The position numbers and the translations under genes were made by a program. A DNA stretch of 64,000 nucleotides from a virus (lineage: Duplodnaviria; Caudoviricetes). Below the pieces are notes generated by a model. That model was not told the origin of the DNA. It worked only from the letters and a program-made list of their open reading frames with translations, and made no database searches. Positions within the stretch are counted from its first letter, which is position 1, and each line of letters opens with the position of its first letter. Location of the stretch: positions 3,399 through 67,398 of the IMG/VR virus record IMGVR_UViG_3300032038_000070. One strand, 5' to 3'. Positions 1 through 64,000 of the stretch are shown here, one piece after another.

Positions 1-2
1 TT

Positions 3-299
3 GTTGGGTATCTTGTTGGTCATGATCACCAAGACAACATCTGGGATGCAGAAAATGACGGTACTCAGTTAATGTATTGCATTACCTGTGCGGCAGTAAC
101 ACAAACAGCACAGTGGAATAAATCTGACCAATTTAGGGATGCGTTCCATGACGCATACAACATTCTCACCATTGATACCGCAAATACGCTTGTAAAAATT
201 ATCCGTGGCGGTGGGGCAGATATTGATGACCACATGAGAACACGCAAGGCTATTTGCTTCAACTATTCAACTGGGCAGATGGTCGGTGAGGTTCTTTAA
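3..299 (+). CDS. 3' end of a gene truncated by the window start; calcineurin-like metallophosphoesterase C-terminus
   Basis: Frame open from base 3: VGYLVGHDHQDNIW... contains the GHxH metallophosphoesterase motif; lies just upstream of the lysis module. Confidence 0.55.
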   Translation, partial: VGYLVGHDHQDNIWDAENDGTQLMYCITCAAVTQTAQWNKSDQFRDAFHDAYNILTIDTANTLVKIIRGGGADIDDHMRTRKAICFNYSTGQMVGEVL

Positions 300-421
300 A
301 TAACACAATCGGAAATGTTGCCGTAACTATGGGCGGTGTAGATATAACATCGACTGCATATGCAAACGGGAAAATTTCTATTCCGGCTATTACTGGAAAT
401 ATTGTAATAACGGAAAGCTGA
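296..421 (+). pseudogene. Start-less 41-aa tail-protein-like cassette (LNNTIGNVAVTMGGVDITSTAYANGKISIPAITGNIVITES*)
   Basis: 42 codons in frame from the TTAAATAACAC site to TGA; no RBS or start codon at its 5' end; beta-rich tail-repeat-like sequence. Confidence 0.5.
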
Positions 422-478
422 TTCTATCTTAAATAACACTTTAATTCAGTAACTTAACAGTATTAAAAGCGTCTTTAA
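296..478. repeat. Three TTAAA-N6-(TTTAA) recombination-like sites
   Basis: 296 TTAAA-TAACAC-AATCG; 429 TTAAA-TAACAC-TTTAA; 463 TTAAA-AGCGTC-TTTAA. Confidence 0.55.
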
Positions 479-521
479 CGCTGTAACTACAAAGCCCAGA
501 GGAGCAGAATATAATGGAATT

Positions 522-547
522 GGGAGCGGCTTCGGTCGCTCCCTTTT
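522..547 (+). terminator. Rho-independent terminator before the holin
   Basis: GGGAGCGGC-TTCG-GTCGCTCCC-TTTT. Confidence 0.75.
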
Positions 548-564
548 AATTACAAGGAGGGCAT

Positions 565-981
565 ATGCGAGCAGCATTATGTACAACTATTGGAGTAATT
601 GGAAGCGGCATTGCCGCGTTGTTTGGAGGATGGGACGTGTCGCTTCAGTGCCTTCTCTGGTTCATGGCGATCGACTACATCAGCGGTCTGATCGTTGCCG
701 GAGTATTCAAAAAATCAAATAAGACAGATGCAGGAGGCCTCGAGAGCCGCGCAGGATTCAAGGGCCTTTGCCGGAAGGCAGCAGTGCTCGCCCTCGTTCT
801 GATGGCTCATTATTTGGATATGGTCGTCGGGACGGCCTTCGCAAGAGACGCGGTGTGCATCGGCTTTATCGTGAACGAGGGACTGTCAATACTTGAGAAT
901 GTTGGGCTAATGGGTATCACGTACCCGGCAGCGATCAGAAAAGCACTCGATGTATTGAGTCAGAGAGCGGAGGAAGAATGA
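565..981 (+). CDS. Phage holin (family 4 / TcdE-like)
   Basis: GGWD...L..M.IDYISGLI...GF.GL.RK motif, hydrophobic segments, AAGGAGG RBS, upstream of the lysin. Confidence 0.9.
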   Translation: MRAALCTTIGVIGSGIAALFGGWDVSLQCLLWFMAIDYISGLIVAGVFKKSNKTDAGGLESRAGFKGLCRKAAVLALVLMAHYLDMVVGTAFARDAVCIGFIVNEGLSILENVGLMGITYPAAIRKALDVLSQRAEEE

Positions 982-1143
982 TGGCATACGTGTGGCTCAC
1001 ATTTTTCTTTGTCGTGATATTATTTTTCGGAATCGGCACGGACTAGGAGGCGTTATGCGCTGGATCAAAGATACACTGATCGGGATTGGAGCGCTGATTC
1101 TTCTGGCGGTGCTCCTGGTAGTGTTTCGAGATATGGAGGACAC

Positions 1144-1902
1144 ATGGCTGTAGTTAGATTAGCTCAGGCTTCGCATGATGAGCGGGGCACTTATCATGGA
1201 GGAGCTGCCGGAGACCAGACCGGCGACGAATTGAATATCCGAACATGGTATAACCGGCCATGGGATACAGTCCTTCGCGCCAAGGATAAAAACTTCGGGA
1301 TTCTGCTCGCACAGATTGCGCAGATCCTCGTCAAATGCGTTCTGATCGGCTATGACCAGTACGAGAGGACGACGCTGTACGACCAGTGCGAGCTGATCGG
1401 GTGGAACATCAACCGAATCAACGAAATTAAGCCGTGTGAATGTGACTGCAGCAGTCTGGTCGCGGTCATCCTGCGCTTCTGCGGGATCAGCGTCTCCAAG
1501 AGCATTAACACGTCCCTGATGACGTCCGCACTGCAGAAGACCGGCCTCTTTGAGGTCCTCCGGGATCCTAAATACCTGACCAGCGGAGACTATCTCCGGA
1601 AGGGAGACATCGTGCTTAATACCTGGCACCATGTCGCCGTATGCCTTGACAATGGAGGCAAAACGGCGGAGACCTTCACACCGTACCTCGCGACTGTATC
1701 CGTCCAGACGCATCTCAAGGTCCGCACGGGACCGGGGACAAACTATCCGGAGTTTATGGTCTACGGAGGGGACGGAACCTGGACACCTTGGCGGTTCCCT
1801 CCGGCTGCGCTGGTCGTGATCGTAGAAGAGCGATCCGGCTGGGGCAGGGTCGGCAACACGATCGGCTGGGTGTCCCTTGCTTTCACGACAAAATCACAAT
1901 GA
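1144..1902 (+). CDS. Endolysin A (Cys/His amidase-peptidase domain plus SH3-like cell-wall binding domain)
   Basis: CECDCSSL and HHVAV catalytic motifs; C-terminal LKVRTGPGT...GWVSL; homologous to 35264..35998. Confidence 0.85.
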   Translation: MAVVRLAQASHDERGTYHGGAAGDQTGDELNIRTWYNRPWDTVLRAKDKNFGILLAQIAQILVKCVLIGYDQYERTTLYDQCELIGWNINRINEIKPCECDCSSLVAVILRFCGISVSKSINTSLMTSALQKTGLFEVLRDPKYLTSGDYLRKGDIVLNTWHHVAVCLDNGGKTAETFTPYLATVSVQTHLKVRTGPGTNYPEFMVYGGDGTWTPWRFPPAALVVIVEERSGWGRVGNTIGWVSLAFTTKSQ

Positions 1903-3423
1903 TGGACGCGTCCGTCGTGGTTTTGGGACCCGCGCTATTACCCCCGGCGCGGGTCCTTTTTTACGTTTAAAACAGACGACGATCAGGCCATCAAGGACGA
2001 CTGCTCCCGTGTTCGCGTACGATCTCGCCTTTTCCACTATGAGCGCCGTACGCGAACACCGCGTCGGCGCTTTTTCTGTCGTGTTGTAAAGGACAGTGAT
2101 GTCCTCATCAGACACGACTACATCAGCCACAAACGCATCCAGGAGCTTCCGGCGGAAGTCCGGATCCGTCACGTCTCCCGCGCGGAAAGACTGCAGCCAT
2201 CCGCGGATCAGGTCCTCCGGGATCACGGTCTGATTCAGCTTTTCCTTCTGCAGATCCACTTCGGCGCCGGCGATCTCATCCTCCAGCTCGTGGAGCCGCC
2301 CGATCATAGAGCTCGCGCCTTCCTCGATCGCTCTCGACACATTATCCCTGCGCCTGTGCAGATCTGCCAGATGCTTCTCTAGCATCTCTTCCTCGGATCC
2401 CTTTTTCTGGTCCTGCTGGATCGTCATGATCCGTCCGACCAGCTTCTCGATCATTTCATCCGTCAGGACATCTGCAGCAGTGTGCTGCACGACCAGATCC
2501 TCCAGCTCTTCCCGTCCAATCTGTTTGATGTCATTCCCCGGGCATCTGTAATATGTATATTTCTTCCCGGACTTTCCCGTCCCGGTCATACCGTTGAGCA
2601 TCTTCCCGCATTTTCCGCAGTGACATTTACAGCTTAATAAGTAGCACACCCTCGCCCTCCCTGCCGCGTTGCGGCTCGTGTGAAAGTTTTTATTCGCATC
2701 CGCGAACAATTCCTCTGTGACGATCGGCTCGGCGTCGATCCGGATCCCGTGGACTTCAAAGCGCCCGAGGTATCTCTCGTTGTGCAGGATCCGGTGCAAG
2801 GTGGCGTTCGGCGCGTTGATGCCGTAGCGCTCCAGAATGGCCCGTTTTTCGTCCAGGGTGGCGCCAGCGGCCTGCGCCTGGAACAACTTACGGACAGCAG
2901 GCGCACGCTCAGGATCGACCTGTATGGTGCCGTCTTCGGCGCGCATGTATCCGATCGGGAGCTTTCCCATCGGCAGCCGTCCCTTTTTCGCGCTTTCCTT
3001 CTGCCCGCGGATGATCTTCTGGCGCAGGTCGGCAGAGTAGTATTCCGCGAGGCCTTCCATCAGGCTCTCCAGCAGGATCCCTTCCGGACCTTCCGGAATC
3101 GACTCGCGCGCGTACATCAGCGTGACGCCTGCACGCCGCAGCCGGATCTTATTTACAGCGATGTCCTCTCGGGACCTGCCAAAGCGGTCGATCTTCCACA
3201 CGATGACACAGTCAAACAGGCCGCGATCCGCGTCCTTCATCATCCGCTGGAACTCGTCCCGGCCATCTACGCTCTTTCCTGAGACGTGCCGGTCCGCGTA
3301 CAGCCCGATCACGTCTATGCCCTTTTGCCGCGCGAAGGCCGTGCAGTCGGTCACCTGTCCCTCGATAGACTGGTCCGTCTGCCGCGGGCCTTCACTGTAT
3401 CTTGCGTATATCACGCCTCTCAT
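1894..3423 (-). CDS. int: Large serine recombinase (integrase of phage A)
   Basis: N-terminal YARYS catalytic motif, DRFGR, recombinase domain, zinc ribbon (CKCHCGKCG...YYRC), coiled coil; start overlaps the repressor stop. Confidence 0.95.
   Translation of the reverse strand: MRGVIYARYSEGPRQTDQSIEGQVTDCTAFARQKGIDVIGLYADRHVSGKSVDGRDEFQRMMKDADRGLFDCVIVWKIDRFGRSREDIAVNKIRLRRAGVTLMYARESIPEGPEGILLESLMEGLAEYYSADLRQKIIRGQKESAKKGRLPMGKLPIGYMRAEDGTIQVDPERAPAVRKLFQAQAAGATLDEKRAILERYGINAPNATLHRILHNERYLGRFEVHGIRIDAEPIVTEELFADANKNFHTSRNAAGRARVCYLLSCKCHCGKCGKMLNGMTGTGKSGKKYTYYRCPGNDIKQIGREELEDLVVQHTAADVLTDEMIEKLVGRIMTIQQDQKKGSEEEMLEKHLADLHRRRDNVSRAIEEGASSMIGRLHELEDEIAGAEVDLQKEKLNQTVIPEDLIRGWLQSFRAGDVTDPDFRRKLLDAFVADVVVSDEDITVLYNTTEKAPTRCSRTALIVEKARSYANTGAVVLDGLIVVCFKRKKGPAPGVIARVPKPRRTRPSL
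1926..1962 (+). terminator. Terminator of the lysis operon (inside the 3' end of the convergent integrase)
   Basis: GGACCCGCGC...GCGCGGGTCC-TTTTTT. Confidence 0.75.
2009..2059. other. Putative attP of the serine integrase (13-bp inverted arms)
   Basis: GTGTTCGCGTACG (2009-2021) and CGTACGCGAACAC (2047-2059) are perfect inverted repeats 25 bp apart; ~50 bp total, as typical for serine-integrase attP. Confidence 0.6.
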
Positions 3424-3773
3424 CTGATGCCTAACCTCCGAAGTACATCAATTTGTGTTTCCGCATCCGCTGAACGGAACGCAGTCAGGAGGGCGAACTC
3501 TTTCGGACTGAGCCGGTTCCCGAGATCAGCCAGGTCATTATCATAGCTTCTGGCAGGTTCTTTGCGTGCGTTTGTCATTCCGAGTAAATAATCAGAAGAC
3601 ACGCCAAAGAAATCCGCGATCCTGCGAATGGCTTCCAGATCGGGCTCCCTTCGGCCCTGCTCATACATACCAATCGCGCTCCGAGAAGTGCCGAGGCCTT
3701 TCGCGAGAGCATCCTGAGAAAGCTCCTTTTCCTGTCTGAGGCTCATGAGTCGGTTTGCAAATGTTTTTTCCAT
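3420..3773 (-). CDS. XRE-family HTH repressor (CI-like, no peptidase domain)
   Basis: LSQDALAKGLGTSRSAIGMYEQGRREP HTH; divergent from the early operon. Confidence 0.9.
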   Translation of the reverse strand: MEKTFANRLMSLRQEKELSQDALAKGLGTSRSAIGMYEQGRREPDLEAIRRIADFFGVSSDYLLGMTNARKEPARSYDNDLADLGNRLSPKEFALLTAFRSADAETQIDVLRRLGIR

Positions 3774-3796
3774 GATATTATCCTCCTTCGATAAGT

Positions 3797-3884
3797 ATAC
3801 ACGAATTGTGAAGAAAAAGACACAAAATGTGTTGACACGTAACGTGGCATGGTGTACTATGTAGACCTAGACACAATATGTGTC
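3797..3884 (+). promoter_or_regulatory. Phage A switch: sigma-A promoter with GACAC-N5-GTGTC operators
   Basis: TTGACA 3832-3837, 17 bp, TACTAT 3855-3860; operators at 3819, 3834 and 3870 (the last perfect: GACACAATATGTGTC). Confidence 0.8.
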
Positions 3885-3910
3885 AACGCAGAGATAAGGA
3901 GGACAGGAAG

Positions 3911-4342
3911 ATGGCAACAAAGGAAGAAGAACTGAAAGCACTGGAGCAGATCAGGAAGATCGTCGAAGGACTCGGCGAGGACAGCTACATCGGGATAGCA
4001 TTCGAGGGATGCCTCGACGACGCGGAAGAAAATATCCGGAACGACTTCGCGCTCAGTATGAACGGGCGCTGGCAGGACGCAGAACAGAAGGTTGAGCGGC
4101 TCAATGCAGAGCTGATCCTCGAAAGGGCCAATAACGATAAACTCCGGAAGAGGGTGGAAGAGGCCGAGGAAACGGCCCGGCAGAAGAGCGAAAAAGTTAT
4201 CGAGTATCACAACGACATGGTCGAAAATTGGAACAAGTTCCGGGAGCAGGAAGACAAAGCGGATGCGATGGAGCAGGAGATCATCAAGCTGAAGGCTAAG
4301 CTGTACGACATGATGATGGAACGGGAGGAAGCAAAGGCATGA
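3911..4342 (+). CDS. Early coiled-coil hypothetical protein
   Basis: RBS AAGGAGG; first gene of the early operon. Confidence 0.7.
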   Translation: MATKEEELKALEQIRKIVEGLGEDSYIGIAFEGCLDDAEENIRNDFALSMNGRWQDAEQKVERLNAELILERANNDKLRKRVEEAEETARQKSEKVIEYHNDMVENWNKFREQEDKADAMEQEIIKLKAKLYDMMMEREEAKA

Positions 4343-4527
4343 CCAACGCAAGGAAACAGGCTCACATGAGCGTTATAACATGGATCATCGCATCGTGCTT
4401 GTCTGGCGCAAGCGTCAAGGATCTACTGGCCACCGCAGAAGAACTCTATGAAGAGGGAAGCATGACAAGGGCAGAGTACCGGATCGCGATCTATATGCTC
4501 TCCCAGATAAAGGAGGTAGTGGGATGA
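4339..4527 (+). CDS. Early hypothetical protein, homologue of 38902..39087
   Basis: AEELYEEGSMTRAEYRIAIY versus AERLYEAGVMSRAAYRIAIY. Confidence 0.7.
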   Translation: MTNARKQAHMSVITWIIASCLSGASVKDLLATAEELYEEGSMTRAEYRIAIYMLSQIKEVVG

Positions 4528-4778
4528 GAGCAAACGAGACTATGGCGGCCTTTATGGACGAACAGGACGCGATCCATGACCGCGAGATCTTCGTCCACAA
4601 TCTGGGATGGCTGCTCTCGCAGACCCGCGACGGGGTGCTGGGATGCGATCTTATCAACGCGGAACAGCCCGACGAGTTCGTGCTAGTCACGTACAAGGGC
4701 GGAGGCACACGGATGATCAACACATACATGGACAGCTACGCGGCGATCATCCGGGACGTCGCGAAACGGTTCCAGTAA
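4524..4778 (+). CDS. Early hypothetical protein
   Basis: ATGA overlap, RBS AAGGAGG. Confidence 0.65.
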   Translation: MRANETMAAFMDEQDAIHDREIFVHNLGWLLSQTRDGVLGCDLINAEQPDEFVLVTYKGGGTRMINTYMDSYAAIIRDVAKRFQ

Positions 4779-4790
4779 GGAGGGACAGAC

Positions 4791-5090
4791 GTGAAGAAGG
4801 GTGACGTAATCCAGTGCCTGGATAAAAAGGATCTGCAGCGGACCATGAAGGACTTATCTGCTGCAGGGTTCCACGCCGTGAAGGACAGCGGCCAGAACTT
4901 CAATGTCGTCATCACCGGAGTTCCGGCGACAGGGTACATGGTAGCGGCCGCTGACCAGAACGGGCGAAGGCAGAATGCCTACTGCGACACTCTGGAAGAG
5001 GCAGAAGAAATCGCGGCAGAATACGGCGGCCAGTACGAGTTTGTGGAGATCCTGGAAGGATATCCGGGAGAATGGAAGGAAAGGAGGTGA
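4791..5090 (+). CDS. Early hypothetical protein
   Basis: RBS AAGGAGG, GTG start, operon spacing. Confidence 0.65.
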   Translation: MKKGDVIQCLDKKDLQRTMKDLSAAGFHAVKDSGQNFNVVITGVPATGYMVAAADQNGRRQNAYCDTLEEAEEIAAEYGGQYEFVEILEGYPGEWKERR

Positions 5091-5095
5091 GGCAT

Positions 5096-5302
5096 ATGGA
5101 TGCTAAGAGGATCGGCAGAAGACTAAGGGAGCTGCGCGGAGTTTTTCGCACGCAGGACGAAGTGGCGAATGCAATCGGTATCGACAGATCAGCTCTGTCA
5201 AGGTACGAAAACGGCGACGCAATTCCCTCTGATTCTGTTAAGATCGCGATCGCCACTTACTATGGAACTACAGTGGGCGAAATTTTTTTTGCTGAAGAAT
5301 GA
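5096..5302 (+). CDS. Cro-like XRE HTH protein
   Basis: TQDEVANAIGIDRSALSRYENGDAIP. Confidence 0.85.
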   Translation: MDAKRIGRRLRELRGVFRTQDEVANAIGIDRSALSRYENGDAIPSDSVKIAIATYYGTTVGEIFFAEE

Positions 5303-5315
5303 CACGATATGTGTC
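5301..5315. promoter_or_regulatory. Additional GACAC-N5-GTGTC operator
   Basis: GACACGATATGTGTC immediately after the cro stop. Confidence 0.65.
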
Positions 5316-5421
5316 AGAAGAGGATCAAAACATGGATGAACAGCTAAACGCTCTTGCCCTGGCCGCCCTTGAGGCGATCAGAAAACACATAGAGGAAACC
5401 AAAGAAGAAAGGAGGAAATAG

Positions 5422-5577
5422 ATGAGAACACTGCAGAAACTGATCTGCCTGATCGGGATTCTATGCTTCTGCCTCGGCGGAAGTTCGATGGACAGCAAGA
5501 ACCTGCTGATCCCGGCGGCGCTCACCATCGGCGGCGGCCTGCTGGCACTCGCCACGTATCACGCTTATGAATTGTAA
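5422..5577 (+). CDS. Small membrane protein (homologue of 42211..42363)
   Basis: Two hydrophobic stretches around GGSSMDS..LLIPA. Confidence 0.6.
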   Translation: MRTLQKLICLIGILCFCLGGSSMDSKNLLIPAALTIGGGLLALATYHAYEL

Positions 5578-5759
5578 GGAGGAAAGAAGATGAGCAAGTT
5601 GAACCAAAGTTTTGCAAACCACTATGTAACGATCGCGACGCTCCTGGAAGAGCAGTCGAAGCTCTTGGAAAGCGACACGAAGCACCGGGAAGCCCGCGAG
5701 GTAATGAAGGAAGGCGCACGCTGCCTGAAGGAGTGCGCAGTCAGATTGGAGGAAGAAGC

Positions 5760-6200
5760 ATGAAGATCACAGTTGAGTTCGACGGCATGGAAGAGTTCCA
5801 GAAGTACATAACATTTGGAAACGAAATCAAAATAACCGACGAAGGGATAGTCGTCAGGCCGAGCCACGTTCTTCCCGGACAGAGTTTGGAAGAAAGGACA
5901 AACGCGGATATAAAGGCAGATGAGGTCGCTGCAGGTACCGAAAAACCCGCCGAAAAAGCTCAGGAAGAGCCTGCAGAGGAAAAGACAGAGGATTCCGCAC
6001 CCTTCGAGGAAAAGCCCAAAATCGACGAATCCTACCGCCTTGAGGTACGCAGAAAGCTCGCAGCACTGAATAAGCTGGAGACAGGGAACCCGGCAAAGAA
6101 GCTGATCGCGGAGACCGGATACAAGCGCCTGACGGATGTCCCGCTGGATCTCCTGCCGGGGCTGATGGAGAAGGCAGAGGAGGCAATGAACAATGTCTAG
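5760..6200 (+). CDS. Hypothetical protein preceding DUF2800
   Basis: RBS GGAGG; acidic linker and helical C-terminus; coupled to the next gene. Confidence 0.7.
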   Translation: MKITVEFDGMEEFQKYITFGNEIKITDEGIVVRPSHVLPGQSLEERTNADIKADEVAAGTEKPAEKAQEEPAEEKTEDSAPFEEKPKIDESYRLEVRRKLAALNKLETGNPAKKLIAETGYKRLTDVPLDLLPGLMEKAEEAMNNV

Positions 6201-7356
6201 GACACACGCAAAGCTCTCGCCATCCGCGGCGGAGAGGTGGATCCATTGCCCCGGCTCGATCAGGCTCTCGGAGCAGTGCCCGCCAGCGCCGTCCAGTGAC
6301 TACGCCGACGAGGGAACTGCAGCGCACAGGCTCGCGGAACTGAAAGTCGAATGCGGTCTTGTCCCGATCGGAGATCCGAAGCTCACGCAGGACTTCGAGA
6401 CGGCCCGCGCTTCGCAGTACTACTGCGGCGAAATGGAAGAAGCAACAGAGTTCTACGCGGACCGGGTGCAGGAGATCTACGCGAAGGCCCTGCAGAAGGA
6501 TCCGTCAGCGGAGCTGATGGTCGAGCAGCACTTCTCCCTAGAGGACTGGATCCCGGGCGGCTTTGGCACCTCGGACGCAGTCGTGATCGGCGACGGAGTA
6601 ATCGAGGTGATCGACCTGAAATACGGCAAGGGCGTCAAGGTGGACGCCGTGGGGAATCCGCAGCTGCGGCTGTATGGCCTCGGCGCGGCGATGCTCTTCG
6701 GCGACATTTACGACTTGAATACAGTCCGGATGACGATCATCCAGCCGCGGCTCGACCATATCAGCACGGAAGAGATGCCGCTCATGGATCTGTTCAAATG
6801 GGCGGAAACGGTCGTCGCTCCGGCTGCGAAAGAGGCGGCAGGCGAGAAGGGTCACACCGAGAGTGGCGACTGGTGCCGCTGGTGCCCGGCAAAAGCAGTC
6901 TGCAGGACACGGGCGGAGAAGCAGCTGGAGCTCGCAGAATACGATTTCTGGGATCCGAACCTGCTGCGACCTGACGAGATAGGCGACATCCTCACCAAGG
7001 CGGAAGAGCTGCAGCGGTGGGCGTCAGATGTGCAGGAGTACGCACTGCAGGAAGCACTCGCCGGCCAGCACTACGACGGCTGGAAGCTCGTCGAGGGTAG
7101 GAGCGTCCGGAAGTACGCGGACGACCTGAAGGTCGCCGAGACACTGCAGGCGGCAGGATGGCCAGAGGCAGCGCTGTACGAACGCAAGCTCTATGGCATC
7201 ACGGCGATGGAGAAGATCGTCGGGAAGAAGAAGCTGACGGAGGTCCTCGGGGATCTGATCGTCAAGCCGGCGGGAAAGCCGGTGCTGGTCCCGGAGTCGG
7301 ATAAGAGGGAAGCAATCAACACAACGGAAGCGGCAAGAGCCGACTTCGCGGATTAA
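6193..7356 (+). CDS. DUF2800 PD-(D/E)XK (Cas4-like) exonuclease
   Basis: HAKLSPS.A.RW..CPGS, GFGTSD, IDLKYGKG, NPQLRLY, G.WCRWC. Confidence 0.9.
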   Translation: MSRTHAKLSPSAAERWIHCPGSIRLSEQCPPAPSSDYADEGTAAHRLAELKVECGLVPIGDPKLTQDFETARASQYYCGEMEEATEFYADRVQEIYAKALQKDPSAELMVEQHFSLEDWIPGGFGTSDAVVIGDGVIEVIDLKYGKGVKVDAVGNPQLRLYGLGAAMLFGDIYDLNTVRMTIIQPRLDHISTEEMPLMDLFKWAETVVAPAAKEAAGEKGHTESGDWCRWCPAKAVCRTRAEKQLELAEYDFWDPNLLRPDEIGDILTKAEELQRWASDVQEYALQEALAGQHYDGWKLVEGRSVRKYADDLKVAETLQAAGWPEAALYERKLYGITAMEKIVGKKKLTEVLGDLIVKPAGKPVLVPESDKREAINTTEAARADFAD

Positions 7357-7371
7357 GGAGGAATTAGAACT

Positions 7372-7917
7372 ATGGCAACAAAGGTTATCACAGGAAAAGT
7401 CAGATTCAGCTATGTGAACATTTTCAGAAGCAGATCCTTCCAGGATGGGCAGGATGCGAAGTACAGCATCTGCCTGTTGATCCCCAAGAGCGATAAGGCC
7501 TGTATCGCAAAGATCCGGAAGGCAATTGACGCAGAAATCGAAGAGGGCATCGCGTCGAAGTGGGGCGGGAAGAAGCCGAAGAACCTGAAGCTCCCGCTGC
7601 GCGATGGCGACGAGGAGAGAGCAGACGAGGCACCTGAGTATGAGGATATGTATTTCCTGAATGCGAACAGCGACACGAAGCCGGGCGTCGTCGACAAGGA
7701 TCTGAACGAGATCTTGGATCCGGACGAAGTCTACTCCGGCTGCTGGGGCCGTGCGAGCATTAACTTCTTCCCTTATGACAGAAAAGGGAATCGCGGTATC
7801 GGTGTAGGCCTGAACCACATCCAGAAGCTCAAGGACGGCGAGCGCCTCGGCGCTGCCCGTGCGGCTGCAGAAGACGACTTCGGCGACGGATTCAAGGATG
7901 ACGAGGAGGACTTCTGA
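7372..7917 (+). CDS. DUF2815 phage ssDNA-binding protein
   Basis: VRFSYVNIF, KYSICLLIPK, LPLRDGD, VYSGCWGRASIN, acidic tail. Confidence 0.9.
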   Translation: MATKVITGKVRFSYVNIFRSRSFQDGQDAKYSICLLIPKSDKACIAKIRKAIDAEIEEGIASKWGGKKPKNLKLPLRDGDEERADEAPEYEDMYFLNANSDTKPGVVDKDLNEILDPDEVYSGCWGRASINFFPYDRKGNRGIGVGLNHIQKLKDGERLGAARAAAEDDFGDGFKDDEEDF

Positions 7918-7918
7918 G

Positions 7919-8311
7919 ATGGAAAAAAATCTCTATTGGGCTCTTCGGGAGATGGGGTTAAACGCCAACGCAGCCAAAAGCAAGACCGCGGAGGCAGTGG
8001 TAGACACCGTACTCGCTGAGGACATCGGAAGGATTAAGGCAGTGAACGCTCGGCTGACCGACATCGAAGACACCTTACAAGGGGACGGCGAAAAGATAAA
8101 GAGCATTCTGGACTCGTTCCAGAAGCTCTCAGAGGTCGAGGGAGAGCTGTCGTCCGACCGAGCAAGAGACGCGCTTCTTCTTTGGCGCGAGATGCTTCGC
8201 GTCGCGCTGGAATATCAAGTGGATCCATCAAGCGCCGCACAAAATATCGGTTACGTGATGTATGCGGTGTTCGGCGGCCAGGCCAAGACGATTATCGGAG
8301 GGCCACAATGA
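7919..8311 (+). CDS. Hypothetical protein
   Basis: ORF coupled to both neighbours. Confidence 0.6.
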   Translation: MEKNLYWALREMGLNANAAKSKTAEAVVDTVLAEDIGRIKAVNARLTDIEDTLQGDGEKIKSILDSFQKLSEVEGELSSDRARDALLLWREMLRVALEYQVDPSSAAQNIGYVMYAVFGGQAKTIIGGPQ

Positions 8312-10251
8312 GGACCCTCAGCATCGATGTTGAAACCTTTAGCTCTGTCGACCTGGGTGCCTGCGGGCTCCACAAGTACATGGAGAGTGACGACTTCGAA
8401 ATTTTGTTGATCGGTTACAGCTTCGACGGCGGTCCGGTGCAGGTGCATGACTGCACCGAGCCGGGCTGCTGGCCGAGAGATCTGCTGCAGGCGCTCACGG
8501 ATCCGAACGTGGAAAAGCGTGCGTACAATGCCGCTTTTGAAAGATGTGCCTTCGCGACTGCTCTGGAGGAAGAAATGCCTCCAGAGCAGTGGAGCGACAC
8601 GATGATCATGGCTCTCGAGATGGGACTGCCGGGGTCCCTGGCCGCTGCGGGTATGGCTTTAGGCCTGCCGGAGGACCAGCTGAAGGATCCGATCGGCAAG
8701 AGCCTGATCCAGTACTTTTCGAAGCCCTGCCGGGCGACAAAGGCAAACGGCGGGAGGACGCGGAATCTGCCACGGCATGATCCGGAGAAGTGGAAGCTGT
8801 ACATCGAGTATAACCGGCAGGACGTTGTAACAGAAATGGCAATCAGGTCGAAGCTCAGGCCGCTCGCAGAGAGCGAGCAGCGCCTCTGGTGCCTTGACCA
8901 GCGCATGAACGATCACGGCGTCCGGATCGACATCCCGATGGTCGAGAAGATCGTAGAGTATGACGAAAAACGGCGCCGGGAGCTTCAGGAAGAGGCCATG
9001 GAGCTGACGGGGCTGTCTAACCCGAACAGCATCTCACAGCTGCGTCCCTGGCTCGAAAAGCAGGGTATTCCGCTCACTCAGCTCGCGAAGGATACAGTCG
9101 CGGCGGCGCTTAAGCTCAAATACCTACCGGAGGACGTGCGCCGGGTCCTTGAGATCCGGCAGGCACTCGGGAAGACGTCCACGGCGAAGTACGGGACGAT
9201 GCTCGGGGCGGTATGCAGTGACGGCCGGATCAAGGGGATCCTGCAGTTCTACGGGGCGAACCGGACCGGCCGATGGGCGGGGAGGATCGTGCAGGTGCAG
9301 AACCTTGCTAGGAACTCCCTGCCGGATCTGGACCTTGCGAGGACACTGACGGCTCAGGGCGACTTTGAAACACTGGAGACGCTATTCGGGGAAACGGCCT
9401 TTGTCTTCTCGGAGCTCGTCCGGACGGCATTTATTCCGTCCAAGGGGTGCCGATTCGTCGTCTCGGACTTCTCGGCGATCGAATGTCGCGTGGTCAGTTA
9501 TCTGGCCGGTGAGAGCTGGGTCCTGGATGCCTTCAAGGCCGGGAAGGACATCTACTGCGAGACTGCCTCGATGATGTACCATGTCCCGGTTGTAAAGCAC
9601 GGGGAAAACGCAGAGCTCCGCCAGAAGGGAAAAATCGCAACGCTCGCCTGCGGTTATGGCGGCGGCGTCGGTGCCATGAAGGCGATGGACCGCGGCGGCT
9701 CGATCCCGGAGGAGGAACTGCAGAGCGTTGTCGACCAGTGGCGTCAGGCGAATCCGAAGATCTGCAAGCTCTGGCGCCGGTGCGAGATGGCGGCCAGGAC
9801 AGCACTGGGGGAGCGACGGGCGGTCAAGGCGACGAAGGACATCATCTTCCGACCTGCAGACGGGAACCTGTTAGTGCAGTTGCCATCCGGGCGGTCCATC
9901 TGCTACTGGAAAGCCAGGATCGACGAGGAAGGGCAGATCCTGTACATGGGCGTCAACCAGACCACGAAGCAGTGGCAGGAGATTGAGACCTGGGGCGGGA
10001 AGATCGTAGAGAACATCGTGCAGGCGGTCGCGCGGGACTGCCTTGCGGTCGCGATGCAGCGCGTCGAGGCGCGCGGCTACAAGATCGTGATGCATATCCA
10101 CGACGAGATGATCGTCGACGTGCCGATCGAGCTTAACCCGGGTCATGTACTGGAAGAGATCAATGCGGCGATGAGCTCGGAGATAGAATGGGCGCCGGGG
10201 CTTCCGCTTAAAGGGGACGGCTACGTGTGCGACTACTACAAGAAGGATTAA
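8308..10251 (+). CDS. Phage DNA polymerase, family A
   Basis: LSIDVETFS exonuclease motif I, FYGANRTGRWAG, SDFSAIE motif A, RQKGKIATLACGYG motif B, HIHDE motif C. Confidence 0.95.
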   Translation: MRTLSIDVETFSSVDLGACGLHKYMESDDFEILLIGYSFDGGPVQVHDCTEPGCWPRDLLQALTDPNVEKRAYNAAFERCAFATALEEEMPPEQWSDTMIMALEMGLPGSLAAAGMALGLPEDQLKDPIGKSLIQYFSKPCRATKANGGRTRNLPRHDPEKWKLYIEYNRQDVVTEMAIRSKLRPLAESEQRLWCLDQRMNDHGVRIDIPMVEKIVEYDEKRRRELQEEAMELTGLSNPNSISQLRPWLEKQGIPLTQLAKDTVAAALKLKYLPEDVRRVLEIRQALGKTSTAKYGTMLGAVCSDGRIKGILQFYGANRTGRWAGRIVQVQNLARNSLPDLDLARTLTAQGDFETLETLFGETAFVFSELVRTAFIPSKGCRFVVSDFSAIECRVVSYLAGESWVLDAFKAGKDIYCETASMMYHVPVVKHGENAELRQKGKIATLACGYGGGVGAMKAMDRGGSIPEEELQSVVDQWRQANPKICKLWRRCEMAARTALGERRAVKATKDIIFRPADGNLLVQLPSGRSICYWKARIDEEGQILYMGVNQTTKQWQEIETWGGKIVENIVQAVARDCLAVAMQRVEARGYKIVMHIHDEMIVDVPIELNPGHVLEEINAAMSSEIEWAPGLPLKGDGYVCDYYKKD

Positions 10252-10255
10252 GAAT

Positions 10256-10714
10256 ATGGACAGAATACTGAGGATTAACTACGGCCGCGGGAAGATGTGC
10301 ATCAATGTCGACACGTTCTTCCCGACATCCAGGACGCGGATCCGCAAGCTCGGGCGGATCATGCGCATAGACTACGAGCACGACAGGAAGGATGAACTCA
10401 TCGAAATGCTGGAAGACCGGATGCAGGCCATCAAGGAAGAATGGCGGGATCTGTACGACGGCATGGGTGAGAAGAAGATAAAACTGGAAGACGCGCAGAG
10501 GACCTTGTATATGCGGCGGCAGCTCGTCGATAACCTCCGGAAACGGAAGGAAAAAGCCCTGCTGGAGGACGCGATGCTCTCCCGAAAAAATGCTGAAGAG
10601 ATCGAGCATGATCTCCGACTTGAATACAGGGCGGCAAAGGCGCGGCTGAACAGACTGGAGAGAGACTATAAAGCACTGAAACAGAACGTGGAGGTGATGA
10701 AGGATGAAATCTAG
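10256..10714 (+). CDS. Hypothetical coiled-coil protein
   Basis: Operon position and codon usage. Confidence 0.65.
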   Translation: MDRILRINYGRGKMCINVDTFFPTSRTRIRKLGRIMRIDYEHDRKDELIEMLEDRMQAIKEEWRDLYDGMGEKKIKLEDAQRTLYMRRQLVDNLRKRKEKALLEDAMLSRKNAEEIEHDLRLEYRAAKARLNRLERDYKALKQNVEVMKDEI

Positions 10715-13100
10715 CTCGGCCGTGATCAGCATGGCGGACAAGGCCATGCAGGTCCAGTATGACACGGATCTGCTGATCTCGGAGGGAACAAGCAGATTCG
10801 AGACGCACTGGAAGAACAAAAAGACACGGTGGTCGCTTCTGCTGAAAAGGCTGTCCGAGAGCTTCCAGACGCATGAGACGCACGCGGCCTACATGAAGAT
10901 GGCCAAGGATGAACAGGACCGGATCAAGGACATCGGCGGCTTCGTCGGCGGCCACCTGAAGGGCGGCAGGCGCATCAACGGGAATGTGGCCGCACGCCAG
11001 ATCATAACTCTTGATGCAGACTTCGCGCCGGGTGACCTTGCCGGTGAGATCCGGGACAGCTTTGCCCTTGAGTGCGCATGGGCGATCTACTCAACCCACA
11101 AGCACACGCCGGACAAGCCGAGGCTTCGCCTGATCATCCCGCTTGATCGGGAGGTCAGCGCGGACGAGTACGAGGCGATCGCCCGCAAGGTCGCGGAGCA
11201 TGTCGGAATAGACTGGTTCGATGATTCGACCTATCAGGCAACGCGGCTGATGTACTGGCCAAGCCACAGCGCGGACGTGTCGCCGTTTTTCGACAGCAAC
11301 GACGCGCCGATCCTGAAGGCAGACGACGTCCTGAAGGAATACCGTGACTGGACAGACATCGCCGAGTGGCCGGAGTCGTCCAGGATGACCGGCATCCGCA
11401 AGAAGCAGGCGGACAAGCAGGGCGATCCGACGGAGAAGAAGGGCATCGTCGGCGCCTTCTGCCGCACGTACACAGTGACGGAGGCGATGGAGAGATTCCT
11501 GCCGGGTGTCTATGTACCAACGGCCAAGGAAGACCGCTACACTTACGCGGCCGGCTCCACTGCTGCCGGTGTCGTGATCTACGAGGGAGGGAAGTTCTTC
11601 TACTCCAACCATGGCACGGATCCGCTCGGCGGGCAGCTGCTCAATGCGTTCGACCTCGTGAGGCTATACAAGTTCCGGGACCTGGACGAAGGAATCGACA
11701 AAAAGGGCGTCAGCGCTCCAAGTTACAAGGCCATGACGGAACTGGCCAGAGACGATGAGAACGTCCGCGTCACGATCGCAGAGGACGTGCAGGCACAGGC
11801 TGCGGAAGATTTTGCAGAGGACGACGACTGGAGGAAACGTCTACACGTTTCCGAGAAGGGCCTGTCTGCCGATGCCTGGAACGCAGAGCTGATCCTCGAG
11901 AACGAGGAGCACCTGCAGGGCATCCGGTACAACGAGATGGACCGCCGGATCGAGGCGAAGGACGTGCCATGGGAGCGGCCTTTCGACACATGGAGAGACG
12001 CGGACGACGCGCAGCTCTACCAGTGGATCGTCCGGACATACGGCGTGCAGTTCCCCCAGGAGAAGTTCGCGAGGGCGCTCATCGCAGTAACAGACCGACG
12101 GCGCTTCCATCCTGTCAGGGAGTATCTGGAAGGCCTGCCAGAGTGGGACGGCGTCGCACGGGTGGAAACGCTCCTGGTCGACACGCTTGGCGCTGAGGAC
12201 AATCTCTATGTCAGGGAAGCGACGCGGTGCTGCCTGATCGCGGCGGTTGCGAGAGTCTACGAGCCCGGTGTCAAGTTCGACAACGTCCTGATCGTGCAGG
12301 GCCCGCAGGGAATCGGGAAGTCTTACCTCTTCGGCCAGCTCGGCGGCAAATGGTACAGCGACAACCTGAGCGTCTCGGATATGCGGGACAAGACGGGAGC
12401 CGAGAAGCTGCAGGGCTACTGGATCCTTGAGCTGTCGGAGCTGACCGGGATGCGGAAGGTCGAGGTCGAGGCAGTGAAGGGCTTTATCGCGCGCAAGGAG
12501 GACATCTACCGGGCGGCATATGGCAGGAACACGGAGGTGCGGCCACGGCAGTGCGTGATTGTCGGCAGCACGAACGACGACACAGGATTCCTCCGGGACG
12601 TTACCGGGAACCGGCGATTCTGGCCGGTGAAGGTGACAGGCCAGTGTGAGCGGCACCCGTGGGATCTGACGCCGGAGGAGGTCGACCAAGTATGGGCGGA
12701 GGCGAAAGCCCTCTATGACATGGGCGAAGGTGTCCTCCTGTCGCCGGAGGCACTGCAGATGGCGCAGGATGCTCAGCGCGACGCGATGGAGCAGGACGAC
12801 CGGCAGGGTCTTGTGGAGGAATATCTGGAGCGGCTCCTGCCGGAAGGATGGGATCAGATGGACATCGACCGCCGGATGCTCTTCCTGGACAGCGACGAGG
12901 TTGGGACGGTCAGGAGGACGGAGGTCTCGAATATAGAGATATGGGTCGAAGCCCTCCACGGTGTCGGGACGAAAATGGATCCGAACAAAGACAGCAGAGC
13001 GATCGGCATGATGATGGCGAGGATCCCCGGATGGAAAAAGACCGGAGAGCGGCATCGAATAACGGGCTACGGCCTCCAGAGGATTTACCGAAGAGTGTGA
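10704..13100 (+). CDS. Primase-helicase (AEP-like N-terminus plus VapE/SF3 ATPase)
   Basis: ITLDAD, YSTHKH..KPRLRLIIPL, GPQGIGKS Walker A, GNRRFWP. Confidence 0.9.
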   Translation: MKSSSAVISMADKAMQVQYDTDLLISEGTSRFETHWKNKKTRWSLLLKRLSESFQTHETHAAYMKMAKDEQDRIKDIGGFVGGHLKGGRRINGNVAARQIITLDADFAPGDLAGEIRDSFALECAWAIYSTHKHTPDKPRLRLIIPLDREVSADEYEAIARKVAEHVGIDWFDDSTYQATRLMYWPSHSADVSPFFDSNDAPILKADDVLKEYRDWTDIAEWPESSRMTGIRKKQADKQGDPTEKKGIVGAFCRTYTVTEAMERFLPGVYVPTAKEDRYTYAAGSTAAGVVIYEGGKFFYSNHGTDPLGGQLLNAFDLVRLYKFRDLDEGIDKKGVSAPSYKAMTELARDDENVRVTIAEDVQAQAAEDFAEDDDWRKRLHVSEKGLSADAWNAELILENEEHLQGIRYNEMDRRIEAKDVPWERPFDTWRDADDAQLYQWIVRTYGVQFPQEKFARALIAVTDRRRFHPVREYLEGLPEWDGVARVETLLVDTLGAEDNLYVREATRCCLIAAVARVYEPGVKFDNVLIVQGPQGIGKSYLFGQLGGKWYSDNLSVSDMRDKTGAEKLQGYWILELSELTGMRKVEVEAVKGFIARKEDIYRAAYGRNTEVRPRQCVIVGSTNDDTGFLRDVTGNRRFWPVKVTGQCERHPWDLTPEEVDQVWAEAKALYDMGEGVLLSPEALQMAQDAQRDAMEQDDRQGLVEEYLERLLPEGWDQMDIDRRMLFLDSDEVGTVRRTEVSNIEIWVEALHGVGTKMDPNKDSRAIGMMMARIPGWKKTGERHRITGYGLQRIYRRV

Positions 13101-13276
13101 CAGTGTGACAGATGTGACAATTAAAGATATTGGTAGATAGATAAATTAATAGATATACGCGCGCGTAAGAGCGCGTAAAACACGCGTATAGGATATTAAG
13201 AAAATTACTGTCACTCGTCGCATCTGTCACGGGAAAGGGTAAAAAGCCCGAAAATACAAGGTTTTTGAGGTGTGAC
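13094..13276. other. Putative replication origin of phage A
   Basis: TGTGAC at 13096, 13104, 13113; AT-rich spacer; inverted TGTCAC at 13209 and 13225; non-coding, directly after the primase. Confidence 0.55.
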
Positions 13277-13281
13277 GGCAT

Positions 13282-13623
13282 ATGGAGAGAGAAAGAGACG
13301 TTGAATCAAGGCTGCGAAAGCAAATCGAAGACATGGGCGGACTGTTTTGGAAGTTTATCAGCCCCGGAAACAATGGGGTGCCCGACCGGATCGCCATATT
13401 CCCCGACGGACGGATCGTATTTGTGGAACTGAAAACAGCACGCGGGGTAGTGTCGAGGCTCCAGTCGTATCAGATCAGCAAGCTGGTGACAATGCATCAG
13501 CAAGTATGCATCGTGAGGGGAGTAACGGGCATGAATGCATTCCTGCGAGATATGCGGGAGCACTCGGTAGAATCTATCGACTATGACTCTGACGGGGAAG
13601 AGTACCCGCTTCTGCAGGAATGA
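13282..13623 (+). CDS. VRR-NUC domain nuclease
   Basis: SPGNNGVPDRIAI...FVELK. Confidence 0.9.
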   Translation: MERERDVESRLRKQIEDMGGLFWKFISPGNNGVPDRIAIFPDGRIVFVELKTARGVVSRLQSYQISKLVTMHQQVCIVRGVTGMNAFLRDMREHSVESIDYDSDGEEYPLLQE

Positions 13624-14987
13624 GGGGCGTCATGGAATTTAAACCACATAACTACCAGACGCGGGCGATCGACAGGATCATCAGCCAGAAGAGCGTCGGG
13701 CTATTCCTGGATATGGGCTTAGGCAAGACGGTCATCACCATGACTGCCATCCAGGAGCTGATCTATGACAGGTTCGACGTCCGGAAGGTGCTGGTCATAG
13801 CGCCGAAGCGAGTCGCGGAGGATACTTGGACGCGCGAGGCGGCGAAGTGGGACCACCTTGATCTGACGATCAGCCCGATCCTGGGAGACGCGAAGCAGAG
13901 GACCGCAGCACTCGGTCGGGAGGCTGATCTGTACGTGATCGGTCGCGACAATGTGACCTGGCTGGTGGAGCTTTTGCAGAATCGGCGGAAGGGCTGGCCG
14001 TTCGACATGATCGTGATCGACGAGCTGAGTTCTTTTAAAAATCCGCAGGCGAAACGGTTCCGGGCACTGCGGAAGGCAATCCCGTGCGTGAGCAGGGTCG
14101 TCGGCCTTACCGGCACGCCATCACCCAATGGGCTCATGGACCTGTGGGCGGAGATCTATCTGCTGGACCAGGGTGAGCGCCTTGGGAGGACAATCGGGTG
14201 GTACCGGGATGAGTTCTTTCGGCCGGGAATGCGGAACGGCTACACGGTTTATAAGTGGGAGCCGCGACGCGGGGCACAGCAGGAAATCGAGAAGCGGATC
14301 AGCGACATCTGCATCAGCATGAGCGCGAAGGACTACCTGCAGCTCCCCGGGCGGATCGACAACGTGATCCCGGTGCGACTCAGTGAGTCGGAAAAAAGTT
14401 TATACGACCAGATGGAAGAAGACCAGCTGCTGCAGATGGGAGAGGACGAAACAGTCGTCGCGCTGAACGCGGCGGCCGTAATGAGCAAGCTCCTGCAGAT
14501 AGCGAACGGATCTGTCTATCTGGAGACCGGGGCGCCGGTCAGGATTCATGAGAGGAAAGCCGAAGCGCTGGAGGAGATTGTCGACACGACGGCTGAACCG
14601 GTTCTGGTTTTCTACAGCTTTCGGCATGACCTTGACACGATACAGCGGAGGATCCCGGACGCCAGGACACTGAACGGCCCGGAAGACATTGCCGCATGGA
14701 ACCGCGGGGAGATCAGAGTGCTGCTGGCGCATCCGGCTTCGGTCGGTTATGGGCTGAACCTGCAGGAAGGCGGGCACATGATCGTCTGGTACGGGCTCAC
14801 GTGGTCACTCGAGTTATATCAGCAGGCGAACGCAAGATTGCACCGGCAGGGGCAGGAAAAGCCCGTGATCGTGCATCACCTGATCGCCGAGGGAACGGTC
14901 GACGAACAGGTCATGCGGGCGCTGCAGGCAAAGAACACATCACAGGCGGCACTTTTGGCCGCCTTAAAAGAAAGGAGCGGGAAATGA
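13620..14987 (+). CDS. SNF2-family helicase
   Basis: LDMGLGKT, VIDELSSFK, LTGTP, YGLNLQ, QANARLHRQGQ. Confidence 0.92.
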   Translation: MRGVMEFKPHNYQTRAIDRIISQKSVGLFLDMGLGKTVITMTAIQELIYDRFDVRKVLVIAPKRVAEDTWTREAAKWDHLDLTISPILGDAKQRTAALGREADLYVIGRDNVTWLVELLQNRRKGWPFDMIVIDELSSFKNPQAKRFRALRKAIPCVSRVVGLTGTPSPNGLMDLWAEIYLLDQGERLGRTIGWYRDEFFRPGMRNGYTVYKWEPRRGAQQEIEKRISDICISMSAKDYLQLPGRIDNVIPVRLSESEKSLYDQMEEDQLLQMGEDETVVALNAAAVMSKLLQIANGSVYLETGAPVRIHERKAEALEEIVDTTAEPVLVFYSFRHDLDTIQRRIPDARTLNGPEDIAAWNRGEIRVLLAHPASVGYGLNLQEGGHMIVWYGLTWSLELYQQANARLHRQGQEKPVIVHHLIAEGTVDEQVMRALQAKNTSQAALLAALKERSGK

Positions 14988-15208
14988 AAATTGAATTTTA
15001 TCACGGTGCCCTTGCGGATACATATGAAGAACAGGCGAACAAGCAAGGCTGTACATTTGGCGATAAAGCTGATTTTGTGCAAAAAGTGGGTTTTGGGCTA
15101 ACCGCCGCACATATCCACGGATGCATCACCGATTCTGAGTATGATCGGATTTTGCGAAGGTTTCAAACCAAAATCCTTCTGAAGTTTTTGAAAAGGAGGC
15201 AAGGATGA
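14984..15208 (+). CDS. Hypothetical protein (AT-richer insert)
   Basis: ATGA overlaps at both ends; visibly lower GC than its neighbours. Confidence 0.55.
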   Translation: MKIEFYHGALADTYEEQANKQGCTFGDKADFVQKVGFGLTAAHIHGCITDSEYDRILRRFQTKILLKFLKRRQG

Positions 15209-15510
15209 GGGAAATGACAAACGACCAGAGGGCAAAGAGTGACGCGGGCAAGCTGCAGCTAACATTGGTCCCCAGGCAGATGATCCGGGATGTCGCAGAG
15301 GTTCGTATGTACGGCAACGCAAAATATCCGGAAGGCGGCCCTGAGAACTGGCGACAGGTAGAGCCAGAGAGATATAGGGACGCACTTTGCAGGCATCTGC
15401 TGGCATACCTGGATGACCCTGCGGGTGTGGATCCGGAGAGCGGGATCAAGCACCTGAAGCACCTGGCCTGCAACGTGGCCTTCCTGTGTGAGATGGAGGA
15501 TAAGGAATGA
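15205..15510 (+). CDS. DUF5664-like dATP/dGTP diphosphohydrolase domain protein
   Basis: K.DAGK..L.L.P, YG..KY...NW, Y.DAL.RHL, D.ESG..HL.H.ACN motif series. Confidence 0.75.
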   Translation: MREMTNDQRAKSDAGKLQLTLVPRQMIRDVAEVRMYGNAKYPEGGPENWRQVEPERYRDALCRHLLAYLDDPAGVDPESGIKHLKHLACNVAFLCEMEDKE

Positions 15511-15716
15511 AATGTCCGTTTTGTGGAGAACATGCCGTCGTCATGGATACAAGGGCGTACGGCGCAGGGCTGATCAGGCGCCGGAAGTGTAAGGCGTGCG
15601 GCCGGCTGTTCTACTCCGAAGAGCTGCCAATCGAGTACACCGACGGGCTGGATAAGATGAAGGAGGCACAGCATGATCATTACCACCGTAAGATCATCAA
15701 GAAGAAAAAGGATTAA
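15507..15716 (+). CDS. NrdR-like zinc-ribbon protein
   Basis: MKCPFCG...DTR...RRRKCKACG..F; homologue at 47385..47588. Confidence 0.75.
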   Translation: MKCPFCGEHAVVMDTRAYGAGLIRRRKCKACGRLFYSEELPIEYTDGLDKMKEAQHDHYHRKIIKKKKD

Positions 15717-15782
15717 GGCAGCGGTCATCGTGATCGAGGTGGTCGTCCTGCTCTGGCTGCTGGGACTGTTGTGGAGGATGTG

Positions 15783-15992
15783 ATGATAGGGGAACGAATC
15801 AAGAGGCGAAGAACAGAATTAGGAATTTCGACTGCAGAACTGGCAGGCAGGCTCTATCTTTCCGCGAGCGCGGTCAGGCAGTGGCAGCACGGAGACACGA
15901 TCCCGCGGGTCGATGTTATCCCTGCGCTATGCACAGCGCTGGAATGCACACCAAATTATTTATTTGAGTTCTGTGAAGCGGTAAACGGCTAA
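15783..15992 (+). CDS. XRE HTH protein
   Basis: HTH motif; homologue at 47572..47787. Confidence 0.75.
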   Translation: MIGERIKRRRTELGISTAELAGRLYLSASAVRQWQHGDTIPRVDVIPALCTALECTPNYLFEFCEAVNG

Positions 15993-16174
15993 GGAGGAAA
16001 TGACATGAAGGAAAAACTGGAACAGATCGAAAAGGAACTGGAGGCTGTCGTGTTTGTGCTTGGCTCGCTCAGGCGCGAGCTGACGGAACTGGCCGAGAAG
16101 CTGGAAGCACAGGAGGACGACCTGAAATGAAGACAGAGACGAAGCCATTGTGCAGCGCTTAGGGAGGGAAGAAG

Positions 16175-16603
16175 ATGACGATTTCTGAGACCTATGAGTT
16201 TTTAGACAGTGTACGGAAGATGGAAGCGGAGATCGTGAAGAAGCAGCTCCAGCACGACGAGCTGCAGAGCTGCCTGCTGCCGAAGGCGATCACGTACGAC
16301 AGCGACCGGGTGCAGACCTCACCGGATGACGCGATGAGTAAGATCGCCTCGCGGGTCCTTGACTTGGAGAAAGAGATCCGGCAGATGCGTGCACGGAAGG
16401 CGAACAGGATCGTGACGGTCAGCACTGCGATCTCGAAGCTGGAGAACGACACCGAGCAAATCATCCTGATGGCGTTCTACGTCGGGCGGCTCCCAGCATC
16501 CAGGATCGCCGAGATCACGCACTACACTGTCCGCGGAGTCTACAAGGTGAAGCATCGGGCGGTCGTGCACATGGCGGAAAAGTGTTCACAAAGTTCACCA
16601 TGA
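16175..16603 (+). CDS. ArpU/RinA-like late transcriptional activator
   Basis: L..AITYDSDRVQTSP motif, C-terminal HTH, position just before terS. Confidence 0.75.
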   Translation: MTISETYEFLDSVRKMEAEIVKKQLQHDELQSCLLPKAITYDSDRVQTSPDDAMSKIASRVLDLEKEIRQMRARKANRIVTVSTAISKLENDTEQIILMAFYVGRLPASRIAEITHYTVRGVYKVKHRAVVHMAEKCSQSSP

Positions 16604-16617
16604 CCCTGTGATATTAT
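16584..16617 (+). promoter_or_regulatory. Putative late promoter A
   Basis: GTTCAC direct repeats at 16584 and 16593; extended -10 TG-A-TATTAT at 16609-16617. Confidence 0.45.
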
Positions 16618-16715
16618 TAGGGTGTGTTCAAAGACTTGCTGTTCATCTTTCGTAACTCCTTACTTAGAAGGCGTCGGAATCTTCCGGCGCCTGTTTTATT
16701 GCCCGGAGGTGTCTT

Positions 16716-17198
16716 GTGTCCAGAAAATACGATCGATGGCTGACCGAAGAGGGCCTGCTGAAGATCACCGGCTGGGCGCGCGACGGCCTCATCGACAAAC
16801 AGATCGCCCACAACATGGGCGTCTCTTATACGTCCCTGAGGGAATGGAAGAATCAGTTCCCGGCCATCGCGGAAGCGCTGCGCAAGGGGAAGGAGGTCGT
16901 CGATCGTGAAGTTGAGAACGCCCTTTACAAGAGCGCGATCGGCTACACACAGACGATCCGGAAACCGGTCAAGGTGAAGATCGTCGACTACGATCCGGAG
17001 ACCGGCAGGAAGATCCGCGAGACAGAATCGTGGAAGGCCGTCGAGGAAGAAATCCACGTGCCGCCGCAGGTGACGGCGCAGATCTTCTGGCTGAAGAACA
17101 GGAAGCCCGACCAGTGGCGTGAGAAGAACGACCTGACGCTGACACCTTCGAACGGTGTCCTGGAGTCCCTGATCGAGTTGGAAGGGGGCAAGAAGTGA
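16716..17198 (+). CDS. terS: Terminase small subunit
   Basis: GWARDGL.DKQIA.NMG, VENALYKSA.GY, AQIFWLKNRKPD.WR. Confidence 0.88.
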   Translation: MSRKYDRWLTEEGLLKITGWARDGLIDKQIAHNMGVSYTSLREWKNQFPAIAEALRKGKEVVDREVENALYKSAIGYTQTIRKPVKVKIVDYDPETGRKIRETESWKAVEEEIHVPPQVTAQIFWLKNRKPDQWREKNDLTLTPSNGVLESLIELEGGKK

Positions 17199-18490
17199 GC
17201 GCGGTCACATGGAGCCCGAAGCAGCGTGAGCTGATCATGGCACCCTTCGATCATACGCTTGACTGGATGGAAGGAACACCGAGATCCGGAAAGACGACAG
17301 CGGCAACAGCACGCTTCACGCGGCACCTGATTGGCTGCCGGGACACGAATCACCTGGTCACGGCCTACAGCGCAGAGCAGGCGTACAGGCTGATCATTGA
17401 CGGGGACGGCTTCGGCCTGATCCACAACTTCGCTGGTTATGTAAAACCAAGCCACGACGACGAGGGCGCGCACCTGCTGATCACGCTCCCGGAGAGTCGT
17501 TATGGATCCGAGAGGAACGTCCGGAAGGTCTACTGGAAGGGCGGCGGCAAAGCTGACAGCCACAAGAGCATCACCGGCATGAGTCTCGGGTCGGTCTACT
17601 TCTGCGAGATCAACCTGCTGCACATGACGATGATCCAGGAGTGCCTTCGCCGTACATACGCGGCAAAGGATCGCTGGCACATCGCAGACTGCAACCCGCC
17701 TGCACCGATGGATCCGGTCATCAAGGAAGTCCTCGAGGTGCAGGACTGCAGGTTCATGCATTGGACCTGCGCAGACAATCCAATCCTGACACCGAAGCGT
17801 CTGGAAGAGATCAAAACCGCCTGCAGCAAATCGACCTTCCTCTGGAAGCGCGACTGGCTTGGGGAGCGGACGATCCCGCAGGGCGTCATCTATTGGATGT
17901 TTGACACGTCCAGGCACATCCTCGACAGGATCCCTGATGGGCTGACAAAGCTTGAGATGTTCTTCGCCGGTGATGGAGGCGCGACGGATGCGACCTCGAT
18001 CGGGTGCTATGTCGTCTGTATGTTGGGCGACAGGAAGCACAGGCTTTTCCGCGTCGGTAACTGGCACTACGACGGCGGCCAGATGGCCATGAGCGACCAG
18101 GCGCGTCACATCTGCGGCGAGTTCATACCGGCGATGCGGCAGAAGACCGGGATGCGCGAGAGCTGCATCATGATCGACCCGGCGTGCAAGGCGCTGAGGC
18201 TCGAGATCGACAAGCTCGGATATTTGACGAACAAGGCCGACAACAACGGCCACGATATAAAGGGCACCAGCAAAGGGATCAAGGTTGGCATCGAGGAGCT
18301 GCAGAACGCGATCAGCGACGGCCGCTTCTACCTGGTCGACGATCCGCGCTACGGTGTTGAGCCGGCGATTAAGGAAATTGGCCTGTACTGCGTGGACGAC
18401 AACGGCGAGCCGGTTGACGCGTACAACCATTGCTGTGATGAAATGCGATACGGTCACAACTACTTCGCTAAGACATACGGGTACTGGTGA
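17195..18490 (+). CDS. terL: Terminase large subunit (PBSX-like)
   Basis: EGTPRSGKT Walker A, nuclease DGG.TD...IDPA...NHCCDEMRY. Confidence 0.93.
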   Translation: MSAVTWSPKQRELIMAPFDHTLDWMEGTPRSGKTTAATARFTRHLIGCRDTNHLVTAYSAEQAYRLIIDGDGFGLIHNFAGYVKPSHDDEGAHLLITLPESRYGSERNVRKVYWKGGGKADSHKSITGMSLGSVYFCEINLLHMTMIQECLRRTYAAKDRWHIADCNPPAPMDPVIKEVLEVQDCRFMHWTCADNPILTPKRLEEIKTACSKSTFLWKRDWLGERTIPQGVIYWMFDTSRHILDRIPDGLTKLEMFFAGDGGATDATSIGCYVVCMLGDRKHRLFRVGNWHYDGGQMAMSDQARHICGEFIPAMRQKTGMRESCIMIDPACKALRLEIDKLGYLTNKADNNGHDIKGTSKGIKVGIEELQNAISDGRFYLVDDPRYGVEPAIKEIGLYCVDDNGEPVDAYNHCCDEMRYGHNYFAKTYGYW

Positions 18491-20100
18491 TGTTTGAGAG
18501 GTTCAAAAAGATAATGCAGGACGCACTGACAAAAGCAGGCGCTCAGACGCTGATCGGGAAAGAATACAAGAGCATTTTTGACCTGGAGGGCGTCCCGGCC
18601 TATAACGAGTTTTACAACTTCGGGATCTTCCCGTGGAAGTACATCTATAAGGGCTTCTATAAGCCCTGGCACGTGGTCGCCGCTCCGACAATCGCGAACC
18701 CGGATGCAAAGCGGAACCTGTCCTACCTGAGCCTCGCGAAGGCCGTTTGCGCCGAGCTGGCCGGGATGGTCTGGACGGACCAGTGTTCTGTCGACGTCAG
18801 CATGGAGGGCTTCGATGGTGAGGACGATCCTCTCTGCGACTTCGTGCATGAGGTCCTGGAGAAGAACAACTTCGGACAGAAGATGCAGGAGCTGATCGAG
18901 CAGGGCGCGGCGCTCGGTGGCGCGGCTATGAAGGTCTGGCGCGAGGCAAGATATGACGCGAACGGCAACGAGATCGAGGGCACCGGGAAGATCCGGATCG
19001 GCTATGCGATGGCCGATCAGTTCGTCCCTATCGCCTGGGACAACGCGACAGTGAACGAGGGGATCTTCGTCAGCAGGCAGGCGAAGGGCGGTTACTATTA
19101 CACCCGCCTCGAGTGGCACAAGTGGGACGGACTGACATACGTCATAACGAACGAGCTCTACCGTTCGGAGATACGCAGGGGCGGCTACGGCGAAGCGCAG
19201 GACATCCTCGGCTTCAGGTACCCGCTTGCGGAGATCTATCCGTATCTGGACGAAGAGACACGGATCGACGTCGAAGAGTCTCTTTTCTCTTACTTCCGGA
19301 CTCCGATCGCGAACAACATTGACGATAACTCGCCGCTGGGTGTCTCGATGTACGCGAACGCACTGGAGACGCTGCACGCGATCGACATCTGTTTCGACAG
19401 CTTCGTCCGGGAGTTCCGTCTCGGTAAAAAGAGGATCATTGTCCCGGCGAGGATGATCCGGCAGGTCCCGGATCCCTTGACCGGCAGAATGATCCGGTAC
19501 TTTGACGCAAACGACGAGACTTACGAGGCGCTCTCGACTGATGATCCGGACACGCTGAAGATCCAGGACAACTCCGTCGAGCTGCGTGTGGAAGAGCACG
19601 TGGAGGCGCTGAACGCATTCCTGAATATCTTCTGCCTGCAGGTCGGGCTGTCCGCGGGGACGTTCTCTTTTGATGCACATGACGGTCTCAAGACCGCGAC
19701 GGAGGTCGTCTCCGAGAACTCGAAGACGTACAAGACCGTCAAGAGCTACCAGAACCAGATCACGCCCGCCATCAAGCGGATTGTGGACGCGATCATCACG
19801 GTCGCGCGCCTCTACGATATGGACTACGAAGGCCAGAAGATCGAGGCGCTCGCGTCGCGCGGCTACGAGGTCAAGGTCAGCCTTGACGACGGGATCACGC
19901 AGGACCGGCAGACAAACATCAACGAGGGCATCACGCTCGTCGGTGCCGGCCTCATGAGCAAGAAGACGTTCCTCACCGATCCGAAGTACGGGCAGAACCT
20001 GACCGACGAGGACGCAGACGCAGAGCTGCAGCGGATCGCGCAGGAGAACACCGTCACCCTGCCGCGCCTTGACGTGATGGACTACAACGGCGCGGAGTGA
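18487..20100 (+). CDS. Portal protein (A118/SPP1-like)
   Basis: DNSPLGVS.Y, EFRLGKKRIIVP, KTATEVVSENS; follows terL. Confidence 0.92.
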   Translation: MMFERFKKIMQDALTKAGAQTLIGKEYKSIFDLEGVPAYNEFYNFGIFPWKYIYKGFYKPWHVVAAPTIANPDAKRNLSYLSLAKAVCAELAGMVWTDQCSVDVSMEGFDGEDDPLCDFVHEVLEKNNFGQKMQELIEQGAALGGAAMKVWREARYDANGNEIEGTGKIRIGYAMADQFVPIAWDNATVNEGIFVSRQAKGGYYYTRLEWHKWDGLTYVITNELYRSEIRRGGYGEAQDILGFRYPLAEIYPYLDEETRIDVEESLFSYFRTPIANNIDDNSPLGVSMYANALETLHAIDICFDSFVREFRLGKKRIIVPARMIRQVPDPLTGRMIRYFDANDETYEALSTDDPDTLKIQDNSVELRVEEHVEALNAFLNIFCLQVGLSAGTFSFDAHDGLKTATEVVSENSKTYKTVKSYQNQITPAIKRIVDAIITVARLYDMDYEGQKIEALASRGYEVKVSLDDGITQDRQTNINEGITLVGAGLMSKKTFLTDPKYGQNLTDEDADAELQRIAQENTVTLPRLDVMDYNGAE

Positions 20101-20184
20101 CCACAACGAAAGCAGCTGCCCGGGTAAGCTGTGAGTAGCCTCACCCCGGCTGCCGGTTAAGCCGGGGACATTGAGGAGAGAACG

Positions 20185-22161
20185 ATGACTCCGAAGGACA
20201 TTTTGGACATCTCGGAGCCGGTCGAGGAGATCTACCAGAGAACCGTTGACGAGCTCCTGATCAACATCGCGCGACACTTCCAGATCACCGGATGGGAACG
20301 GACGCGCTATTGGGAGATCAAGAAGCTCAGCGAGCTCGGCGCGCTCACGAAGGAGAGCGTCGACATTATCGCGAAGAACACCGGCATGCTGCCGGAGGAG
20401 ATCGAGAGGGCCTTCCTGCAGGTCAGCGAGAAGGCGTGCCTCGACATCGACCCGCAGCTCCGGGCGGCTGCGGAGAAGGGCTTCCTGCAGGATCCCGGAA
20501 CCAGCGCGACGACCTCTCCGGAGATCCGGCGCATGGTGACCGCCTACACCGAACAGGCGGTCGACAAAATGAACATGACAAACACGACGATGCTCGAGTC
20601 GACGCGGCAGGCATACGTCCGCGCCGTCCAGCAGGTCGTGAACGAGGAAGAGCTGCAGGAAGCGAAGCGCATCCTCGAGACGCAGTCCCTCGCCGTTGTG
20701 ACGGGCTCTGAGACCCGTACACGGGCTATCCGGAAGGCGATGGACGATTTGTCGAAGACAGGGCTCGCGGGCTTCTACGACAGCGCAGGGCGCGCCTGGA
20801 GCCCGGAAGCATATGCCGCGATGGTAGTCAGGACGACATCCCACAACGCGGCGATCGAGTCCATCCGGGCGAGGCAGCAGGAGTTCGGCGGCGGCGACGT
20901 CTTCCAGATCAGCGTCCACCCCGGCTCGCGTCCCTTGTGCGCGCCATACCAGGGCGGCCTCTACACATGGGGGCACGGGTCCGGCACGGTCTACGACGGG
21001 GACGGCAAGGCTTATGAGTACGACTCGATCTACAGCACCAGCTACGGCGAGGCCGCGGGGATCTTCGGGATCAACTGCGGACATCACCCGATCCCGTTCA
21101 TCAGCGGCTACAGCTTCCCACAGGACAAGCTGGGGCAGACACCCGAGGAGAACACGAAAGAGTACGAGGAGAGCCAGAAGCAGCGGCAGTATGAGCGTAA
21201 CATTCGGGCGGCAAAACGTGAGCTCGCGATGGCGGAGGCATCCGGAGACAAGGAACGGACCCAGGAGCTGCAGCATAAGGTCAGCCAGGAACAGGCCAAG
21301 ATCCGCAGCTTTATTAAACAGACAGGACGCGCCCGGCGATATGACCGGGAGCAGATCGCGTCGAAGGTCATGCCAGGACTGCCGCCGCAGAGCCTGAAAC
21401 CAGCGGCACCGGCGCCAGCGACACCTGCCCCGAAGACCTTTGAGACCGGGAAGCAAGCGACCGCGTTCTTCGGCGCGCGTCCTGAACGGTCTCTCCGGCG
21501 TGAAAACCACGAGGAGTATGACCGGCAGCGGGCCGCGTATGAGCAGAGCATGTACGGCTCGTGGGTGAACAATCTCAGCGGAGAGCAGACGACCGCGATC
21601 GGAAATTATTCTGGCGATGCATATTCCGGAATCAATGGCCTGCTGCGGCGCGAGATGACAGAGCGGATGGTCGAGGCATGGGACCGGACAGAGAACATGG
21701 GGATCCGGCAGATGATCGGAAACATAGACAGCGCGCTCGAGTCCTTCGAGCTGACCGAGCCCATCCGAGTCTTCCGGACCTGCGACAAGGACGTCCTCGA
21801 GGCTCTGAAGCTGGAATCCGGCGCCACCTTCCGGGACGATGGCTTCGTGTCCACCAGTGTGCTAAGTAAGAAAGTAGCCAGCGGGAACATCGTCATGCAG
21901 ATTGACGTCCCGGCCGGCACCGGCCACGGCGCCTGGATCAACCCTCTCTCGGGAGCGGAGGACGAGGAGTACGAGTTCCTCCTTCCCCGCGGTGCGGAGT
22001 TCCGGATCAATGGCGTCCGGCAATCCGGCGAGGACACGATCGTCGAGATGGAATACCTCGGAAGCAGGAAGGGCGAGATCGAATACGCCACGAAGGAAGA
22101 AGTGGTTGACAGATGGAAGAGGCTCGGAATCTATGACGAAGACAGGGCAAAGCAAATCTGA
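20185..22161 (+). CDS. MuF-type minor capsid protein fused to a C-terminal VIP2/C3-like ADP-ribosyltransferase
   Basis: N-terminal ~390 aa homologous to 57417..58601 (GINCGHHP); C-terminus has YSG..Y..INGLLR, VFR, FVSTS and EYEFLLPRG (R-S-ExE). Confidence 0.88.
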   Translation: MTPKDILDISEPVEEIYQRTVDELLINIARHFQITGWERTRYWEIKKLSELGALTKESVDIIAKNTGMLPEEIERAFLQVSEKACLDIDPQLRAAAEKGFLQDPGTSATTSPEIRRMVTAYTEQAVDKMNMTNTTMLESTRQAYVRAVQQVVNEEELQEAKRILETQSLAVVTGSETRTRAIRKAMDDLSKTGLAGFYDSAGRAWSPEAYAAMVVRTTSHNAAIESIRARQQEFGGGDVFQISVHPGSRPLCAPYQGGLYTWGHGSGTVYDGDGKAYEYDSIYSTSYGEAAGIFGINCGHHPIPFISGYSFPQDKLGQTPEENTKEYEESQKQRQYERNIRAAKRELAMAEASGDKERTQELQHKVSQEQAKIRSFIKQTGRARRYDREQIASKVMPGLPPQSLKPAAPAPATPAPKTFETGKQATAFFGARPERSLRRENHEEYDRQRAAYEQSMYGSWVNNLSGEQTTAIGNYSGDAYSGINGLLRREMTERMVEAWDRTENMGIRQMIGNIDSALESFELTEPIRVFRTCDKDVLEALKLESGATFRDDGFVSTSVLSKKVASGNIVMQIDVPAGTGHGAWINPLSGAEDEEYEFLLPRGAEFRINGVRQSGEDTIVEMEYLGSRKGEIEYATKEEVVDRWKRLGIYDEDRAKQI

Positions 22162-22256
22162 CGAGCTCACACGCGAGCAGGTCAAACAGATGTTGAAGGG
22201 CGACCGGTTCGAATGGATACCCGGAGATCTTGAAAAGATAGAACAGGAGGACAGCG

Positions 22257-22424
22257 ATGGAATGTAAGCACCCGGAGGCGTTCGTCTCCATCAAAAACGG
22301 CCAGCGCGTCTGCGGACTGTGCGGGGCGGTCGTCCCGGCACCTGCAGCGGCTGAACCTGCAGAGAAGAAGCCGGCCGCGAAGGCCGAGCCGAAGAAGGGA
22401 GGAAAGACCAATGCCCGAAAATGA
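22257..22424 (+). CDS. Small Cys/His zinc-finger-like protein
   Basis: MECKHP...VCGLCG; homologue at 58612..58767. Confidence 0.65.
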   Translation: MECKHPEAFVSIKNGQRVCGLCGAVVPAPAAAEPAEKKPAAKAEPKKGGKTNARK

Positions 22425-22626
22425 GATGGAAAAGAAGGACCGGGAGGCATGGGAGGTCAGTGACATGATCCGAAGCGCCGGCGGCATCGTTGAAACAGCT
22501 CTCCGAGCTGAAGACGAGGCATCCCGGAAAGCGCTGCGTGATGCAGCGAAGACGATTCTGCAGCAGGCGATCGCCAGACTGGATGAGAGCGTCGGCGCGT
22601 CCGATGCAGATGAAGAAGACGAATGA
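22411..22626 (+). CDS. Small acidic conserved protein
   Basis: Nearly identical to 58754..58963. Confidence 0.75.
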   Translation: MPENEMEKKDREAWEVSDMIRSAGGIVETALRAEDEASRKALRDAAKTILQQAIARLDESVGASDADEEDE

Positions 22627-22630
22627 TCAG

Positions 22631-22653
22631 GCACCCTGACGGGGTGCTTTTTT
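22631..22653 (+). terminator. Rho-independent terminator
   Basis: GCACCC-TGACG-GGGTGC-TTTTTT. Confidence 0.7.
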
Positions 22654-22732
22654 CATGCAAACAATCGCGGAGTGAAGTCACGCGGTAAAAGACACAGCGC
22701 GGCCGCATCGGGCCGGAAAAGGAGATGGAAAA

Positions 22733-23215
22733 ATGGCACTTTTCAAAAGAGCAGATCTTAAAGCAAAAGGACTCACGGACGAGCAGATCGAGTGGGTCAT
22801 GACCGAAGCCGGGAGGTCCCTGGCGGCGAACTACGTCACCAAAAGCGACAGCGAGGCAGCCGTAGAGGCGGCCAAAGCAGCGCAGGAGGAGCAGGATCCG
22901 ACAAAGTCGGAGGCCTATCTGCAGCTTGCGGCGAAGACCGCGAAGCTGGAGGCGTTTCAGGGCACGGAGTTTGCAGGCGTCAAGGCGCCGTACAAGGACA
23001 TGATCTGGGGACAGCTGGACCACAGCGAAGGACACAAGCCCTACGCGGAACAGCTGACTGCAGTCAAGGAGACAATGCCGGATCTGTTCACAGCAGAACA
23101 GGAAAAAGAAGAACCGCCGCAGAAGCCGCAGTTCGGCGCGCCTACGGAGGGCAGTGTCCCAAAGGGCAACAACGCGCCTAGCTTCGGAGATTTCTGGGGG
23201 TTCGGTAAAGCATAA
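22733..23215 (+). CDS. Capsid scaffolding protein
   Basis: Charged helical protein immediately before the major capsid gene; RBS AAGGAG. Confidence 0.75.
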   Translation: MALFKRADLKAKGLTDEQIEWVMTEAGRSLAANYVTKSDSEAAVEAAKAAQEEQDPTKSEAYLQLAAKTAKLEAFQGTEFAGVKAPYKDMIWGQLDHSEGHKPYAEQLTAVKETMPDLFTAEQEKEEPPQKPQFGAPTEGSVPKGNNAPSFGDFWGFGKA

Positions 23216-23226
23216 GGAGGAAAATT

Positions 23227-24129
23227 ATGCCTTTTACACCCAGCGCAATTAACTATGCAGTCCAGTACGGCCGCGAACTCGCAAACGAGTATCCGTATCT
23301 TTCTTACTTCGGCGACATCTGGGGCAGCCAGAACAGCCGGAGATTCAGACCCATCAACGCGAACAGCATCATGATTCCGTCCATGACGGTCGCAGGCGCT
23401 CATGCGGTCGATCGTAACAACATGAACGGTCAGTTCTCCCGGAAGTTCAACCTGGCCTGGGAGCCGAAGGTCATGACGATGTACAGAGAGTGGGACACCA
23501 TCCTCGATGAGATGGATATTGTTGAGACCAACGAGGTCGCAACAATCGCGAACATCACCAGAACATTCAACGAGTTCCAGAAGATCCCGGAGATGGACGC
23601 CTACATGGCGAAGCAGCTCGGCAGCTTCGCGACTGCAGCCTCCACGGCTGACAGCACCGCCCTCACCGCGGCGAACATCCTCAGCAAGTGGGACGACTAT
23701 CTGGAGGCTATGACGAACGCCCGCGTCAACCGTGACAGAGTGATCTGCTATGTGACGCCCGCGACCTACAAGCTCCTGAAGCAGGCGGCCGGCATCACGC
23801 GCTTCCTGGAAGTCGCGAACGGCATCCAGGCGGTCGACAGGAACATCGCGAAGCTGGACGGCGTCCGCATCGTCGAGGTCCCGAGCGATCTCATGCAGAG
23901 CGCGTACGACTTCACCGACGGCTTCGTCGCGACGGAGGCGGCAAAGCAGATCAACCTGATCATGGTGGATCCGCTGGCGGTCATCGCTCCGGTCGTGTAC
24001 GAGGTCTCCATGATCTCCCCGCCTTCCGCAGCGACCAAGGGCAAGAACGTCTACTATGAGAGCTATTACTATGATGTCTTCAACCTCACACAGAGGACCG
24101 CAGGCATCAGGGCGAACATCGCCGCTTAA
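23227..24129 (+). CDS. Major capsid protein
   Basis: 300 aa, INYA..Y, P.MDAY, KQINLIMVDP; highly similar to 59551..60453. Confidence 0.9.
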   Translation: MPFTPSAINYAVQYGRELANEYPYLSYFGDIWGSQNSRRFRPINANSIMIPSMTVAGAHAVDRNNMNGQFSRKFNLAWEPKVMTMYREWDTILDEMDIVETNEVATIANITRTFNEFQKIPEMDAYMAKQLGSFATAASTADSTALTAANILSKWDDYLEAMTNARVNRDRVICYVTPATYKLLKQAAGITRFLEVANGIQAVDRNIAKLDGVRIVEVPSDLMQSAYDFTDGFVATEAAKQINLIMVDPLAVIAPVVYEVSMISPPSAATKGKNVYYESYYYDVFNLTQRTAGIRANIAA

Positions 24130-24146
24130 TAAGAAGGAGGCAGCCG

Positions 24147-24578
24147 ATGGCGCTCGTCACACTTGAATATTACCAGGACACCTTCCTGGGTGAGTCGATC
24201 GCCGAGGATGACTTCCCGCGGTATGAGCTTAGGGCCGAGGAGCTGATCCTCGGCCTGATCAATAAGACGGAGGAAGAGGCAGAAGCCCTCGAAGAAGACC
24301 TGCCTGCGTGGCTCACGGCAATCCGGAAGGCCATTTGCGCACAGATCGAGTACTTCCTCGAGTACGGAATCGGCGTCGCGGTCTACGGCAAGGAAGCAGG
24401 CGGCGGCTTTACCGTTGGGAAAGTGTCCGTGAACAACGGCAGCGGCTCGGCGGCGGCAGCTGGAGCGCGGTCCATGATCGCGCCGGCAGTCTACACCTAC
24501 CTCGAGCGGACGGGGCTCCTGAATCCGGCGGTGCCGGTCGCGGGAATGCCTCCGCAGTATTGGGGGTGGTTCCTATGA
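24147..24578 (+). CDS. Head-tail connector
   Basis: KAICAQIEY, FTVGKVSV, YLERTGLL; position after the capsid gene. Confidence 0.75.
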   Translation: MALVTLEYYQDTFLGESIAEDDFPRYELRAEELILGLINKTEEEAEALEEDLPAWLTAIRKAICAQIEYFLEYGIGVAVYGKEAGGGFTVGKVSVNNGSGSAAAAGARSMIAPAVYTYLERTGLLNPAVPVAGMPPQYWGWFL

Positions 24579-24961
24579 GTCTCGCACCTATCCCGGCACG
24601 GATGCTGCACGACAAGGTCGTTTTTTCCGTCGTAACTGGCATGGACCGGTACCAGCGGAAAACCTACGCCGAATACACCGTGAACAACGTCCACCTGCAG
24701 TCATCCAACGAGGTCCGCAAAGGACCTAACGATACGGAGGTACAGCTGCGCGGGATCCTTTTCGTCGATGCCCGCCGCTCGCTCCCGGTCCTCGATCTCT
24801 ACGCACTGCAGCAGCAGTCGCTTAAGGCGGGGGACACGATGCGGGCGAAGGTGTACGACGCATCCGGAAACGAGACCGGGGATTATGCGGTCCTCATCAT
24901 TGACGACCTTCCGGATGTCCCGGCAACGCGGCGGCATCATTGGGAACTGGAGCTGGTATGA
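24575..24961 (+). CDS. Head-tail joining / minor capsid protein 1-like
   Basis: A118-like gene order; HHWEL C-terminus. Confidence 0.7.
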   Translation: MSLAPIPARMLHDKVVFSVVTGMDRYQRKTYAEYTVNNVHLQSSNEVRKGPNDTEVQLRGILFVDARRSLPVLDLYALQQQSLKAGDTMRAKVYDASGNETGDYAVLIIDDLPDVPATRRHHWELELV

Positions 24962-25341
24962 GCGTAATCGTAAAGACAGATAAAGCCAAATGGATAGACG
25001 CCATCAACCAGGCTACGGGCAAGGCCGCGTACGCGCTGGCGGAGCAGATGCTCGCAGACAGTGAGAAGTTCGTTCCGCATAGCGCAGGATCCTCGCAGTC
25101 TGCCGGGAACCTTCGGGAATCCGGCAAGGTCGTGCAGGGTGAGACAAGCGGCCGGTTCTATCTGGTATGGGACACGGTTTATGCGCTCTATCAGTGGTTC
25201 GGTGTCAGGGCGGACGGCTCTCATCGAGTGCAGCACTACACGACGCCTGGGACCGGCACGCAGTGGGTCGAGAAGGCCAAGGCGCAGTTATCCGACAGGT
25301 GGCAGAAGATCGCGCAGAAGGAGTTTACAGATGGATTATAA
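24958..25341 (+). CDS. Minor capsid protein 2-like (neck)
   Basis: FVP...GNLRESG, WDTVYA.YQW, TPGTG.QW. Confidence 0.7.
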   Translation: MSVIVKTDKAKWIDAINQATGKAAYALAEQMLADSEKFVPHSAGSSQSAGNLRESGKVVQGETSGRFYLVWDTVYALYQWFGVRADGSHRVQHYTTPGTGTQWVEKAKAQLSDRWQKIAQKEFTDGL

Positions 25342-25747
25342 CCAGTTTTTGTACAGTCCGATTGACAAGCTGATTCAGCGGGTCACGGACCTTGCGGAAA
25401 CGCTTGACCCGTACGCTCCAATCGTGTATGGATCCGATCCGCCGGAGAACGGCATCTGCCTGATCCAGAACGCCGGATACCCGGAAGAGACGCACCTGGA
25501 TAAGGGCTACATCTTCCGCCTGCCGGTGCTGCTGAACGGGAAGCACTCCGATCAGTTCACGGTCCTTGGGACTCTGACGTCGATCCACGAGCTGCTGACC
25601 AAGAAACTAAACTATGCAGACGTGAGCGACGATCAGATCCAGGTGATCAACATCGAGACTACTTCCCTCCCGGCCATCATCGGGCGGGAGCAGAACAATC
25701 AGTGGATCTGCGGATCGTCGTTTGTAATCAGCTTTTATTGGAGGTAA
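25331..25747 (+). CDS. Tail terminator / minor capsid protein 3-like
   Basis: Gene order; homologue at 61651..62046. Confidence 0.65.
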   Translation: MDYNQFLYSPIDKLIQRVTDLAETLDPYAPIVYGSDPPENGICLIQNAGYPEETHLDKGYIFRLPVLLNGKHSDQFTVLGTLTSIHELLTKKLNYADVSDDQIQVINIETTSLPAIIGREQNNQWICGSSFVISFYWR

Positions 25748-25750
25748 GAC

Positions 25751-26242
25751 ATGGGAATCACAAAGACAGATTTCCTCGCGGCGAGCATCCCGGAGATTTC
25801 TCCGATTTACAGCTACACCGCAGAAATTGACACGACACCCGAAGGGCAGTCCAGGACCTGGGCTAAGCTGTGCGCCGGCTTCGAGAACCTCACAGAGGCG
25901 CTCAACGAGCAGGTGCAGCAGTATTTCTTCCTTTGCGGGAACGGCTTCGCCGCGAACTACGTCACCGGAATGGCGCCCACCATGACGCTGTCCGGGCGCA
26001 GGGTCCTTGGCGATGCCGCGCAAGAGTACATCTTCGGCAAAAAGTACGGGCTCATGGCAGAGAGGGAGACCAACTTCCGCCTGACCAGAACGAGCGCGGA
26101 CGGAACCGACACTGCTATTGTCAGCGCACACGTCACACTGTGCAACATGACCGACATCAGCGGAGCAACGACGGAGGGCAGCGCCTGCAGCGTAGAAGTA
26201 CGCTTCGATGGCGAGCCGTTCGTCGGCGATGCCTGGGAATAA
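25751..26242 (+). CDS. Major tail tube protein
   Basis: Position before the tail chaperones; followed by a terminator at 26252-26286. Confidence 0.75.
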   Translation: MGITKTDFLAASIPEISPIYSYTAEIDTTPEGQSRTWAKLCAGFENLTEALNEQVQQYFFLCGNGFAANYVTGMAPTMTLSGRRVLGDAAQEYIFGKKYGLMAERETNFRLTRTSADGTDTAIVSAHVTLCNMTDISGATTEGSACSVEVRFDGEPFVGDAWE

Positions 26243-26300
26243 TAATAAATGGCGGAGGGGCCTTTGCTCCTCCGCTTATTTTTTCATTGGGGGTAAACAC

Positions 26301-26699
26301 ATGTACAAGATCAAGAGAAGCAGACACATCGTAGAGAACCTGCAGATTGAAGACGGCGGCAAGGTCCTTGATCTGGCCGTGGACATCATCATTGACGACA
26401 TCATGAAGCAATACATCGACCTCGGGAGCCGTCTGGCTAAGCTGCAGGGGATGATCGACGCGGGAGAGAAGAGCGAGGATCTGTATGCCGAATATGGCAA
26501 GACCATCGTCGCGTACTTCGAGCTGTTTTTTGGTACGGAACAGACCGCAAGGATCCTGAACTTCTACAACAACCGATACAGCGAGATGCTCCTGGATGTC
26601 ACGCCGTTCCTGCAGGATGTCGTCGTTCCCGCGATCATTAAGGCGCAGGAGGACACAAAGAACAAGTACAAGGCGATGGCCAAGAGAAGGTACAGATGA
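26301..26699 (+). CDS. Tail assembly chaperone
   Basis: Position; homologue at 62641..63039. Confidence 0.7.
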   Translation: MYKIKRSRHIVENLQIEDGGKVLDLAVDIIIDDIMKQYIDLGSRLAKLQGMIDAGEKSEDLYAEYGKTIVAYFELFFGTEQTARILNFYNNRYSEMLLDVTPFLQDVVVPAIIKAQEDTKNKYKAMAKRRYR

Positions 26700-27265
26700 G
26701 ACCGCACGAGCGTCTCCCCGAGTCGGTAACGTACAAGGGGAAACGGTACCGGCTGGATATGTCATATGTCGCCTTTTTTACCGTTTCCGCGCTGATGCAG
26801 GACAAATCCGTGCTGGACTATGTGAAGGTGGACGGCGCGCTGGACATCCTTGTGAGGGGAAGACATCCAGTGGATCCCGAGCTTTTGTCTGCGATCTATG
26901 ACCTCATCAAGGAGGATCGGCCACGATCTGGATCCGATCAGAAACTGATGGACATAGAACAGGATTGGAGCTATATCTGTGCGGCTTTCCAGCAGGCATA
27001 CGGGATCGACTTGTACAAAGACCGGAAGATGCACATCATCCGCTTCCGATCGCTCCTGCAGGCACTGCCAAAGGACACCCGGATGTCTGAGATCATCGGA
27101 ATCCGCGCGGCGGAGATCCCGGCGCCCACAAAGTACAACCGGGAACGGATCGCAGAGCTGACGCGTCTCAAGGCTCAATATGCGCTGAGGGGCGGTGAGG
27201 ACTCGCTGCAGGACGGCTTCGCAAAGTTGTTTGCATTATTGAAAGCGAGGGCAAAAAATGCCTGA
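26696..27265 (+). CDS. Phage Gp15-like tail assembly protein
   Basis: LP.SV.Y.G..Y, DW.YI.AAF.Q.YGIDL, F..LL..LP..T..SEI.GIR. Confidence 0.8.
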   Translation: MRPHERLPESVTYKGKRYRLDMSYVAFFTVSALMQDKSVLDYVKVDGALDILVRGRHPVDPELLSAIYDLIKEDRPRSGSDQKLMDIEQDWSYICAAFQQAYGIDLYKDRKMHIIRFRSLLQALPKDTRMSEIIGIRAAEIPAPTKYNRERIAELTRLKAQYALRGGEDSLQDGFAKLFALLKARAKNA

Positions 27266-29504
27266 TGTTGGAAGTGTAAAATACAAGGTCGAGCTAGACG
27301 ACAGCCAGCTCGATCAGGACATATCGAAAACTGAATCCGACATATCCTCCAAACTTGGCTCCATCAGCAGCACCCTGAACAAGCAGTTTGGTTACCAGAT
27401 ATTCAAAGACGTAGGTGGAGCAGTCGTAGAGGCTGGGAAGGCGATGGTCGGCTTCGCAGCAGACTCCGTACAGACCGGGGTGACCTTCGACAAGAGCATG
27501 GCGCAGGTCGCAGCCACAATGGGGCTGACCGTTGACGAGATTGGAGAGCTGCGCGACTTCGCACAGGAGATGGGCGCGTCCACAGCGTTCTCCGCGTCAC
27601 AGGCAGCGGATGCGCTGAATTACATGGCTCTCGCCGGGTACGACGCAGAGACAGCCATGAGCATGATGCCGAACGTCCTCAATCTCGCGGCAGCAGGCGA
27701 CATCGATCTCGCCAGAGCTTCCGACATGGTAACGGATGCAAGCTCCGCACTCGGACTGTCCTTGGAAGAGACGAGCGTCATGGTCGACCAGATGGCCAAG
27801 GCCTCGTCCAAGTCGAACACGAGCGTAGCTCAGCTTGGAGACGCGATCCTCACCGTTGGTGGTACCGCTAAGAATATGGCCGGTGGGACGACAGAGCTGT
27901 CCACAGCGCTCGGCATCATGGCCGACAGCGGCATCAAGGGAGCGGAAGCAGGAACCCACATGAGGAACATCCTGCTCGCGCTGAATCCTACGACGAAAGA
28001 TGCGAAAGAGGCATTCGAGGAGTTAGGAATCAATGCCTACGACGCGGAAGGCAACCTTCGGCCACTTAACGATACGTTCTCTGAGATGGCCGTTCGCTTG
28101 GCAGATTTCGACTCGCAGGGAAGGACAGATATACTGTCCAAGATGTTCAACAAGACTGACCTGTCTGCTGTAGATGCGTTGCTCACAGCAGCGACCTACG
28201 ACATGGACGGCCTTAAAGAGGCAGTTGGTCAGCTTGGCATCAACTGGGAGAATGTCCGCGTCATTACGAAAGACTGGGGTCTTTCAGCCGAAGAAGGAAT
28301 GGAGCACATCGTCAGAACTACTGAGAACTGGATTCTCAGCGGTTCAACGATGGAGCAAACACTTGGCCTGCTGAGAGAATCCTACGGCATGACACAGGAG
28401 GACGCAGTCGCCCTATTTGAGACTGTTTCCGCAGAGCTCGACAAGCAAGGAAACCGTTGGACGGAGCTGTCCGGGTACATCGACGACGCAGCCGGTTCTG
28501 CACAGAAAATGGCCGACACGCAGCTCGATAACCTCGCAGGCGACATTACACTGATGCAGTCTGCTCTTGAGGGTGTCAAGATCGCTATCAGCGATTCTCT
28601 TACACCTACACTGAGGGAGTTCGTCCAGTTCGGTGGTGACGCACTCGGACAGCTCGCGGAAGCCTTCAAAGAGGGAGGCCTCAGCGGAGCGGTCGATGCC
28701 TTCGGCCAGATACTCAGCGACGGCATCGCGCTCATCGTAAGCAAGGCACCAGACCTCGTAAAGGCCGGGATGCAGCTCATTGAGTCCCTCGGAGGAGGAC
28801 TCCTCGACAACCTGCCTGTCATTCTGGACGCAGCGCTTGAGGTTTTACTCACCCTTGTAGATGGGCTCATCGACAACATTCCGAAGCTCCTAGACGCAGC
28901 CATCAAGCTCATCACAGGGCTCGCCAAGTTCATTGCAGACAACGCAGACACAATTACCGAGAAGGGCGTCGAGCTCATTGCAGCTCTGGTCAAAGGGCTT
29001 ATACTCGCAGTCCCGGACATCATAAGGGCTATCCCGACGCTCATCAGAGCGATTTGGGAAACCTTCACAAACTTCAACTGGCTCAGCCTCGGCGTAGACA
29101 TCATCAGAGGTATTGCACGAGGAATCGCAGGAGCAGCAGGAGAGATTGCAAACGCAGCGAGAGAGGCAGCGAGCAACGCACTGAACGCGGCGAAGAGCTT
29201 TCTTGGTATCCACAGCCCTTCAAAACGAGCAGCAGAGGAGATTGGTGAGCCGTACTCAGAAGGTGTCGCGGAAGGTATTGACAGCGGCATGGACGAGATA
29301 GACAAGAGCGTCGAGCTGATGGGCAGGACGCTTACGGCAGACGTAGCCCTCCCGGACGTGAGCGGATGGGCAGGAAGCCTCGGAGCAGCATTCAACGCGA
29401 GCAGCAGCACAGCCATCACGGTCGTGTCTGAACTCGACGGCAGAGAGATTGCCAGAGGCACGGCATGGTACATGAACGAGCAGCTCGCATGGGAGGCAAG
29501 ATAA
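27258..29504 (+). CDS. Tape measure protein (TP901-like core repeat)
   Basis: FDKSMAQV.AT, A.ALNYMALAG, GIKG.EAGT..RN, Ala-rich amphipathic repeats. Confidence 0.92.
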   Translation: MPDVGSVKYKVELDDSQLDQDISKTESDISSKLGSISSTLNKQFGYQIFKDVGGAVVEAGKAMVGFAADSVQTGVTFDKSMAQVAATMGLTVDEIGELRDFAQEMGASTAFSASQAADALNYMALAGYDAETAMSMMPNVLNLAAAGDIDLARASDMVTDASSALGLSLEETSVMVDQMAKASSKSNTSVAQLGDAILTVGGTAKNMAGGTTELSTALGIMADSGIKGAEAGTHMRNILLALNPTTKDAKEAFEELGINAYDAEGNLRPLNDTFSEMAVRLADFDSQGRTDILSKMFNKTDLSAVDALLTAATYDMDGLKEAVGQLGINWENVRVITKDWGLSAEEGMEHIVRTTENWILSGSTMEQTLGLLRESYGMTQEDAVALFETVSAELDKQGNRWTELSGYIDDAAGSAQKMADTQLDNLAGDITLMQSALEGVKIAISDSLTPTLREFVQFGGDALGQLAEAFKEGGLSGAVDAFGQILSDGIALIVSKAPDLVKAGMQLIESLGGGLLDNLPVILDAALEVLLTLVDGLIDNIPKLLDAAIKLITGLAKFIADNADTITEKGVELIAALVKGLILAVPDIIRAIPTLIRAIWETFTNFNWLSLGVDIIRGIARGIAGAAGEIANAAREAASNALNAAKSFLGIHSPSKRAAEEIGEPYSEGVAEGIDSGMDEIDKSVELMGRTLTADVALPDVSGWAGSLGAAFNASSSTAITVVSELDGREIARGTAWYMNEQLAWEAR

Positions 29505-30199
29505 TGACACCGACGCAGGCGACAACAATGACCGTCAACGGTACGGACATTTTCACCTATAACGCACTCATCGAGAAGTTCTCTGTGAGCGGCACCGAGA
29601 TTAAGAACGAGACGTACCAAGGGGTGAACAGAACCAACTACAATCTGCTCAATTCTCTCTTCTACATGAAGACGATCACGATCTCAATCTTCCTCAGTGC
29701 GGATACCCGGAGAAACCTTACTCTGGCGAAGAGCAGACTGGATAGTCTCATGTGGGGAAAAGTCGAGCTAGGTCTCCCAGACGGATTCTATTACACAGCC
29801 ACACTGCAATCGACAGGGGAGCTTGCCATCTTAGGCATTGACGACAACTCCGTTATTGCACTCTGTGAGTACACGTTCACCGGGATGCAGCACGATGCGC
29901 TCGTCACGAGCACCGGAAACACCATCGACTGCCAGTCTACAATACCGTACACCGATTGCAGACTGACCTGTACGGCATCACAGGCCTATAGCAGCATCAC
30001 AATCGGTACGGTCACGATCACCGGTGTTGCAAGCGGAGACGTGCTTGTCGTAGACGGCATCAACGGCAGGATACTCCAGAACGGAGCACCGTGCGCAGGA
30101 AACATGAGATTCCGACGTTTTCCGAGCCTTACACCGGGGTCGAACACCATCAACTGCCCGGAGGAGCTTACCATCGAATATTACCCCACATACATCTAA
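29504..30199 (+). CDS. Distal tail (Dit)-like protein
   Basis: Directly after the tape measure gene; VVDGINGRIL.NG, FP.L.PG.N.I. Confidence 0.75.
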   Translation: MTPTQATTMTVNGTDIFTYNALIEKFSVSGTEIKNETYQGVNRTNYNLLNSLFYMKTITISIFLSADTRRNLTLAKSRLDSLMWGKVELGLPDGFYYTATLQSTGELAILGIDDNSVIALCEYTFTGMQHDALVTSTGNTIDCQSTIPYTDCRLTCTASQAYSSITIGTVTITGVASGDVLVVDGINGRILQNGAPCAGNMRFRRFPSLTPGSNTINCPEELTIEYYPTYI

Positions 30200-30208
30200 G
30201 GAGAGGCG

Positions 30209-32104
30209 ATGCTTACTCTTTACCACAACGGGCAGCAGTTGCCCATACAGGACACAGAATACTACGTCCGGGAGCTCGCGAGCGGCCTAGACGAAGTAAT
30301 CTTCAACCTGTCTATATATGACCCGATTTACGCTGCCTTGCAGGAAGAGGAGCAGATCACTGACCGGGGAGGACAGCGATACCTCGTAAAGCAGATAGAC
30401 GCAGGAGCGAACAGCGCGAAAGTAATCTGTCAGATAGACCTTGACGCTTGGAAAGCCGATATGTACGAGGAGTACACGAACGGATCCGCGACGGTCTACA
30501 GCACGATAGACGGCATCAAGCCGACAGGGTGGACGGTACTTGATAGAGCCGGCATCAACATCCGCAGGACGATAAAAGGAGCATACACTCCTCTACAGAT
30601 ATGCGAGGTGTGTCGTGACACGTACAAAGTATACCTCCGTTGGGATACCCTAGCGAGAACCTGCACCATCTTCCCTATGTCTCTTAGAGCTCCGGCAGGC
30701 TCCTTTGCTACGAGGGAGCTGAACCTCAAGGAAATCAACTACAAAGGCAAGTCCACGGACTTCATCACGAGACTGTACGCGTTCGGAGCAAAGGATGATG
30801 CAGGAAAACCGATGTCACTGATGAATCAGCGTATCGGTGGACAAGTATATCCATACAAATATGTGGATAACTTTTCCTACTCCAACAAGATTATATGCGG
30901 ATATTGGATAGACGAGCGGTACACAGACCCGGCAAGCCTCTATGATGATGCAGTCGCCAAGCTTGCTGTGATGGCACAGCCTTCCCGGTCGTACTCTTGC
31001 AGCGTCGTAGACCTACAGGCGACAAACCCGGAAGTCTACAACAATCTGGATTTCAGCCTGTTCACGACAGTCACGCTGATAGATGACATCAAGGAAACGG
31101 CAGTCAACTACCAAGTTGTCGAGCGACACGCTTACCCTTATCACCCGGAGCTGAACGAGATCATGCTCGACAGCGCTCCTGCCCGAATAACATCTCAGAT
31201 AGTTAGAATCGCGGACAGTATCGAAAATCCATCGAGCGCTTTTCAGCAGATACTCGACATTCGAGCGCAGCAGGCCACAAACTGGCTCCTCTCTGGAGAC
31301 GGCTATGTCGTAGCAGTACAGGACGAAGACGGCTCTTGGAAAGAACTCCTCTTCCTCGATACACCAGACATCTCAACAGCGCAGAAGGTGCTGAGGATTA
31401 ACGAGAACGGCATTGGCTTCTCGACGACAGGAGCAAACGGTCCATATACTAACGCATGGACGATAGACGGACAGCTTGTCGCAGATTTCATCACGACCGG
31501 GACACTTACCGCCAACGTGATGCGAGCAGGAACCATCCGCGATCTTGCCGGGAAAAACTGGTGGAACCTCGACACAGGTGAAATTCAGATAAGTGCCGAA
31601 GCAGTTGTCGATACCTCCGAGTTTGTCACGCAAGCCCAATTTACAGCCGCCGCAGACCGTATTGCGTCAGAGGTTGTGGAGCAAGTTGGGTCTGGCATCT
31701 TTTACAACGTAGTCCCGACAGACAACGGCAACGGAACGGTCACACTGCAAGCCCATGTGTACCTTAACAGGAACGATGCTACACAGACATTTAGTCAGTA
31801 CTTCTTCCAGTGGTATAAGAAAACCGAGGACAGCAAGGACTTCATTGGGTACGGCTATGAAATCACCGTAACAAAGACCGAATATGGTTACGGTGGTGAG
31901 GTAGAGGGGACTTTCCTCATGTTAGAGGACAGATACCCTGTCAACAGTCAAGGTAGATGGGTATTCACACAAAACGGCAGTTATTTCACTCTTGCCACGT
32001 CACAGGGGGAATTGCTGTTTGCTCAAGGGCATCCGATGGTGCTGTCAGAAGCGCAGACCTCTGGAAATGTATACCCCGTGTTTGGGTACGATTATTACGA
32101 ATAG
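30209..32104 (+). CDS. Tail endopeptidase/Tal-like baseplate protein
   Basis: NLKEINY...TRLYA.G, LFTTVTLID, R.NENGIGFS.TG.NGPY..AWTIDG. Confidence 0.75.
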   Translation: MLTLYHNGQQLPIQDTEYYVRELASGLDEVIFNLSIYDPIYAALQEEEQITDRGGQRYLVKQIDAGANSAKVICQIDLDAWKADMYEEYTNGSATVYSTIDGIKPTGWTVLDRAGINIRRTIKGAYTPLQICEVCRDTYKVYLRWDTLARTCTIFPMSLRAPAGSFATRELNLKEINYKGKSTDFITRLYAFGAKDDAGKPMSLMNQRIGGQVYPYKYVDNFSYSNKIICGYWIDERYTDPASLYDDAVAKLAVMAQPSRSYSCSVVDLQATNPEVYNNLDFSLFTTVTLIDDIKETAVNYQVVERHAYPYHPELNEIMLDSAPARITSQIVRIADSIENPSSAFQQILDIRAQQATNWLLSGDGYVVAVQDEDGSWKELLFLDTPDISTAQKVLRINENGIGFSTTGANGPYTNAWTIDGQLVADFITTGTLTANVMRAGTIRDLAGKNWWNLDTGEIQISAEAVVDTSEFVTQAQFTAAADRIASEVVEQVGSGIFYNVVPTDNGNGTVTLQAHVYLNRNDATQTFSQYFFQWYKKTEDSKDFIGYGYEITVTKTEYGYGGEVEGTFLMLEDRYPVNSQGRWVFTQNGSYFTLATSQGELLFAQGHPMVLSEAQTSGNVYPVFGYDYYE

Positions 32105-32113
32105 GAGACAGTC

Positions 32114-32722
32114 ATGGCAGATGTATATGTAAACGCACTAACCACAATCAGCACTGAACCGACCACAACGGACAGCTTGGTTGCGGTCAACAGGAACACC
32201 AACGAGGGCAAAATAATTGATTACAATTTACTTGCTGATGCTATCCTCAACAAGATTGCAAGCAAGCAGTTTTCAAGTCTGGACACAACAAGCAAGCTGT
32301 TGGTTGGGGCAATCAACGAACTGGATTCAGACATTGCCTCACAGGCGGCTGAAATTAGTTCGTTAAATAGCAGTTTAACGCCTATTTCTTATACAGGATA
32401 TTCCATTGTTGGGTATAGTTCCACCGACCCTACTCTGAGCTATGTATATATAGTCGGGAAGATATGTATATACTCTCTGGCGTTTAAGGGCGGCACATCT
32501 GAAACAACACCCGGACATACAGAGACATTTGTGACAGGGATGCCGAAACCATTGCATGATTCCTATGGTAATGGAATGTCATTTAATGGTAACATAACAC
32601 AAAATTTTAGGTACAGAGTCACATCAAGCGGTGATACAGGAATTATTACAAATTATTATTCTGGTGTGCGCGTTTATGTGGGTAACCCCGTAATAATGAC
32701 TGGTGCATATATTATCGCCTAA
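32114..32722 (+). CDS. Tail fibre / receptor-binding protein, expressed C-terminal variant
   Basis: Helical N-terminus (LDTTSK.LVGAINEL), SSLNS recombination site at aa 82-86, then a beta-rich tip. Confidence 0.75.
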   Translation: MADVYVNALTTISTEPTTTDSLVAVNRNTNEGKIIDYNLLADAILNKIASKQFSSLDTTSKLLVGAINELDSDIASQAAEISSLNSSLTPISYTGYSIVGYSSTDPTLSYVYIVGKICIYSLAFKGGTSETTPGHTETFVTGMPKPLHDSYGNGMSFNGNITQNFRYRVTSSGDTGIITNYYSGVRVYVGNPVIMTGAYIIA

Positions 32723-33076
32723 TAGCATGGCATGATAGAAGCACTGCGACTTTTCGTCAAAGACGGAATTGGCGAAACTGCTAGATAAAAAACTAATCTG
32801 CGATTGCCACCCATACACCTTCTGGCGGACGATATTCGCTTTGGTTTGCAATTAGCCAAAACGAAAACTCGGTTGCGCTGATTGCGTTGACTCTATAAAA
32901 ATAAGTACGGTATCCATTACCGCCTGCAGTCTGCATAATAACCCGCGGAACATTGCTGAACGGAGTTGGAAATGTGACCGTTATAACATCTGACATATAA
33001 TTACCGCCCGCGCTTGCTGTTCCTGTTGTTGCGGCAGGCATTAATCCTGTTTGTATTCTGCTATTTAACGAACTAA
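32355..33076. mobile_element. Invertible tail-fibre segment bounded by 19-bp inverted repeats
   Basis: TTAGTTCGTTAAATAGCAG at 32355-32373 and its exact reverse complement at 33058-33076. Confidence 0.85.
32793..33076 (-). CDS. Silent alternative tail-fibre C-terminus (88 aa after SSLNS; H-lectin/gp53-like)
   Basis: Minus strand reads SSLNS-RIQTGLMPAATT...VTFPTPFSNVPRV...FSFWL in frame from the repeat; no RBS of its own. Confidence 0.8.
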
Positions 33077-33103
33077 ATGAGTTCCAATTTTAAGAGGTAA
33101 ATA

Positions 33104-34153
33104 ATGAGATTTGCCCAAGAAATTTCTATATTCAATCCATATGCGATTGCAGACGCTCTCATTGATATGGGTACCACAATCACCCAGACCGCTGAGGAGA
33201 TACGCCTAGAAGCGGCGGCAACGTATGCCACGCAGACAGGACTGCAAACGCTGTCCTCAAGGGTTAGCCAGACGGCAACGGCAATCAGCTTCACACTGTC
33301 CAAAAACGGAGACAGGACGGCACAACTGTCCATGTCCTACACTAAAGAGGACGGCAGTGTGATACAGTTAGCCGCTCAGAGCGTACAGTTTACTGGACTT
33401 GTGACGTTCACGGACTTGTCTGGCACTGGTACCACAATCAACGGCGGGAACATCACAACAGGCACACTGAGCGGTGACCGCATCAACGGCGGCACCATTA
33501 CAGGCTCAACAATCAGCGGCGGCACTCTGATTGCACAGGGGACTGCGGCAGGGGATGTTGTAATCGGCAATGGACAGGTACACGTACCATATTTACGATT
33601 TGTCAAGGACGGCAACGACATCGGTGGCATACTAACTGACTTCACATGGGATGATAACCCGAGCGGCAAACGCCTGTGGACAGGTCACGGGCTTCATGTC
33701 ACAGCAGAGGAAGATGAGTGGTTTACCTGTGACACATCTGCAAGGTTTACAGGAAACGTGTATAACTCCTCTGGATATGTTCAATTTGTTTCTGACCGCC
33801 GCAAGAAAAATGATATTGAGGTTCTGAAAGACGGATACAACACCATCATGAACCTTGTGCCTGTGTCATTCCGATTGAAAGAACACCCAGAGACAAAACA
33901 CCATGGATTCATTGCCCAGATGGTACAGGAAATTGTCAAAGATGACTGGGGCATTGTTGGAGAAATGCCAGAGGGAGACAGTACAACGCTTACACTGTCA
34001 TACACAGAACTGATTGCAGACCTTGTTGGAGCAGTCCAGACGCTAGACAAACGTATTAATCAGTTTGACTGCCTTGACACATTAGGCGAGATTGTCGAAC
34101 TGGTACACAAGCAGAATGAGCGCATTGCAAAACTGGAGGCACAACATGGATAA
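33104..34153 (+). CDS. Tail spike/fibre protein with C-terminal S74-type intramolecular chaperone
   Basis: I.GG.I.G repeats; SDRRKKNDI, GFIAQ, LSYTELIA.LV.AVQ. Confidence 0.8.
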   Translation: MRFAQEISIFNPYAIADALIDMGTTITQTAEEIRLEAAATYATQTGLQTLSSRVSQTATAISFTLSKNGDRTAQLSMSYTKEDGSVIQLAAQSVQFTGLVTFTDLSGTGTTINGGNITTGTLSGDRINGGTITGSTISGGTLIAQGTAAGDVVIGNGQVHVPYLRFVKDGNDIGGILTDFTWDDNPSGKRLWTGHGLHVTAEEDEWFTCDTSARFTGNVYNSSGYVQFVSDRRKKNDIEVLKDGYNTIMNLVPVSFRLKEHPETKHHGFIAQMVQEIVKDDWGIVGEMPEGDSTTLTLSYTELIADLVGAVQTLDKRINQFDCLDTLGEIVELVHKQNERIAKLEAQHG

Positions 34154-34659
34154 ACCGATTACACTGACACAGAGAGAATTTAAGGACAAAATAGTCCAAG
34201 CCATAAACGAGTCTGGACTTCCTGCTTTTATCATTTCCCCTGTCCTCAGACAGGCACTTGATAAGGTGGAAGAGATAGAAGAACAGCAGTATCTTGCCGA
34301 CAAAAAGGCATATGAAGAAAGAGAGGAAAACAATGGGGAAATTACTGAAACTTGCTGACGGTAGTGATTACACTGCTACAATCTCAAGCACCATCACGGA
34401 CTTGCATATCCCTGTGGATAAGTACAAGGATGTGGACAGCCTCAAGGCAAAGCTTACACCGACCAACCTTGCAAGCGTTGTCTTTGACGGCAGAGTATAC
34501 AAAGACCTTGCCCTTGTGGATGATAGTGCAAGCAGAGAAAGCGGCAAGCTGAATGCCCACATCGTTCTGGAGTTGGGCATTGAGGACAGGATTGAGGCAG
34601 AGAAACAGGCGGCTGTGGATGCCTACACCATGCAACTGATTGAGGAGGGACTGCTGTGA
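34146..34659 (+). CDS. Two small tail-associated hypothetical proteins (34146..34358 and 34333..34659)
   Basis: Overlapping ORFs with RBS between the tail and lysis genes. Confidence 0.6.
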
Positions 34660-34784
34660 GGATTTTGGTAGAATCATTACGGAGACTGTACAAGGCGGGA
34701 AAGCTGACCATTGAACAGATACAGGAACGGCTGAACAAGGGGACAATCACCCAAGAAGAATATGAGTATATCATCGGGGACTAA
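34656..34784 (+). CDS. XkdX-like small protein
   Basis: L.RLY..GK.T.EQI......G.IT.EEYE.I.G. Confidence 0.7.
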   Translation: MRILVESLRRLYKAGKLTIEQIQERLNKGTITQEEYEYIIGD

Positions 34785-34815
34785 TTAGTCCCCTTTTTGT
34801 TTGGAGGGTAAACCC

Positions 34816-35076
34816 TTGGATATTACTACAATCATAGTTGCCTGTCTCTCCCTGTTTGGTACGTTGGTCGGTTCTGTCACAGGTGTCATGACCGCAAACA
34901 AGCTGACCACATACCGAATCGAACAGCTTGAAAAAAAGGTAGACAAGCACAACAGCATCATTGAGAGGGTTGCCCTTCTGGAACAGGACAATACCACACA
35001 ATGGAAACGTATTGACGCCTTGAGGGCAGACCTTGAGGCAATGAAAAAAGACGTATATGGAGGTTTAGGAAGATGA
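34816..35076 (+). CDS. Holin-like / XhlA-like membrane protein
   Basis: N-terminal TM segment, LT.YRIEQLEKKVDKHN motif. Confidence 0.7.
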   Translation: MDITTIIVACLSLFGTLVGSVTGVMTANKLTTYRIEQLEKKVDKHNSIIERVALLEQDNTTQWKRIDALRADLEAMKKDVYGGLGR

Positions 35077-35264
35077 ATGGAGAATTTTGGCGTGCGGCAC
35101 TTATCCGCGCAGTGAGGACTGCGGCACAGACTGCCATTGCAAGCATCGGCACCACGGCAGTCATATATGAAGTTGATTGGGTCACGGTACTGGGTACAAC
35201 AGCCCTTGCAACGCTCCTGTCATTTCTGACCTCCGTTGCAACAGGCCTTCCGGAGGTAGAGTGA
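35073..35264 (+). CDS. Holin (r1t-like)
   Basis: AA.IRAVRT.AQTAIA, VDW..V, LS.LTSVA.GLPE. Confidence 0.85.
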   Translation: MNGEFWRAALIRAVRTAAQTAIASIGTTAVIYEVDWVTVLGTTALATLLSFLTSVATGLPEVE

Positions 35265-35998
35265 TGGTACGCATCGCGCAGGCCTCGAAGGATGAGAGGA
35301 GCCGGTACACCGGAGGACAAGCCGGTAACCAGAGCGGCAGCGAGCTAAATATACGAGAATGGTACAGCAGGCCGTGGGATACCGTCTTACGACCGAAAAC
35401 ACCAGAGCTCGCACAGAGTGTCGTGAGTGTGTCGCTGAGGCTCGTGAAATGTACGCTGATAGGTTACGACCAGAATCAGCGAACAACACTGTACGACCAG
35501 TGCCAGAGGATCGGATGGGACATCAACCGGCTGAACGAGATACAGCCGTGCGAGTGCGATTGCAGCAGCCTTATTGCAGTCATCCTGCGGTTCTGCGGCA
35601 TCAGCATCCCGAAGACGGTCTACACCGGGAATCTTACGAGCTATGTTCTGGCTACAGGCAAGTTTATCTGCCTCAGAGACCCGAAGTACCTCACCGGGGA
35701 CGCGTACATCAAGGCAGGAGACATCTTGCTGAACACAGCACACCATGTTGCGGTCGCTGTTGACACCGGAGCGAAGGCACTCAGCTCGACATTCACACCG
35801 TACGCAGCAGTTGTCGACGTGAGTTCTTTCCTTAATGTAAGGGAGGGCCCCGGTACGTGGTACCCGGTCTTCAAGGTGAGCGGCACAGATTTCAGATTGC
35901 CCAATGGACTCGTAGTTGCTATCATAGAGGAGGTAGACGGATGGGGAAGGCTCTCAAACTTGGATGGTTGGGTGTCGCTGTCGTACTTGCAGCGGTAG
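35264..35998 (+). CDS. Endolysin B (paralogue of 1144..1902)
   Basis: CECDCSSLI, HHVAV, C-terminal LNVREGPGT...GWVSL. Confidence 0.88.
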   Translation: MVRIAQASKDERSRYTGGQAGNQSGSELNIREWYSRPWDTVLRPKTPELAQSVVSVSLRLVKCTLIGYDQNQRTTLYDQCQRIGWDINRLNEIQPCECDCSSLIAVILRFCGISIPKTVYTGNLTSYVLATGKFICLRDPKYLTGDAYIKAGDILLNTAHHVAVAVDTGAKALSSTFTPYAAVVDVSSFLNVREGPGTWYPVFKVSGTDFRLPNGLVVAIIEEVDGWGRLSNLDGWVSLSYLQR

Positions 35999-36058
35999 CA
36001 TTTTTTCTCAAGCGAGCGATCTACGACTACTACAGGAACGTACAGCCGTAGCGGAGAC

Positions 36059-36486
36059 ACAATTTCCTACAATTTCAAATTGTACCCCAATACAATTAGA
36101 TTGCGTACGATTTAACGGTATGCGTTTTCCCTGTAATTACAGCATTTTGTCTTAAAAAATTTTGTGGAACAAGTAACCACTGAGGTCACAAAAGTGTCTG
36201 AGTGTCCGAAACTGTGCAAATTTACATCAGCGCAGAATTTTTGAATAACTCCACACAATTCAATAGACTATAATAGTTCATACAATTTCACACAATATCC
36301 AGGTACCCGGTCATACAATTCAATTTTGTACGATTTAACGTTGTGCGAAATCCCTGTAATTCTAGGCTTTTGTCCCAAAATTTTTTGTGGAACAAGTGAC
36401 CACCCCCATCATGAATCTGTCTGAGTGTCCAAAACTGTCCGTTTTTTGGTCAGCGTAAAATAAGCAGATAACTACAGACAATTTAC
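36059..36486. repeat. Two tandem copies (223-bp period) of a ~200 bp non-coding element; third copy at 52502
   Basis: Shared blocks TTTTGTGGAACAAGT (36160, 36383) and TGTCTGAGTGTCC (36195, 36418). Confidence 0.85.
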
Positions 36487-36525
36487 GGGTCAAAATTCTG
36501 TCCTAACCGGCAGCAGAAGAGCAGC

Positions 36526-36772
36526 TTGCAACACGGCTTGCAACACGAAGGCTCACGGGTCAGCTAAAATCAACGTGTTTCGGACGAGGATTCGGGTTCG
36601 ATTCCCGCTGCCTGCAGTTGAAGAAATCCCAGTGTTTTCAAGGTCTACAGACTTTGAGCACTGGGATTTTTGTCGTCTACACGACACGTTCTGACGCAGG
36701 AGCGACAAGGCGTGTCAGTCGCTTGCAACATGATTTTGCAACACGGCCTCGCCGTTCACATCTTGCAACACG
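36526..36772. other. attP of the tyrosine integrase: tRNA 3'-end core flanked by arm-type repeats
   Basis: Core CGGG-TTCGATT-CCCG-CTGCCTGC-A (36593-36616); TTGCAACAYG at 36526, 36538, 36723, 36736 and 36763. Confidence 0.8.
36624..36672. terminator. Stem-loop next to the att core (likely terminator)
   Basis: AAATCCCAGTG...CACTGGGATTT with flanking A/T tracts. Confidence 0.6.
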
Positions 36773-37776
36773 TTACCAAACACATCATTAATTTTCTCCT
36801 CCATCACCTTCTGTTCGGAATCCAGAGTATGACGGTACACGCGGTTCATCGTGTAGGACGTTGCCCATCCTCCCCGGGACATGATGTAAGCATCCGGGAT
36901 GCCGGCAGCGTGAGCGATAGACACGAAGGCATGACGCAGGTCGTGGAAGCGGAAGGTCGGGATGTCGTTCGCCTCAAGGAGCGCATGGAAGCGTTTAGAG
37001 ATCGTCCCGACAGAGAGCCGGGTGACGTAGCCCTGTTTCCGGATCAAGTCCGCAAGGAATGCCGGGAGAAGGATATGCCTGTTCGACTCGTCTGTCTTCG
37101 GATAATCCTTGATGGTCTGCCTGCCCTTCACGTCGACGACAGCAGCCCGGTGGACGTAGAGGACATTATCATCCCCAAGGTCTTTGATAGACGCAGCCAC
37201 GATCTCACCGCGACGCATAGGTGCAAGCGCAGCGAGCAGTACCGGCACCTCCATGTTCGTACCTTTTATAATTTGATAAAGGCGCTTCATCACCTCGGCA
37301 TCCGGGATGTTCATCTCTGGCCGGGAGAGCTTCGGCAGCGTCGGAGCGTGAGGCTCGTATCCGTTGTAGTTTAATACCGCATTAACAAGGTAGAAACAGT
37401 TCCGCACCGTTTTAGCGGACAAATCCTCGGCCAGAACATTGACTGCTCGCTGAAGGGCTTTAGTGTCTATTTCGTACAGCCTCATTTTAAGCAGCTCCGG
37501 GTAGTACGCAGCCAGAGACGACCGGATCGTGGTGTATCCCCGGATAGTGGACGGAGAGAGCACCGGTGTCTTTATCTTGATGTAATCGTTGATGGCCTTC
37601 TTCAGAATTAAAGAAGAAGTTTTCTCCCGGGAGAGCGTTGTGGAGAATTTCAGAGCCTCGAGCTGCGCGAGCTCCTTGGTCTCAGCCAAGAAGGACTTGT
37701 ACATCCGCTTCCCTTTTTCGTTGTACCCAACAAAGACCTGTGCTCTCCACATCCCGGAGGGGAGCTGAGTAGGCAT
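36715..37776 (-). CDS. int: Tyrosine integrase of phage B
   Basis: MRRGEI, FRFHDLRH, RGGW...M..VYRH catalytic R/H-x-x-R/Y; likely start MPTQ with a GGAGG RBS. Confidence 0.95.
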   Translation of the reverse strand: MPTQLPSGMWRAQVFVGYNEKGKRMYKSFLAETKELAQLEALKFSTTLSREKTSSLILKKAINDYIKIKTPVLSPSTIRGYTTIRSSLAAYYPELLKMRLYEIDTKALQRAVNVLAEDLSAKTVRNCFYLVNAVLNYNGYEPHAPTLPKLSRPEMNIPDAEVMKRLYQIIKGTNMEVPVLLAALAPMRRGEIVAASIKDLGDDNVLYVHRAAVVDVKGRQTIKDYPKTDESNRHILLPAFLADLIRKQGYVTRLSVGTISKRFHALLEANDIPTFRFHDLRHAFVSIAHAAGIPDAYIMSRGGWATSYTMNRVYRHTLDSEQKVMEEKINDVFGNVLQDVNGEAVLQNHVASD

Positions 37777-37777
37777 C

Positions 37778-38395
37778 TTACACCTCCCTCCTAATTTCAA
37801 CTACCTTCCCGGCAATGGTGACCGGGAGCTTCATTATTTCCTCATTCGTAAAGACCATCGGGTCGTACGCAGGATTCAGCGAGACAAGCGTAACCCCGGA
37901 GGTCGTCTTCTTGAGCTTCTTACAGCAGCCGTCGCAGCCGTTCACGATGGCAATTACCACATCCCCGGTCTCAGCATCATTCTGCTGCTTCACGACCACA
38001 ACATCCCCATCCATTATAAAAGGAGACATCGAGTCGCCTTTGATTTTGAGAGCGAAGAACTCACCGGTAGCCGCGAGCTTCCGAGAGATTTCTTCCTGCC
38101 CGATTATGTTCTCGACAGCAGAGATCGGTATGCCGGCAGCAACGCGGCCTAGCAGAGGAATCATCACTCCGTTAGACGCAGGAGGCATCTCCGCAGCTTC
38201 TCCCATTAGGAAGGAAGGAGTAACTCCCAGATAATCAGCAATCATCGACAGCCTTTTCGCGGAGGGAGTAGACCCTCGCTTCTGAGTGTTGTTCACATAT
38301 CCGTTTCCAAGACCAAGCGTAGTTTCGAGCTTCATCACAGTTATTCCGCGATCCTTGCAGAGAGCGCGAACCCTATCAGCAAATCCTTCCATCAT
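37778..38395 (-). CDS. LexA-like CI repressor (HTH plus S24 autopeptidase)
   Basis: PLLGRVAAG cleavage site, GDSM, CKKL. Confidence 0.93.
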   Translation of the reverse strand: MMEGFADRVRALCKDRGITVMKLETTLGLGNGYVNNTQKRGSTPSAKRLSMIADYLGVTPSFLMGEAAEMPPASNGVMIPLLGRVAAGIPISAVENIIGQEEISRKLAATGEFFALKIKGDSMSPFIMDGDVVVVKQQNDAETGDVVIAIVNGCDGCCKKLKKTTSGVTLVSLNPAYDPMVFTNEEIMKLPVTIAGKVVEIRREV

Positions 38396-38414
38396 AACCC
38401 TCCTTAAAAAATTT

Positions 38415-38498
38415 TTGAAATTTGTCTAAAAATTGCTTTTCATTTAGAAAAAAAGCGAGTATGATTATGATTGTAAGTTAGATTTAATTCTAACTTAC
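38415..38498 (+). promoter_or_regulatory. Phage B early promoter 1 with TAGA-N6-TCTA operators
   Basis: TTTTCA, 17 bp, TATGAT (38437-38465); palindrome GTAAGTTAGA-TTTAAT-TCTAACTTAC (38473-38498); near-match at 38415. Confidence 0.7.
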
Positions 38499-38546
38499 GG
38501 GTAGGGTACCATATTCGATTCTAAATTTCAAGAGGAGGCAGGAGCC

Positions 38547-41500
38547 ATGACAAAGACATACAGAGTGAAGATCACAACAGCAGCAGGAACACAGAGCAGC
38601 ATCATCACAGCTCGCAGCGCAGACAGCGCAGACAAGAAGGCCTACGGCATGATGCTCAAGGCAAAGGGCAGCAGATACATCGTTTACAGAATCGCAGCAT
38701 AAGGAGGTAACGAGATGGGAACATACAGAGAGCTTGTTGAGAAGGACAGAGCCGAATGGATTGGACAGAAGGTTTGGTTTGAAGGAGAGCAGTACACAGT
38801 AGTCGATGTCGATTATAACGGAGCGCTTCTGATTGACAAGAAAGCACGATTCACAGACACGACAGCAGTCAGCAGATTCCAGATTGAAAGGAGATGACGA
38901 CATGACAAACGAAAGAGCGATGCAGCACAGGATCATCGACAGTTGGCTCGACACTTGCTTCAACAAGAGGCATCAGACATTCGAAGAAGTTCTGGCAGGA
39001 GCCGAACGGCTTTACGAGGCCGGTGTGATGAGCCGGGCAGCTTACCGGATAGCGATCTACAGACTTACAGTCGAAACGCTCCACTAAGGAGCGTCTACCG
39101 AGGGACAGCCTCCCGGTACTGATGAGACAGGCTTCATATTGAAAGGAGAATAACGATGGTGGACTTCAGAGAGTACAGACAGGCAGTTAAGGAAAAGGTT
39201 TTAGAAATCAATACATTCGATAGATGCGGCAGCTTCCCTTGGAAGGCAAAGGTTCTGAAGAACGAGATTCGCCTCGCGAACAGCTACCTCGACGAGGGTA
39301 CACACTTCACAATCAAGTTCGTCGGCGACGAGGCCGAGCCGCTTACATGGGGCATCTTCGGATACAACACACTCGGCGAGCGCTTCACGATCCGCTGCAT
39401 CGGTGAGAGCAGATGGGACGATGGCGATACAGAGGCCTGCATCAGAATGGCAATCGACGATGCAAACAAGCACTTCAATTACTGCTACTAAGAAGGAGGA
39501 GAGACATGAGAGCAATCACATTCGAGACGACGAGGATTTACGACAACGGCATCTGCGGCGAAAAGCCGCTGAGATGCCAGTGGAGACAGGACAACGGAAG
39601 CCGGTGGTCAATCTGGACAGAATCATGGATCAACGGACAGTGGGTGAAAATCGACACAGGCTATCCACTGGAAAATGTTCTTGGAGCGGTCAACCGGTTC
39701 CGCAAAGACCCGGAGCAGTACATCATCAAGTTTGAGCTTATCTAAGGAGGAAGAGAGATGAAGAGAACAATCTACCAGAACAAGCGTGACGAAGACAAGT
39801 ACCTCGAGGTGGTGAGGTACAGCAGCGGTAACTACTACGCAGTCCAGTTCATGAAGTGGGGCAGCATCGTGAACAAGCTTGGCAGCAGGACAGGACGCAG
39901 ATTCCGGTGGACGAAGAGGAGCCTCGAGGCGCTCCTCGAGGACTACAGAGCGGTCGAGCCGTTCGAGATCAGACTGGTACACAAAGGAAGAATCTGGCAG
40001 CACGAAGCATAGGAGGAATGAGATGGCAAAGGGACTTACATACGAGGAGCTGATGGAATACGCGAAGCAGCACTACAACAAGGGAGGCGACAGCGTCTAC
40101 GAATGTTGGGACGAACGCACCTACAACGAGTACGTCGAGATGTTCGGGGCAATCACGAAGCGCAAAGCTCTGGCGATGTTCCGAATCGACTACGAGGTAA
40201 CGAGAGATCGGATGGGATGGTAAGGAGGAGAGAGATGGAGTTCACAAGAGAAGATATCGAGAAGGTTTACGACGAGCTTGACAGGAGGATGGAAATCGAC
40301 ATCAGAGATGAAGCCATCCCGTGGAACGGAGATAGCATCCGAGAAGAGAGAGCATCCCGGTTACAGGGAGTATACGGAACAATCATGGCGCTCGCCCCGG
40401 ATAAGAATTGGCAGGAAGTCGTAAGGTGGTTCGGTGAGATTGAGGAAGAGAGATACGGAGGTATGAGATGAGAAGAACAGCAATCGTATTTGACGCAGCG
40501 AGAGAGGGATACGGGATTGACCAGATTCGCAATCCCATGACGGTAAAGGAGCTGAGAGAGATTCTCGATGATTGTGAGGACGACGATCTCGTAATACTGT
40601 CCCACGACAACGGATACACATACGGCTCGCCGAGGTACCCGGCATACTACTGCGAAGGCAGCGACGGAGAGTGGGGAGAGATTTGAGGAGGAAGCATGAG
40701 AGCAGAGTTCGTAGAGGTCAGATATTGGGACGGCAAAATCAATGACGTGTGCGTCACAGCGTTCACGAGAGCGGAGGCTCTGGACAAGATAGAGGAGCTC
40801 GTCAAGAACAAGGGATACATCATGAACATCGAACAGTTCAGCGTACCGGTAGGAGGAGAGAAATGAGAGCAGGAGACAGAGACGACTGGTTCGAGCTTTG
40901 GTTCGAGGACAAGAGAAGCATCGAAGAAACGATGATTCGGAACATGATAGCAGACATCGAGGCCGGGTACGATCCGACCGGGAACATCATCAAGATGGAG
41001 CGCGACGAGATACAGCAGTACAGGAAGGAGGTAGATGATCAGATAGAGCGGTTCAAGGAGATGGAAGACGCAGCCGTCAACCGGTGGTGCTATTACGACA
41101 TGAAGAAGAGAGGAGCAATCGCATGAACAAGTACAAAGTCTATTACAGGCCGAAGAAGGACAATAACTACAGGGAGGCAGAGATCGCAGCCCCATCCAAG
41201 AAGCAGGCAGCTCAGCAAGTACACGAGGCATTCGAGGACTACGGAATGCCGGTCAAGATAGTTTACATTGAGGAGGTAGAAGCATGACAGACAAGATTAC
41301 AACAACAGATTTAGCAGACTTCGGCTACAGGGAGCTTGGCCTGCTTAGAGAGATCATCGAAGCTATGGAAGACCACGGCCTCCCGGAAGACTTCGAGAAC
41401 TGCGGAGTCACTCCGATGTTCAATACTCACAGCGGAGAGGTCTTCCTCACAAACGACGAGTACCAAGTAGCGATGGAACGCGGAGGCCGGTTGGAGAGTT

Positions 41501-41679
41501 GGTACACACTCAGCTACACAGGCCACGAAGGATTCCTCGACGATCTCTACGAGGATTTCGAGCGAGGTGAAATCTTCTACCGAGACCTCGACGAGCTTGC
41601 TGAGATTCTGGAGCGTAACCACGAGTACGACAAGGCCGAGTACGTTAGGGAGGTAATCGAGCAGGAAAGCGCAGGATAA
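38547..41679 (+). CDS. Array of 13 small early hypothetical ORFs (51-131 aa; starts 38547, 38715, 38902, 39156, 39506, 39758, 40023, 40235, 40468, 40696, 40863, 41123, 41284)
   Basis: Each has a strong AGGAG(G) RBS or stop/start overlap; no family recognised. Confidence 0.75.
39070..39133 (+). ncRNA. Type II hammerhead ribozyme with pseudoknot
   Basis: GTC-GAAA-CGCTCC/GGAGCG-TC (cleavage after GUC 39093-39095), stem I TACC/GGTA plus GGGA/TCCC, CTGATGA, GAC; loop AGCCT pairs with 3' AGGCT. Confidence 0.88.
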
Positions 41680-41696
41680 TTTTTTTACCCTATAGA

Positions 41697-41766
41697 TAGA
41701 AAAATGTCTAATTTAATTGTTTACATTTCGAGTTCTGTATAATACAATGAACTAGACATTTTTCTA
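41697..41766 (+). promoter_or_regulatory. Phage B early promoter 2 flanked by inverted operators
   Basis: TAGAAAAATGTCTA (41697) and its exact reverse complement (41753); TTTACA, 17 bp, TACAAT (41720-41748). Confidence 0.75.
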
Positions 41767-41782
41767 AGGAGGACAAGAAATA

Positions 41783-42007
41783 ATGATTCTAGCAGAGAAC
41801 ATATTAGCGTATTGCGAGATCAACGGCATCAGCAGACAGGAGTTCGAGATACGCTGCGGCCTCAGCAACGGACTCGTCTACAAGTGGGAAAGAGGAATTG
41901 CAAAGAATCCCACATACTCGACGCTTACAAAGATTGAGAGAGCTACCCGGATACCTGTTAGCCGTTGGATGAAAAAAGGAGGGATATATGCAAAGAGAAA
42001 AACCTAA
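41783..42007 (+). CDS. Cro-like XRE HTH protein
   Basis: ISRQEFEIRCGLSNGLVYKWERG. Confidence 0.82.
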   Translation: MILAENILAYCEINGISRQEFEIRCGLSNGLVYKWERGIAKNPTYSTLTKIERATRIPVSRWMKKGGIYAKRKT

Positions 42008-42209
42008 GCCGCTCATCACACGCAGGATCGCAGCCGGTATGGCGATGGAAGGTAAGCGACCGGCAGAGATGGCGAAGCTACTGCGAATCTCGACCCGGAC
42101 ATGGGAGCGGTGGGTGCGAGACCCAACACACTACCTTACACCAGTACGGCTCGCGATGATAGCAACGATCTTGAAGACGACAGCAGCAACACTTATTACG
42201 GAGGAATGA
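41988..42209 (+). CDS. HTH protein
   Basis: AEMAKLLRISTRTWERW. Confidence 0.7.
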   Translation: MQREKPKPLITRRIAAGMAMEGKRPAEMAKLLRISTRTWERWVRDPTHYLTPVRLAMIATILKTTAATLITEE

Positions 42210-42444
42210 AATGGACAGGATACTTGAGACAATCGGAGTTCTGATGTTCTTAATCGGAGCTTCATCAATGGACAGCGCTTCACTGCTTATACCGGCAGTT
42301 CTTGTGGTCGCCGGGTTAGGGTTGCTCCTTTTTGCAACATGGGCGTGGAATTACAGAATTTGAGGCCGAAGGCGCTACCAACACCATCGACCTCGCACAA
42401 GGATTTAGATGCTGTGATTATATCACAGGGAAAGAAGGAATGAA

Positions 42445-42816
42445 ATGGCAAGACAGTTACTTAACCTCAACACCGAAGTTATCAGAGAGCAGCTTGAGAA
42501 GGCAGGACTCACAATGACAGATTTCTCCAAGCTTATGTGCAAGGGAGAAGGCTACGTCGCGAAGGCGGTTAGGCTCGGCAAGATGTACGACACGCAGATG
42601 AGACAGGCAGAGGAGCTGCTTGGACTGGAAGAGGGTTCGCTCGAGCTGAAGGAAGAGAAGAAGGAGCCGGTACAGCTACAGCTCGTCCCGGTTGAAGAAG
42701 ACACCACGATACAGCTCATCAAAGCAATCGAGCGGCAGAACAATCTGATAGCAGCGCTCTACAAGGTAGTTAAGGCAATACAGGAGGGAAACAATGGAAA
42801 CGCTCAGACAGCTTAG
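42445..42816 (+). CDS. HTH-like hypothetical protein
   Basis: GLTMTDFSKLMCKGEGYV helical motif, RBS. Confidence 0.55.
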   Translation: MARQLLNLNTEVIREQLEKAGLTMTDFSKLMCKGEGYVAKAVRLGKMYDTQMRQAEELLGLEEGSLELKEEKKEPVQLQLVPVEEDTTIQLIKAIERQNNLIAALYKVVKAIQEGNNGNAQTA

Positions 42817-43282
42817 CAGAGAATACGCACTCCTCATGGAGCTTGCAGGAGACCCGGAGGATGAAGAGGCATTCGAGACGACGCTCGAGTCCCTCACATT
42901 CGAGATTGACGCGAAGGCCGACAGCTACGCAGACGTGATCGCGGCTATTACGTCCAGAGCGTCCGCGTGTAAGGCAGAGGCAGACAGGCTCGCTACCAGA
43001 GCCAAAACGTACGAGAACTCTGTAAAAAGGCTCAAGAATCGCCTCATGGAAGTGATGGTGCAGATGGACAGGAAGAAAATCGAGACTGACCTGCACACGT
43101 TCACCATCCAGAAGAACGGTGGCAAGAGGCCGCTCGAGATAGACGAGGAGAATGTACCAGACAGTTACAAGCGAGTGATACTCGAGACCGACAAAGAGCT
43201 TATACGGAAATGCCTCGACAAAGGACAGGAACTCGATTTCGCCCGGTACGGAGAGACCGGAACACACTTGAGGATCAGATAA
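42794..43282 (+). CDS. Siphovirus Gp157-like protein
   Basis: TLESL..EI..KAD, EADRL..R, KIETDLHTF.IQKN, C-terminal HLRIR. Confidence 0.85.
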   Translation: METLRQLSREYALLMELAGDPEDEEAFETTLESLTFEIDAKADSYADVIAAITSRASACKAEADRLATRAKTYENSVKRLKNRLMEVMVQMDRKKIETDLHTFTIQKNGGKRPLEIDEENVPDSYKRVILETDKELIRKCLDKGQELDFARYGETGTHLRIR

Positions 43283-43288
43283 AGGAGG

Positions 43289-43969
43289 ATGGAGATGGAA
43301 CAGAAGATTTACGCAGCGATCTGCGCAACGATGAAGGACATCGGAGCGGTCGGCAAGAACGATGTGAACACTTTCGACAAGTACAAGTTCAGAGGGATTG
43401 ACGCGGTTATGAACGCGCTGAGCCCGGCAATGACAAAGAACGGAATCTTCGTAGTACCTTCGGTGCTGAACTGCGAACGCGAGGAGCGCATCAGCGGCGA
43501 TGGCAAGAAGAACATGATGTACACGGTTCTGACAGTCCAGTACTCGTTCTACGCGGAGGACGGAAGCCATGTCGATGCGGTGGTCGTCGGGGAGGCGATG
43601 GACAGGAGCGACAAGAGTACGAACAAGGCCATGTCGGCAGCATTCAAGTACGCCTGCTTCCAGACGTTCTGCATCCCCACGGAGGAGCTTATGGAGGACG
43701 CAGACAAGGATAGCCCGGAAATCGGCCAGAAGGCGCGAGAAGGCGCTCCGAAGGTTGAGACGAAGGATTCCGCACCTAAGACCCAAAAGTCGCAGGAGAC
43801 CGCCGCAGCGAGCTCTGAGCAGTATATTAACGACACGCAGCGAGCTGTACTCGAGAATCTCTGCAAGAAGAGGAAGCTCGACCCGGCAGCGGTGTTCAAC
43901 GGTTGGCCTTACCTCACGCAGGAGCAGTACGGTATCGCCTGCAATAAGCTCAAAGGAGGAGCAGCGTGA
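43289..43969 (+). CDS. ERF-family ssDNA annealing protein
   Basis: YKFRGID.V, GEAMD.SDK.TNKAMS.A.KYA..Q.FCIPT. Confidence 0.88.
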   Translation: MEMEQKIYAAICATMKDIGAVGKNDVNTFDKYKFRGIDAVMNALSPAMTKNGIFVVPSVLNCEREERISGDGKKNMMYTVLTVQYSFYAEDGSHVDAVVVGEAMDRSDKSTNKAMSAAFKYACFQTFCIPTEELMEDADKDSPEIGQKAREGAPKVETKDSAPKTQKSQETAAASSEQYINDTQRAVLENLCKKRKLDPAAVFNGWPYLTQEQYGIACNKLKGGAA

Positions 43970-44523
43970 TTGATCTGACCGGGAAGGTGGTCTCTCTTGT
44001 GAGGGACTACCGCTCCCGGAAGCCGATACTCACGCTAGAGCTTAACGAGGAACCGGAAAGCCTCATCGACTACGGAGACGCAGAGCTGTGCATCAAGATA
44101 TCCAAGAAGAAGGAGCACAGGAGCCTCGACAGTAACGCATACTTCCACGTCCTCTGCGACAAGCTGAGACGCAGGAACAGAGTGTCGATGGCACGGATGA
44201 AGAACATCCTCATAGGCCGGTACGGACAGATTGACTACCTTCCAGACGGAACACAGGTAGTTATCAAGACGAACATCCCGGTAGAGCAGATGCTCGAACA
44301 GGAGACACTGCACACGCAAGCCTGCGGAGTGGACGTACAGGATGGCAAAGAGATCATCTACTACAGGGTGTACAGAGGGAGTCACACGTACAACACGCAG
44401 GAGATGCACGAGCTCATCGAGGGAACGATCATCGAGTGCAAGGAGCTTGGCATCGAGACAGCTACACCAGACGAGATAGCAAGAATGGAGGCATTATGGG
44501 CGAGAAGACACGGTCGCAGATAG
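43966..44523 (+). CDS. NinB-like recombination protein
   Basis: RSLDSNAYFH.LC, GSHTYNT.EM.ELIEG...EC.ELGIET. Confidence 0.75.
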   Translation: MIDLTGKVVSLVRDYRSRKPILTLELNEEPESLIDYGDAELCIKISKKKEHRSLDSNAYFHVLCDKLRRRNRVSMARMKNILIGRYGQIDYLPDGTQVVIKTNIPVEQMLEQETLHTQACGVDVQDGKEIIYYRVYRGSHTYNTQEMHELIEGTIIECKELGIETATPDEIARMEALWARRHGRR

Positions 44524-44876
44524 GCCGGTCGAACAGGGACAGAGGAGCAGCGGCAGAGAGACAGGTACGCGATCTGTTCCGGGCATTAGGATTCGACGCG
44601 GTGAGACGAGGACACGTCTTCGACCACGAGAGCGATGTTGTTGGAGTCCCCGGAATACACATCGAGGTGAAGTACCAGAAAAAACCGGCTCTGTGGAGTT
44701 GGATTTACCAGTCGAAGGCCGAGGCCGCGACGAAGAACGACGGACAGCCGGTGGTGTGGTTTAGAAAGCCCGGAGAGAACTGGCACGTAATCGTAACCGG
44801 GAAGCTGTTCATGGAGATGTACCTAGCGTGGTACCGGGAACAGACAGCGGATATTGGAGGAACAGAGGATGAATGA
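44496..44876 (+). CDS. PD-(D/E)XK Holliday-junction-resolvase-like nuclease
   Basis: SN..RGAAAER, SDVVG.PG.HIEVK. Confidence 0.75.
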   Translation: MGEKTRSQIGRSNRDRGAAAERQVRDLFRALGFDAVRRGHVFDHESDVVGVPGIHIEVKYQKKPALWSWIYQSKAEAATKNDGQPVVWFRKPGENWHVIVTGKLFMEMYLAWYREQTADIGGTEDE

Positions 44877-45543
44877 TAGTTTCGTATTCTACGCGAGCTT
44901 CTACGAGGCAATCAGCGAGCTTGACCCGGAGGATCAGTTGGCCTGCTACAACGCTATCACCAGATACGCGCTGTTCGGAGAGGAGCCTCAGAGCGGTGGC
45001 ATCGTCAAAGCAGTCTTCAAGCTAGTGAAGCCAAACATAGATGCAAACCAGAAGAAGCGCGAAGCAGGACGCAAGGGTGGAGAAGCAAAAGCGAAGCAAG
45101 ACGAAAGCACAGCGGAAGCAGAAAGCAAGCAAAGTGGAAGCAAACGTGAAGCAAAACGAAGCATAGCGGAAGCAAACGTGAAGCAAAACGAAGCACCATG
45201 CGAAAAAGTGCCAAGCAATGAAGATGAAGATGAAGATGAAGATGAAGATAAAAAGAAAAGAGTAGAAAAGAAAAGTCGCTTCGCTCCTCCCTCCCTAGAG
45301 GAGGTAACCGAATACTGCCGGGAGAGAAACAACAGCGTGGATCCGCAGCAGTTTATTGACTTCTACAGCTCGAAGGGATGGAAGGTTGGCAATCAACCGA
45401 TGAAGGACTGGAAAGCTTGCGTACGGACGTGGGAACGACGCGAGGCTACGCGAGCCGGCACGCGAGGGAAGCCGAATCCATTCAACCAGATGATGCATAC
45501 GGACTATGACATGAAGGCGATAGAGGAGGCGATCTTGGCATGA
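44869..45543 (+). CDS. Replication initiator (lambda O-like) with internal iterons
   Basis: SFVFY.SFYEAI, F.PPSLEEV.EYC, F.DFY.SKGW.VG..PMKDWKA.VRTWE. Confidence 0.85.
   Translation: MNDSFVFYASFYEAISELDPEDQLACYNAITRYALFGEEPQSGGIVKAVFKLVKPNIDANQKKREAGRKGGEAKAKQDESTAEAESKQSGSKREAKRSIAEANVKQNEAPCEKVPSNEDEDEDEDEDKKKRVEKKSRFAPPSLEEVTEYCRERNNSVDPQQFIDFYSSKGWKVGNQPMKDWKACVRTWERREATRAGTRGKPNPFNQMMHTDYDMKAIEEAILA
45060..45248. repeat. Iteron-like GAAGCA repeats (origin of phage B)
   Basis: 28-bp direct repeat GGAAGCAAACGTGAAGCAAAACGAAGCA at 45136 and 45168, further GAAGCA units, then (GATGAA)n. Confidence 0.65.
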
Positions 45544-45809
45544 ACACGATTATTGCAGACGACGTTCCGTACCGCTGCTACCTGTGTGGCTGTTATGGCC
45601 CTCAGCAGGTACACCATATGCTCCACGGCATCCATCGGAAGAACGCTGACCACTATGGCCTTACCGTACACCTTTGTCCGAAATGCCACCGTGATCTGCA
45701 CGACAACAGGACGAACGACCTGTTCCTCGAAAAAGAAGCGCAGAGAGCATTCGAGCATCAGTACAGCCACGAGGACTTCATCAAGGTCTTCGGGAAAAAC
45801 TGGCTATGA
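45540..45809 (+). CDS. HNH-like zinc-binding protein
   Basis: CYLCG...VHH...LCPKCHRDLH. Confidence 0.7.
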   Translation: MNTIIADDVPYRCYLCGCYGPQQVHHMLHGIHRKNADHYGLTVHLCPKCHRDLHDNRTNDLFLEKEAQRAFEHQYSHEDFIKVFGKNWL

Positions 45810-46023
45810 ACGACGGAGCAGTGAAGGTGCCGTGCAAGGACTGCACGGACAGGAATGCATATTGCCATTCTTCTTGCGAGCGGTACGAGGCGTTCTGCAA
45901 GGAGATGGACAAGCGGAAAAAAGCAAAGGAGCTCGAGATCATACTGGATGATGTCCAATACACAGGGCAGCGCAGGATGATGAAGGCACATAACATACTT
46001 AAACAGTTCCAGAGGAGGTTACC

Positions 46024-46425
46024 ATGAACACAGTCATTTTGATGGGCAGATTAACGAGAGACCCGGATGTTAGATACACACAGGGAGAGACAGCAACTTG
46101 CATCGCCCGGTACACGATTGCCGTGGACAGACGGAAGAAAGACGCAGGAGCAGACTTCATCAGTTGCGTGGCGTTCGGCAAGGGAGGAGAGTTCGCAGAG
46201 AAGTACCTCCACAAGGGAACGAAGATCACCCTCAGAGGACACATCCAGACCGGCAGCTACACGAACAAGGATGGACAGAAGGTGTACACGACAGACGTGG
46301 TTGTGGACGAGCAGGAGTTCGCAGAGAGCAAAGGACAGCAGCAGGATAGCACCGGATACCTTCCCCCGGACAGCGACTTCATGAAGATACCGGACAGTAT
46401 TGACGAGGAGCTGCCGTTCTCATGA
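46024..46425 (+). CDS. ssb: Single-stranded DNA-binding protein
   Basis: MNTVILMGRLTRDP, GHIQTGSY, C-terminal EELPF. Confidence 0.95.
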   Translation: MNTVILMGRLTRDPDVRYTQGETATCIARYTIAVDRRKKDAGADFISCVAFGKGGEFAEKYLHKGTKITLRGHIQTGSYTNKDGQKVYTTDVVVDEQEFAESKGQQQDSTGYLPPDSDFMKIPDSIDEELPFS

Positions 46426-46590
46426 GGACTTTTGAGCAGATAGACGCGGAGCGGCATCACTTCAGACGGTGGAAAACAAAGCACGTCAAAGCGGTACACA
46501 CAGCGAGCGGATGCCGGTTCGCATACGATACAGACAAGATAGACGACGAAGACTTTGAGGAGGAGTTGGAGACGTACAGGAGGGAACATC

Positions 46591-47010
46591 ATGGAAAGAC
46601 TACTGGTTGCAATTGAGCCGGGAGCATTTGTCCCGGAGAGAGCACACCGGGAGGACGCAGGCATCGACCTGCGCTCCCCGGTCGAGTGCAGCGTCATTAA
46701 GGGAAACCCGGCTATCATCGACACCGGGGTACACGTAGCGATCCCGGAGGGGTACGTCGGATTCCTCAAGAGCAAGAGCGGCCTAAACGTGAAGCACGGT
46801 ATCCGCTGTGAGGGAGTTATAGACGCAGGATACACTGGAGCGATTGTCGCGAAGCTCTACAACGACAGCAATACACCGTACCACGTAAGCAAGGGAGACA
46901 AGATTACGCAGCTCGTTATACTGCCTATTGCGACACCGGAGATCGAGGTGGTCACGATGATACGCGGAGGCGAGCGAGGCGACAACGGATTCGGGAGTAC
47001 GGGAAGATAA
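46591..47010 (+). CDS. dut: dUTPase (trimeric)
   Basis: DAGIDL, KSGL, GVIDAGY.G, GDKITQL, RG.NGFGSTG. Confidence 0.95.
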   Translation: MERLLVAIEPGAFVPERAHREDAGIDLRSPVECSVIKGNPAIIDTGVHVAIPEGYVGFLKSKSGLNVKHGIRCEGVIDAGYTGAIVAKLYNDSNTPYHVSKGDKITQLVILPIATPEIEVVTMIRGGERGDNGFGSTGR

Positions 47011-47021
47011 GGAGAAAAAAG

Positions 47022-47225
47022 ATGAGAACACGGAAAGATAAAAAGCTGTATAACCAAGCACGTTACTTCTCTATTGAAGAGCTTGTTTCTTACACAAGCT
47101 TAGGAAGAGAGACAGCAAGAAGAATCGGTACTGAGTCTGGGGCTGCAATCAAAATCGGGAGACGTGTCATTTACGACAGGGCAAAAATAGATGCATACCT
47201 AGAGTCAATAAGCACAGGGAGGTAA
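47022..47225 (+). CDS. Excisionase-like winged-helix protein
   Basis: SIEELVSYTSLGRETARRIG...IGRRVIYDR.KID.YL. Confidence 0.6.
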   Translation: MRTRKDKKLYNQARYFSIEELVSYTSLGRETARRIGTESGAAIKIGRRVIYDRAKIDAYLESISTGR

Positions 47226-47384
47226 TTATGTGCATATTCGATGGAGATTGCGAACACTGCCCTTACCCGGATTGCGTAGCGACAGAGATGCAGGCTGCAA
47301 AGTTCTACAACAGAGAGGAGCAGTCCTGCAAGAAGCGGTACGGCAGAGAACTCGTAAAACAGGTCTTGAAGAGGGAACAGAAGA

Positions 47385-47787
47385 ATGAATTGTATTTACT
47401 GCAAAAGCAGTACAAGAGTGATCGACTCAAGAAACATTGATGGCACGATCATCAGATACAGAGAATGCACCGGCTGCGGAAGAGATTTCTACACGCAGGA
47501 GGTATCCGTAGATTATGACTACGGCAGAAAGCTGAAGAACAAGAAAATTCACGAGGTTAAGGAGGAACAGGATGAACATACTAGGTGAACGGATGAAGAC
47601 ACGAAAGCAGCAGCTCGAGCTGACATACAAGCAGCTTAGCAAGATGCTGTATTTGTCACCCGGAGCAATCCAATCATGGATGTTAGGGGAAACGCTTCCC
47701 CGGGTAGAGATGATACCGGAGATATGCAAAGCCCTTAAATGCACACCGAACTATCTTTTCGGATTTACGGAGGCGATAAATGGCTGA
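47385..47787 (+). CDS. NrdR-like zinc ribbon (47385..47588) and XRE HTH (47572..47787) pair
   Basis: Same pair as 15507..15992 in phage A. Confidence 0.72.
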
Positions 47788-48527
47788 CATGATCTACAGA
47801 AAAGATGCGATAAAGAAAATCGCAGAACATCTTGGCATACCTGCTGAGAACTGGATGAAAATTGCAGAAGAGTGGATGAAAGATGTGCCCTCAGCACAGC
47901 CAGAAATCATTAACTGCCGTGAATGTCAACATTGGAAACAGGGCGAACTAGTAGACAAATGTGGATTGTTGGACTGTTATGCAGATGCGGATTGCTATTG
48001 CGCTTGGGCAGTGCGAGAGAGGAGACAGGAATGAGAATAGGATGGCACACAGAAAATCCACCGGACGGTAAAGAAGATTATCTGGTTCAATATGAATCCG
48101 GCAACATGGACGTTGCACATTGGACTAACGCTAATCCATTTTGGACAGACCATACTACAGATTGGCATTGGGTGGGGACAGCACAATTTGCTAAGGTTGT
48201 TGCGTGGTATCCGTTGCCGGAACCATTTGAAGGGAGACAGGAATGATAGTAGTCAATGAACGGTGGGTAATCCTTGTAGACGAGTACAACTACATCGTAG
48301 CTCCGAATAAGCCGATTAAGGACAGCAAGACCGGAGCAGACAAGTACAAAGCCAAGGCATACTGCAGAAGCCTCTCAGACGCGCTAGAACGCGTTCTTGA
48401 GGAGGAGGTGAGGATTTCCCTAGCCGATGGCGAAAAGTCGCTTGGCGACGCTGTGAGCACGGTTAGAACCGTATGTGAGGAGATGCGGTCGACCTTCAAC
48501 AGGATTTTGGAGGACGATCTCAAGTGA
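47780..48527 (+). CDS. Three small hypothetical ORFs (47780..48034, 48031..48246, 48243..48527)
   Basis: ATGA-coupled; a repeated GAGACAGGAATGA junction precedes two of them. Confidence 0.6.
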
Positions 48528-49045
48528 GGGAGAGCGAGATGAAGATGGAACCGGTTGATTATATGTTCAGCATCAACGGAATCAGAACGGATATATCGAG
48601 GAAGTACATGGAGATCGAGGAGCTGCGCAGTACAGCAATCAGCACCGGAGCGAAGATCAGCGGAGAGAGAGTACAGTCGAGCGGAAACGGAGACAAGACG
48701 TCCGGGATCATTGCGAGGATAGTTGACGCAGAGAAGGAGCTCCGCGAGATGGAGGAGACGTACTGTTCTGTTCTCGCAGCGATGCAGGAGGTAATCAACG
48801 AGGTTGACGACGACGATCTGAGGCTCGTGCTCACTTTTCGGATGATAGGCAGGATGAGCGGCTCACGTTCTACGGAGGAGCTTCGCATCCGCACCGGGAG
48901 AATCATACAGGAGCGGCAGGAACGGAGAATGTACCGAGAGGGAAGGCGAGCACTGAACGATATGCGGTACAACGCAGCATTCCTGCACCTCAAGGAGATT
49001 CTGGACAAATACATCAAAAAGCACCGAAAAGTTGTCCTCACATGA
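48524..49045 (+). CDS. ArpU/RinA-like late activator
   Basis: G.RVQSSG..DK...II..IVD.E motif; precedes the late promoter. Confidence 0.75.
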   Translation: MRESEMKMEPVDYMFSINGIRTDISRKYMEIEELRSTAISTGAKISGERVQSSGNGDKTSGIIARIVDAEKELREMEETYCSVLAAMQEVINEVDDDDLRLVLTFRMIGRMSGSRSTEELRIRTGRIIQERQERRMYREGRRALNDMRYNAAFLHLKEILDKYIKKHRKVVLT

Positions 49046-49096
49046 CCGCCGATTACCGGCGATGACCGCGAATGTCCGAATCGAATATGTTATAGT
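49043..49096 (+). promoter_or_regulatory. Putative late promoter B
   Basis: 10-bp-period repeats TGACCGCCGA / TTACCGGCGA / TGACCGCGAA; extended -10 TG-T-TATAGT at 49088-49096. Confidence 0.55.
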
Positions 49097-49177
49097 GTAT
49101 CATCCGATGTTCCACCATTATAACCCCTTAAGCCCCGAGGTACTTTGTTGCCCCGGGGTGATTTGTTTGGAGAGACA

Positions 49178-50239
49178 ATGAGAGCTGTTTTCGACTTCGA
49201 CGACACGATCTGCTACCACAAGGACAGAGAGCGCAGCGTAGACGCAGCGAGACCTATTGAGCTGACGGTAGACAAGATGCGGAGGATGAAAGAAGACGGT
49301 TGGGAGATTGTTATCTACACGGCACGAGGCCAGAAGTCATGCGGAGGAGATTTGGCGAAGATAGAAGCCAAGTACCGCAGCGTGATAGAGGACTGGCTCG
49401 CCCGGTACAAAGTACCTTGCGACGAGCTTTTGTTCGGGAAGCCTCTCGGAGACATTTACGTGGACGACAAAGGGGTAGGACTTGACAAGTTCGGGAGCAT
49501 GACAATGAAGCTCCTCAAAGGGAACAGCGGTAGCTCGGTTTACAGATGCGGAGAGCACGTACTGAAAACCTGTCCAAACGCGTACGAGCAGGCATCTTGG
49601 TACGAACAAGCAGAAACCCTCGGTGTGAATGTTCCGTATGTTTATTCTGTCGTTTTACATACGCTTGATATGTCTTGGATACGAGGACACAGCGCGTCGG
49701 ACGAGTTCAGCGCAGAGGACGCGATAAGGGTGCTCGGAATCGTGAAGAAGTTTTCCGCAATCAAAGCACCGAAGTTCAACGTCGAGGCGCTGATAGCAAG
49801 AGCACAGGAGCATCTTGGCGACAGGATAGAGAAGTTCGACGGCCTGTTCCAGTATCTCAGAGACAACATGGAGACATACGAAGTGTGTTCCTCGTTCTGC
49901 CACGGAGACCTGTCTCTGTCGAACATCATCATCGACAACAGAAAATCATACCTCATCGACCCGATAGTGAGACCGGAGTATTCGAGCTATCTGATGGACT
50001 TGGCGAAGCTGAAGTTCAGTGTGGAAGGCGGCGAAGAGTTCCTGCACAGGAAGACCGCCAGATACGAAGAGGCTGCACAGGTACTTAACCGGGAGTTGGA
50101 AGAGGAAGGCATCAAGAGAGACGTAGAAGCGCTACAGGCGATCTACTGGATACGGCTGCTGAAGTACACGGAGCCGGGGAGACAGGGAGAGGTCATCACG
50201 AAAGCAGCGCAGCTACAGCACAGGGTAGCATGGTTATAG
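49178..50239 (+). CDS. HAD phosphatase fused to an APH/choline-kinase-like phosphotransferase
   Basis: DFDDT, IYTARG, GKP.GDIYVDDK (HAD); FCHGDLSLSNII, LIDP, DLAKL (kinase). Confidence 0.82.
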   Translation: MRAVFDFDDTICYHKDRERSVDAARPIELTVDKMRRMKEDGWEIVIYTARGQKSCGGDLAKIEAKYRSVIEDWLARYKVPCDELLFGKPLGDIYVDDKGVGLDKFGSMTMKLLKGNSGSSVYRCGEHVLKTCPNAYEQASWYEQAETLGVNVPYVYSVVLHTLDMSWIRGHSASDEFSAEDAIRVLGIVKKFSAIKAPKFNVEALIARAQEHLGDRIEKFDGLFQYLRDNMETYEVCSSFCHGDLSLSNIIIDNRKSYLIDPIVRPEYSSYLMDLAKLKFSVEGGEEFLHRKTARYEEAAQVLNRELEEEGIKRDVEALQAIYWIRLLKYTEPGRQGEVITKAAQLQHRVAWL

Positions 50240-50673
50240 GATTTACATCGGTCGTAGGCGATCTATTACACGCAGGCCACGCACTCATGTTGGATGAGTG
50301 CAAGCGGCACTGCGATTTTTTATACGTTGGGCTTATCGGAGACCCGACGAAGGACAGACCGGAGAAGCACAAGCCGGTACAGTCAGTGTTCGAGAGGTAC
50401 TGCCAGTTGGTTTCGCACCGGGCAGTGGACGAGGTGGTTCCCCTTGAGGGAGAAGCAGACCTCGACCTCGCACTGCGGTCACTTCCCATCGACATACGGT
50501 TCGTAGGGGAAGATTACAAGGGGAAGGATTTCACCGGGCTGAGAACGTGCCAAGAGCTCGGCATAGAAATCTATTACAACAAGAGGGCTCACGGGCTTAG
50601 CTCGTCGGAGCTCAGAGAGAGGGTGGAACATGGAGCCGTTTGTAGTAGCGATACCGTCGTATCACAGAGCTGA
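50230..50673 (+). CDS. Cytidylyltransferase (TagD/glycerol-3-phosphate CT-like)
   Basis: DLLHAGH (HxGH), RFVGEDYKG, LSSS.LR. Confidence 0.88.
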   Translation: MVIGFTSVVGDLLHAGHALMLDECKRHCDFLYVGLIGDPTKDRPEKHKPVQSVFERYCQLVSHRAVDEVVPLEGEADLDLALRSLPIDIRFVGEDYKGKDFTGLRTCQELGIEIYYNKRAHGLSSSELRERVEHGAVCSSDTVVSQS

Positions 50674-51352
50674 CAGGCAGGATACACTCCAGTACCTCCG
50701 TGAAGTCGGTTTTTCTGTCCAACGTGTGTTCCTGGTCGTTCAGACGGAGGAAGACTGGGCTGCATACCAGAAGTACAAGGAATGGGCTACAACTGTGTAT
50801 ATTTCGGCATCCGGGATAGCACAGGCCAGAAACAACATCCTCGATTACCTCAGCGGCAGGCCGATACTCATGATGGACGACGACATCTCCCAGATCAGCA
50901 GGCTGACGGAGAACGGCCTCGAGAGGGTGGATGACTTCGAGGAGACGTTCCAAAAGCTCTTCGACCGGGGAAGCACGTTGTTCGGCATCTACCCGGTACA
51001 CAACGACTTCTTCATGAGCAGGACGGTCAGCACGAAGGTCACGGTGAATACCGTGCTCGGATTCCCGGCAGACAACAAGCTGAGATTCGACAGCAGCCTG
51101 CTCGCCAAAGAAGACATAGACCTCTGTGCGAGGATCCTCGACAGAGGAGGCAACGTCATTCGGTACAATTACCTAGCACCGAAGGCAAAACACCGGACGA
51201 ACAGCGGTGGATGCCACGACACTTGGAAAACAAAAGCGAATGAAGCTGCAGCAAGGCGGCTCGCGATGACATACCCGAAGGTGATTGCCAGACATCCGAG
51301 CAAGCCAGACGAAGTGAGGGTGATTATTAAGGACAGGAAGGTGAAAGCATGA
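50630..51352 (+). CDS. GT-A fold GREB1/TAGT-like glycosyltransferase
   Basis: VAIPSY.RA, ILMMDDDI, KED.DLC.R, GGC motifs. Confidence 0.75.
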   Translation: MEPFVVAIPSYHRADRQDTLQYLREVGFSVQRVFLVVQTEEDWAAYQKYKEWATTVYISASGIAQARNNILDYLSGRPILMMDDDISQISRLTENGLERVDDFEETFQKLFDRGSTLFGIYPVHNDFFMSRTVSTKVTVNTVLGFPADNKLRFDSSLLAKEDIDLCARILDRGGNVIRYNYLAPKAKHRTNSGGCHDTWKTKANEAAARRLAMTYPKVIARHPSKPDEVRVIIKDRKVKA

Positions 51353-51942
51353 ACACGGAGATCATGAAGCTCGAGGACATCAACCCTGCGCCGTACAATC
51401 CCAGAGTACCGATGAAGGATGGGGACACACAGTACGAAGCACTGAAGAAGTCCATCGGAAGATTCGGACTGGTAGAGCCGCTTGTGGTAAACAAGGCGAC
51501 CGGAACACTGGTCGGAGGACATCAGCGGCTATCAGCACTGAAGGCAAGCGGAGCAACGGAGGCAGAAGTCGTAATCGTAGACTTGCCGCTCGAGAAGGAG
51601 AAGCTCCTCAACATCGCGCTGAACAAGGTGGAAGGAATCTGGGACTTCGAGAAGCTTGACGATCTGTTCCGAGAGCTTGACCCGGAAGACATTCCCTTCA
51701 CAGGTTTCTCAATGGACGAGATCGGGAACCTGTACGACGATGAGCCGCTCGACATCGAGTACGAGGAGCAGGACATCAGCTTCGGTGATGATGCAGAAGA
51801 GAAGTTCACCGTCTACCTTTCCTTCCCGACAAAGGAAGATGCAGAAGAGTGGATGGCCGACAGAGGGATAGAGGGAGAGTTCTCCAACAAGCGAGCACTC
51901 ACCGTAACGATGAAGGGGTCGAGATATGGTACAGAACATTGA
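51349..51942 (+). CDS. ParB/Srx N-terminal domain protein 1
   Basis: PAPYNPR, FGLVEPLVVN, VGGHQRL, LNIALNK. Confidence 0.88.
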   Translation: MNTEIMKLEDINPAPYNPRVPMKDGDTQYEALKKSIGRFGLVEPLVVNKATGTLVGGHQRLSALKASGATEAEVVIVDLPLEKEKLLNIALNKVEGIWDFEKLDDLFRELDPEDIPFTGFSMDEIGNLYDDEPLDIEYEEQDISFGDDAEEKFTVYLSFPTKEDAEEWMADRGIEGEFSNKRALTVTMKGSRYGTEH

Positions 51943-52498
51943 GATAGGCAGGCTGCACGAAGCAGCATACAATCCGAGGATTGAGCTTGAGCCGGGGATG
52001 CCAGAGTACACAAAGCTCCAGAGAGGCATCGAGGAGTTTGGATTGGTAGAGCCGGTGGTGTGGAACGAGGAAACCGGGAACGTAGTTGGAGGACATCAGC
52101 GGCTGCGTGTGCTGAGAGACCTTGGATGGACAGAAGTGCCGTGTGAGGTTGTGCACCTCAGCCTCGAGGACGAGAAGGTGCTCAACATTGCCCTCAACAA
52201 GATTAAAGGCGAGTGGGACTACGAGAAGCTCGACGAGATTCTGAACGGCTATGAAGTCGACGAGGCGACGCTCAGCGGCTTCACGGCAGACGAGCTCGCA
52301 CTGTCTTTGGCGAAGGTAGATGACATCGAGGATGACCTCCCGGAGTTTGAACCGGCAGGCGACGACGAGCTGTTAGGCTCGTATGTCATTCAGCTTCAGT
52401 TCGCGAGCAACGATCTTGCCAGAGATTGGGCAGAGAGGGAAGGCTTCCCGGGACAAATTAAGCCCGGAAGCAGCACGACAGTCATCCGAATGGACTAG
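51926..52498 (+). CDS. ParB/Srx N-terminal domain protein 2
   Basis: AAYNPR, FGLVEPVVWN, VGGHQRL, LNIALNK. Confidence 0.88.
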   Translation: MVQNIEIGRLHEAAYNPRIELEPGMPEYTKLQRGIEEFGLVEPVVWNEETGNVVGGHQRLRVLRDLGWTEVPCEVVHLSLEDEKVLNIALNKIKGEWDYEKLDEILNGYEVDEATLSGFTADELALSLAKVDDIEDDLPEFEPAGDDELLGSYVIQLQFASNDLARDWAEREGFPGQIKPGSSTTVIRMD

Positions 52499-52501
52499 GA
52501 A

Positions 52502-52703
52502 ACAATTTCCTACAATTTCCGATTACCACTAACTACGATTCAATTTTGTGCGATTTAGTTTTGTGCGTTTTCCCTGTAAATAAAGGATTTTGTTCCCAGT
52601 GATTTCTTAGGGGAAACGACCATCGAGGTCATGAAAATCCGAGAATGTCCAAAACTGTCCATTTTCGGTCAGCGCAGAATAGTTGCACAATTTACGACAA
52701 TTT
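52502..52703. repeat. Third copy of the ~200 bp non-coding element
   Basis: ACAATTTCCTACAATTTC (same as 36059), TGCGTTTTCCCTGTAA (same as 36121), TGTCCAAAACTGTCC (same as 36426), TCAGCGCAGAAT (same as 36227). Confidence 0.85.
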
Positions 52704-53975
52704 ATGGAACTAAAAAAGAATTATTGCTCCCCGAGATGGACGATGGAGATACCAGACTGCTCCATGCCAATGACTTTTGACACCTACAGCAAGTGCGCGT
52801 ACAACTGCCAGTACTGTTTCAGCTACTTCCAGAAGAGTCATTCGATGACCGGGTATCTCGACGGCATGGTACGTTGTGTAGACCCGGAGAAGGTTAAGTC
52901 GCTCTTCACCAAGGCGCTCTCCAACGACGTAGAACACGCGAGCAAGAGCGAGCTGCAGTTCTTTCCCTACATCCAGAGCAGACGCATCATGCAATGGGGA
53001 GGACTGGCAGATGAGTTTGACGAGTATGAGCGCAGAGCAGGCATCACACTGGAGCTGTTGCAGTTCTTCGACAGCATCGACTATCCGCTGAGCTTCAGCA
53101 CGAAAGCAGCATGGTGGACGAAGGACGACAGGTACATGAGCCTGTTCAGAAAACACGCACACAACTGGCACGTAAAAATCTCCATAATCTGTCTTGATCC
53201 TGTCAAGGCGAAGGTGGTAGAGAAGGGCGTACCGTCTCCACAGGAGCGGCTGAGTGCTCTCCGAAGGCTCGCAGATATCGGGATTCATTGCACACTCAGA
53301 TTGAGACCGTTCATCATCGGAGTTTCCAATGACTGGAAGGAGCTTATAAACGAGGCGAAGAAGGCCGGTTGCGACAGCGTGACGACAGAGTTCTTCTGTA
53401 TGGAGAGCAGAGCGTCCGAAGATCTGAAGTCCAGATACGCAGAGATGAGCAAGGTCGCCGGGTACGACATCCACAAGTTCTACATGGCGAACAGTAAGCA
53501 GCAAGGATACAAGCGGCTTAACCGGTCGCTGAAGGCTCCAATCATCAAGGAGATGCGAGAGCACACACACTCGCTCGGGATGCGATTCCATGTTTCAGAC
53601 GCGTTCTGCCGGGAGTGCAACGACGCGATGAACTGCTGTGGAGTTCCCCCGGAATGGAACGTCAGCAGCGCAGGCCACATCGGAAACGCGATACTGATTG
53701 CCAGAGAAAAAGGCGAAGTGCGATTCAGTGACATCGCACCGGATATTGAGAAGTTCTTCGGGAGCTTTAGATGGGCAGACGCAATTGGATACAACACCGG
53801 GAGCAACAGAGCTCGTGCTCTGAACTACGCTACCACGATGGCAGAGTTCATCCGTAACAACTGGAACAACGTCAAAGGCGGCGACAGTCCTGCAAGGATG
53901 TACGGAGGAATATTACAGCCGGTAGGCCGAGACGAGAACGGTGATGTCATCTACAAGTACATGGGTAAAGCATGA
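52683..53975 (+). CDS. Radical SAM enzyme (SplB/spore-photoproduct-lyase-like); start may be ATG 52704
   Basis: DTYSKCAYNCQYCF (CX3CX2C), FSTK, LRLRPFIIG; stop overlaps the terS start. Confidence 0.85.
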   Translation: MHNLRQFMELKKNYCSPRWTMEIPDCSMPMTFDTYSKCAYNCQYCFSYFQKSHSMTGYLDGMVRCVDPEKVKSLFTKALSNDVEHASKSELQFFPYIQSRRIMQWGGLADEFDEYERRAGITLELLQFFDSIDYPLSFSTKAAWWTKDDRYMSLFRKHAHNWHVKISIICLDPVKAKVVEKGVPSPQERLSALRRLADIGIHCTLRLRPFIIGVSNDWKELINEAKKAGCDSVTTEFFCMESRASEDLKSRYAEMSKVAGYDIHKFYMANSKQQGYKRLNRSLKAPIIKEMREHTHSLGMRFHVSDAFCRECNDAMNCCGVPPEWNVSSAGHIGNAILIAREKGEVRFSDIAPDIEKFFGSFRWADAIGYNTGSNRARALNYATTMAEFIRNNWNNVKGGDSPARMYGGILQPVGRDENGDVIYKYMGKA

Positions 53976-54445
53976 ATTCATGGGATAGACAGCCGAAGGA
54001 GACCGCATACGCATACGAGGCTTTTACAGCGTACCTCGACCTACGGTCAAACATCAAGGTAGCGGAGCGGCTCGGACGGTCTAAGGATTCGGTCAACAAA
54101 CACTCACAGCGTTACAACTGGCCTCAGCGATTGCGAGACTATGATGCGTACATGAGGCGCGTAGCGGACGAATCGAAGAAAAAAGAGATCGAAGAGATGA
54201 ACCGGAGGCAGGTGCAACAGGGAATGCTGATGCAGAAGGTTGCAACAGACCGGTTGCAGGAGATTGTCAAGTCGGACGAATCTATTTCGGTCAAACTGCT
54301 CGTATCCATGATTATGAGGGGAGCAGAGATGGAACGGAGAGCACGTCTATACGGAGTTGCAGACGAGGCCGAGGAGAACGGTGGCAAGAGCACAAACGGA
54401 GTGCTCGAGTCGATACTGGAGATGGAACGCGATGGAATGGAGTGA
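53972..54445 (+). CDS. terS: Terminase small subunit B
   Basis: WDRQP.ET..AYEAF..Y, S.RYNW..R...YD; directly before terL; not evidently homologous to terS of phage A. Confidence 0.75.
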   Translation: MNSWDRQPKETAYAYEAFTAYLDLRSNIKVAERLGRSKDSVNKHSQRYNWPQRLRDYDAYMRRVADESKKKEIEEMNRRQVQQGMLMQKVATDRLQEIVKSDESISVKLLVSMIMRGAEMERRARLYGVADEAEENGGKSTNGVLESILEMERDGME

Positions 54446-55715
54446 AAAACAGCGGAAGACAATCATGGCTCCGTTCACACACACCATCGACTGGTTGGAA
54501 GGAACACCGCGATCTGGCAAGACGACAGCAGGCATAGCGAGATTCACACGGCACCTCATCAAGAGCCGGGACACGAATCACCTAGTCGTCGCATACAGCG
54601 CAGAACAGGCATACAGACTGATTATCGACGGAGATGGATACGGCCTCCTGCATAACTTTGCAGGAGTAGTGAGACCGTCGCACGATGATGAGGGAGCACA
54701 CCTTGTTATAACCCTCCCGGAGAGCCGGTACGGAAGCGACAACATCCGCAAGGTGTACTGGAAGGGAGGCGGCAAGGCAGATAACCACAAGGCTATCACC
54801 GGTATGTCCCTCGGAAGCGTTTACTTCTGCGAGATAAACCTCCTGCACATGACCATGATACAGGAGTGCTTGCGAAGAACATACGCAGCAAAAGACCGGT
54901 GGCACATCGCCGACTGCAATCCCCCAAGTCCACAAGACCCGGTGCTCAAGGAAGTGCTCGAGATACAGGACTGCAGCTTCACGCACTGGACTTGCGCAGA
55001 CAATCCGATACTTACCCCGGAGAGACTTGACGAGATCAAGACAGCCTGCTCGAAAAGCCCCTTCCTTTGGAAGCGAGACTGGCTCGGAGAGAGGACGATA
55101 CCACAGGGTGTCATCTACTGGATGTTCAACGTGGACAAGCACATCCTCAAGGACATCCCGAAGCAGGTCGCGAAGATAGAGATGTACTTCGCAGGAGACG
55201 GTGGAGCAACGGACGCAACGAGCATCGGATGTTACGTCGTAGGAATGCTACAGGACAGGCAGTACGCCCTGTACCGCGTAGGGAACTGGTACTACGACGG
55301 AGGCCAGATGGCGATGAGCGATCAAGCCCGGCACATCGTCGGGGAGTTCATGCCGGCTATGCGGCAGAAAACCGGGATGCGCGAGAGCGGCATCATGATA
55401 GACCCGGCCTGCAAGGCACTGAGACTCGAGATAGACAAGCTCGGCTGCGTTACGACGAAGGCAGATAACAACGGGCATGACATCAAGGGGAGCAGCAAGG
55501 GCATCAAGGTCGGAATTGAGGAGCTACAGAGCGGCATCACAGACGGACGGTTCTACATGGTCGACGATCCGCTTTACGGAGTAGAAGCAGCAATCAAGGA
55601 GATAGGCCTGTACTGCGTAGACGACAACGGAAACCCGGTCGACGCGTACAACCATGCCTGTGATGAGATGAGATACGGGCATAACTATTTCGCCAAGAAC
55701 TACGGGTACTGGTAA
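54432..55715 (+). CDS. terL: Terminase large subunit B
   Basis: Close homologue of 17195..18490. Confidence 0.93.
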   Translation: MEWSEKQRKTIMAPFTHTIDWLEGTPRSGKTTAGIARFTRHLIKSRDTNHLVVAYSAEQAYRLIIDGDGYGLLHNFAGVVRPSHDDEGAHLVITLPESRYGSDNIRKVYWKGGGKADNHKAITGMSLGSVYFCEINLLHMTMIQECLRRTYAAKDRWHIADCNPPSPQDPVLKEVLEIQDCSFTHWTCADNPILTPERLDEIKTACSKSPFLWKRDWLGERTIPQGVIYWMFNVDKHILKDIPKQVAKIEMYFAGDGGATDATSIGCYVVGMLQDRQYALYRVGNWYYDGGQMAMSDQARHIVGEFMPAMRQKTGMRESGIMIDPACKALRLEIDKLGCVTTKADNNGHDIKGSSKGIKVGIEELQSGITDGRFYMVDDPLYGVEAAIKEIGLYCVDDNGNPVDAYNHACDEMRYGHNYFAKNYGYW

Positions 55716-57328
55716 TGGCTATTTTTGAGAGGATAAGAAAAATCATGCAGGATACGTTGCAGAGGATTGGCACAGCGTCGGGTGTATCGAAAGAGTTCAA
55801 GGACATCTTCGAGATTACAGGAGTACCGGCATACAGGGAGTTCTACAACATCAGCATTCTTCCATGGAAGTACCTGTACAAAGGCTTCTACAAGCCGTGG
55901 CACTTCATCCCGGCACCTACGATTGCAGACCCGAACAATCACAGGAACATGGCCTACCTCAGCCTCGCCAAGGCCGTCTGCGCAGAGATCGCAGGAATGG
56001 TCTGGACAGACCAGTGCGAAGTGGATGTCTCGATGGAGGGAAATCAGAGCGAGGAAGACCCTCTGGACGAGTTCGTGAACATGGTGCTGAAGAAGAACAA
56101 CTTCAACACAGCGATGATCGAGGCAATCGAGAAGGCAGCAGCCCTCGGAGGCGAAGCACTCAAGGTCTGGTACGAGGTACGCAGAGATGCGGAAGGAAAC
56201 GAGGTACCCGACAGCGGCAGGATTCGCATCGGCTTCGCAATGGCAGACCAGTTTGTGCCGGTCTCTTGGGATAACGCAGGAGTGAACGAGGGTATCTTCG
56301 TTACGAGGACAGCGCGAGGAGGATACTACTACACGCTTCTGGAATATCAGCTCTGGGACGGACTTACCTACGTCATCCGCAACGAGCTGTACCGGGCAGA
56401 CAAAGCACAGGCATCCGGAGAAGCGCAGGACATCCTCGGGTACAGGTATCCGCTTGACGCACTTTACCCGCACCTCGACGAGGAGACCCGGATAGAGACG
56501 GAGTACAGCCTGTTCAGCTACTTCCGAACACCGGTCGCCAACAACGTAGACGACAACAGCCCTCTCGGAGTTAGCATCTACGGAAATGCTCTTGAGACGC
56601 TTCACGCGATCGACATTTGCTTCGACAGCTTCGTCCGGGAGTTTAGGCTCGGCAAGAAGAGAATCATCGTACCGGCCAGAATGATCCGCAACGTCACAGA
56701 CCCGGTCTCCGGGAAGCAGGTACGTTACTTCGACGCAACGGACGAGACGTACGAAGCACTGAGCACGGATGACCCGGACAGCTTGAAGATACAGGACAAC
56801 AGCGTCGAGCTGCGTGTAGAAGAGCACGTCGCAGCGATGAACGCTTTCCTCAACATCTTCTGCCTTCAGACTGGACTGAGCGCAGGAACATTTTCATTCG
56901 ATGCTCACGACGGGCTGAAGACCGCAACGGAAGTCGTCAGCGAGAACAGCAAGACGTACAAGACCGTCAAAAATTTCCAAGGCCAGATTACGCCGGCAAT
57001 CGAGCACATCGTACACGCGATCATCACAGTGGCTTCCCTGTACGACATGAAGTACGAAGGACGAAGTGTAGCAGAGCTTGCGGCAGGCGGCTACGATGTC
57101 ACCGTGACGCTCGACGACGGAATCACGCAGGACAGGCAGACGAACATCAACGAGGGCATCACGCTCGTAGGAGCAGGCCTCATGAGCAAGTACAAATTCC
57201 TCACAGACCCGAAGTACGGCCAGAACCTCACCGATGAGGATGCTAAGGCCGAGTTACAGAGGATAGCGCAGGAGAGTACAGTCACGATGCCGCAGCTAGA
57301 CGTGCAGGATTTCAATGGCATTGAATAA
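55715..57328 (+). CDS. Portal protein B
   Basis: Homologue of 18487..20100. Confidence 0.92.
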   Translation: MAIFERIRKIMQDTLQRIGTASGVSKEFKDIFEITGVPAYREFYNISILPWKYLYKGFYKPWHFIPAPTIADPNNHRNMAYLSLAKAVCAEIAGMVWTDQCEVDVSMEGNQSEEDPLDEFVNMVLKKNNFNTAMIEAIEKAAALGGEALKVWYEVRRDAEGNEVPDSGRIRIGFAMADQFVPVSWDNAGVNEGIFVTRTARGGYYYTLLEYQLWDGLTYVIRNELYRADKAQASGEAQDILGYRYPLDALYPHLDEETRIETEYSLFSYFRTPVANNVDDNSPLGVSIYGNALETLHAIDICFDSFVREFRLGKKRIIVPARMIRNVTDPVSGKQVRYFDATDETYEALSTDDPDSLKIQDNSVELRVEEHVAAMNAFLNIFCLQTGLSAGTFSFDAHDGLKTATEVVSENSKTYKTVKNFQGQITPAIEHIVHAIITVASLYDMKYEGRSVAELAAGGYDVTVTLDDGITQDRQTNINEGITLVGAGLMSKYKFLTDPKYGQNLTDEDAKAELQRIAQESTVTMPQLDVQDFNGIE

Positions 57329-57416
57329 CCGCCATTTTTGGGATTCCTTCCTTAAGACCTCCTAGCGGAAAGCTGATTAAAGGCGCGTCACAAGCGCCGG
57401 GAGGTTTTCTACAGAC

Positions 57417-58601
57417 ATGGCACAGCTTACACCGAAGGACATACTCGAAATATCGGAGCCGGTAGAAGCGGTTTACCAGAGATGCGTGGACGAGCTTCTC
57501 ATCAACATTGCGAAGCATTTCCGCAAGCCCGGAAACGAGCGTACACGCTATTGGGAAATCAAGAAGCTCAGCGAGCTTGGTGCACTCACGGAGGAATCTG
57601 TGAAGATCATCGCCAAGAACACCGGGATGCTACCGGAGGAGATACAGAAGGCGTTTCTAGAGGTGAGCGAGAAGGCCTGTCTCGACATTGACCCTCAGCT
57701 CAGAGGAGCAGCGGAGAAGGGTATACTGCAAGACCCGGGGACGACACCATCAACGTCTCCGTTGATGCGGAGTATGGTGCAGGCGTATTCAGAGCAGGCT
57801 ATCGACAAGATGAACCTCACGAATACCACGATGCTCGAGAGTACGCGGCAAGCGTACGTGAACGCTGTCGAGAAGGTTGTGAGCGAAGAACAACTGGCTG
57901 AGTCACAGCGTATTCTTGAATCGCAAAGCCTGTCTGTTACGACACATCAAGAAACGAGAGTCCGAGCAATACGGAAGGCTGTTGAGCAGATGAGCAACGC
58001 AGGCCTCACGGGATTTATTGACCGGGCAGGACACAAGTGGCAGCCAGACGCGTACGCAGCGATGGTCGTAAGGACTACGAGCCACAATGCAGCGATACAG
58101 GCGATACGGAACCGGCAGCAGGAGTTTGGAGGAGGAGACCTCTTCCAGATTTCCAGTCACACCGGAGCGAGGCCGCTGTGCGCACCGTACCAAGGGTACT
58201 TCTACACTTGGGGCAACGGTAGCGGAGAGTTTGTAGACGGAGCAGGACACACGCAGCACTACGAGTCCATCTACAGAACGAGCTACGGACAAGCGGCAGG
58301 CATCTTTGGCATTAACTGCGGACACCATCCGATACCGATTATTCCGAGGTACAGCTATCCGCATGACAGAATCGAACAGACCCCGGAAGAGAATGCGAAA
58401 GAGTACGAGGAGAGCCAGATACAGCGGCAGTACGAGCGGAACATCCGTAAGGCGAAGCGAGACGAAGAGATCGCGAAGGTGACCGGGGACAGCGAAGCAG
58501 TGAAGGCCGCGTCAAAGAAGGTACGAGATGAGCAGGCGAAGATGCGCAGCTTCATCAAGGAGACCGGGAGAGCGAGACGCTACGACCGGGAACGTATATA
58601 A
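57417..58601 (+). CDS. MuF-type minor capsid protein, short form (no toxin domain)
   Basis: Aligns to the N-terminus of 20185..22161 and ends at RARRYDRERI. Confidence 0.88.
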   Translation: MAQLTPKDILEISEPVEAVYQRCVDELLINIAKHFRKPGNERTRYWEIKKLSELGALTEESVKIIAKNTGMLPEEIQKAFLEVSEKACLDIDPQLRGAAEKGILQDPGTTPSTSPLMRSMVQAYSEQAIDKMNLTNTTMLESTRQAYVNAVEKVVSEEQLAESQRILESQSLSVTTHQETRVRAIRKAVEQMSNAGLTGFIDRAGHKWQPDAYAAMVVRTTSHNAAIQAIRNRQQEFGGGDLFQISSHTGARPLCAPYQGYFYTWGNGSGEFVDGAGHTQHYESIYRTSYGQAAGIFGINCGHHPIPIIPRYSYPHDRIEQTPEENAKEYEESQIQRQYERNIRKAKRDEEIAKVTGDSEAVKAASKKVRDEQAKMRSFIKETGRARRYDRERI

Positions 58602-58611
58602 GGAGGCAGAT

Positions 58612-58963
58612 ATGGAATGCAATCACCCGGAGGCTTACGTCTCCATCATGGGAAGATACCGTGTCTGTAACCTGTGCGGAGCCAAGCTCCCTCTGGTACA
58701 GGCAGCAGAAAAGAAGCCGGTGAAGACCGAGCCGAAGAAGGGAGCAAAAGCCAATGCCAGAAAATAATGAAAAAGATAGAGAGGCGTGGGAGGTCAGTGA
58801 CATGATCCGAAGCGCCGGCGGCATCGTCGAGACCGCACTGAGAGCGGAGGACGAAGCAAGCCGAAAAGCACTGCGAGACGCAGCGAAGACGATCTTGCAG
58901 CAGGCAATCGCCCGAATGGACGAGAGCGTCGGAGCAAGCGACGCAGATGAAGACGATGAATGA
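58612..58963 (+). CDS. Small zinc-finger-like ORF (58612..58767) and conserved acidic ORF (58754..58963)
   Basis: Homologues of 22257..22626. Confidence 0.7.
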
Positions 58964-59064
58964 GCACCTAACAAGGTGCTTTTTTCATACCCAAAAATAC
59001 GCGAGCACCGGTCGTTACGGGGTGCAATTCGCTAATCGTCAATAGCGTAAAAGGAGGACGTAAA

Positions 59065-59538
59065 ATGGCATTTTCGAGAAAGTTTTTACTGGACAATGGA
59101 GTACCGGAGGACAAGATAGACGCAATCCTCGCAGAGCGAAACAGGACGCTGTCAGACTACATTCCGAAGGCAGACGTACAGGCTCAGATCGACGAGGCGC
59201 TTAAGAACGCTAAGCCGCAGGAAGTCGACGTTAAGACCACACCGGAGTATCTGGCTCTTGCCGGGGAGAACGCGAAGCTGAAAGCCTTCCAAGGGGATGA
59301 CTTCTCTTCTGTCAAAGCTCCGTACCGGGACATTGTGTGGGAAAAGCTCGACCATGCTGAGAAGCATACACCGTACACAGAACAGATCGCAGAGCTTGCA
59401 AAGACTATGCCAGACCTGTTCGTAACACCAACAGAAGAACCTCAGAAACCTAGCTTCGGAGCAGCTCCACAGGGAGCAGCGCCTACAGGCCAGAAGGGTG
59501 AATCCTTCGGAGATATCTGGGGGTTCGGCAAAAAATAG
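59065..59538 (+). CDS. Scaffolding protein B
   Basis: Homologue of 22733..23215. Confidence 0.75.
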   Translation: MAFSRKFLLDNGVPEDKIDAILAERNRTLSDYIPKADVQAQIDEALKNAKPQEVDVKTTPEYLALAGENAKLKAFQGDDFSSVKAPYRDIVWEKLDHAEKHTPYTEQIAELAKTMPDLFVTPTEEPQKPSFGAAPQGAAPTGQKGESFGDIWGFGKK

Positions 59539-59550
59539 GAGGACTAAATT

Positions 59551-60453
59551 ATGCCTTTCGTACAGCAGTCTATTAACTACGCAGTTCAGTACGGCAGAGA
59601 GCTCGCAAACGCTTATCCGTACCTTTCCTACTTCGGCGAAATCTGGGGCTCCCAGAACAGCCAGAGATTCAGACCCATCAACGCGAACAGCATCATGATC
59701 CCTTCCATGGAGGTCTCCGGTGCGAAGGCCGTCGACAGAGACAATCTGAACGGTGTCTTCACCAGAAACTTCAACCTCTCTTGGGAGCCGAAGGTCATGT
59801 CCATGTATCGCGAGTGGAGCACCATCCTCGACGAGATGGACATCGTTGAGACCAACGAGGTCGCAACAATCGCGAACATCACAAGAACATTCAACGAGTT
59901 CCAGAAGATCCCGGAGATGGATGCCTACATGGCTTCCAAGCTCGGCGCGTTCGCGACAGCCGCAACCACAGTGGATACCACTGCCCTCACGGCAGCGAAC
60001 ATCCTCTCCAAGTGGGATGACTATCTTGAGGCAATGACCAACGCTCGCGTCAACCGCGACAGAGTTATCTGCTACGTCACACCGGCAACATACAAGCTCC
60101 TCAAGCAGGCAGCAGGAATCACCAGATTCCTTGAGGTCTCCAACGGCATCCAGAATGTCGACCGCAACATCGCCAAGCTTGATGGAGTCGTCATCAAGGA
60201 AGTTCCGAGCGATCTCATGCAGAGCGCGTACAACTTCGCAGATGGATTCGTTGCTACCGCAGCCGCGAAGCAGATCAACATGATCATGGTCGACCCTCTC
60301 GCAGTCATCGCCCCGGTTGTGTACGAGGTCTCCATGATCTCCGCTCCGAGCGCCGCTACCAAGGGCAAGAACGTGTACTACGAGAGCTACTACTACGATG
60401 TCTTCAACCTCACACAGAGGACAGCAGGCATCAGAGCGAACATCGCTGCGTAA
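59551..60453 (+). CDS. Major capsid protein B
   Basis: Homologue of 23227..24129. Confidence 0.9.
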   Translation: MPFVQQSINYAVQYGRELANAYPYLSYFGEIWGSQNSQRFRPINANSIMIPSMEVSGAKAVDRDNLNGVFTRNFNLSWEPKVMSMYREWSTILDEMDIVETNEVATIANITRTFNEFQKIPEMDAYMASKLGAFATAATTVDTTALTAANILSKWDDYLEAMTNARVNRDRVICYVTPATYKLLKQAAGITRFLEVSNGIQNVDRNIAKLDGVVIKEVPSDLMQSAYNFADGFVATAAAKQINMIMVDPLAVIAPVVYEVSMISAPSAATKGKNVYYESYYYDVFNLTQRTAGIRANIAA

Positions 60454-60468
60454 ACGAGGAGGTAAGCC

Positions 60469-62046
60469 GTGGCACTGGTAACCTTAGAGTATTACACAAA
60501 CACATACATCGGGGAGCCGGTTGCCACGGCTGACTTTCCGAGATTCGACGCAAGGGCTGAGGACTTAGTCCTCGGCCTTATCAATATTACCGAAGAGGGA
60601 TTCGAGGAGCTTTCTGCCGCTAACCAGACGGCAGTACAGAAGGCTATCTGTGCGCAGATAGAATACTTCCAAGAGTACGGAATAGGAGTTGCGAGCTTCG
60701 GCAAGGAGGCCGGTGGCGGCTTTACAGTCGGCAAGGTCTCTGTCAACGAGGGAAGCAGCAGCGGAGGCATCGGAGCACGATCCATGATCTGCCCGGCAGT
60801 CTACGTGTACCTTGAACGGACAGGGCTTCTCAACCCTTCGGTATCTACGGCACCGGAGCCGTGGCCTTACGTCTGGGGGTGGTTCTGATGGCACTAGCAC
60901 CGATTCCTGCCCGGATGCTGCACGACACAGCAGTCTTCCATGTTGTGACAGGTATGGACAGGTACCAGAAGAAAACCTACGAAGACTACACCGTAAGCCA
61001 TGTACATCTCCAGTCCTCGAATGAGACCCGGAAGACAGGTACAGACGAGGAGGTGCTGCTCAGAGGGATTCTGTTCGTAGACGCGAGGAAGAGCACACCG
61101 GTGCTCGACCTGTATGCGCTACAGAACAGCTCGCTCGCAGCAGGAGACACCATGAGAGTCACCGTATACGACGCAAGCGGTACGGAGACAGGAGAGTACG
61201 CTGTGCTTGCTGTTGACGATCTTCCAGACGTTCCTGCGACACGGAGACATCACTGGGAGCTTGGACTGGTATGAGCGTAATCGTAAAGACAGACAGACAA
61301 AAGTGGATAGACGCGATCAACAACGCGAAGGAGACAGCAGCATACGCTCTTGCAGAGCAGATGCTCGCAGACAGCGAGAGTTTCGTTCCGCACAGCGGAG
61401 GATCCTCTCAGTCGGCAGGAAACCTGCGTGAATCTGGAACGGTTGTCAAAGGTGAGAGCGGCAGATTCTACTTGGTTTGGGACACGGTTTATGCCTTGTA
61501 CCAGTGGTTCGGGGTACGTGCTGACGGTTCCCACAAGGTACACCATTACACGACACCGGGAACAGGTACACAGTGGGTCGATAAGGCGAAAGCCAGATAC
61601 TCCGACCGGTGGAGAGACATTGCTCAGAAGAAGTTTACGGAGGGATTGAAGTGAACGTGTTCGACACACTCATGGAGGCCGTCGCGACGATGGCAGAGGA
61701 AACAGCGCCATACGCGTCGATTGTGTTTGGCTCCGATCCACCGGAGAACGGAATCTGCATGATGCGGAACGCAGGATACCCGGACGAGACGCATCTCAAC
61801 AAGGGATTCATGTTTCGGATGCCGGTACTGCTCAACGGGAAGCACAGCGAGCAGCAAACAGTGCTGAACGCACTGGAAGCAATACATACGACGCTTACAA
61901 AAGCGACGGATTACTCAGAGCTCAACAACGACGAGATTCAAGTCGTGAACATTGAAACGACAGCTTTTCCATCCATTATCGGGAGGGAGCAGAACAATCA
62001 GTGGATTTGCGGATCGTCGTTTGAGATCAGCTTTTATTGGAGGTAA
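60469..62046 (+). CDS. Four head-tail joining genes (60469..60888, 60888..61274, 61271..61654, 61651..62046)
   Basis: One-to-one homologues of 24147..25747. Confidence 0.78.
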
Positions 62047-62049
62047 GAA

Positions 62050-62541
62050 ATGCCTACAGCAGCAGACATCAAGAACTACACAAAGCCCGAAGTCGCTCCG
62101 CTGTATTCCTACAGCGCAGAGATCGACACTACGCCTAGCGCAACGACACCGACATGGGCTACGGTGTGTGCAGGCTTCGAGAACATCACCGAGGCGCTGA
62201 ACGAGACGGTGCAGCAGTACTTCTTCCTTTGCGGAGAAGGATTTGCGGCCAACTACGTCACCGGCATCGCCCCGACGATCACTCTCAGCGGTCGCAGAAT
62301 TTACGGCGACGCAGCGCAGGACTACATCTTCGGAAAGAAGTACGACCTCCTCGCAGCGAGGGATACACACTTCCGCATGAAGAGGACTGACGCAGCCGGT
62401 GAAACGGAGACTGTCATCAGCGCGAACGTCACACTGTGCAACATGACAGACATCAGCGGAGCAGCCAACGAAGGCAGCGCCTGCTCGGTCGAAGTCCGGT
62501 TCAACGGAGCACCGTTCCAAGGGGATGCTTGGGCTTTATGA
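62050..62541 (+). CDS. Major tail tube protein B
   Basis: Homologue of 25751..26242; terminator at 62548-62582. Confidence 0.78.
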   Translation: MPTAADIKNYTKPEVAPLYSYSAEIDTTPSATTPTWATVCAGFENITEALNETVQQYFFLCGEGFAANYVTGIAPTITLSGRRIYGDAAQDYIFGKKYDLLAARDTHFRMKRTDAAGETETVISANVTLCNMTDISGAANEGSACSVEVRFNGAPFQGDAWAL

Positions 62542-62640
62542 CGTAACGCGGAGGGGTACAAGCTCCTCCGCTTTTCTTTTTAACTACGTCATTTTTATTT
62601 TTAATTACGTCATTTCGAAGGAAATGAGTAAGGAGGGAAT

Positions 62641-63605
62641 ATGTACAAGATCAAGAGAAGCAGGCACATCGCTGAGAGCCTTCAGATAGAGGACGGAGAT
62701 AAGTTACTTGACCTTACAGTGGACATCGTAATCGACGACATCATGAAGAAGTACATTGATCTTGGAAGCCGGTTGGCAAAGCTACAGGAGATGGTTGACG
62801 CAGGAGAAAAGACTGACGACTTGTACGCCGAGTACGGCAGAACTGTCGTTGCGTACTTCGAGCTTTTCTTCGGTACAGAACAGACCGCGAAGATCATGGA
62901 GCTGTACAGCGGCAGATACAGCGAGATGCTCGTCGACATCACACCGTTCTTACAGGACGTTGTAGTCCCGGAAATCATCAAGGCACAGGAAGAGACGAAG
63001 AACAAGTACAGAGCACTGGCGAAGAGAAGGTACAGATGAAACCTTACGAGCGGCTTCCAGAGACAGTGACGTACAACGGAAAAAGATACCGCCTTGATAT
63101 GTCTTACGTCGCGTTTTTTGCTGTCTCAGAACTGATGCAGGACAAATCCCTACTGGATTACGTGAAAGTGTCTGGCGCTCTCGAAATACTTGTTAAAGGC
63201 AGGCATCCGGTAGACCCGGGACTGCTTACAGCGATCTACGACCTCATCAAGGAGGAGAGACCGCGCACCGGAACAGACCAAAAGCTGATGGACATCGGAC
63301 AGGACTGGCACTACATCTGCGCAGCCTTTCAGCAGGCCTACGGAATCAATCTGTACAGAGACCGGAAGATGCACATACTGCGGTTCCGGGCATTGCTACA
63401 GGCACTACCGAAGGATACCCGGATGTCAGAGATCGTCGGAATACGAGCAGCGAAGATTCCTGCTCCGACGAAGTACAACAGGGAACAAATAGCCGAGCTA
63501 ACACGGCTCAAGGCTCAGTACGCGCTGAGGGGCAGCGAGGAATCATTACAAGACGGCTTCGCCAAGCTGTTTGCATTACTTGAAGCGAGGGCAAAAAATG
63601 TCTGA
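62641..63605 (+). CDS. Tail chaperone (62641..63039) and Gp15-like protein (63036..63605)
   Basis: Homologues of 26301..27265. Confidence 0.8.
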
Positions 63606-64000
63606 CGTTGGAAGCGTAAAATACCAAGTCGAGCTAGACGACAGTCATCTCGACCAAAACATATCGAAAACTGAATCCGACATATCCTCCAAACTTGGTT
63701 CCATCAGCAGCACACTGAACAAGCAGTTTGGTTACCAGATATTCAAGGACGTTGGCGGTGCTGTCGTAGAGGCCGGGAAGGCAATGGTCGGCTTCGCAGC
63801 AGACTCAGTACAGACCGGGCAGACCTTCGACAAGAGCATGGCACAGGTCGCCGCCACAATGGGGCTGACCGTCGACGAGATTGGAGAGCTGCGCGACTTC
63901 GCACAGGAGATGGGCGCGTCCACAGCGTTCTCCGCGTCACAGGCAGCGGATGCGCTGAATTACATGGCTCTCGCCGGGTACGACGCAGAGACAGCCATGA
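63598..64000 (+). CDS. Tape measure protein B, 5' end (truncated by the window)
   Basis: Nearly identical to 27258-27660; 63874-64000 is identical to 27534-27660. Confidence 0.9.
   Translation, partial: MSDVGSVKYQVELDDSHLDQNISKTESDISSKLGSISSTLNKQFGYQIFKDVGGAVVEAGKAMVGFAADSVQTGQTFDKSMAQVAATMGLTVDEIGELRDFAQEMGASTAFSASQAADALNYMALAGYDAETAM

Follow-up and report, generated by a model that had tools for sequence, protein, structure and literature searches.

The window analysed here, a 64,000-nucleotide stretch of an IMG/VR viral record (record positions 3399-67398), contains the modules of two related temperate siphoviruses, as an earlier note on this DNA had proposed: both module sets could be recognised, each with its own integrase (Table 1). 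Base 64000 of the window is also the final base of the 67,398-bp record, and upstream of the window lie 3,398 further bases of the first phage, phage A, which extend to record base 1. The entry is labelled 'linear' and is scored as 100% complete. No recognisable host gene is present in the window, in agreement with the same note; many ORFs are without a family match.

Table 1. Features of the window, in window coordinates; single numbers are start positions.
Feature	Position (strand)	Remarks
Phage A, incomplete fragment of a serine-integrase temperate siphovirus	1..27533 (+)	30.9 kb counted from record base 1
Phage A holin	565-981 (+)	lysis cassette 565..1902
Phage A endolysin	1144-1902 (+)	lysis cassette 565..1902
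Phage A large serine recombinase	1894..3423 (-)	Pfam and PHROG matches
Phage A other modules		replication module; TerS/TerL/portal/MCP/MTP; TMP start 27258
Tape measure ORF as written, 748 aa	27258..29504 (+)	first 92 codons A-type, rest after the 127-mer B-type
127-mer, copy 1	27534..27660 (+)	inside the tape measure gene
Phage B, closed circle of 36,340 bp	27534..63873 (+)	repeat offset and full gene set
Phage B Dit	29465	
Phage B Tal	30209	
Phage B fibre	33104	
Phage B endolysin	35177..35998 (+)	ELLD domain and weak SH3_3 match
Element of ~215 nt, three copies	36056-, 36279- and 52499-52710	first two in tandem, 36056..36490 (+)
Phage B attP	36526..36772 (+)	tRNA-type core and arm-type repeats
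Phage B tyrosine integrase	36715..37800 (-)	PF00589 36.6 bits (cut-off 27.1); phrog_1 1.4e-43
Phage B CI	37778-38395 (-)	
Phage B early genes, then packaging, head and tail genes		TerS 53972, TerL, portal, MCP, MTP, TMP 5' end from 63598
Phage B own tape measure 5' end	63598..64000 (+)	S2, Q10, H17, N21, Q75
127-mer, copy 2	63874..64000 (+)	reaches the record's last base

With regard to phage A, the large serine recombinase matched Resolvase (PF00239, 101.5 bits), Recombinase (PF07508, 28.2 bits) and phrog_95 (5.4e-87), and its zinc ribbon (PF13408, Zn_ribbon_recom) scored 24.8 bits, just below the Pfam cut-off of 25.3. The serine-type attP described in the earlier note was not confirmed: short inverted repeats are found near and inside the 3' end of this gene (2009-2059, 1926-1956 and 1896-1921), and no mark singles out any inverted repeat at 1896-2059 as an attP or, without an attB for comparison, sets it apart from chance. 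The distal tail genes, lysis cassette and integrase of phage A lie at the opposite end of the record from the 127-base repeat described below, and the gene content of the record includes no tape measure 3' end, Dit or Tal belonging to phage A itself.

Phage B follows the order TMP, Dit, Tal, fibre, lysis, attP, tyrosine integrase, CI, early genes, packaging, head and tail. Its attP is intact and of the tyrosine type, as had been claimed: the core (36593-36614), which resembles the T-arm and acceptor 3' strand of a tRNA or tmRNA, occurs once in the window, no tRNA gene was found there, and five of the six window copies of TTGCAACAYG flank the core on either side (36526-36772), against 0.23 copies expected by chance. 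A repeated element of about 200 bp had been said to be shared by the tail region and phage B. The copies do exist, but the first two are located directly after the endolysin gene of phage B, outside the tail genes. This ~215-nt element matched no Rfam family at gathering score, and its consensus fold, derived from three copies, is weak.

The two phages meet within the tape measure gene, at a repeat that is exact over its whole length, as had been noted before: the identical run traced back from base 64000 is 127 nucleotides long, and the base preceding it differs. Elsewhere between the structural modules of A and B, which are homologous throughout and 72.6-74.4% identical at the nucleotide level, the longest exact run is 41 nt. 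The offset between the two copies, 36,340 nt, corresponds to a canonical temperate phage circle size, in keeping with the IMG/VR contigs that carry a related portal, none of which exceeds 39.2 kb, and when the 5' end of the tape measure gene of phage B (63598-64000) is read on into 27661-29504, an open frame of 748 aa runs across the closure. The stretch that follows the first copy cannot be the tail of phage A itself, because it runs up to a second lysis cassette that is immediately followed by the integrase of phage B. No copy of the first 127 nt of the record was detected in the tail of phage B by self-BLAST, and a 60-mer taken from the repeat had no exact match among the JGI metagenome contigs.

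A further marker of the transition was provided by four 5-mers (CCAGC, CCWGG, CCTGA and GGWCC), which were picked solely by comparing phage B proper (36001-63500) with phage A. These motifs occur at 309 sites in phage A, or one per 99 nt, with a largest gap of 1,371 nt and a last site at 27432. None is found in 27433-31438, and only three in all of 27433-64000 (36.6 kb); the tape measure ORF past the 127-mer is free of them. In 27661-36000, which had played no part in the choice of the motifs, one site was counted against about 53 expected under a Markov model. The depletion of CCWGG described in the earlier note was borne out, with 72 sites in phage A, the last at 26591, and only two thereafter (36299 and 50731); for the tail at 29505-36000 there are none, compared with 8.5 (Markov) or 12.2 (zero-order) expected. 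The four motifs thus support the assignment of the 27.7-36 kb tail to phage B rather than to A, which that note had based partly on CCWGG, more strongly than CCWGG alone. According to this fingerprint, the switch from A to B falls between 27436, where the last motif site ends, and 27660, the end of the repeat.

The same signatures were observed in related contigs. L007, an independent contig in which the tail-lysis-integrase-CI order of phage B recurs (66-87% nucleotide identity), has a single site of the four motifs in 20.9 kb, and the density is 10.7-12.4 per kb in three A-like contigs with a serine integrase (L008, L013 and L016). The opposite signatures of A and B argue for different restriction regimes, although they do not prove different hosts. 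GC content was rejected as a marker of the two phages, since the tail and lysis part of phage A itself has 45% GC, which is below that of phage B.

When compared with 50,697 phage records, the portal reached at best 41% amino acid identity, with Bacillus phages, and no close cultured relative was found. In IMG/VR, the first ORF of phage A matched two loci and the Tal of phage B ten (best 81%), while the N-terminal 400 aa of the tape measure protein matched 53 loci with a best identity of 67%, and no near-identical tape measure gene was found in that database. Seven loci in GTDB genomes matched the tape measure protein, with a best identity of 50% aa in genomes of Clostridia/Eubacteriales, and one match in the protein database carries the JGI name TP901 family tape measure protein. 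Among JGI metagenome contigs, the first ORF of phage A had two matching loci, one of which is contig L004. This contig is 86-94% identical to record positions 1-1900 and was considered as a stand-in for the missing part of phage A; it was rejected, given that its upstream genes are Baseplate_J and Mu Gp48-like and unrelated to the TMP, Dit and Tal of the window. None of the relatives accessible in IMG/VR, GTDB or the JGI metagenome contigs was close enough to reveal the tape measure 3' end of phage A itself.

The similarity between the two phages is not uniform along the structural genes. Identity rises from 70-83% in the neighbouring genes to 88-93% at the start of the tape measure gene, and then to 100%. 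Before the repeat, the two tape measure 5' parts are 91% identical, with 25 differences in 276 nt; eight of these differences lie inside five motif sites that are kept by A and absent from B, which is partly by construction. Given the contrast between 91% and the 70-83% of the neighbouring genes, it looks, at the sequence level, as though the tape measure gene was exchanged between the A and B lineages in the past, with a boundary at the gene start, and has since diverged. The suggestion that tail-module swapping had been captured in progress is therefore not upheld, as 91% identity before the repeat resembles an older, diverged exchange.

The source sequence was looked for in the 24 runs listed for 24000-31000; 20 of these contain part of it, and the share of sampled words stays below one half in every run (best 0.37). 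The four runs compared (X1, X4, X19 and X5) yielded only short Logan contigs of relatives, which are 90-99% identical. Two of these contigs span the repeat, both A-like on the left and window-like on the right: record 23 of run X4 (26467-27938; 48 differences in 1,472) and record 13 of run X19 (27085-27808; 21 differences in 724). In run X5, an A-like contig is 98.3% identical to the window up to 27541, and the contigs past the repeat are 90-93% identical to it. A further contig of run X5, at a depth of 2.7, links 23821 with 37656 through 22 letters of other sequence. At 28082-28157, the variant bases of the relatives create no motif sites. The bridging contigs of X4 and X19 indicate that tape measure bodies much like this one do naturally carry A-type 5' ends. 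P0127 indicates the same at the protein level, as the sole relative with an A-type N-terminus, being 94.1% identical over the tape measure part that follows the repeat. For this reason, A and B may truly share more than 127 nt, and the assembler's wrong turn may be located further downstream.

According to the description of the JGI metagenome workflow (bioRxiv 10.1101/2020.09.30.320929), assembly is carried out by metaSPAdes with k = 33, 55, 77, 99 and 127. The record was presumably made in this way, as suggested by its membership in IMG/VR. We consider that it most probably represents an assembly join, a lariat-shaped path through a de Bruijn graph, rather than one molecule or a natural hybrid. 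The sample would have held two related temperate siphoviruses whose tape measure genes share at least 127 exact bases. At k = 127, such a stretch would form a single vertex with two incoming edges, namely the tape measure 5' ends of A and of B. The path would have entered along A, passed the vertex and taken the outgoing edge of B round its circular or circularly permuted genome, and would have halted on re-entry to the vertex, so that the 127-mer was written again at the end of the contig. The tape measure 3' end, Dit and Tal of phage A itself would then have been left unplaced by the assembly. We infer that the graph had this shape and that an A-type continuation of the tape measure gene exists separately; the sequence itself contains a complete phage B, an incomplete phage A and an abrupt change of motif avoidance at the 127-mer. 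The label 'linear' and the score of 100% completeness are explained by the position of the other repeat copy, which is internal instead of at the other contig end.

Of the three models offered in the earlier note, the evidence favours a join made in assembly through the repeat over a heterodimeric circle or a hybrid lysogen. An identity that is exact over 127 nt and placed at the record's end is what one k = 127 vertex written twice would produce, which favours an assembly join over a crossover. A real cointegrate of A and B, either a heterodimeric circle or a fused prophage that arose through homologous recombination between their tape measure genes, would yield the same graph as two circles sharing the 127-mer if the assembler were unable to traverse the repeat a second time; the turn from A to B was in any case the assembler's choice, and flanks that are 91% identical are a plausible substrate for recombination. 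We nevertheless regard a cointegrate as very improbable. Phage A would have to be broken a second time, given that the 127-mer is absent from the start of the record and that at least the distal genes mentioned above are missing, and the opposite restriction-avoidance signatures point to different hosts or host strains. A molecule of at least 67 kb could not be packaged, judging from the IMG/VR contigs with a portal related to that of phage B (51 loci, 37-80% aa identity), all of which are at most 39,191 nt long. Moreover, the attP of phage B is unrecombined, with a single core, and host DNA is absent. Chimeric paths at shared repeats are also a common outcome of assembly.

An unlikely, though less remote, alternative is that phage A truly carries a tape measure 3' part derived from B. 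The visible junction at 27534 would then be the left edge of a recent recombination and a true breakpoint, and the contig would still be chimeric, with the false turn into B located past this junction, at a point such as Dit or Tal where the two genomes part once more. The stepwise climb in identity up to the repeat fits such an exchange, as do the bridging contigs with an A-like left side from other samples and the combination of N-terminus and body seen in P0127; metaSPAdes also merges near-identical strain variants. Against this, the length of the 127-nt run is set by the end of the contig and does not bear on whether the shared tract is longer, the A-like relative in run X5 falls from 98.3% to 90-93% past the repeat, and B-type N-termini are found on all four of the full-length tape measure proteins that best match the part after the repeat (96.9-97.4% aa). 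A second shared vertex is likewise not visible in the record, whose first 127 nt are not repeated in the tail of B.

If the assembly join is accepted, the record would be better split into a complete, circular phage of 36,340 bp (27534-63873) and a partial phage of 30.9 kb. Lariat contigs can be flagged simply by a second copy of their terminal k-mer inside the contig, and the restriction-site-avoidance fingerprint may help to spot chimeric viral contigs elsewhere. The likeness of the tape measure genes in the two lineages represents ordinary phage mosaicism. A cointegrate, if true, would instead be a tail-module swap caught before its resolution, between phages adapted to different restriction landscapes.

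In gene content and order, both phages resemble the temperate siphoviruses of Bacillota, with a TP901-family TMP, a Gp15-like chaperone, Dit/Tal and a lysis-attP-integrase junction; they differ from them in their distance, as the best identities of the portal (41% aa) and of the TMP (50% aa) illustrate. The exchange of tail modules between related phages is a form of modular evolution, known as Hendrix-type mosaicism. The tape measure genes of A and B, being far more alike than the neighbouring structural genes, conform to this pattern, except that the exchange would here be old enough for 25 differences to have accumulated in 276 nt and would not be an event in progress. With regard to the assembly, the closest parallel is found in the circular k-mer overlaps of SPAdes and metaSPAdes contigs and in chimeric paths through repeats that co-occurring relatives share; the record resembles these in its exact repeat of 127 nt, the largest k of the JGI workflow, at the contig end and in its loop of genome size. 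In the present record, by contrast, the second copy is internal, because 30.9 kb of a different phage stand before the loop.

This analysis indicated that the record is probably a lariat path, in which an incomplete phage A, a serine-integrase temperate siphovirus (record start to window position 27533), is joined to a complete circular phage B with a tyrosine integrase (27534-63873) through a shared vertex of at least 127 nt. The window covers bases 3399-67398 of the 67,398-bp IMG/VR virus record, which is annotated as linear with a CheckV completeness of 100%; window base 64000 is therefore the record's final base, and 3,398 further bases lie upstream. Positions 27534-27660 and 63874-64000, inside the tape measure gene (TMP), align without mismatch at an offset of 36,340 nt. 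Read backwards from base 64000, the two copies first differ at the 128th base, giving an exact run of 127, in agreement with the earlier note, which had described the two tape measure copies as perfectly identical over this length. The second-longest exact run between the A and B structural modules is 41 nt, and these modules are 72.6-74.4% identical overall. Identity rises from 70-83% over 26700-27239 to 88-93% over 27240-27539, which includes the tape measure start at 27258, and to 100% in the repeat. In the 276 nt of the TMP gene 5' of the repeat, 25 bases and five residues (from A to B: P2S, K10Q, Q17H, D21N and V75Q) separate the two phages.

In metaSPAdes-type assemblies, a self-closing path ends in a copy of its starting k-mer. 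Here, the second k-mer copy is internal, with a 30.9-kb stem (phage A) before the loop 27534-63873. The path would run from the stem through the shared 127-nt vertex and round the B loop, after which the repeat would be written again. The TMP 5' ends of A and B are both in frame with the body, and the contig ORF and the circle-closing ORF are both open (748 aa). According to the Assembly section of its description, the JGI metagenome workflow uses metaSPAdes with k = 33, 55, 77, 99 and 127 (bioRxiv 10.1101/2020.09.30.320929). We infer that such an assembler produced this record and that the repeat is tied to its largest k. None of the 51 IMG/VR contigs whose portal shares 37-80% identity with the B portal exceeds 39,191 nt, and many are 30-39 kb; contigs found through the tape measure reach 78.3 kb, but with TMP identities of at most 62%. 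An A-like contig carrying loci L008 and L016 measures 34,648 nt. Judging from the coordinates of related contigs, phage A would be missing about 3.5 kb (TMP body, Dit and Tal).

With regard to the ownership of the 27.7-36 kb region, the distal tail genes, lysis cassette and integrase of phage A are found at the opposite end of the record. The post-repeat stretch terminates in a second lysis cassette, immediately ahead of the B integrase; the independent contig L007, 66-87% identical at the nucleotide level, also runs from the Tal C-terminus through lysis to integrase/CI, as in B. Of the CCWGG sites, 72 are in A and two in the remainder. A comparison of every 4- to 6-mer across three separate sets (B proper, 36001-63500; A proper; the tail) showed that CCAGC/GCTGG, CCTGA/TCAGG and GGWCC are avoided in B to the same degree, so that B lacks all four motifs almost entirely; GATC and CCCGC are also partly depleted there. 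Phage A has these motifs at expected levels, and its low-GC tail part (record 1-5292) shows no depletion, with 6 CCWGG sites vs 6.7 expected. Up to 27432 the four motifs occur 309 times (one per 99 nt, largest gap 1,371 nt), whereas 27433-31438 contains none, 27661-36000 one against about 53 expected (Markov), and the 36.6 kb of 27433-64000 three. The counts on either side thus place the A-to-B switch between 27436 and 27660, at the repeat, and the CCWGG depletion that the earlier note had seen the tail share with B rather than A is upheld. Five motif sites present in A and absent in B (27258-27436) take up 8 of the 25 TMP differences, an overlap partly by construction since B lacks the sites; this is consistent with purging of sites by B's lineage after it gained the TMP gene. 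Independent IMG/VR contigs are similarly poor in the four motifs (the B-like L007, 1 in 20.9 kb; L005, 2 in 14.4 kb; L037, 3 in 16.7 kb; L102, 0 in 6.5 kb), and the A-like L008, L013 and L016 (serine-integrase homologue) hold 10.7-12.4 sites per kb. The recurrence of B-type avoidance in these contigs hints that a host lineage has several restriction systems to match.

The same type of artefact could have arisen from a truly longer tract shared by A and B, with the wrong turn further downstream, which we consider unlikely. Contigs with A-like left sides bridge the repeat in two public runs, X4 (26467-27938, 48 differences in 1,472) and X19 (27085-27808, 21 in 724), as this explanation would have it. 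An A-like contig from run X5 matches the window at 98.3% as far as 27541, and the post-repeat pieces in that run match at 92.9%, 90% and 90.6%. As these runs are metagenomes, their contigs are not assignable to a single phage, and the Logan evidence weighs little in either direction. The aligned Logan contigs are relatives at 90-99% identity from gut and bovine-gut metagenomes, and in none of the public runs listed for 24000-31000 were half or more of the sampled words present. One X5 contig, at depth 2.7, links 23821 to 37656 via 22 other letters. In the protein database, the 90% cluster of the window TMP includes eight Logan members and P0124 (JGI/IMG, the 67,398-nt record), with further relatives outside. 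Among nine full-length TMPs (seven cluster members, P0002 and P0003), the four nearest to the post-repeat part (P0128, P0121, P0122 and P0123; 96.9-97.4%) all have a B-type N-terminus, as expected if the body came from B. P0127, at 94.1% over that part, is the only one with a clearly A-type N-terminus and shows, at the protein-sequence level, that such N-termini occur naturally on similar bodies; P0002 and P0003 are further off (83% and 78%).

The earlier note had offered a heterodimeric circle, a hybrid lysogen or an assembly join. The join is favored by the 127-nt run to the record end and by the motif switch on the repeat. A real A::B cointegrate is very improbable: A would have to be broken at one more, unexplained point, phages of opposite restriction-avoidance signature would have to occupy one cell, and the molecule could not be packaged. 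The claim that both attP sites are intact stands for B only: its tRNA/tmRNA-like core (T-arm and acceptor 3' strand) occurs once in the window, and five of the six window copies of TTGCAACAYG lie around it (0.23 expected by chance), so this attP looks unrecombined. The candidate region of A has short inverted repeats only. Gene annotation revealed no recognisable host gene across the 64 kb, as had been proposed, and no tRNA gene.

Features of the two phages (window positions unless stated)
Feature	Position	Strand
A: two large proteins without family match, 451 aa (5'-open) and 745 aa		
A: holin	565-981	
A: endolysin	1144-1902	
A: large serine recombinase	1894-3423	-
A: repressor, exonuclease, Gp2.5-like SSB, DNA polymerase, primase-helicase, SNF2-type helicase		
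A: TerS, TerL, portal		
A: minor capsid protein 2	20185-22161	+
A: MCP, adaptors, MTP, Gp15-like protein, then tape measure start		
Post-repeat: tape measure body, Dit, Tal, fibre with S74 chaperone domain		
Post-repeat: endolysin	35177-35998	
~215-nt element, two tandem copies	36056-36490	
B: attP core	36593-36614	
B: tyrosine integrase	36715-37800	-
B: CI-like repressor		
B: type II hammerhead ribozyme match	39069-39136	+
B: Gam, Erf, NinB, RusA, SSB, dUTPase		
B: putative modification cluster	49145-52498	+
~215-nt element, third copy	52499-52710	
B: TerS, TerL, portal, MCP, MTP		
B: minor capsid protein 2 homologue, 394 aa	57417-58601	
B: tape measure 5' end	from 63598	

In A, minor capsid protein 2 has a C-terminal ADP-ribosyltransferase domain (aa 451-613, PF03496), which is missing from the B homologue; one X4 contig omits 21356-22246, so this module is absent from some relatives too. 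Record base 1 lies about 10 nt past the start codon of the first A ORF (record 1-1358, L003), at a module boundary. The nearest relative of this ORF, in L004 (1-2264), lies immediately behind genes of a myovirus-type baseplate (Baseplate_J and Mu Gp48-like), although phage A is a siphovirus. The B cluster encodes a kinase-like protein (APH; weak TCAD9), a cytidylyltransferase-like protein, a TET-associated glycosyltransferase (TAGT) and two ParB_N proteins, and could serve in the modification of DNA or sugars; no TET/JBP enzyme was identified. The hammerhead match (49.2 bits vs a Rfam gathering score of 37; E 4.5e-07) separates the lysogeny genes from the divergently oriented early genes. The ~215-nt copies are 75-80% identical and rich in ACAATTT-like words, with no Rfam family and a weak consensus fold; the tandem pair is flanked by the endolysin gene and the attP core, and the third copy is 5' of a 430-aa ORF preceding TerS. 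The nearest cultured phages are distant (Bacillus phages, 41% portal identity), and the nearest genomes with a related TMP belong to Clostridia/Eubacteriales, at no more than 50%.

Follow-up and report, generated by a model that had tools for sequence, protein, structure and literature searches.

The closest described systems invert DNA with enzymes of two families. In phages Mu, P1 and p15B, the small serine invertases Gin, Cin and Min act at gix- and cix-type sites with the help of a Fis-dependent enhancer, and the invertase gene lies adjacent. The R64 shufflon is served by a tyrosine recombinase, Rci, whose asymmetric sites carry a 19-bp repeat, with one arm and the core conserved and the other arm variable. 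Tail-fibre genes are known to undergo programmed inversion as a class (PMC9881135). The Rin shufflon of Bifidobacterium breve and B. longum prophages combines constant and variable parts of a receptor-binding protein (RBP) at 11-bp sites (Mavrich et al. 2018, PMC6109161); Rin itself is an Xer-like tyrosine invertase distinct from the phage integrase (PMC6109161), and the shufflon has also been reported in Eggerthella lenta prophages (PMC8778435). A second inverted locus was described in the tRNA-Met-integrated bifidophages 689b-1 and Bb423phi2, in which a structural gene exchanges its 3' end when ~500 bp are inverted. No recombinase flanks this locus, and the authors proposed an invertase acting in trans (PMC6109161).

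Here, we analysed a 64-kb stretch of viral DNA (the window; bases 3399-67398 of a 67.4-kb IMG/VR record), in which positions 32355-33076 form a module with two cassettes that switches the tip of a receptor-binding-type tail protein in a siphophage. Switches of this kind are already known, and a recombinase-less tail inversion served in trans has already been proposed by Mavrich et al. 2018 (PMC6109161); the most useful contributions of the present comparison are the recurrence of an orphan, recombinase-less state and a plausible route to it. By analogy, we claim that the family to which the module belongs works like the Rin shufflon, a likeness of working and not of orthology. In both, a siphophage tail module holds an RBP gene whose constant N-terminal part can be followed in frame by one or another C-terminal cassette, the crossover site, short and asymmetric, lies at the junction and before each cassette, and an armless Xer-like tyrosine recombinase (here encoded by relatives of the window) is distinct from the integrase. 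The family differs from Rin in its core (TAAATAGCAG here versus the 11-bp rix sequence TTCCCTAACCC, as quoted in PMC6109161) and in occurring in Firmicutes-type gut and rumen phages, with a constant protein unmatched in GenBank phages; moreover, the window's copy has two cassettes and no recombinase gene. As with Gin, Cin and Min, inversion would swap the C-terminal part of a tail protein and change host range, but the window's family has no associated serine invertase. From its description, R64/Rci resembles the present system in its asymmetric one-arm-plus-core site and 19-bp repeat, although it is a plasmid system that varies the PilV adhesin. In the literature searched, we found no paper on the Firmicutes-type family.

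Judging from its neighbours, the switch gene occupies the receptor-binding position of a siphophage tail. Upstream lie genes for the tape measure and Dit and, directly before the switch, a Tal-type distal tail protein (30209-32104, plus strand; Pfam Prophage_tail, E 2e-22); the next gene after the switch encodes a tail fibre with an S74 intramolecular chaperone domain (33104-34153, plus strand; Pfam Peptidase_S74, E 1e-11; PHROG tail fibre), and holin and endolysin genes lie downstream. The record consists of phage units in series: the last part of a first unit, with a lysin at 1144-1902, is followed by unit A, which extends from a large serine recombinase (1894-3423) to a lysin at 35177-35998, and unit B starts with a tyrosine integrase (36715-37800) and an S24 repressor. 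The structural genes of units A and B share ~73% nucleotide identity (17234-27660 versus 54462-64000), and the contig end cuts unit B at the tape measure, so that its tail end is missing. The three head-to-tail units may represent a tandem polylysogen or a chimeric assembly. A non-coding element of ~200 bp is present in tandem between lysin A and integrase B (36059-36260 and 36282-36483) and a third time in unit B (52499-52680); the copies are 70-73% identical, and no function was found for the element.

A repeat search of the window revealed two arms complementary at 19/19 positions (32355-32373, plus strand; 33058-33076, minus strand). Because they enclose 684 nt, the invertible segment measures 722 bp, in agreement with the coordinates of an earlier note on this DNA, which had also recognised that the repeat encodes SSLNS in frame on both strands. 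On the plus strand, a 202-aa ORF (32114-32722) starts with a constant, Rc-like N-terminal part (32114-32354; ~130 homologues), continues through the left recombination site as S82-S-L-N-S86 and ends with the 116-aa C-terminus and stop codon of the expressed tip A (32374-32722; GC 0.40). On the minus strand, in the same frame, the right site encodes SSLNS and leads into the silent tip B, 88 aa that end with a stop codon at 32793-32795 (32793-33057); this right site is located directly upstream of the ribosome-binding site of the next gene. The two-state architecture proposed before, in which the 116-aa tip is exchanged for the silent 88-aa tip, is supported. A low-confidence model of the constant part places the end of a long helix at the junction. 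Both the 19-mer and its 10-bp core TAAATAGCAG occur at only two places in the 64-kb window, with no attP-like further copy of the core, and none of 100 shuffles (0/100) contained two matches to the 19-mer.

The only ATG in the silent frame (33041) falls 3' of the first conserved beta-strand of the encoded domain, so the cassette is built for reading from the junction. No promoter-like site was found upstream of the silent frame on the minus strand. A degenerate third site (32778-32796, minus strand), in direct orientation to the right site and matching it at 15/19 positions, abuts the silent tip's stop codon and overlaps it; matches of at least 14/19, a threshold set one match looser than observed, occurred in 3% of 2000 shuffles of the ~1-kb region.

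Tip A has no Pfam or PHROG match and no homologue among 120 family members, and the model of the full-length 202-aa protein was left out of the fold searches because it was poor (pLDDT 57). Tip B, described before as H-lectin- or gp53-like, scores below the cut-offs of both Pfam families concerned (Gp53-like_C, PF21882: E 1.6e-4, 22.6 bits, cut-off 24.9; H_lectin, PF09458: E 1e-3, 19.6 bits, cut-off 24), and the description is borne out by its predicted structure. Its AF2 model (pLDDT 94, pTM 0.81) matched the Helix pomatia and H. aspersa agglutinins best in Foldseek (TM 0.62-0.67, with 0.64-0.67 for H. pomatia; probability 1.00, E 2e-3), followed by the tailspike C-terminal domains of phages AP22, phi297 and LKA1. 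Homologues of tip B, ~50% identical from end to end, form the C-terminal domains of other tail proteins, and the invariant residues are kept. The model thus shows an intact H-type lectin beta-sandwich fold. GC content of the tips is 0.40-0.46, compared to 0.56 in the tape-measure gene. No longer protein bearing the silent tip, as expected for a flipped fusion, was found in a set of 5.8 billion proteins, which is weak evidence.

Searching with the N-terminal 87 aa returned 133 proteins whose first ~80 residues are conserved and whose C-termini (about 65-200 aa) are mutually unrelated from the SSLNS junction on. The constant part is 94% identical to that of a second viral contig of 30.4 kb (G001), which has the same exact 19-mer inverted pair in a homologous gene around two other in-frame tips, showing that the repeat is not due to chance. 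Homology between the window and four relatives (G001, L098, L121 and L122) ends at the left site and resumes at the right site (33054-33060), and a metagenome contig from another study tracks the window to 32377 and diverges beyond. A 15-mer of the left site, TTCGTTAAATAGCAG, is identical in the left sites of two recombinase-bearing relatives (L105 and L011). The right site recurs as a 17-19-mer at the same place in G001, L098, L121 and L122 between unrelated flanks, and is kept as TTAGTTCGTTAAAT(A/G)GC in non-coding DNA of five recombinase-less relatives. These comparisons refute the reading of the repeat as a coincidence or by-product of shared coding sequence, with the minus-strand ORF as an ordinary small gene, to which we assign next to no probability. 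An 82-aa ORF starting at ATG 33041 is called as a gene in a public set (P0121), yet the conserved domain starts before this ATG, and the shuffles, the G001 pair around other cassettes, the family-wide architecture and the inversions observed in relatives (below) all speak against such a reading.

The 19-mer had only two single, chance-like matches in species-representative genomes, both in cyanobacterial MAGs, a 14-mer scan of viral contigs gave only single chance matches, and GenBank phages contained neither a DNA match to the region nor a protein match to the constant N-terminus. The constant domain was present in 1/401 (order) and 2/401 (family) representative genomes; the one clear host match, in a Ruminococcus genome, is a single-tip form. 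The family is a large, unannotated and widespread set of gut and rumen phage shufflons of Firmicutes type.

The alignments also bear on the structure of the site. The earlier note had read the left site as a dyad, CGTTAAA-TAGCAG-TTTAACG, and used it as an argument for the type of enzyme. The dyad is present at the window's left site, but neither the right site of the window nor the left site of G001, L105 or L011 contains its right half; the dyad was therefore rejected as a functional site and does not serve as an argument for enzyme type. One arm plus the core is conserved, an asymmetric arrangement like that of Rin and Rci. Separately, the right site of L098 happens to form a near-perfect dyad with 13-bp arms (TTAGTTCGTTAAA-TGGCAG-ATTAACGAACGAA, minus strand), which directly follows the stop codon (6590-6625).

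Relatives with an in-locus enzyme identify the recombinase type. In L011, whose N-terminus is 72% identical, a gene for a tyrosine recombinase of 333 aa comes after the tail gene and precedes a silent tip on the minus strand, with its in-frame beginning at TCA CTA AAT AGC AG, and a close-clade relative found on 21 contigs (P0026) has the same layout. When every ORF of the fetched loci was compared with the L011 recombinase by jackhmmer, ~30 loci proved to encode a homologue 0.03-1.6 kb 3' of the tail gene, whereas the window and G001 encode none. The family recombinase scores above the cut-off of NCBIfam NF040815 (XerA/integron-integrase type) and below those of the XerC and XerD models, and consists of SAM_4 and catalytic domains only, with no arm-binding domain. 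Because ~30 related loci carry this Xer-like recombinase, the site can be assigned to a tyrosine recombinase rather than a Hin/Gin-type enzyme, as had been argued before. In the recombinase-bearing loci of the close clade, the recombinase gene alone is enclosed by another perfect inverted repeat, CTTGCTCTTTAATTAAGTA (L011, 5642-5661 / 6807-6826; L105, about 4520-4540 / 5720-5740). This repeat lies directly 3' of both tips' stop codons and has no sequence relation to the junction site.

That no invertase gene flanks the segment, as reported previously, was confirmed for the entire 67-kb record, which lacks the family recombinase and holds only two recombinases. One is a 509-aa large serine recombinase (1894-3423, minus strand; Resolvase, Recombinase and Zn_ribbon_recom domains) ~29 kb upstream of the segment, the integrase of unit A and the only PF00239 match in the record. 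The other, 3.6 kb downstream, is the integrase-type tyrosine recombinase of unit B (36715-37800, minus strand; Pfam Phage_integrase), followed by the S24 repressor; neither is the invertase. The 3.4 kb that precede the window in the record contain no tyrosine recombinase and no second family copy, and carry a different fibre type. A Hin/Gin/Cin-type serine invertase supplied in trans would correspond to the classical mechanism of tail-fibre switching in phages Mu, P1 and p15B (PMC6109161), but is very improbable here: no small serine invertase lies next to the segment or elsewhere in the record, G001 has neither a resolvase-family gene nor a small serine invertase, and every relative with an in-locus enzyme encodes a tyrosine recombinase.

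An enzyme with another main job, be it the phage's own large serine integrase, the neighbouring tyrosine integrase or host XerC/D, would be suggested by the lack of other recombinases nearby and by the Xer-like nature of the family invertase itself. Against this, the sites are unchanged in G001 and L098 although these have another set of integrases, G001 being without a serine recombinase, and a complete relative encodes both an integrase of the same family as the window's (38% identity) and a separate family recombinase. In addition, the core has no attP-like second copy in the window, the family recombinase is unrelated to the integrase-type enzymes of the window (E 7.5) and G001, and in the single host genome that was found, no Xer protein comes closer to the invertase than 28% identity. 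Of the candidates for action in trans named in the earlier note, the phage integrase and the host's Xer enzymes are thus disfavoured, and we regard such dual use as improbable.

Inversions in the family can be observed directly among relatives. Two human-gut assemblies of a distant locus (L029 and L034) share flanks of 4.2 kb upstream and 1.6 kb downstream at 100% identity; the difference between them lies in three adjacent segments, each inverted in place (4198-6578), whose borders overlap by 13-19 nt at four sites with CAAAATAGTGA-type cores. Segment 1 is a tail-to-tail tip pair like the window's module, with different tips expressed in the two assemblies, segment 2 contains the recombinase gene, and segment 3 is a further tip pair; the locus is a four-tip shufflon with three independently inverted segments. 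As the identical flanks enclose in-place inversions at the sites, this comparison demonstrates that the family flips in nature. Likewise, the recombinase segment is flipped between L053 and L089, and other phages express tips that are 74% identical to silent ones of L105 and L011, with the same joining residue. In L013, a 196-bp perfect inverted repeat (1278-1473 / 4229-4424) spans the constant N-terminal coding part and reaches the contig end; this is probably an assembler fold-back at an invertible segment and a sign of mixed orientations in the sample.

While many relatives encode the recombinase, it is absent from 22 of the 52 loci with at least 1.2 kb of downstream sequence. In one group of recombinase-less loci, whose close-clade members are P0002, P0012, P0013, P0014, P0018 and P0023, a single tip is present and the fibre gene comes directly next. 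The other group has two tips arranged tail to tail with intact in-frame silent cassettes, and comprises at least six lineages including the window (the others being G001, L025, L043, L079 and L071/L022). Two of these have records devoid of any tyrosine recombinase: L079 (37.5 kb, 89% complete) and L071 (19.3 kb, 51% complete). L071 aligns with the recombinase-bearing L059 except for 1.77 kb located between two direct sites in L059, and carries a hybrid of these two sites, as a site-specific deletion would leave behind; integration of a circle, the reverse event, would give the same pattern. Because the two loci are only ~85% identical, we infer this loss rather than report it as an observed event. 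In the window, the position of the silent tip between a perfect right site and a degenerate direct copy fits a similar deletion history. The borrowed catalysis suggested in the earlier note is not a designed feature of the switch: the recombinase-less state looks like a secondary loss, and the distant L071 matches a site-specific deletion. The switch appears to lose its enzyme repeatedly, and at least one of these losses matches a deletion of the kind that the enzyme itself carries out.

Based on these comparisons, we propose that the window's copy is a derivative left after the recombinase-bearing part of a larger shufflon was lost. An Xer-like tyrosine recombinase lacking an arm-binding domain would exchange strands at the core TAAATAGCAG within the 19-bp repeat, with the core lying in frame where the constant N-terminal helix ends, and an inverted copy before each silent tip. 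Inversion would replace the 116-aa tip by the silent 88-aa H-type-lectin tip, and the receptor bound by the phage would change. As its own recombinase gene is absent, the module would flip only with a cognate recombinase from elsewhere, for which a co-resident related phage is the most plausible source; a possible helper is the related unit B, in tandem on the same contig with its tail end cut off. Cross-recognition by a relative's recombinase is an assumption of this model, since in L105 and L011, the closest two relatives with a recombinase, the right sites share just 16 and 10 bp, respectively, with the window's site. Overall, we consider it slightly more probable than not that the module can be flipped when a family recombinase is present in the same cell and is otherwise locked. 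The anatomy of the module, its place in the family, the recombinase type and the inversions of relatives, and the lectin fold are shown; that this copy is still a substrate, and what supplies the enzyme, we infer.

A possible but less than even alternative is that the module is a frozen relic, a shufflon descendant that has not inverted since the recombinase was lost and whose silent tip and right site are leftovers that will decay. Reads are in line with this reading as far as they go. Six runs held part of the stretch (at best 42% of its words), four of which gave ~3x contigs that leave the right junction without cover. At the left junction, a bovine-gut run shows the reference orientation, likewise at ~3x, and at this depth no flipped form of the element was seen. 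The lack of a family recombinase in the record, the already degenerate third site (32778-32796) and the plain single-tip genes of most close relatives point in the same direction. Moreover, the two sites of single-tip relatives no longer match in the core, which shows that site pairs in this clade do decay once the recombinase is lost. In the closest single-tip relative, L098, the lone tip lies between inverted sites, and inversion would truncate the protein.

In contrast to the mismatched pairs of single-tip relatives, the pairs of the two-tip forms are perfect over 19 bp in the window and 24 bp in G001 (19/19 and 24/24), two independent recombinase-less phages whose flanks are only 75-87% identical. 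Together with the intact silent tips in at least six recombinase-less lineages and the right site conserved in non-coding DNA of five relatives, this argues against a frozen relic. The recurrence of recombinase-less two-tip loci, the conservation of the right site, the perfect pairs and the breaks in homology at both sites are evidence, at the level of sequence, that the sites are still under selection, and the left-site 15-mer shared with the recombinase-bearing L105 and L011 also speaks for continued use. However, if the recombinase was lost only recently, the repeats could still be perfect and the silent frame intact with no further use of the switch.

The reading we prefer, a module flipped in trans by a family recombinase, has a precedent in the 689b-1 and Bb423phi2 locus, which likewise combines a short-repeat inversion that swaps the 3' end of a structural gene with the absence of a flanking recombinase. 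The bifidophage locus differs in its 8-bp site and in a gene whose function is unknown, and no recombinase-bearing relatives of it have been described, whereas the relatives of the window identify the enzyme family and suggest how its gene was lost. If orphan modules are flipped in trans, phage host range would depend on co-resident prophages. More generally, tip-switching shufflons allow temperate gut phages to hedge between receptors, and they shape both the choice of strains open to infection and the stability of phage-host pairs in gut and rumen.

Going further, recombinase-less two-tip modules might form a maintained, helper-dependent class whose tips are mobile, site-flanked cassettes exchanged between phages as circles, a reading that we consider unlikely as it stands. 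The proposed exchange, with circles excised and integrated at two sites, can be likened to integron cassettes or recombinase-mediated cassette exchange. Hints in this direction are the breaks in homology at both sites, the silent tip flanked by direct sites and the difference between L071 and L059, to which the conservation of the right site even in single-tip phages and the GC content of the tips below that of the phage may be added. If such exchange takes place, the host range of orphan modules would be re-set only in cells that also hold a recombinase-bearing relative.

Small genes of this 'integrase' type within tail modules are routinely mis-annotated, as are the adjacent minus-strand ORFs that lack a start. 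In the cultured Terrisporobacter phage TPELB_ph1 (PP197244.1), CDS0023, annotated as an 'integrase', is 33% identical to the family recombinase and belongs to the tail module, where its neighbours are a 577-aa protein on one side and a small ORF of the minus strand on the other; a separate integrase is encoded elsewhere. The tail protein is a different one, and CDS0023 has not been annotated or studied as an invertase; from its layout, an Xer-like 'integrase' beside a 52-aa minus-strand ORF (L238, 17645-18804), the locus is likely an unrecognised tip switch in a cultured phage. Within the window itself, direct repeats of TTAAATAACAC are present at 296-445, the first at the stop codon of the 745-aa tail protein of the upstream unit and the second 133 bp further on. 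They flank a start-less 41-aa frame beginning with LNN, and their core resembles the TAAATAGCAG site, so that this region could be a cassette remnant of a related system.

Follow-up and report, generated by a model that had tools for sequence, protein, structure and literature searches.

A probably active type II hammerhead ribozyme at a gene junction of a temperate phage operon, with the stop codon of the upstream gene in its stem III loop

Genetic organization of the locus

In the window (the whole 64-kb stretch of DNA that was analyzed, taken from a 67-kb virus record), genes for a tyrosine integrase and a CI/LexA-type repressor, composed of HTH and S24-peptidase domains, are located on the minus strand, next to a block of about 13 small, tightly packed ORFs on the plus strand, each preceded by a Shine-Dalgarno sequence (Table 1). 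A set of promoter-like sites that point away from the repressor gene is the probable start of a polycistronic transcript that would include the ribozyme described below. No terminator-like site was found on the plus strand between 38.3 and 42.3 kb; further promoter-like sites and a gene encoding a cro-like protein of the HTH_3 family lie to the right. The ribozyme is placed between the third (61 aa) and the fourth (111 aa) ORF of the block, i.e., within the repressor-proximal, rightward polycistronic block of a temperate phage whose host is probably a gut member of the Bacillota.

Table 1. Features of the locus in the order of their position in the window.
Feature	Position	Strand	Basis or remark
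Tyrosine integrase	36715-37800	-	
HTH and S24-peptidase (CI/LexA-type) repressor	37778-38395	-	
Promoter-like sites, directed away from the repressor gene	38437-38471	+	consensus match
Upstream 61-aa gene, GGAG 8 nt before ATG	38902-39087	+	ORF
Type II hammerhead ribozyme, full length	39069-39136	+	RF02276, 49.2 bits, gathering threshold 37, E 4.5e-7
Stem II, 5' strand GUC	39070-39072	+	sequence; pairs with GAC 39126-39128
Core GAAA (G12 A13 A14 A15.1)	39073-39076	+	sequence; G12A13A14 = 39073-39075
Stem III hairpin, 7 bp (ACGCUCC with GGAGCGU), loop ACUAA 39083-39087	39076-39094	+	sequence, MFE fold
TAA stop codon of the 61-aa gene, within the stem III loop	39085-39087	+	sequence
Predicted cleavage site, C17 (39095) / U1.1 (39096)	39095-39096	+	hammerhead consensus as aligned by Rfam
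Stem I hairpin (UACCG.AG...CC.CGGUA), letters UACCGAGGGACAGCCUCCCGGUA	39096-39118	+	sequence, MFE fold
Core CUGAUGA (C3-A9)	39119-39125	+	sequence; invariant in the alignment but fixed by the search pattern
Stem II, 3' strand GAC (39126-39128), then pseudoknot 3' strand AGGCU (39129-39133)	39126-39133	+	sequence
RBS GAAAGGAGA (about 39142-39150) and 111-aa gene (ATG 39156)	39142-39491	+	ORF; first cistron of the 3' product
Promoter-like sites	41720-41748	+	consensus scan
Cro-like protein (HTH_3)	41783-42007	+	

A Pfam and PHROGs scan of ten small ORFs around the ribozyme revealed no family of known function. There was one significant match (to a PHROG of unknown function) and two weak matches below the threshold; neither the 61-aa nor the 111-aa protein matched any Pfam or PHROG family. 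Pfam likewise gave no match for another three small ORFs of the block, and ten representative proteins encoded downstream of the ribozyme in its relatives had no match in Pfam or PHROGs. The preliminary description of this DNA, made from the letters alone, had presented the transcript as a putative anti-defence mRNA, a label which these scans do not sustain: no protein related to a known anti-defence family was detected in the block with Pfam and PHROGs, which leaves room for an anti-defence protein of a new kind.

The close relatives of the operon (approximately 90-95% identical) are contigs from goat, sheep and bovine gut metagenomes. A blastn search with the region 38400-40100 against 50,697 phage records gave no match, and within IMG/VR the 61-aa protein had no match and the 111-aa protein a single weak and partial one. 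In the 61-aa ORF, the goat and sheep contigs have five listed substitutions in common, all of which fall in third codon positions and four of which are synonymous; this ORF is therefore a real gene reading into the ribozyme. In the 111-aa gene, both substitutions shared by the relatives are synonymous.

Identity and structure of the ribozyme

Judged by its sequence, the element at 39069-39136 is a type II hammerhead ribozyme with a complete core and pseudoknot. It aligns over the full length of the Rfam model Hammerhead_II (RF02276; model positions 1-66 of 66) with a score 12 bits over the gathering threshold, the E value being that of a cmscan in which the 64-kb window, on both strands, was compared with all 4227 Rfam families. 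The preliminary description, which had recognized a type II hammerhead here and named an Rfam scan as a check, is borne out by this score (49.2 bits, above the gathering threshold of 37), and the coordinates that it gave for the core, the helices, the GUC triplet and the pseudoknot all agree with the sequence. The RF02276 model found exactly one site in the 67-kb virus record and none in 14 control genomes. No second ribozyme was found in the window by the Rfam scan up to E 1, and no Rfam ribozyme other than this hammerhead in the whole record; the sole other Rfam match in the window at E ≤1 was a 15-nt fragment of a tmRNA T-arm.

All sequence-level features that define a type II hammerhead are present. 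The window copy has the permuted topology of this type, a three-way junction in which loops close off stems I and III and stem II is open, and its elements follow one another in 5' to 3' order: (i) the 5' strand of stem II, preceded by a single A, (ii) GAAA, (iii) the stem III hairpin, (iv) the GUC triplet (39093-39095), (v) the stem I hairpin, (vi) CUGAUGA and (vii) the 3' strand of stem II. The C11.1-G10.1 pair of stem II is formed by C39072 and G39126. In stem III, A39076-C39082 pairs with G39088-U39094, and the A15.1-U16.1 pair corresponds to A39076-U39094. Position C17 is C39095, which satisfies H17 (not G), and no position of the invariant core deviates. The loop of stem I holds the 5' strand of a 5-bp pseudoknot (AGCCU, 39107-39111), whose 3' strand (AGGCU, 39129-39133) follows stem II directly.

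The MFE fold of the ribozyme is modestly better than that of shuffled sequences (z -1.83), as expected because the fold consists of a junction and a pseudoknot, and the stem III hairpin, as carried on the 5' product, is predicted at -16.6 kcal/mol (z -2.55). In the window MFE fold, UUCAU (39133-39137) is able to pair with AUGAG (39122-39126), by which the 3' tail might mask the core; the majority tail of the aligned relatives (AGACCAGA...) has no complement of this kind.

Relatives of the ribozyme and covariation

Relatives were collected with a pattern that fixes stem III and the core of the window copy: GAAACGCTCC N3-9 GGAGCGTC N15-40 CTGATGA. More than 150 copies with the stem III of the window were found in gut-phage contigs and genomes, mostly of Bacillota. 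The matches include more than 117 IMG/VR contigs and 28 contigs of bacterial genomes, the latter again mostly from Bacillota (Lachnospiraceae, Oscillospiraceae, Selenomonadaceae, Acetatifactor, Roseburia, Paenibacillus and Aneurinibacillus), with single genome matches in Alphaproteobacteria, Deferribacterales and Poribacteria. A variant of the pattern with the window-type stem II (GUC...GAC) matched a further 27 metagenome contigs and 8 viral contigs, which are not close relatives of the present phage, and nothing in the genome contigs. All ten relatives that were tested pass the Rfam model, with scores of 39-69 bits, and several relatives carry two or three hammerhead copies (L133, L135, L138, L139 and L171).

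Covariation was assessed in an alignment of 80 distinct copies, counting stems I, II and III and the pseudoknot as the structure. The proportion of paired cells was 96.6%, against 33-41% when the 3' partners were slid by 1-3 columns; 13 pairs had changes on both sides, and none of 500 shuffles reached any of the observed measures. Compensatory changes were present in all seven pairs of stem I, in two of the three pairs of stem II and in four of the five pairs of the pseudoknot, where the variants GGUC/GACC, AGCC/GGCU, CGCC/GGCG and GCCC/GGGC occur. Stem III is uninformative in this alignment, having been held constant by the search pattern; a bovine-gut contig with stem I and the pseudoknot as in the window has a different yet paired stem III (AGCCC with GGGCU). 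Likewise, the GAAA core is invariant in 80 of 80 aligned copies but was set beforehand by the pattern. Taken from this alignment, the covariation of stems I and II and of the pseudoknot places the hammerhead match beyond chance.

No indel interrupts the alignment of the window copy between the start of stem I and the end of the pseudoknot, except that its stem II junction is shorter (no U after CUGAUGA). Stem length and pseudoknot geometry are critical for fast cleavage (Perreault et al., 2011; PMC3088659), and by its indel-free alignment the window copy has kept the geometry on which cleavage speed depends. One related sheep-gut contig has a compensating pair of an insertion and a deletion, at 39096 and 39101, in the 5' strand of stem I.

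Some consensus-like candidates of Perreault et al. turned out to be inactive (PMC3088659), and Rfam flags four pairs of upper stem I as non-standard, as might be seen in an inactive relic or in a sequence that matches the hammerhead consensus by chance. The flagged pairs, however, are made up of the loop nucleotides engaged in the covarying pseudoknot, and with a score 12 bits over the gathering threshold, an E value of 4.5e-7 and a core without deviation, we regard a relic or a chance match as highly improbable.

The distribution of the copies also bears on a role at the level of DNA, in which the element would be a conserved junction of about 70 nt for the exchange of small-gene cassettes by homologous recombination, its ribozyme activity being secondary or selfish. 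Near-identical ribozymes are flanked by mutually unrelated protein clusters, 27 upstream and 39 downstream, the hosts spread from Bacillota to Alphaproteobacteria, Deferribacterales and Poribacteria, and the close relatives of the operon swap whole cistrons exactly at junctions, e.g., the segment 39505-39744, which is replaced by 337 other letters in a sheep-gut contig. On the other hand, the compensatory changes that affect stem I, stem II and the pseudoknot reveal selection on the RNA fold and not solely on DNA identity, and other junctions of this operon swap genes without a ribozyme, there being only one hammerhead in the record. A primarily DNA-level role is thus quite improbable.

Overlap of the ribozyme with the upstream gene

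The element shares its 5' half with a protein-coding sequence. The last six codons of the 61-aa gene (GUC GAA ACG CUC CAC UAA) code for the 5' strand of stem II, the GAAA core, the 5' strand of stem III and the loop, so that the TAA codon lies in the loop ACUAA (39085-39087), as the preliminary description had noticed. Its distances hold as well: TAA ends at 39087, 8 nt before the predicted cut at 39095/39096, and the RBS (about 39142-39150) and the ATG codon (39156) of the downstream gene both lie past the predicted cut and would remain intact on the 3' product.

For 159 distinct contexts among the relatives, the upstream sequence was long enough to record the position of the upstream stop codon. 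In 122 of them (77%) the stop abuts the 5' end of the ribozyme and is no more than 9 nt from G12, the usual layouts being UAG-CC-GAAA or UAA-GCC-GAAA, with the stop 5-6 nt before G12. The stop is farther upstream in 13 contexts, and in only two (L142 and L161; approximately 1%) does it occupy the stem III loop as it does in the window. Across the related copies the RBS comes directly after the pseudoknot, and the stem III loops vary freely both in sequence and in length (3-9 nt). The loop stop is, accordingly, a rare layout variant of a known element. The stop-ribozyme-RBS layout of the 159 contexts fits a portable cassette for intercistronic processing; we did not find this layout stated by Perreault et al. 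(2011; PMC3088659).

In the window, the trinucleotide at the usual stop position is CAG (39068-39070), which lies outside the reading frame of the 61-aa gene, and this gene therefore runs into the ribozyme. Without the TAA codon in the loop, its frame would be open to 39151-39153, well beyond the cut, and each cleaved message would therefore be stop-less. The five-nucleotide loop is the only sequence upstream of C17 that is free of core or pairing constraint. The simplest reading is that the loop stop is probably a constraint and not a switch: an overlapping gene has to terminate before the cut, and the loop has the room for it.

The preliminary description had gone further and proposed that wrapping of the ribozyme around the stop codon couples its folding to translation termination, a proposal which the census does not support, with 122 of 159 stops abutting the 5' end and two in the loop. 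A related possibility is a translation-gated ribozyme, in which a ribosome terminating on the loop TAA would melt stems II and III, and cleavage would report or obey translation of the upstream gene. Given the size of the ribosome footprint, a stop within the ribozyme means that the terminating ribosome must unfold it, and the closeness found throughout the family (stop no more than 9 nt away from G12 in 122 of the 159 contexts, RBS right after the pseudoknot) suggests that ribosomes on either side would clash with the fold in most members. Unfolding, however, would be nearly as true of the majority layout as of the loop stop, which is not conserved (2 of 159 relatives) and sits in a loop that varies freely in sequence and length (3-9 nt) among relatives. 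The compactness of phage genomes accounts for the tight packing equally well, as does a cassette with a stop and an RBS of its own, and cleavage by pseudoknot-containing hammerheads proceeds at more than 1 per min (PMC3088659), which would normally be over before or between passages of ribosomes. We consider translational gating unlikely.

We give similarly little credence to a broader version, by which the sandwich of the subfamily (stop fused to the 5' end, RBS after the pseudoknot) would itself be functional, the ribozyme cutting only when free of ribosomes and the stop in the loop of the window copy representing the extreme form. If true, cleavage would gauge how far apart transcription and translation are, or how fast the upstream gene is translated, and thereby set the fate of the downstream early genes.

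Proposed action of the ribozyme

The explanation that we favor, and hold to be likely, is that the element is a genuine and probably active type II hammerhead which splits the phage operon transcript at a gene junction. Hammerheads like the window copy cleave inside polycistronic prophage RNAs of about 2 kb, both in vitro and in vivo in E. coli (PMC3088659), and three type II hammerheads were shown to be active in vivo by cyPhyRNA-seq (PMC8782182). We infer that the window copy likewise cleaves itself, with consequences for RNA stability. The nascent RNA would fold, with the pseudoknot docking stems I and II, and would cut itself between C39095 and U39096. This would yield (i) a 5' product with three small cistrons, which keeps the TAA codon 8 nt from its end and has the 7-bp stem III hairpin and a 2',3'-cyclic phosphate at its terminus, and (ii) a 3' product, which starts with a 5'-hydroxyl at the foot of the stem I hairpin, followed by the RBS (about 39142-39150), ATG 39156 and then about ten small cistrons. 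The operon would thus be divided into two separate RNAs, their stability and translation uncoupled, and by ending in the loop the 61-aa gene would avoid giving rise to stop-less messages after the cut.

In Bacillota, RNase J1 can act on a 5'-OH end, for which the glmS ribozyme is the precedent, whereas a 5'-terminal hairpin protects RNA; the direction of the effect of the cut on downstream stability (up or down) is not predictable. Release of a masked RBS by cleavage was considered as a further effect and rejected, as the folds before and after the cut show no strong sequestration of the RBS. Separation of the fates of operon parts is a purpose that has been proposed, and never proven, for such ribozymes (PMC3088659, PMC6765202), the biological purpose of phage hammerheads in general being still undefined (PMC6765202).

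Significance and comparison with known systems

The kind of element described here is well known, and only its layout is rare. The novelty implied by the preliminary description does not stand, since type II hammerheads with such a pseudoknot in polycistronic prophage RNAs were published in 2011 (PMC3088659). Thousands of bacterial and phage hammerheads are known (PMC6765202); the window adds one instance, detectable by a standard Rfam scan, and as such matters little. What may be of use is, first, the natural overlap of a gene with the 5' third of a hammerhead, ending at a stop in the loop, which is a handy construct for asking whether translation disturbs folding in vivo, and, second, the census, with its regular layout in 159 contexts (stop abutting in 77%, RBS directly after the pseudoknot).

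The glmS ribozyme also cleaves itself within a bacterial mRNA, which alters the lifetime of the product with the 5'-OH end, and it requires a metabolite as a cofactor. Its fold is unrelated to that of the window ribozyme, for which nothing points to a ligand.

Closer in setting are the hammerheads associated with ardA, a triple one around this gene in Agrobacterium tumefaciens and one upstream of it in Legionella (PMC3088659), which provide a precedent, as an idea, for the processing of anti-restriction messages by hammerheads (PMC3088659). Like these, the window copy is placed just upstream of genes in an operon of a mobile element; unlike in these cases, no neighbor resembles ArdA or a known anti-defence family, and an anti-defence link of the window ribozyme is positional guesswork.

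The type II hammerheads of Desulfovibrio vulgaris are active in vivo by cyPhyRNA-seq, so family members do cleave in living bacteria (PMC8782182). The window copy resembles them in its type II architecture and in its location near phage-like and hypothetical genes; the host phylum and the sequence differ.

The closest counterparts are the type II hammerheads of RF02276 (PMC3088659), with which the window copy shares the permuted topology, the short open stem II, the invariant core and the pseudoknot between loop I and the 3' tail; in most members of the type, a pseudoknot of at least four pairs joins loop I with the nucleotides immediately 3' of stem II. The habitat is also the same, namely polycistronic prophage RNAs in which small genes whose function is unknown lie on either side (Perreault et al., 2011; PMC3088659). 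In contrast to the multi-hammerhead arrangement described by these authors, where two or more neighboring copies flank one gene or a short block, there is a single copy in the window, and its upstream gene, unlike those of the published type II hammerheads, extends over the ribozyme's 5' third and ends within the loop of stem III, a layout shared by about 1% of the relatives collected here.

Organization of the hammerhead cassette

The hammerhead subfamily to which the window ribozyme belongs is packed as a regular cassette extending from a stop codon to a ribosome-binding site (RBS). In 122 of the 159 contexts analyzed (related loci L003-L181 and window positions 39068-39156), the UAG or UAA of the upstream gene is joined to the 5' strand of stem II. 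An RBS of the GAAAGG type comes immediately after the pseudoknot. The start codon lies mostly 22-24 or 34 nt downstream of CUGAUGA (L003-L181). In the Rfam consensus, the conserved initial 'A g' may be nothing more than the tail of the upstream stop codon. No statement of this layout (stop codon joined to stem II, RBS after the pseudoknot) was found in PMC3088659.

In the MFE fold of the window, the 3' tail UUCAU (39133-39137) is paired with AUGAG of the catalytic core (39122-39126), a predicted interaction that would compete with the pseudoknot and stem II. A complement for such tail-core pairing is absent from most of the aligned hammerhead relatives. The differences listed for one related sheep-gut contig include a G insertion after 39096 and deletion of base 39101, both within the 5' strand of stem I.

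Gene junctions and flanking genes

Among close relatives of the window operon, gene junctions are points of whole-cistron exchange. A sheep-gut contig with approximately 94% identity to this operon has exactly the fifth small gene (39505-39744) exchanged for 337 other nucleotides, and carries 57 nucleotides in place of window 40417-40695.

Stem III (ACGCUCC/GGAGCGU) is identical in the copies at loci L003-L147, whose neighbors form 27 upstream and 39 downstream clusters of mutually unrelated small proteins; 10 representative downstream proteins gave no Pfam or PHROG match. The hosts of these copies span several phyla, which suggests that hammerheads with identical stem III constitute a mobile junction element. 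The block L136:1637-5916 (Lachnospiraceae MAG, goat omasum) combines a hammerhead whose pseudoknot is that of the window (AGCCU/AGGCU) with genes for an Amidoligase_2 protein and for a gamma-glutamyl cyclotransferase-like (GGACT) protein.

Putative attachment site

A perfect 15-nt match to a tmRNA T-arm, with tmRNA-like flanks, is located approximately 100 nt away from where the tyrosine integrase gene ends. It probably represents the core of the attachment site, a copy of the host ssrA 3' end. In the 64-kb window, ARAGORN identified no complete tRNA or tmRNA.

Exchanged segments and putative attachment site in the window
Feature	Position	Basis
Swapped segment	39505-39744 (region 39504-39745)	sheep-gut contig comparison
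Swapped segment	40417-40695 (region 40416-40696)	sheep-gut contig comparison
Putative attachment-site core	36593-36607 (region 36575-36615)	15-nt tmRNA T-arm match CGGGUUCGAUUCCCG

Comparison with the published arrangement

Some relatives (L171:261-1515, L133, L135, L138 and L139) carry two or three same-strand hammerheads, 300-1400 nt apart, each preceded by a stop codon. These multi-copy loci correspond to the published gene-flanking hammerhead arrangement, whereas the window hammerhead is single.

Follow-up and report, generated by a model that had tools for sequence, protein, structure and literature searches.

A candidate oxygen-independent DNA sugar-modification operon centered on a predicted radical SAM enzyme in a phage of anaerobic gut bacteria

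In known phage DNA hypermodification clusters, a TET/JBP-type thymine dioxygenase (5mYOX) supplies the hydroxyl that later enzymes decorate (Burke et al., 2021, PMC8256090; O'Toole et al., 2026, PMC13229309). In these clusters, which often lie next to the terminase genes, short ParB proteins lacking an HTH domain sit beside the handle-making enzyme, and TAGT-type glycosyltransferases, kinases, HAD/APH enzymes and O-methyltransferases serve as partners. ParB has been shown experimentally to activate phage thymine dioxygenases on dsDNA, and both ParB-dependent and ParB-independent subclasses exist (PMC13229309). A second relevant system is the "contig 53" pathway, in which a HAD-like/APH-like bifunctional enzyme, a cytidylyltransferase and a DNA glycosyltransferase were all needed for mono- and di-heptose on DNA, acting on 5hmC made by a C5-methyltransferase plus TET (bioRxiv 10.1101/2023.12.21.572611). 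Radical SAM enzymes also act on thymine in DNA: spore photoproduct lyase (SplB or SPL; PDB 4fhc, 4fhf) works through thymine C5-methyl/methylene radicals, while gp53 of Pseudomonas phage M6, an SPL-like enzyme encoded within a thymidine hypermodification cluster, rearranges N-alpha-glycinylthymidine downstream of a dUMP hydroxymethylase, 5-HMUDK and an amino-acid transferase, and its gene sits next to one for a PLP decarboxylase (PMC8989533).

An earlier note on a 64,000-nucleotide stretch of viral DNA (the window), taken from a 67.4-kb record, described six genes ahead of the terminase genes of the second of two phages (phage B) as a candidate hypermodification system. That observation was borne out. 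All six open reading frames lie on the + strand between 49178 and 53975, between a putative late-gene regulator and terS, and a GGAGAG Shine-Dalgarno sequence precedes the ATG at 49178. Genes g1 and g2 overlap by 10 nt, g2 and g3 by 44 nt, g3 and g4 by ATGA, and g4 and g5 by 17 nt; a non-coding gap of about 200 bp precedes g6, and g6 and terS overlap by ATGA at 53972-53975. The upstream regulator (48524-49045, +) matches phrog_36 ("transcriptional regulator", E 1e-4), and homologues occupy the same position in two related loci (L002 and L008). Downstream lie terS (53972-54445, +; phrog_6299, 1.1e-17) and terL (54357-55715, +; PF03237 and phrog_10250/phrog_2). The note's statement that phage A has nothing at this position also holds: phage A carries a 26%-identical homologue of the late regulator (16187-16513), terL at 84% identity (17198-18487) and portal at 75% identity, but no copy of any module gene.

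The first three genes are predicted to make and transfer an activated sugar. g1 (49178-50239, +) encodes a fusion of a HAD-type phosphatase (residues 1-112; TIGR01689 capsule phosphatase, 8e-17; PDB 1xpj, 5e-12, and 9iqw) and an APH-fold small-molecule kinase (about residues 135-353; PF01636, 25.9 bits against a cut-off of 23.2). The DxDxT motif of the HAD domain and the HGDxxxxN...D motif of the APH domain are invariant in 15 homologues, and its AF2 model (pLDDT 90.7) gave APH(2''), choline kinase, methylthioribose kinase and maltokinase as top Foldseek hits. g2 (50230-50673, +) is a cytidylyltransferase-like nucleotidyltransferase with an HAGH motif (CTP_transf_like PF01467, 5.8e-10, 39.9 bits against 21; TagD, 6.5e-12; phrog_7878, 5e-24; PDB 2b7l and 1coz) that scores best against heptose-1-P adenylyltransferase (rfaE_dom_II, 8.6e-16) and is 50-86% identical in related loci. 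The note had called it a CDP-transferase, but it is a nucleotidyltransferase that makes the NDP-donor. g3 (50630-51352, +) is a TAGT-family (GT-A-like) glycosyltransferase with a DDD motif (PF20691, 1.1e-18, 68.3 bits against 27.5; phrog_842, 2e-24).

The next two genes encode ParB paralogues that are 37% identical to each other. g4 (51349-51942, +) has a ParB/Srx N-domain with GGHQR, an acidic linker and a small C-terminal domain, with no HTH domain matched (PF02195, 8e-6, 26.2 bits against 26.3; phrog_620, 1.6e-40), and is conserved as the first of a pair in 27 of 27 close loci with enough flank. g5 (51926-52498, +) was assigned from PF02195 (5e-6, 26.8 bits against 26.3), phrog_498 (3.4e-38) and an alignment. 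Its nearest relatives outside the module are ParB_N domains fused to N6/N4 DNA methyltransferases. The non-coding element that follows (52499-52703) is the third copy of a genuine three-copy repeat, aligning with copies at 36040-36290 and 36265-36510 at 79% mean column identity; it matches no Rfam family and occupies the slot where other loci carry a P-loop kinase or TAGT gene.

g6 (52704-53975, +) encodes a radical SAM enzyme (NF033668, 1e-17) with a CX3CX2C motif, which SPL also has. The note's description of it as SplB-like is confirmed at the level of fold only: the AF2 model (pLDDT 94.6) has SPL as its closest solved fold, with Z 20.3 and an rmsd of 2.8 A over 258 residues, against Z 16.1 for the next family, but no sequence-level match to SPL was found, about 120 extra C-terminal residues have no counterpart in SPL, and the inferred genomic role is modification rather than repair. 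C31, C35 and C38 are invariant and the C-terminal C311-C312 pair is near-invariant, whereas C19, C232, C302 and C305 are conserved only among close relatives. The family comprises 1764 clusters at 90% identity at E<=1e-5, and M6 gp53 is a distant homologue (34.7 bits over the barrel).

Comparison of 53 related viral records and 5 anaerobe genomes showed that the radical SAM gene is the constant element, usually accompanied by ParB and always found with an enzyme that acts on a hydroxyl: a TAGT, a P-loop kinase with or without an amino-acid:DNA transferase, or an O-methyltransferase. All 27 close loci with enough upstream flank have ParB-ParB-radical SAM directly before terS, and terS follows the radical SAM gene in nearly all close loci. 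A more distant branch of the enzyme (44-51% identity) keeps the order g1-g2-TAGT-radical SAM in about 30 further viral records. Within the 27 close loci the variable partners are mutually exclusive: 15 have a TAGT and 12 have a P-loop kinase, joined in three loci (L003, L004 and L119) by an amino-acid:DNA transferase (PF18724, 32.7 bits against 26.2) plus a GNAT. The P-loop kinases, however, match the phage base-modification kinase family PF18751 only below threshold, and in only 3 of 10 members. Fusions link the functions, as TAGT-radical SAM, radical SAM-TAGT, P-loop kinase-radical SAM-TAGT and radical SAM-FkbM O-methyltransferase, with TAGT domains fused to the enzyme in P0123, P0126, P0135, P0141 and P0151. 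SAM synthetase is encoded beside the module in three loci (L005, L027 and L117), which fits SAM being consumed as a co-substrate.

No alternative source of the hydroxyl was recognized. Tet_JBP (E<=1) and C5-methyltransferases were absent from the 67.4-kb record, in agreement with the note, and 0 of 53 radical-SAM-positive viral records, 21 of them at least 90% complete and several with terminal repeats, have Tet_JBP or Thymidylat_synt. Absence by HMM is not absolute, as Pfam Tet_JBP is reported to miss some divergent phage dioxygenases (PMC13229309), and phage B is cut by the contig end at 64000. The same searches found ThyS in radical-SAM-negative records that carry the same HAD/APH plus cytidylyltransferase cassette (G029, G037, G050 and G065) and Tet_JBP in three others (G068-G070), where the cluster reads Tet_JBP, kinase, HAD, TAGT, CTP_transf (locus L092), a close counterpart of the window's gene set. 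One 188-kb phage has the donor cassette but none of radical SAM, TET or ThyS. Because only 1 of 22 near-complete radical-SAM-positive records has a C5-methyltransferase, thymine is the only general 5-methylpyrimidine available. The hosts of close homologues are strict anaerobes (Selenomonas ruminantium, Acutalibacteraceae, Oscillospiraceae and cecal Clostridia), and the stretch lies colinear at about 96% identity in a sheep-gut contig.

The reading that we consider somewhat more likely than not is that these genes form a post-replicative DNA hypermodification operon. In this view, the radical SAM enzyme, helped onto double-stranded DNA by the two ParB paralogues, would use the 5'-deoxyadenosyl radical to abstract a hydrogen from the C5-methyl of thymine, and the resulting thymidyl radical would be oxidized by one electron and captured by water to give 5-hydroxymethyluracil, with SAM as the oxidant and no requirement for O2. 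The kinase and phosphatase domains of g1 and the nucleotidyltransferase g2 would convert a host sugar phosphate into an NDP-sugar, probably an NDP-heptose, and the TAGT would transfer it to the new hydroxyl. While the gene set, domains, synteny, fusions, hosts and absence of alternative handle-makers are shown by the analysis, the target base, the hydroxylation chemistry and the sugar are inferred, without chemical evidence of any kind; the donor steps rest on analogy with the reconstituted cassette, and the transfer step on family and fusions. No radical SAM enzyme that hydroxylates DNA is known to us, no paper describing this chemistry was found, and the family lacks a universally conserved auxiliary-cluster motif of the kind that radical SAM oxidases usually use to remove the second electron. 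Complex prediction of the radical SAM enzyme against ParB1 plus ParB2 gave weak support (score 0.51, best control 0.00): the mark was reached by 58 of 80 solved complexes and 2 of 110 mismatched pairs, but at 0.60 or under by only 7 of the 80 solved and by both mismatches; the runs agree in at least 29% of contacts, and partner pLDDT is at least 82. Complete radical-SAM-positive genomes without ParB also exist, mirroring the two dioxygenase subclasses.

The interpretation offered in the note, an oxygen-independent route attaching a CDP-activated polyol-phosphate or sugar to a base during packaging, is supported in part. Its central inference, that an SPL-like radical SAM enzyme replaces the O2-dependent TET/JBP oxidase in a phage of anaerobes, has gained comparative support from conserved synteny, domain fusions, mutual exclusion with TET/JBP and ThyS, and anaerobic hosts, although the chemistry of the radical SAM step remains inference. 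The donor cassette is not undescribed: the contig 53 combination was reconstituted and gave heptosyl-5hmC, so an NDP-heptose-type sugar is more likely than a CDP-polyol-phosphate. The heptose assignment in that precedent rests on mass alone and was made in E. coli with a GT-B enzyme; here the glycosyltransferase is TAGT, no methyltransferase or TET exists, and the likely base is thymine. Nothing shows that the reaction happens during packaging; the adjacency to the terminase is positional. Relative to the dioxygenase clusters, no Fe(II)/2-oxoglutarate dioxygenase is present in the record or in the 53 related records, an SPL-fold radical SAM enzyme stands in its place, there are two ParB paralogues instead of one, and the hosts are strict anaerobes.

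Other explanations are less likely but deserve consideration. It is possible, though only tentatively supported, that the enzyme installs a different handle, such as a 5'-deoxyadenosyl or other carbon adduct on a base or a hydroxyl on another base or position, which the glycosyltransferase, kinase or O-methyltransferase then decorates. The partner enzymes imply only a hydroxyl-bearing acceptor and not its position, radical SAM adenosylation is known (MqnE appears among the fold matches), and the C-terminal extension and Cys-Cys pair have no counterpart in SPL. However, the amino-acid:DNA transferase family that accompanies the kinase in L003, L004 and L119 is known only from 5-hmdU-derived pathways (PMC8989533), TAGT is defined by its association with 5-hydroxymethylpyrimidine makers, and the best structural relative handles thymine-methyl radicals.

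It is more doubtful that the enzyme is a downstream tailoring enzyme like M6 gp53, an isomerase of an appended group, with the hydroxymethyl handle coming from an unrecognized phage enzyme or from the host. Despite the weak homology with gp53, the enzyme is the invariant member of the module while the decorating enzymes vary between sugar, phosphate, amino acid and methyl, and one tailoring activity would not fit all of those products; furthermore, complete genomes carry no ThyS or TET source of the handle, and some loci hold only ParB, a kinase and the radical SAM enzyme. Least likely is that the module glycosylates a virion or packaging protein, or a host cell-wall polymer, with a teichoic-acid/capsule-type donor, leaving ParB and the radical SAM enzyme a separate role in packaging or repair. 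This would accord with the resemblance of the g1 phosphatase domain to capsule-biosynthesis phosphatases, the resemblance of g2 to TagD and HldE, and the location of the genes in the late, structural operon. Against it stand the fusions of TAGT and P-loop kinase domains to the radical SAM enzyme, the amino-acid:DNA transferase in the same slot, the affinity of the ParB domains to those fused to DNA methyltransferases, the presence of the same donor cassette with TAGT next to a TET/JBP DNA oxidase in L092, and the demonstration that the cassette feeds DNA glycosylation.

Six genes just ahead of the packaging genes of a phage of oxygen-free gut bacteria most likely make an activated sugar and attach it to phage DNA, with an iron-sulfur radical enzyme and two ParB helpers where known phages use an oxygen-requiring oxidase. 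The product would be a glycosylated thymine that protects phage DNA from host nucleases and, if confirmed, the pathway would represent a new way to hydroxylate DNA without oxygen.

The window is bases 3399-67398 of a 67.4-kb IMG/VR virus record that holds two related temperate phages, and in phage B six genes on the + strand lie between a putative late regulator (48524-49045, phrog_36) and terS: g1 (49178-50239), g2 (50230-50673), g3 (50630-51352), g4 (51349-51942), g5 (51926-52498) and g6 (52704-53975). Successive genes overlap by 4-44 nt, except for a 205-bp non-coding gap before g6, and the g6 stop overlaps the terS start. Comparison of 16187-20097 in phage A with 48524-57328 in phage B showed that the two phages share a homologue of the regulator (26% identity), terL (84%) and portal (75%), whereas no copy of any of the six genes was found in phage A. 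The module is therefore an insertion-like cassette in a conserved packaging region. The observation in the earlier note, of six genes ahead of the terminase in phage B with nothing comparable in phage A, held. A blastn search of the module against GenBank phages returned only three short matches at 65-71% identity and no annotated relative.

The g1 product is a fusion of a HAD phosphatase and an APH-fold kinase. Its phosphatase part resembles the capsule-phosphatase subfamily (TIGR01689, 8e-17, below the cut-off of that model; PDB 1xpj, 5e-12), and the motif D6-x-D8-x-T10 is invariant in 15 homologues. The kinase part matches PF01636 above its cut-off (25.9 bits against 23.2), with H242, D244, N249 and D261 of the HGDxxxxN...D motif also invariant. 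An AF2 model (pLDDT 90.7) gave APH(2''), choline kinase, methylthioribose kinase and maltokinase as top Foldseek hits, but the predicted fold does not separate sugar kinases from choline or aminoglycoside kinases and so does not fix the donor. The g2 product, of 147 aa, is a cytidylyltransferase-like nucleotidyltransferase with an HAGH motif near its N-terminus (PF01467, 39.9 bits against 21). It scores best against the heptose-1-phosphate adenylyltransferase domain of HldE (8.6e-16, though far below the cut-off) and next against TagD. The g3 product is a TAGT glycosyltransferase (PF20691, 68.3 bits against a gathering score of 27.5, covering profile positions 3-205 of 205). The g4 and g5 products are 37%-identical ParB-N paralogues, each with an invariant GGHQR motif, an acidic linker and a small C-terminal domain. 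Their Pfam ParB_N scores are borderline (26.2 and 26.8 bits against 26.3), while PHROG ParB families match at E 1e-36 to 1e-40. In profile searches alone, no HTH family such as that of chromosome-partition ParB matched these proteins of only 190-197 aa.

The g6 product is a radical SAM (rSAM) enzyme, in which C31, C35 and C38 of the CX3CX2C motif that binds the [4Fe-4S] cluster are invariant or near-invariant in 121 close and 60 diverse homologues. Its PF04055 score (22.3 bits) is below the gathering cut-off of 29.5, but an AF2 model built with a 60-sequence alignment (pLDDT 94.6) has the partial TIM-barrel fold, and every top structural match is a radical SAM enzyme. The six best of these are all spore photoproduct lyase (SPL; Z 19.8-20.3, rmsd 2.8-3.0 A over about 260 residues), and the next family is at Z 16.1. 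Because phmmer with g6 and hmmsearch with the family profile found no SPL match among PDB sequences (at E<=1 and E<=10, respectively), nor any other meaningful hit, the description 'SplB-like' in the earlier note holds for the predicted fold only. The curated NCBIfam radical SAM families PA0069 and Rv2578c are distant relatives only, with 64 bits against a cut-off of 360 and 45.8 against 430. About 120 C-terminal residues are extra relative to SPL and carry a near-invariant Cys-Cys pair. An auxiliary four-cysteine cluster (C302, C305, C311, C312) looked plausible among close relatives, but it is not conserved across the family and was rejected as a family-defining feature.

A search of IMG/VR with g6 gave 24 loci at 68-80% identity, and the species-representative genomes gave five more, in Selenomonas ruminantium, Acutalibacteraceae, Oscillospiraceae and two cecal Clostridia MAGs, all strict anaerobes. 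In all 27 loci with enough upstream DNA the order is ParB, ParB, rSAM, terS, while the other genes vary. Fifteen loci carry a TAGT-like glycosyltransferase, which is accompanied by the g1+g2 cassette in loci L011, L018 and L019, by a second radical SAM enzyme with a SPASM domain in L005, L017 and L027, and in L005 and L027 by a SAM synthetase as well. The SPASM enzyme, encoded directly upstream of TAGT (L005:4680-5732, L017:5162-6094; also in the related loci L113-L115 and L117) and absent from the window, may tailor the sugar or the base further. Twelve loci carry a small P-loop kinase instead, joined in L003 and L004 by an amino-acid:DNA transferase (PF18724, above its cut-off) and a GNAT acetyltransferase, and in L015 by a GNAT. 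The Selenomonas ruminantium S137 prophage (L026) is of the kinase class. In this sample the glycosyltransferase and the kinase never occur together. The kinases are kinase-fold P-loop proteins of uncertain family, as the best score against the 5-HMUDK-type family PF18751 was 23.4 bits against 27 and only 3 of 10 members matched at E<=0.01. Those at L003:6351-6815, L015:2323-2748 and L025:7502-8005 match phrog_800, labelled 'terminase small subunit', over its N-terminal part, which could cause mis-annotation of the kinases as terS.

A search of 1.84 billion representatives found 1298 relatives of the radical SAM enzyme, 168 of them at E<=1e-30. Several are fusions, namely TAGT-rSAM, rSAM-TAGT, P-loop kinase-rSAM-TAGT and rSAM-FkbM O-methyltransferase. 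Three homologues (P0131, P0151 and P0214) are interrupted by inteins with Intein_splicing, LAGLIDADG or DUF559 endonuclease domains, and one of them also carries a C-terminal TAGT domain. Glycosyltransferase, kinase and O-methyltransferase all act on a hydroxyl group, and the amino-acid:DNA transferase is known only from pathways that start from 5-hydroxymethyl-dU in DNA (PMC8989533).

Phages in which 5-hydroxymethylpyrimidines are known use either a thymidylate-synthase-like hydroxymethylase (ThyS) before replication or a TET/JBP-type dioxygenase after it, the latter sometimes being ParB-dependent (PMC13229309; PMC8256090). The window shares with the dioxygenase clusters the accessory set listed in PMC13229309 (ParB, TAGT, kinase/HAD and terminase adjacency). 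However, no Tet_JBP (PF12851) match was found at E<=1 in the whole record or in the 24 close records, and the close records also lacked ThyS. A single-protein pattern search of viral contigs with g1 found nothing, but a g1 alignment brought in about 45 records with a full-length HAD/APH plus cytidylyltransferase cassette. The 29 of these that also carry the rSAM (44-51% identity, usually in the order g1-g2-TAGT-rSAM) again have neither family, Tet_JBP being absent at E<=0.1. Thus, 0 of 53 rSAM-positive records, 21 of them at least 90% complete, have either, although absence by HMM could miss divergent dioxygenases. The sample is not an unbiased TAGT-centred census, as an alignment led by the TET-linked TAGT was too divergent to search with.

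The same searches were positive in rSAM-negative records, with ThyS in the cassette-bearing records G029, G037, G050 and G065 and Tet_JBP in G068-G070. In locus L092 the cluster reads Tet_JBP, nucleotidyltransferase/choline-kinase-like, HAD, TAGT, cytidylyltransferase, which is nearly the window's gene set with a dioxygenase in place of ParB-ParB-rSAM. Because only 1 of 22 near-complete rSAM-positive records encodes a C5-methyltransferase, thymine is the only generally available 5-methylpyrimidine. In the early region of phage B, a dUTPase (46555-47010, +; PF00692, 8.6e-26) lies beside ERF, SSB and Gp157 genes, and no methyltransferase or thymidylate-synthase homologue was seen there. One exception stands: a 188-kb phage with terminal repeats and 29.5% GC (IMGVR_UViG_3300031555_003801) has the donor cassette but no rSAM, TET or ThyS match. 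Its HAD/APH homologue (L061:10001-11068) has five in-frame TAG codons and no other stops, and one TAG aligns with a glutamine of the window protein, so that this is probably a TAG-recoded jumbo phage.

Outside the module, the closest relatives of the ParB N-domain (45-58% identity) are ParB_N fused to N6/N4 DNA methyltransferases. These fusions are very common in viral contigs (loci L123-L188), often as tandem pairs (e.g. L127:5995-7299 and 8996-10312; L149:5995-8549) and in several cases next to a SAM synthetase gene. This ParB clade therefore accompanies DNA-modifying enzymes. Complete rSAM-positive genomes of the distant branch (G039 and G063) lack ParB altogether, which parallels the ParB-dependent and ParB-independent dioxygenase subclasses. 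A complex prediction of g6 against g4+g5 gave only weak support, with a score of 0.51 against a best control of 0.00, contact agreement of at least 29% and partner pLDDT of at least 82. The mark was reached by 58 of 80 solved complexes and 2 of 110 mismatched pairs, but at 0.60 or under by only 7 of the 80 solved and by both mismatches.

Between ParB2 and the rSAM gene, in the slot where other loci carry a P-loop kinase or TAGT gene, lies the third copy (52485-52720) of a non-coding element of about 200 bp, two further copies of which are in tandem next to the integrase (36040-36290 and 36265-36510; 79% mean column identity). No Rfam family matches it, and it could be a regulatory site or a recombination scar. 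A promoter/terminator consensus scan gave fewer promoter-like sites than the shuffled sequence and nothing at the operon start. The early region of phage B also contains a type II hammerhead ribozyme (39069-39136, +; RF02276, 49.2 bits against a gathering score of 37, covering the full-length model). Contigs from goat, sheep and other animal gut metagenomes of several studies, which cannot show base modification, hold the stretch, and one 11.5-kb sheep-gut contig covers 49100-56000 colinearly at about 96% identity.

A preprint on virus-encoded DNA glycosyltransferases reports that 'contig 53' encodes a HAD-like/APH-like bifunctional enzyme, a cytidylyltransferase and a DNA glycosyltransferase, all three of which were needed in E. 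coli to put one or two heptoses on 5hmC (10.1101/2023.12.21.572611). Kinase, phosphatase and nucleotidyltransferase are the three activities of the heptose-7-P to NDP-heptose route of ADP-heptose biosynthesis. By this analogy an NDP-heptose-type sugar is favoured over the CDP-polyol-phosphate proposed in the earlier note, although it is only about as likely as not. The interpretation offered there was supported only in part.

In the mechanism proposed here, the radical SAM enzyme would abstract a hydrogen from the thymine methyl group to give the same allylic radical that SPL handles, and this radical would lose one electron and be trapped by water to give 5hmU. SAM would serve as the two-electron oxidant, which fits the neighbouring SAM synthetases. 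The ParBs would give access to double-stranded DNA, TAGT would glycosylate the hydroxyl, and packaging would follow. While the gene order, domain content, fusions and distribution rest on direct comparison, every chemical step is inferred, as are the substrate of the donor enzymes and the role of the ParBs. The proposal is weakened by the lack of a known precedent for radical SAM hydroxylation of DNA, by the absence of a conserved auxiliary cluster in the family and by the sub-threshold match of the kinase to the base-modification kinase family.

Other explanations appear less likely. That the enzyme installs a different handle is unlikely but is the strongest of the alternatives. A tailoring role like that of phage M6 gp53, a radical SAM isomerase of a modified thymidine, is more doubtful, because the enzyme stays constant while the appended chemistry varies and because no other source of the handle was found in the records searched. 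A target other than DNA is the least likely, being disfavoured by the fusions, by the amino-acid:DNA transferase in the same slot and by the TET-linked counterpart cluster.

Phage 5-hydroxymethylpyrimidine hypermodification is already known, and what would be new, if confirmed, is the entry enzyme. Every known route to 5-hydroxymethylpyrimidines in DNA is either pre-replicative (a thymidylate-synthase-like hydroxymethylase) or needs O2 (TET/JBP), and how phages of strict anaerobes build such modifications was not addressed in the papers searched. Full-text literature searches, which did not cover many subscription papers, found no description of this enzyme family, of a radical SAM enzyme making 5hmU, or of one partnered with ParB and TAGT. 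It is possible, at slightly less than even odds, that g6 founds a family of radical SAM DNA hydroxylases, which would be the first oxygen-independent route from thymine to 5-hydroxymethyluracil in DNA, with SAM as oxidant and the oxygen taken from water. Like the TET/JBP dioxygenases it would replace, the family would have ParB-dependent and ParB-independent subclasses, and thousands of gut and rumen phages would use it as the entry step to glycosyl, phospho/amino-acid and methoxy thymine hypermodifications. Such an enzyme could also give an oxygen-free tool for site-selective DNA functionalisation, and the two phages with 84%-identical terminases, one with the module and one without, offer a natural comparison on a single contig. 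A radical SAM DNA hydroxylase would explain a very common unannotated gene of gut and rumen phages (1764 clusters at 90% identity) and would predict hypermodified DNA in many of them, which would affect sequencing bias, restriction and CRISPR evasion, and host-range prediction.
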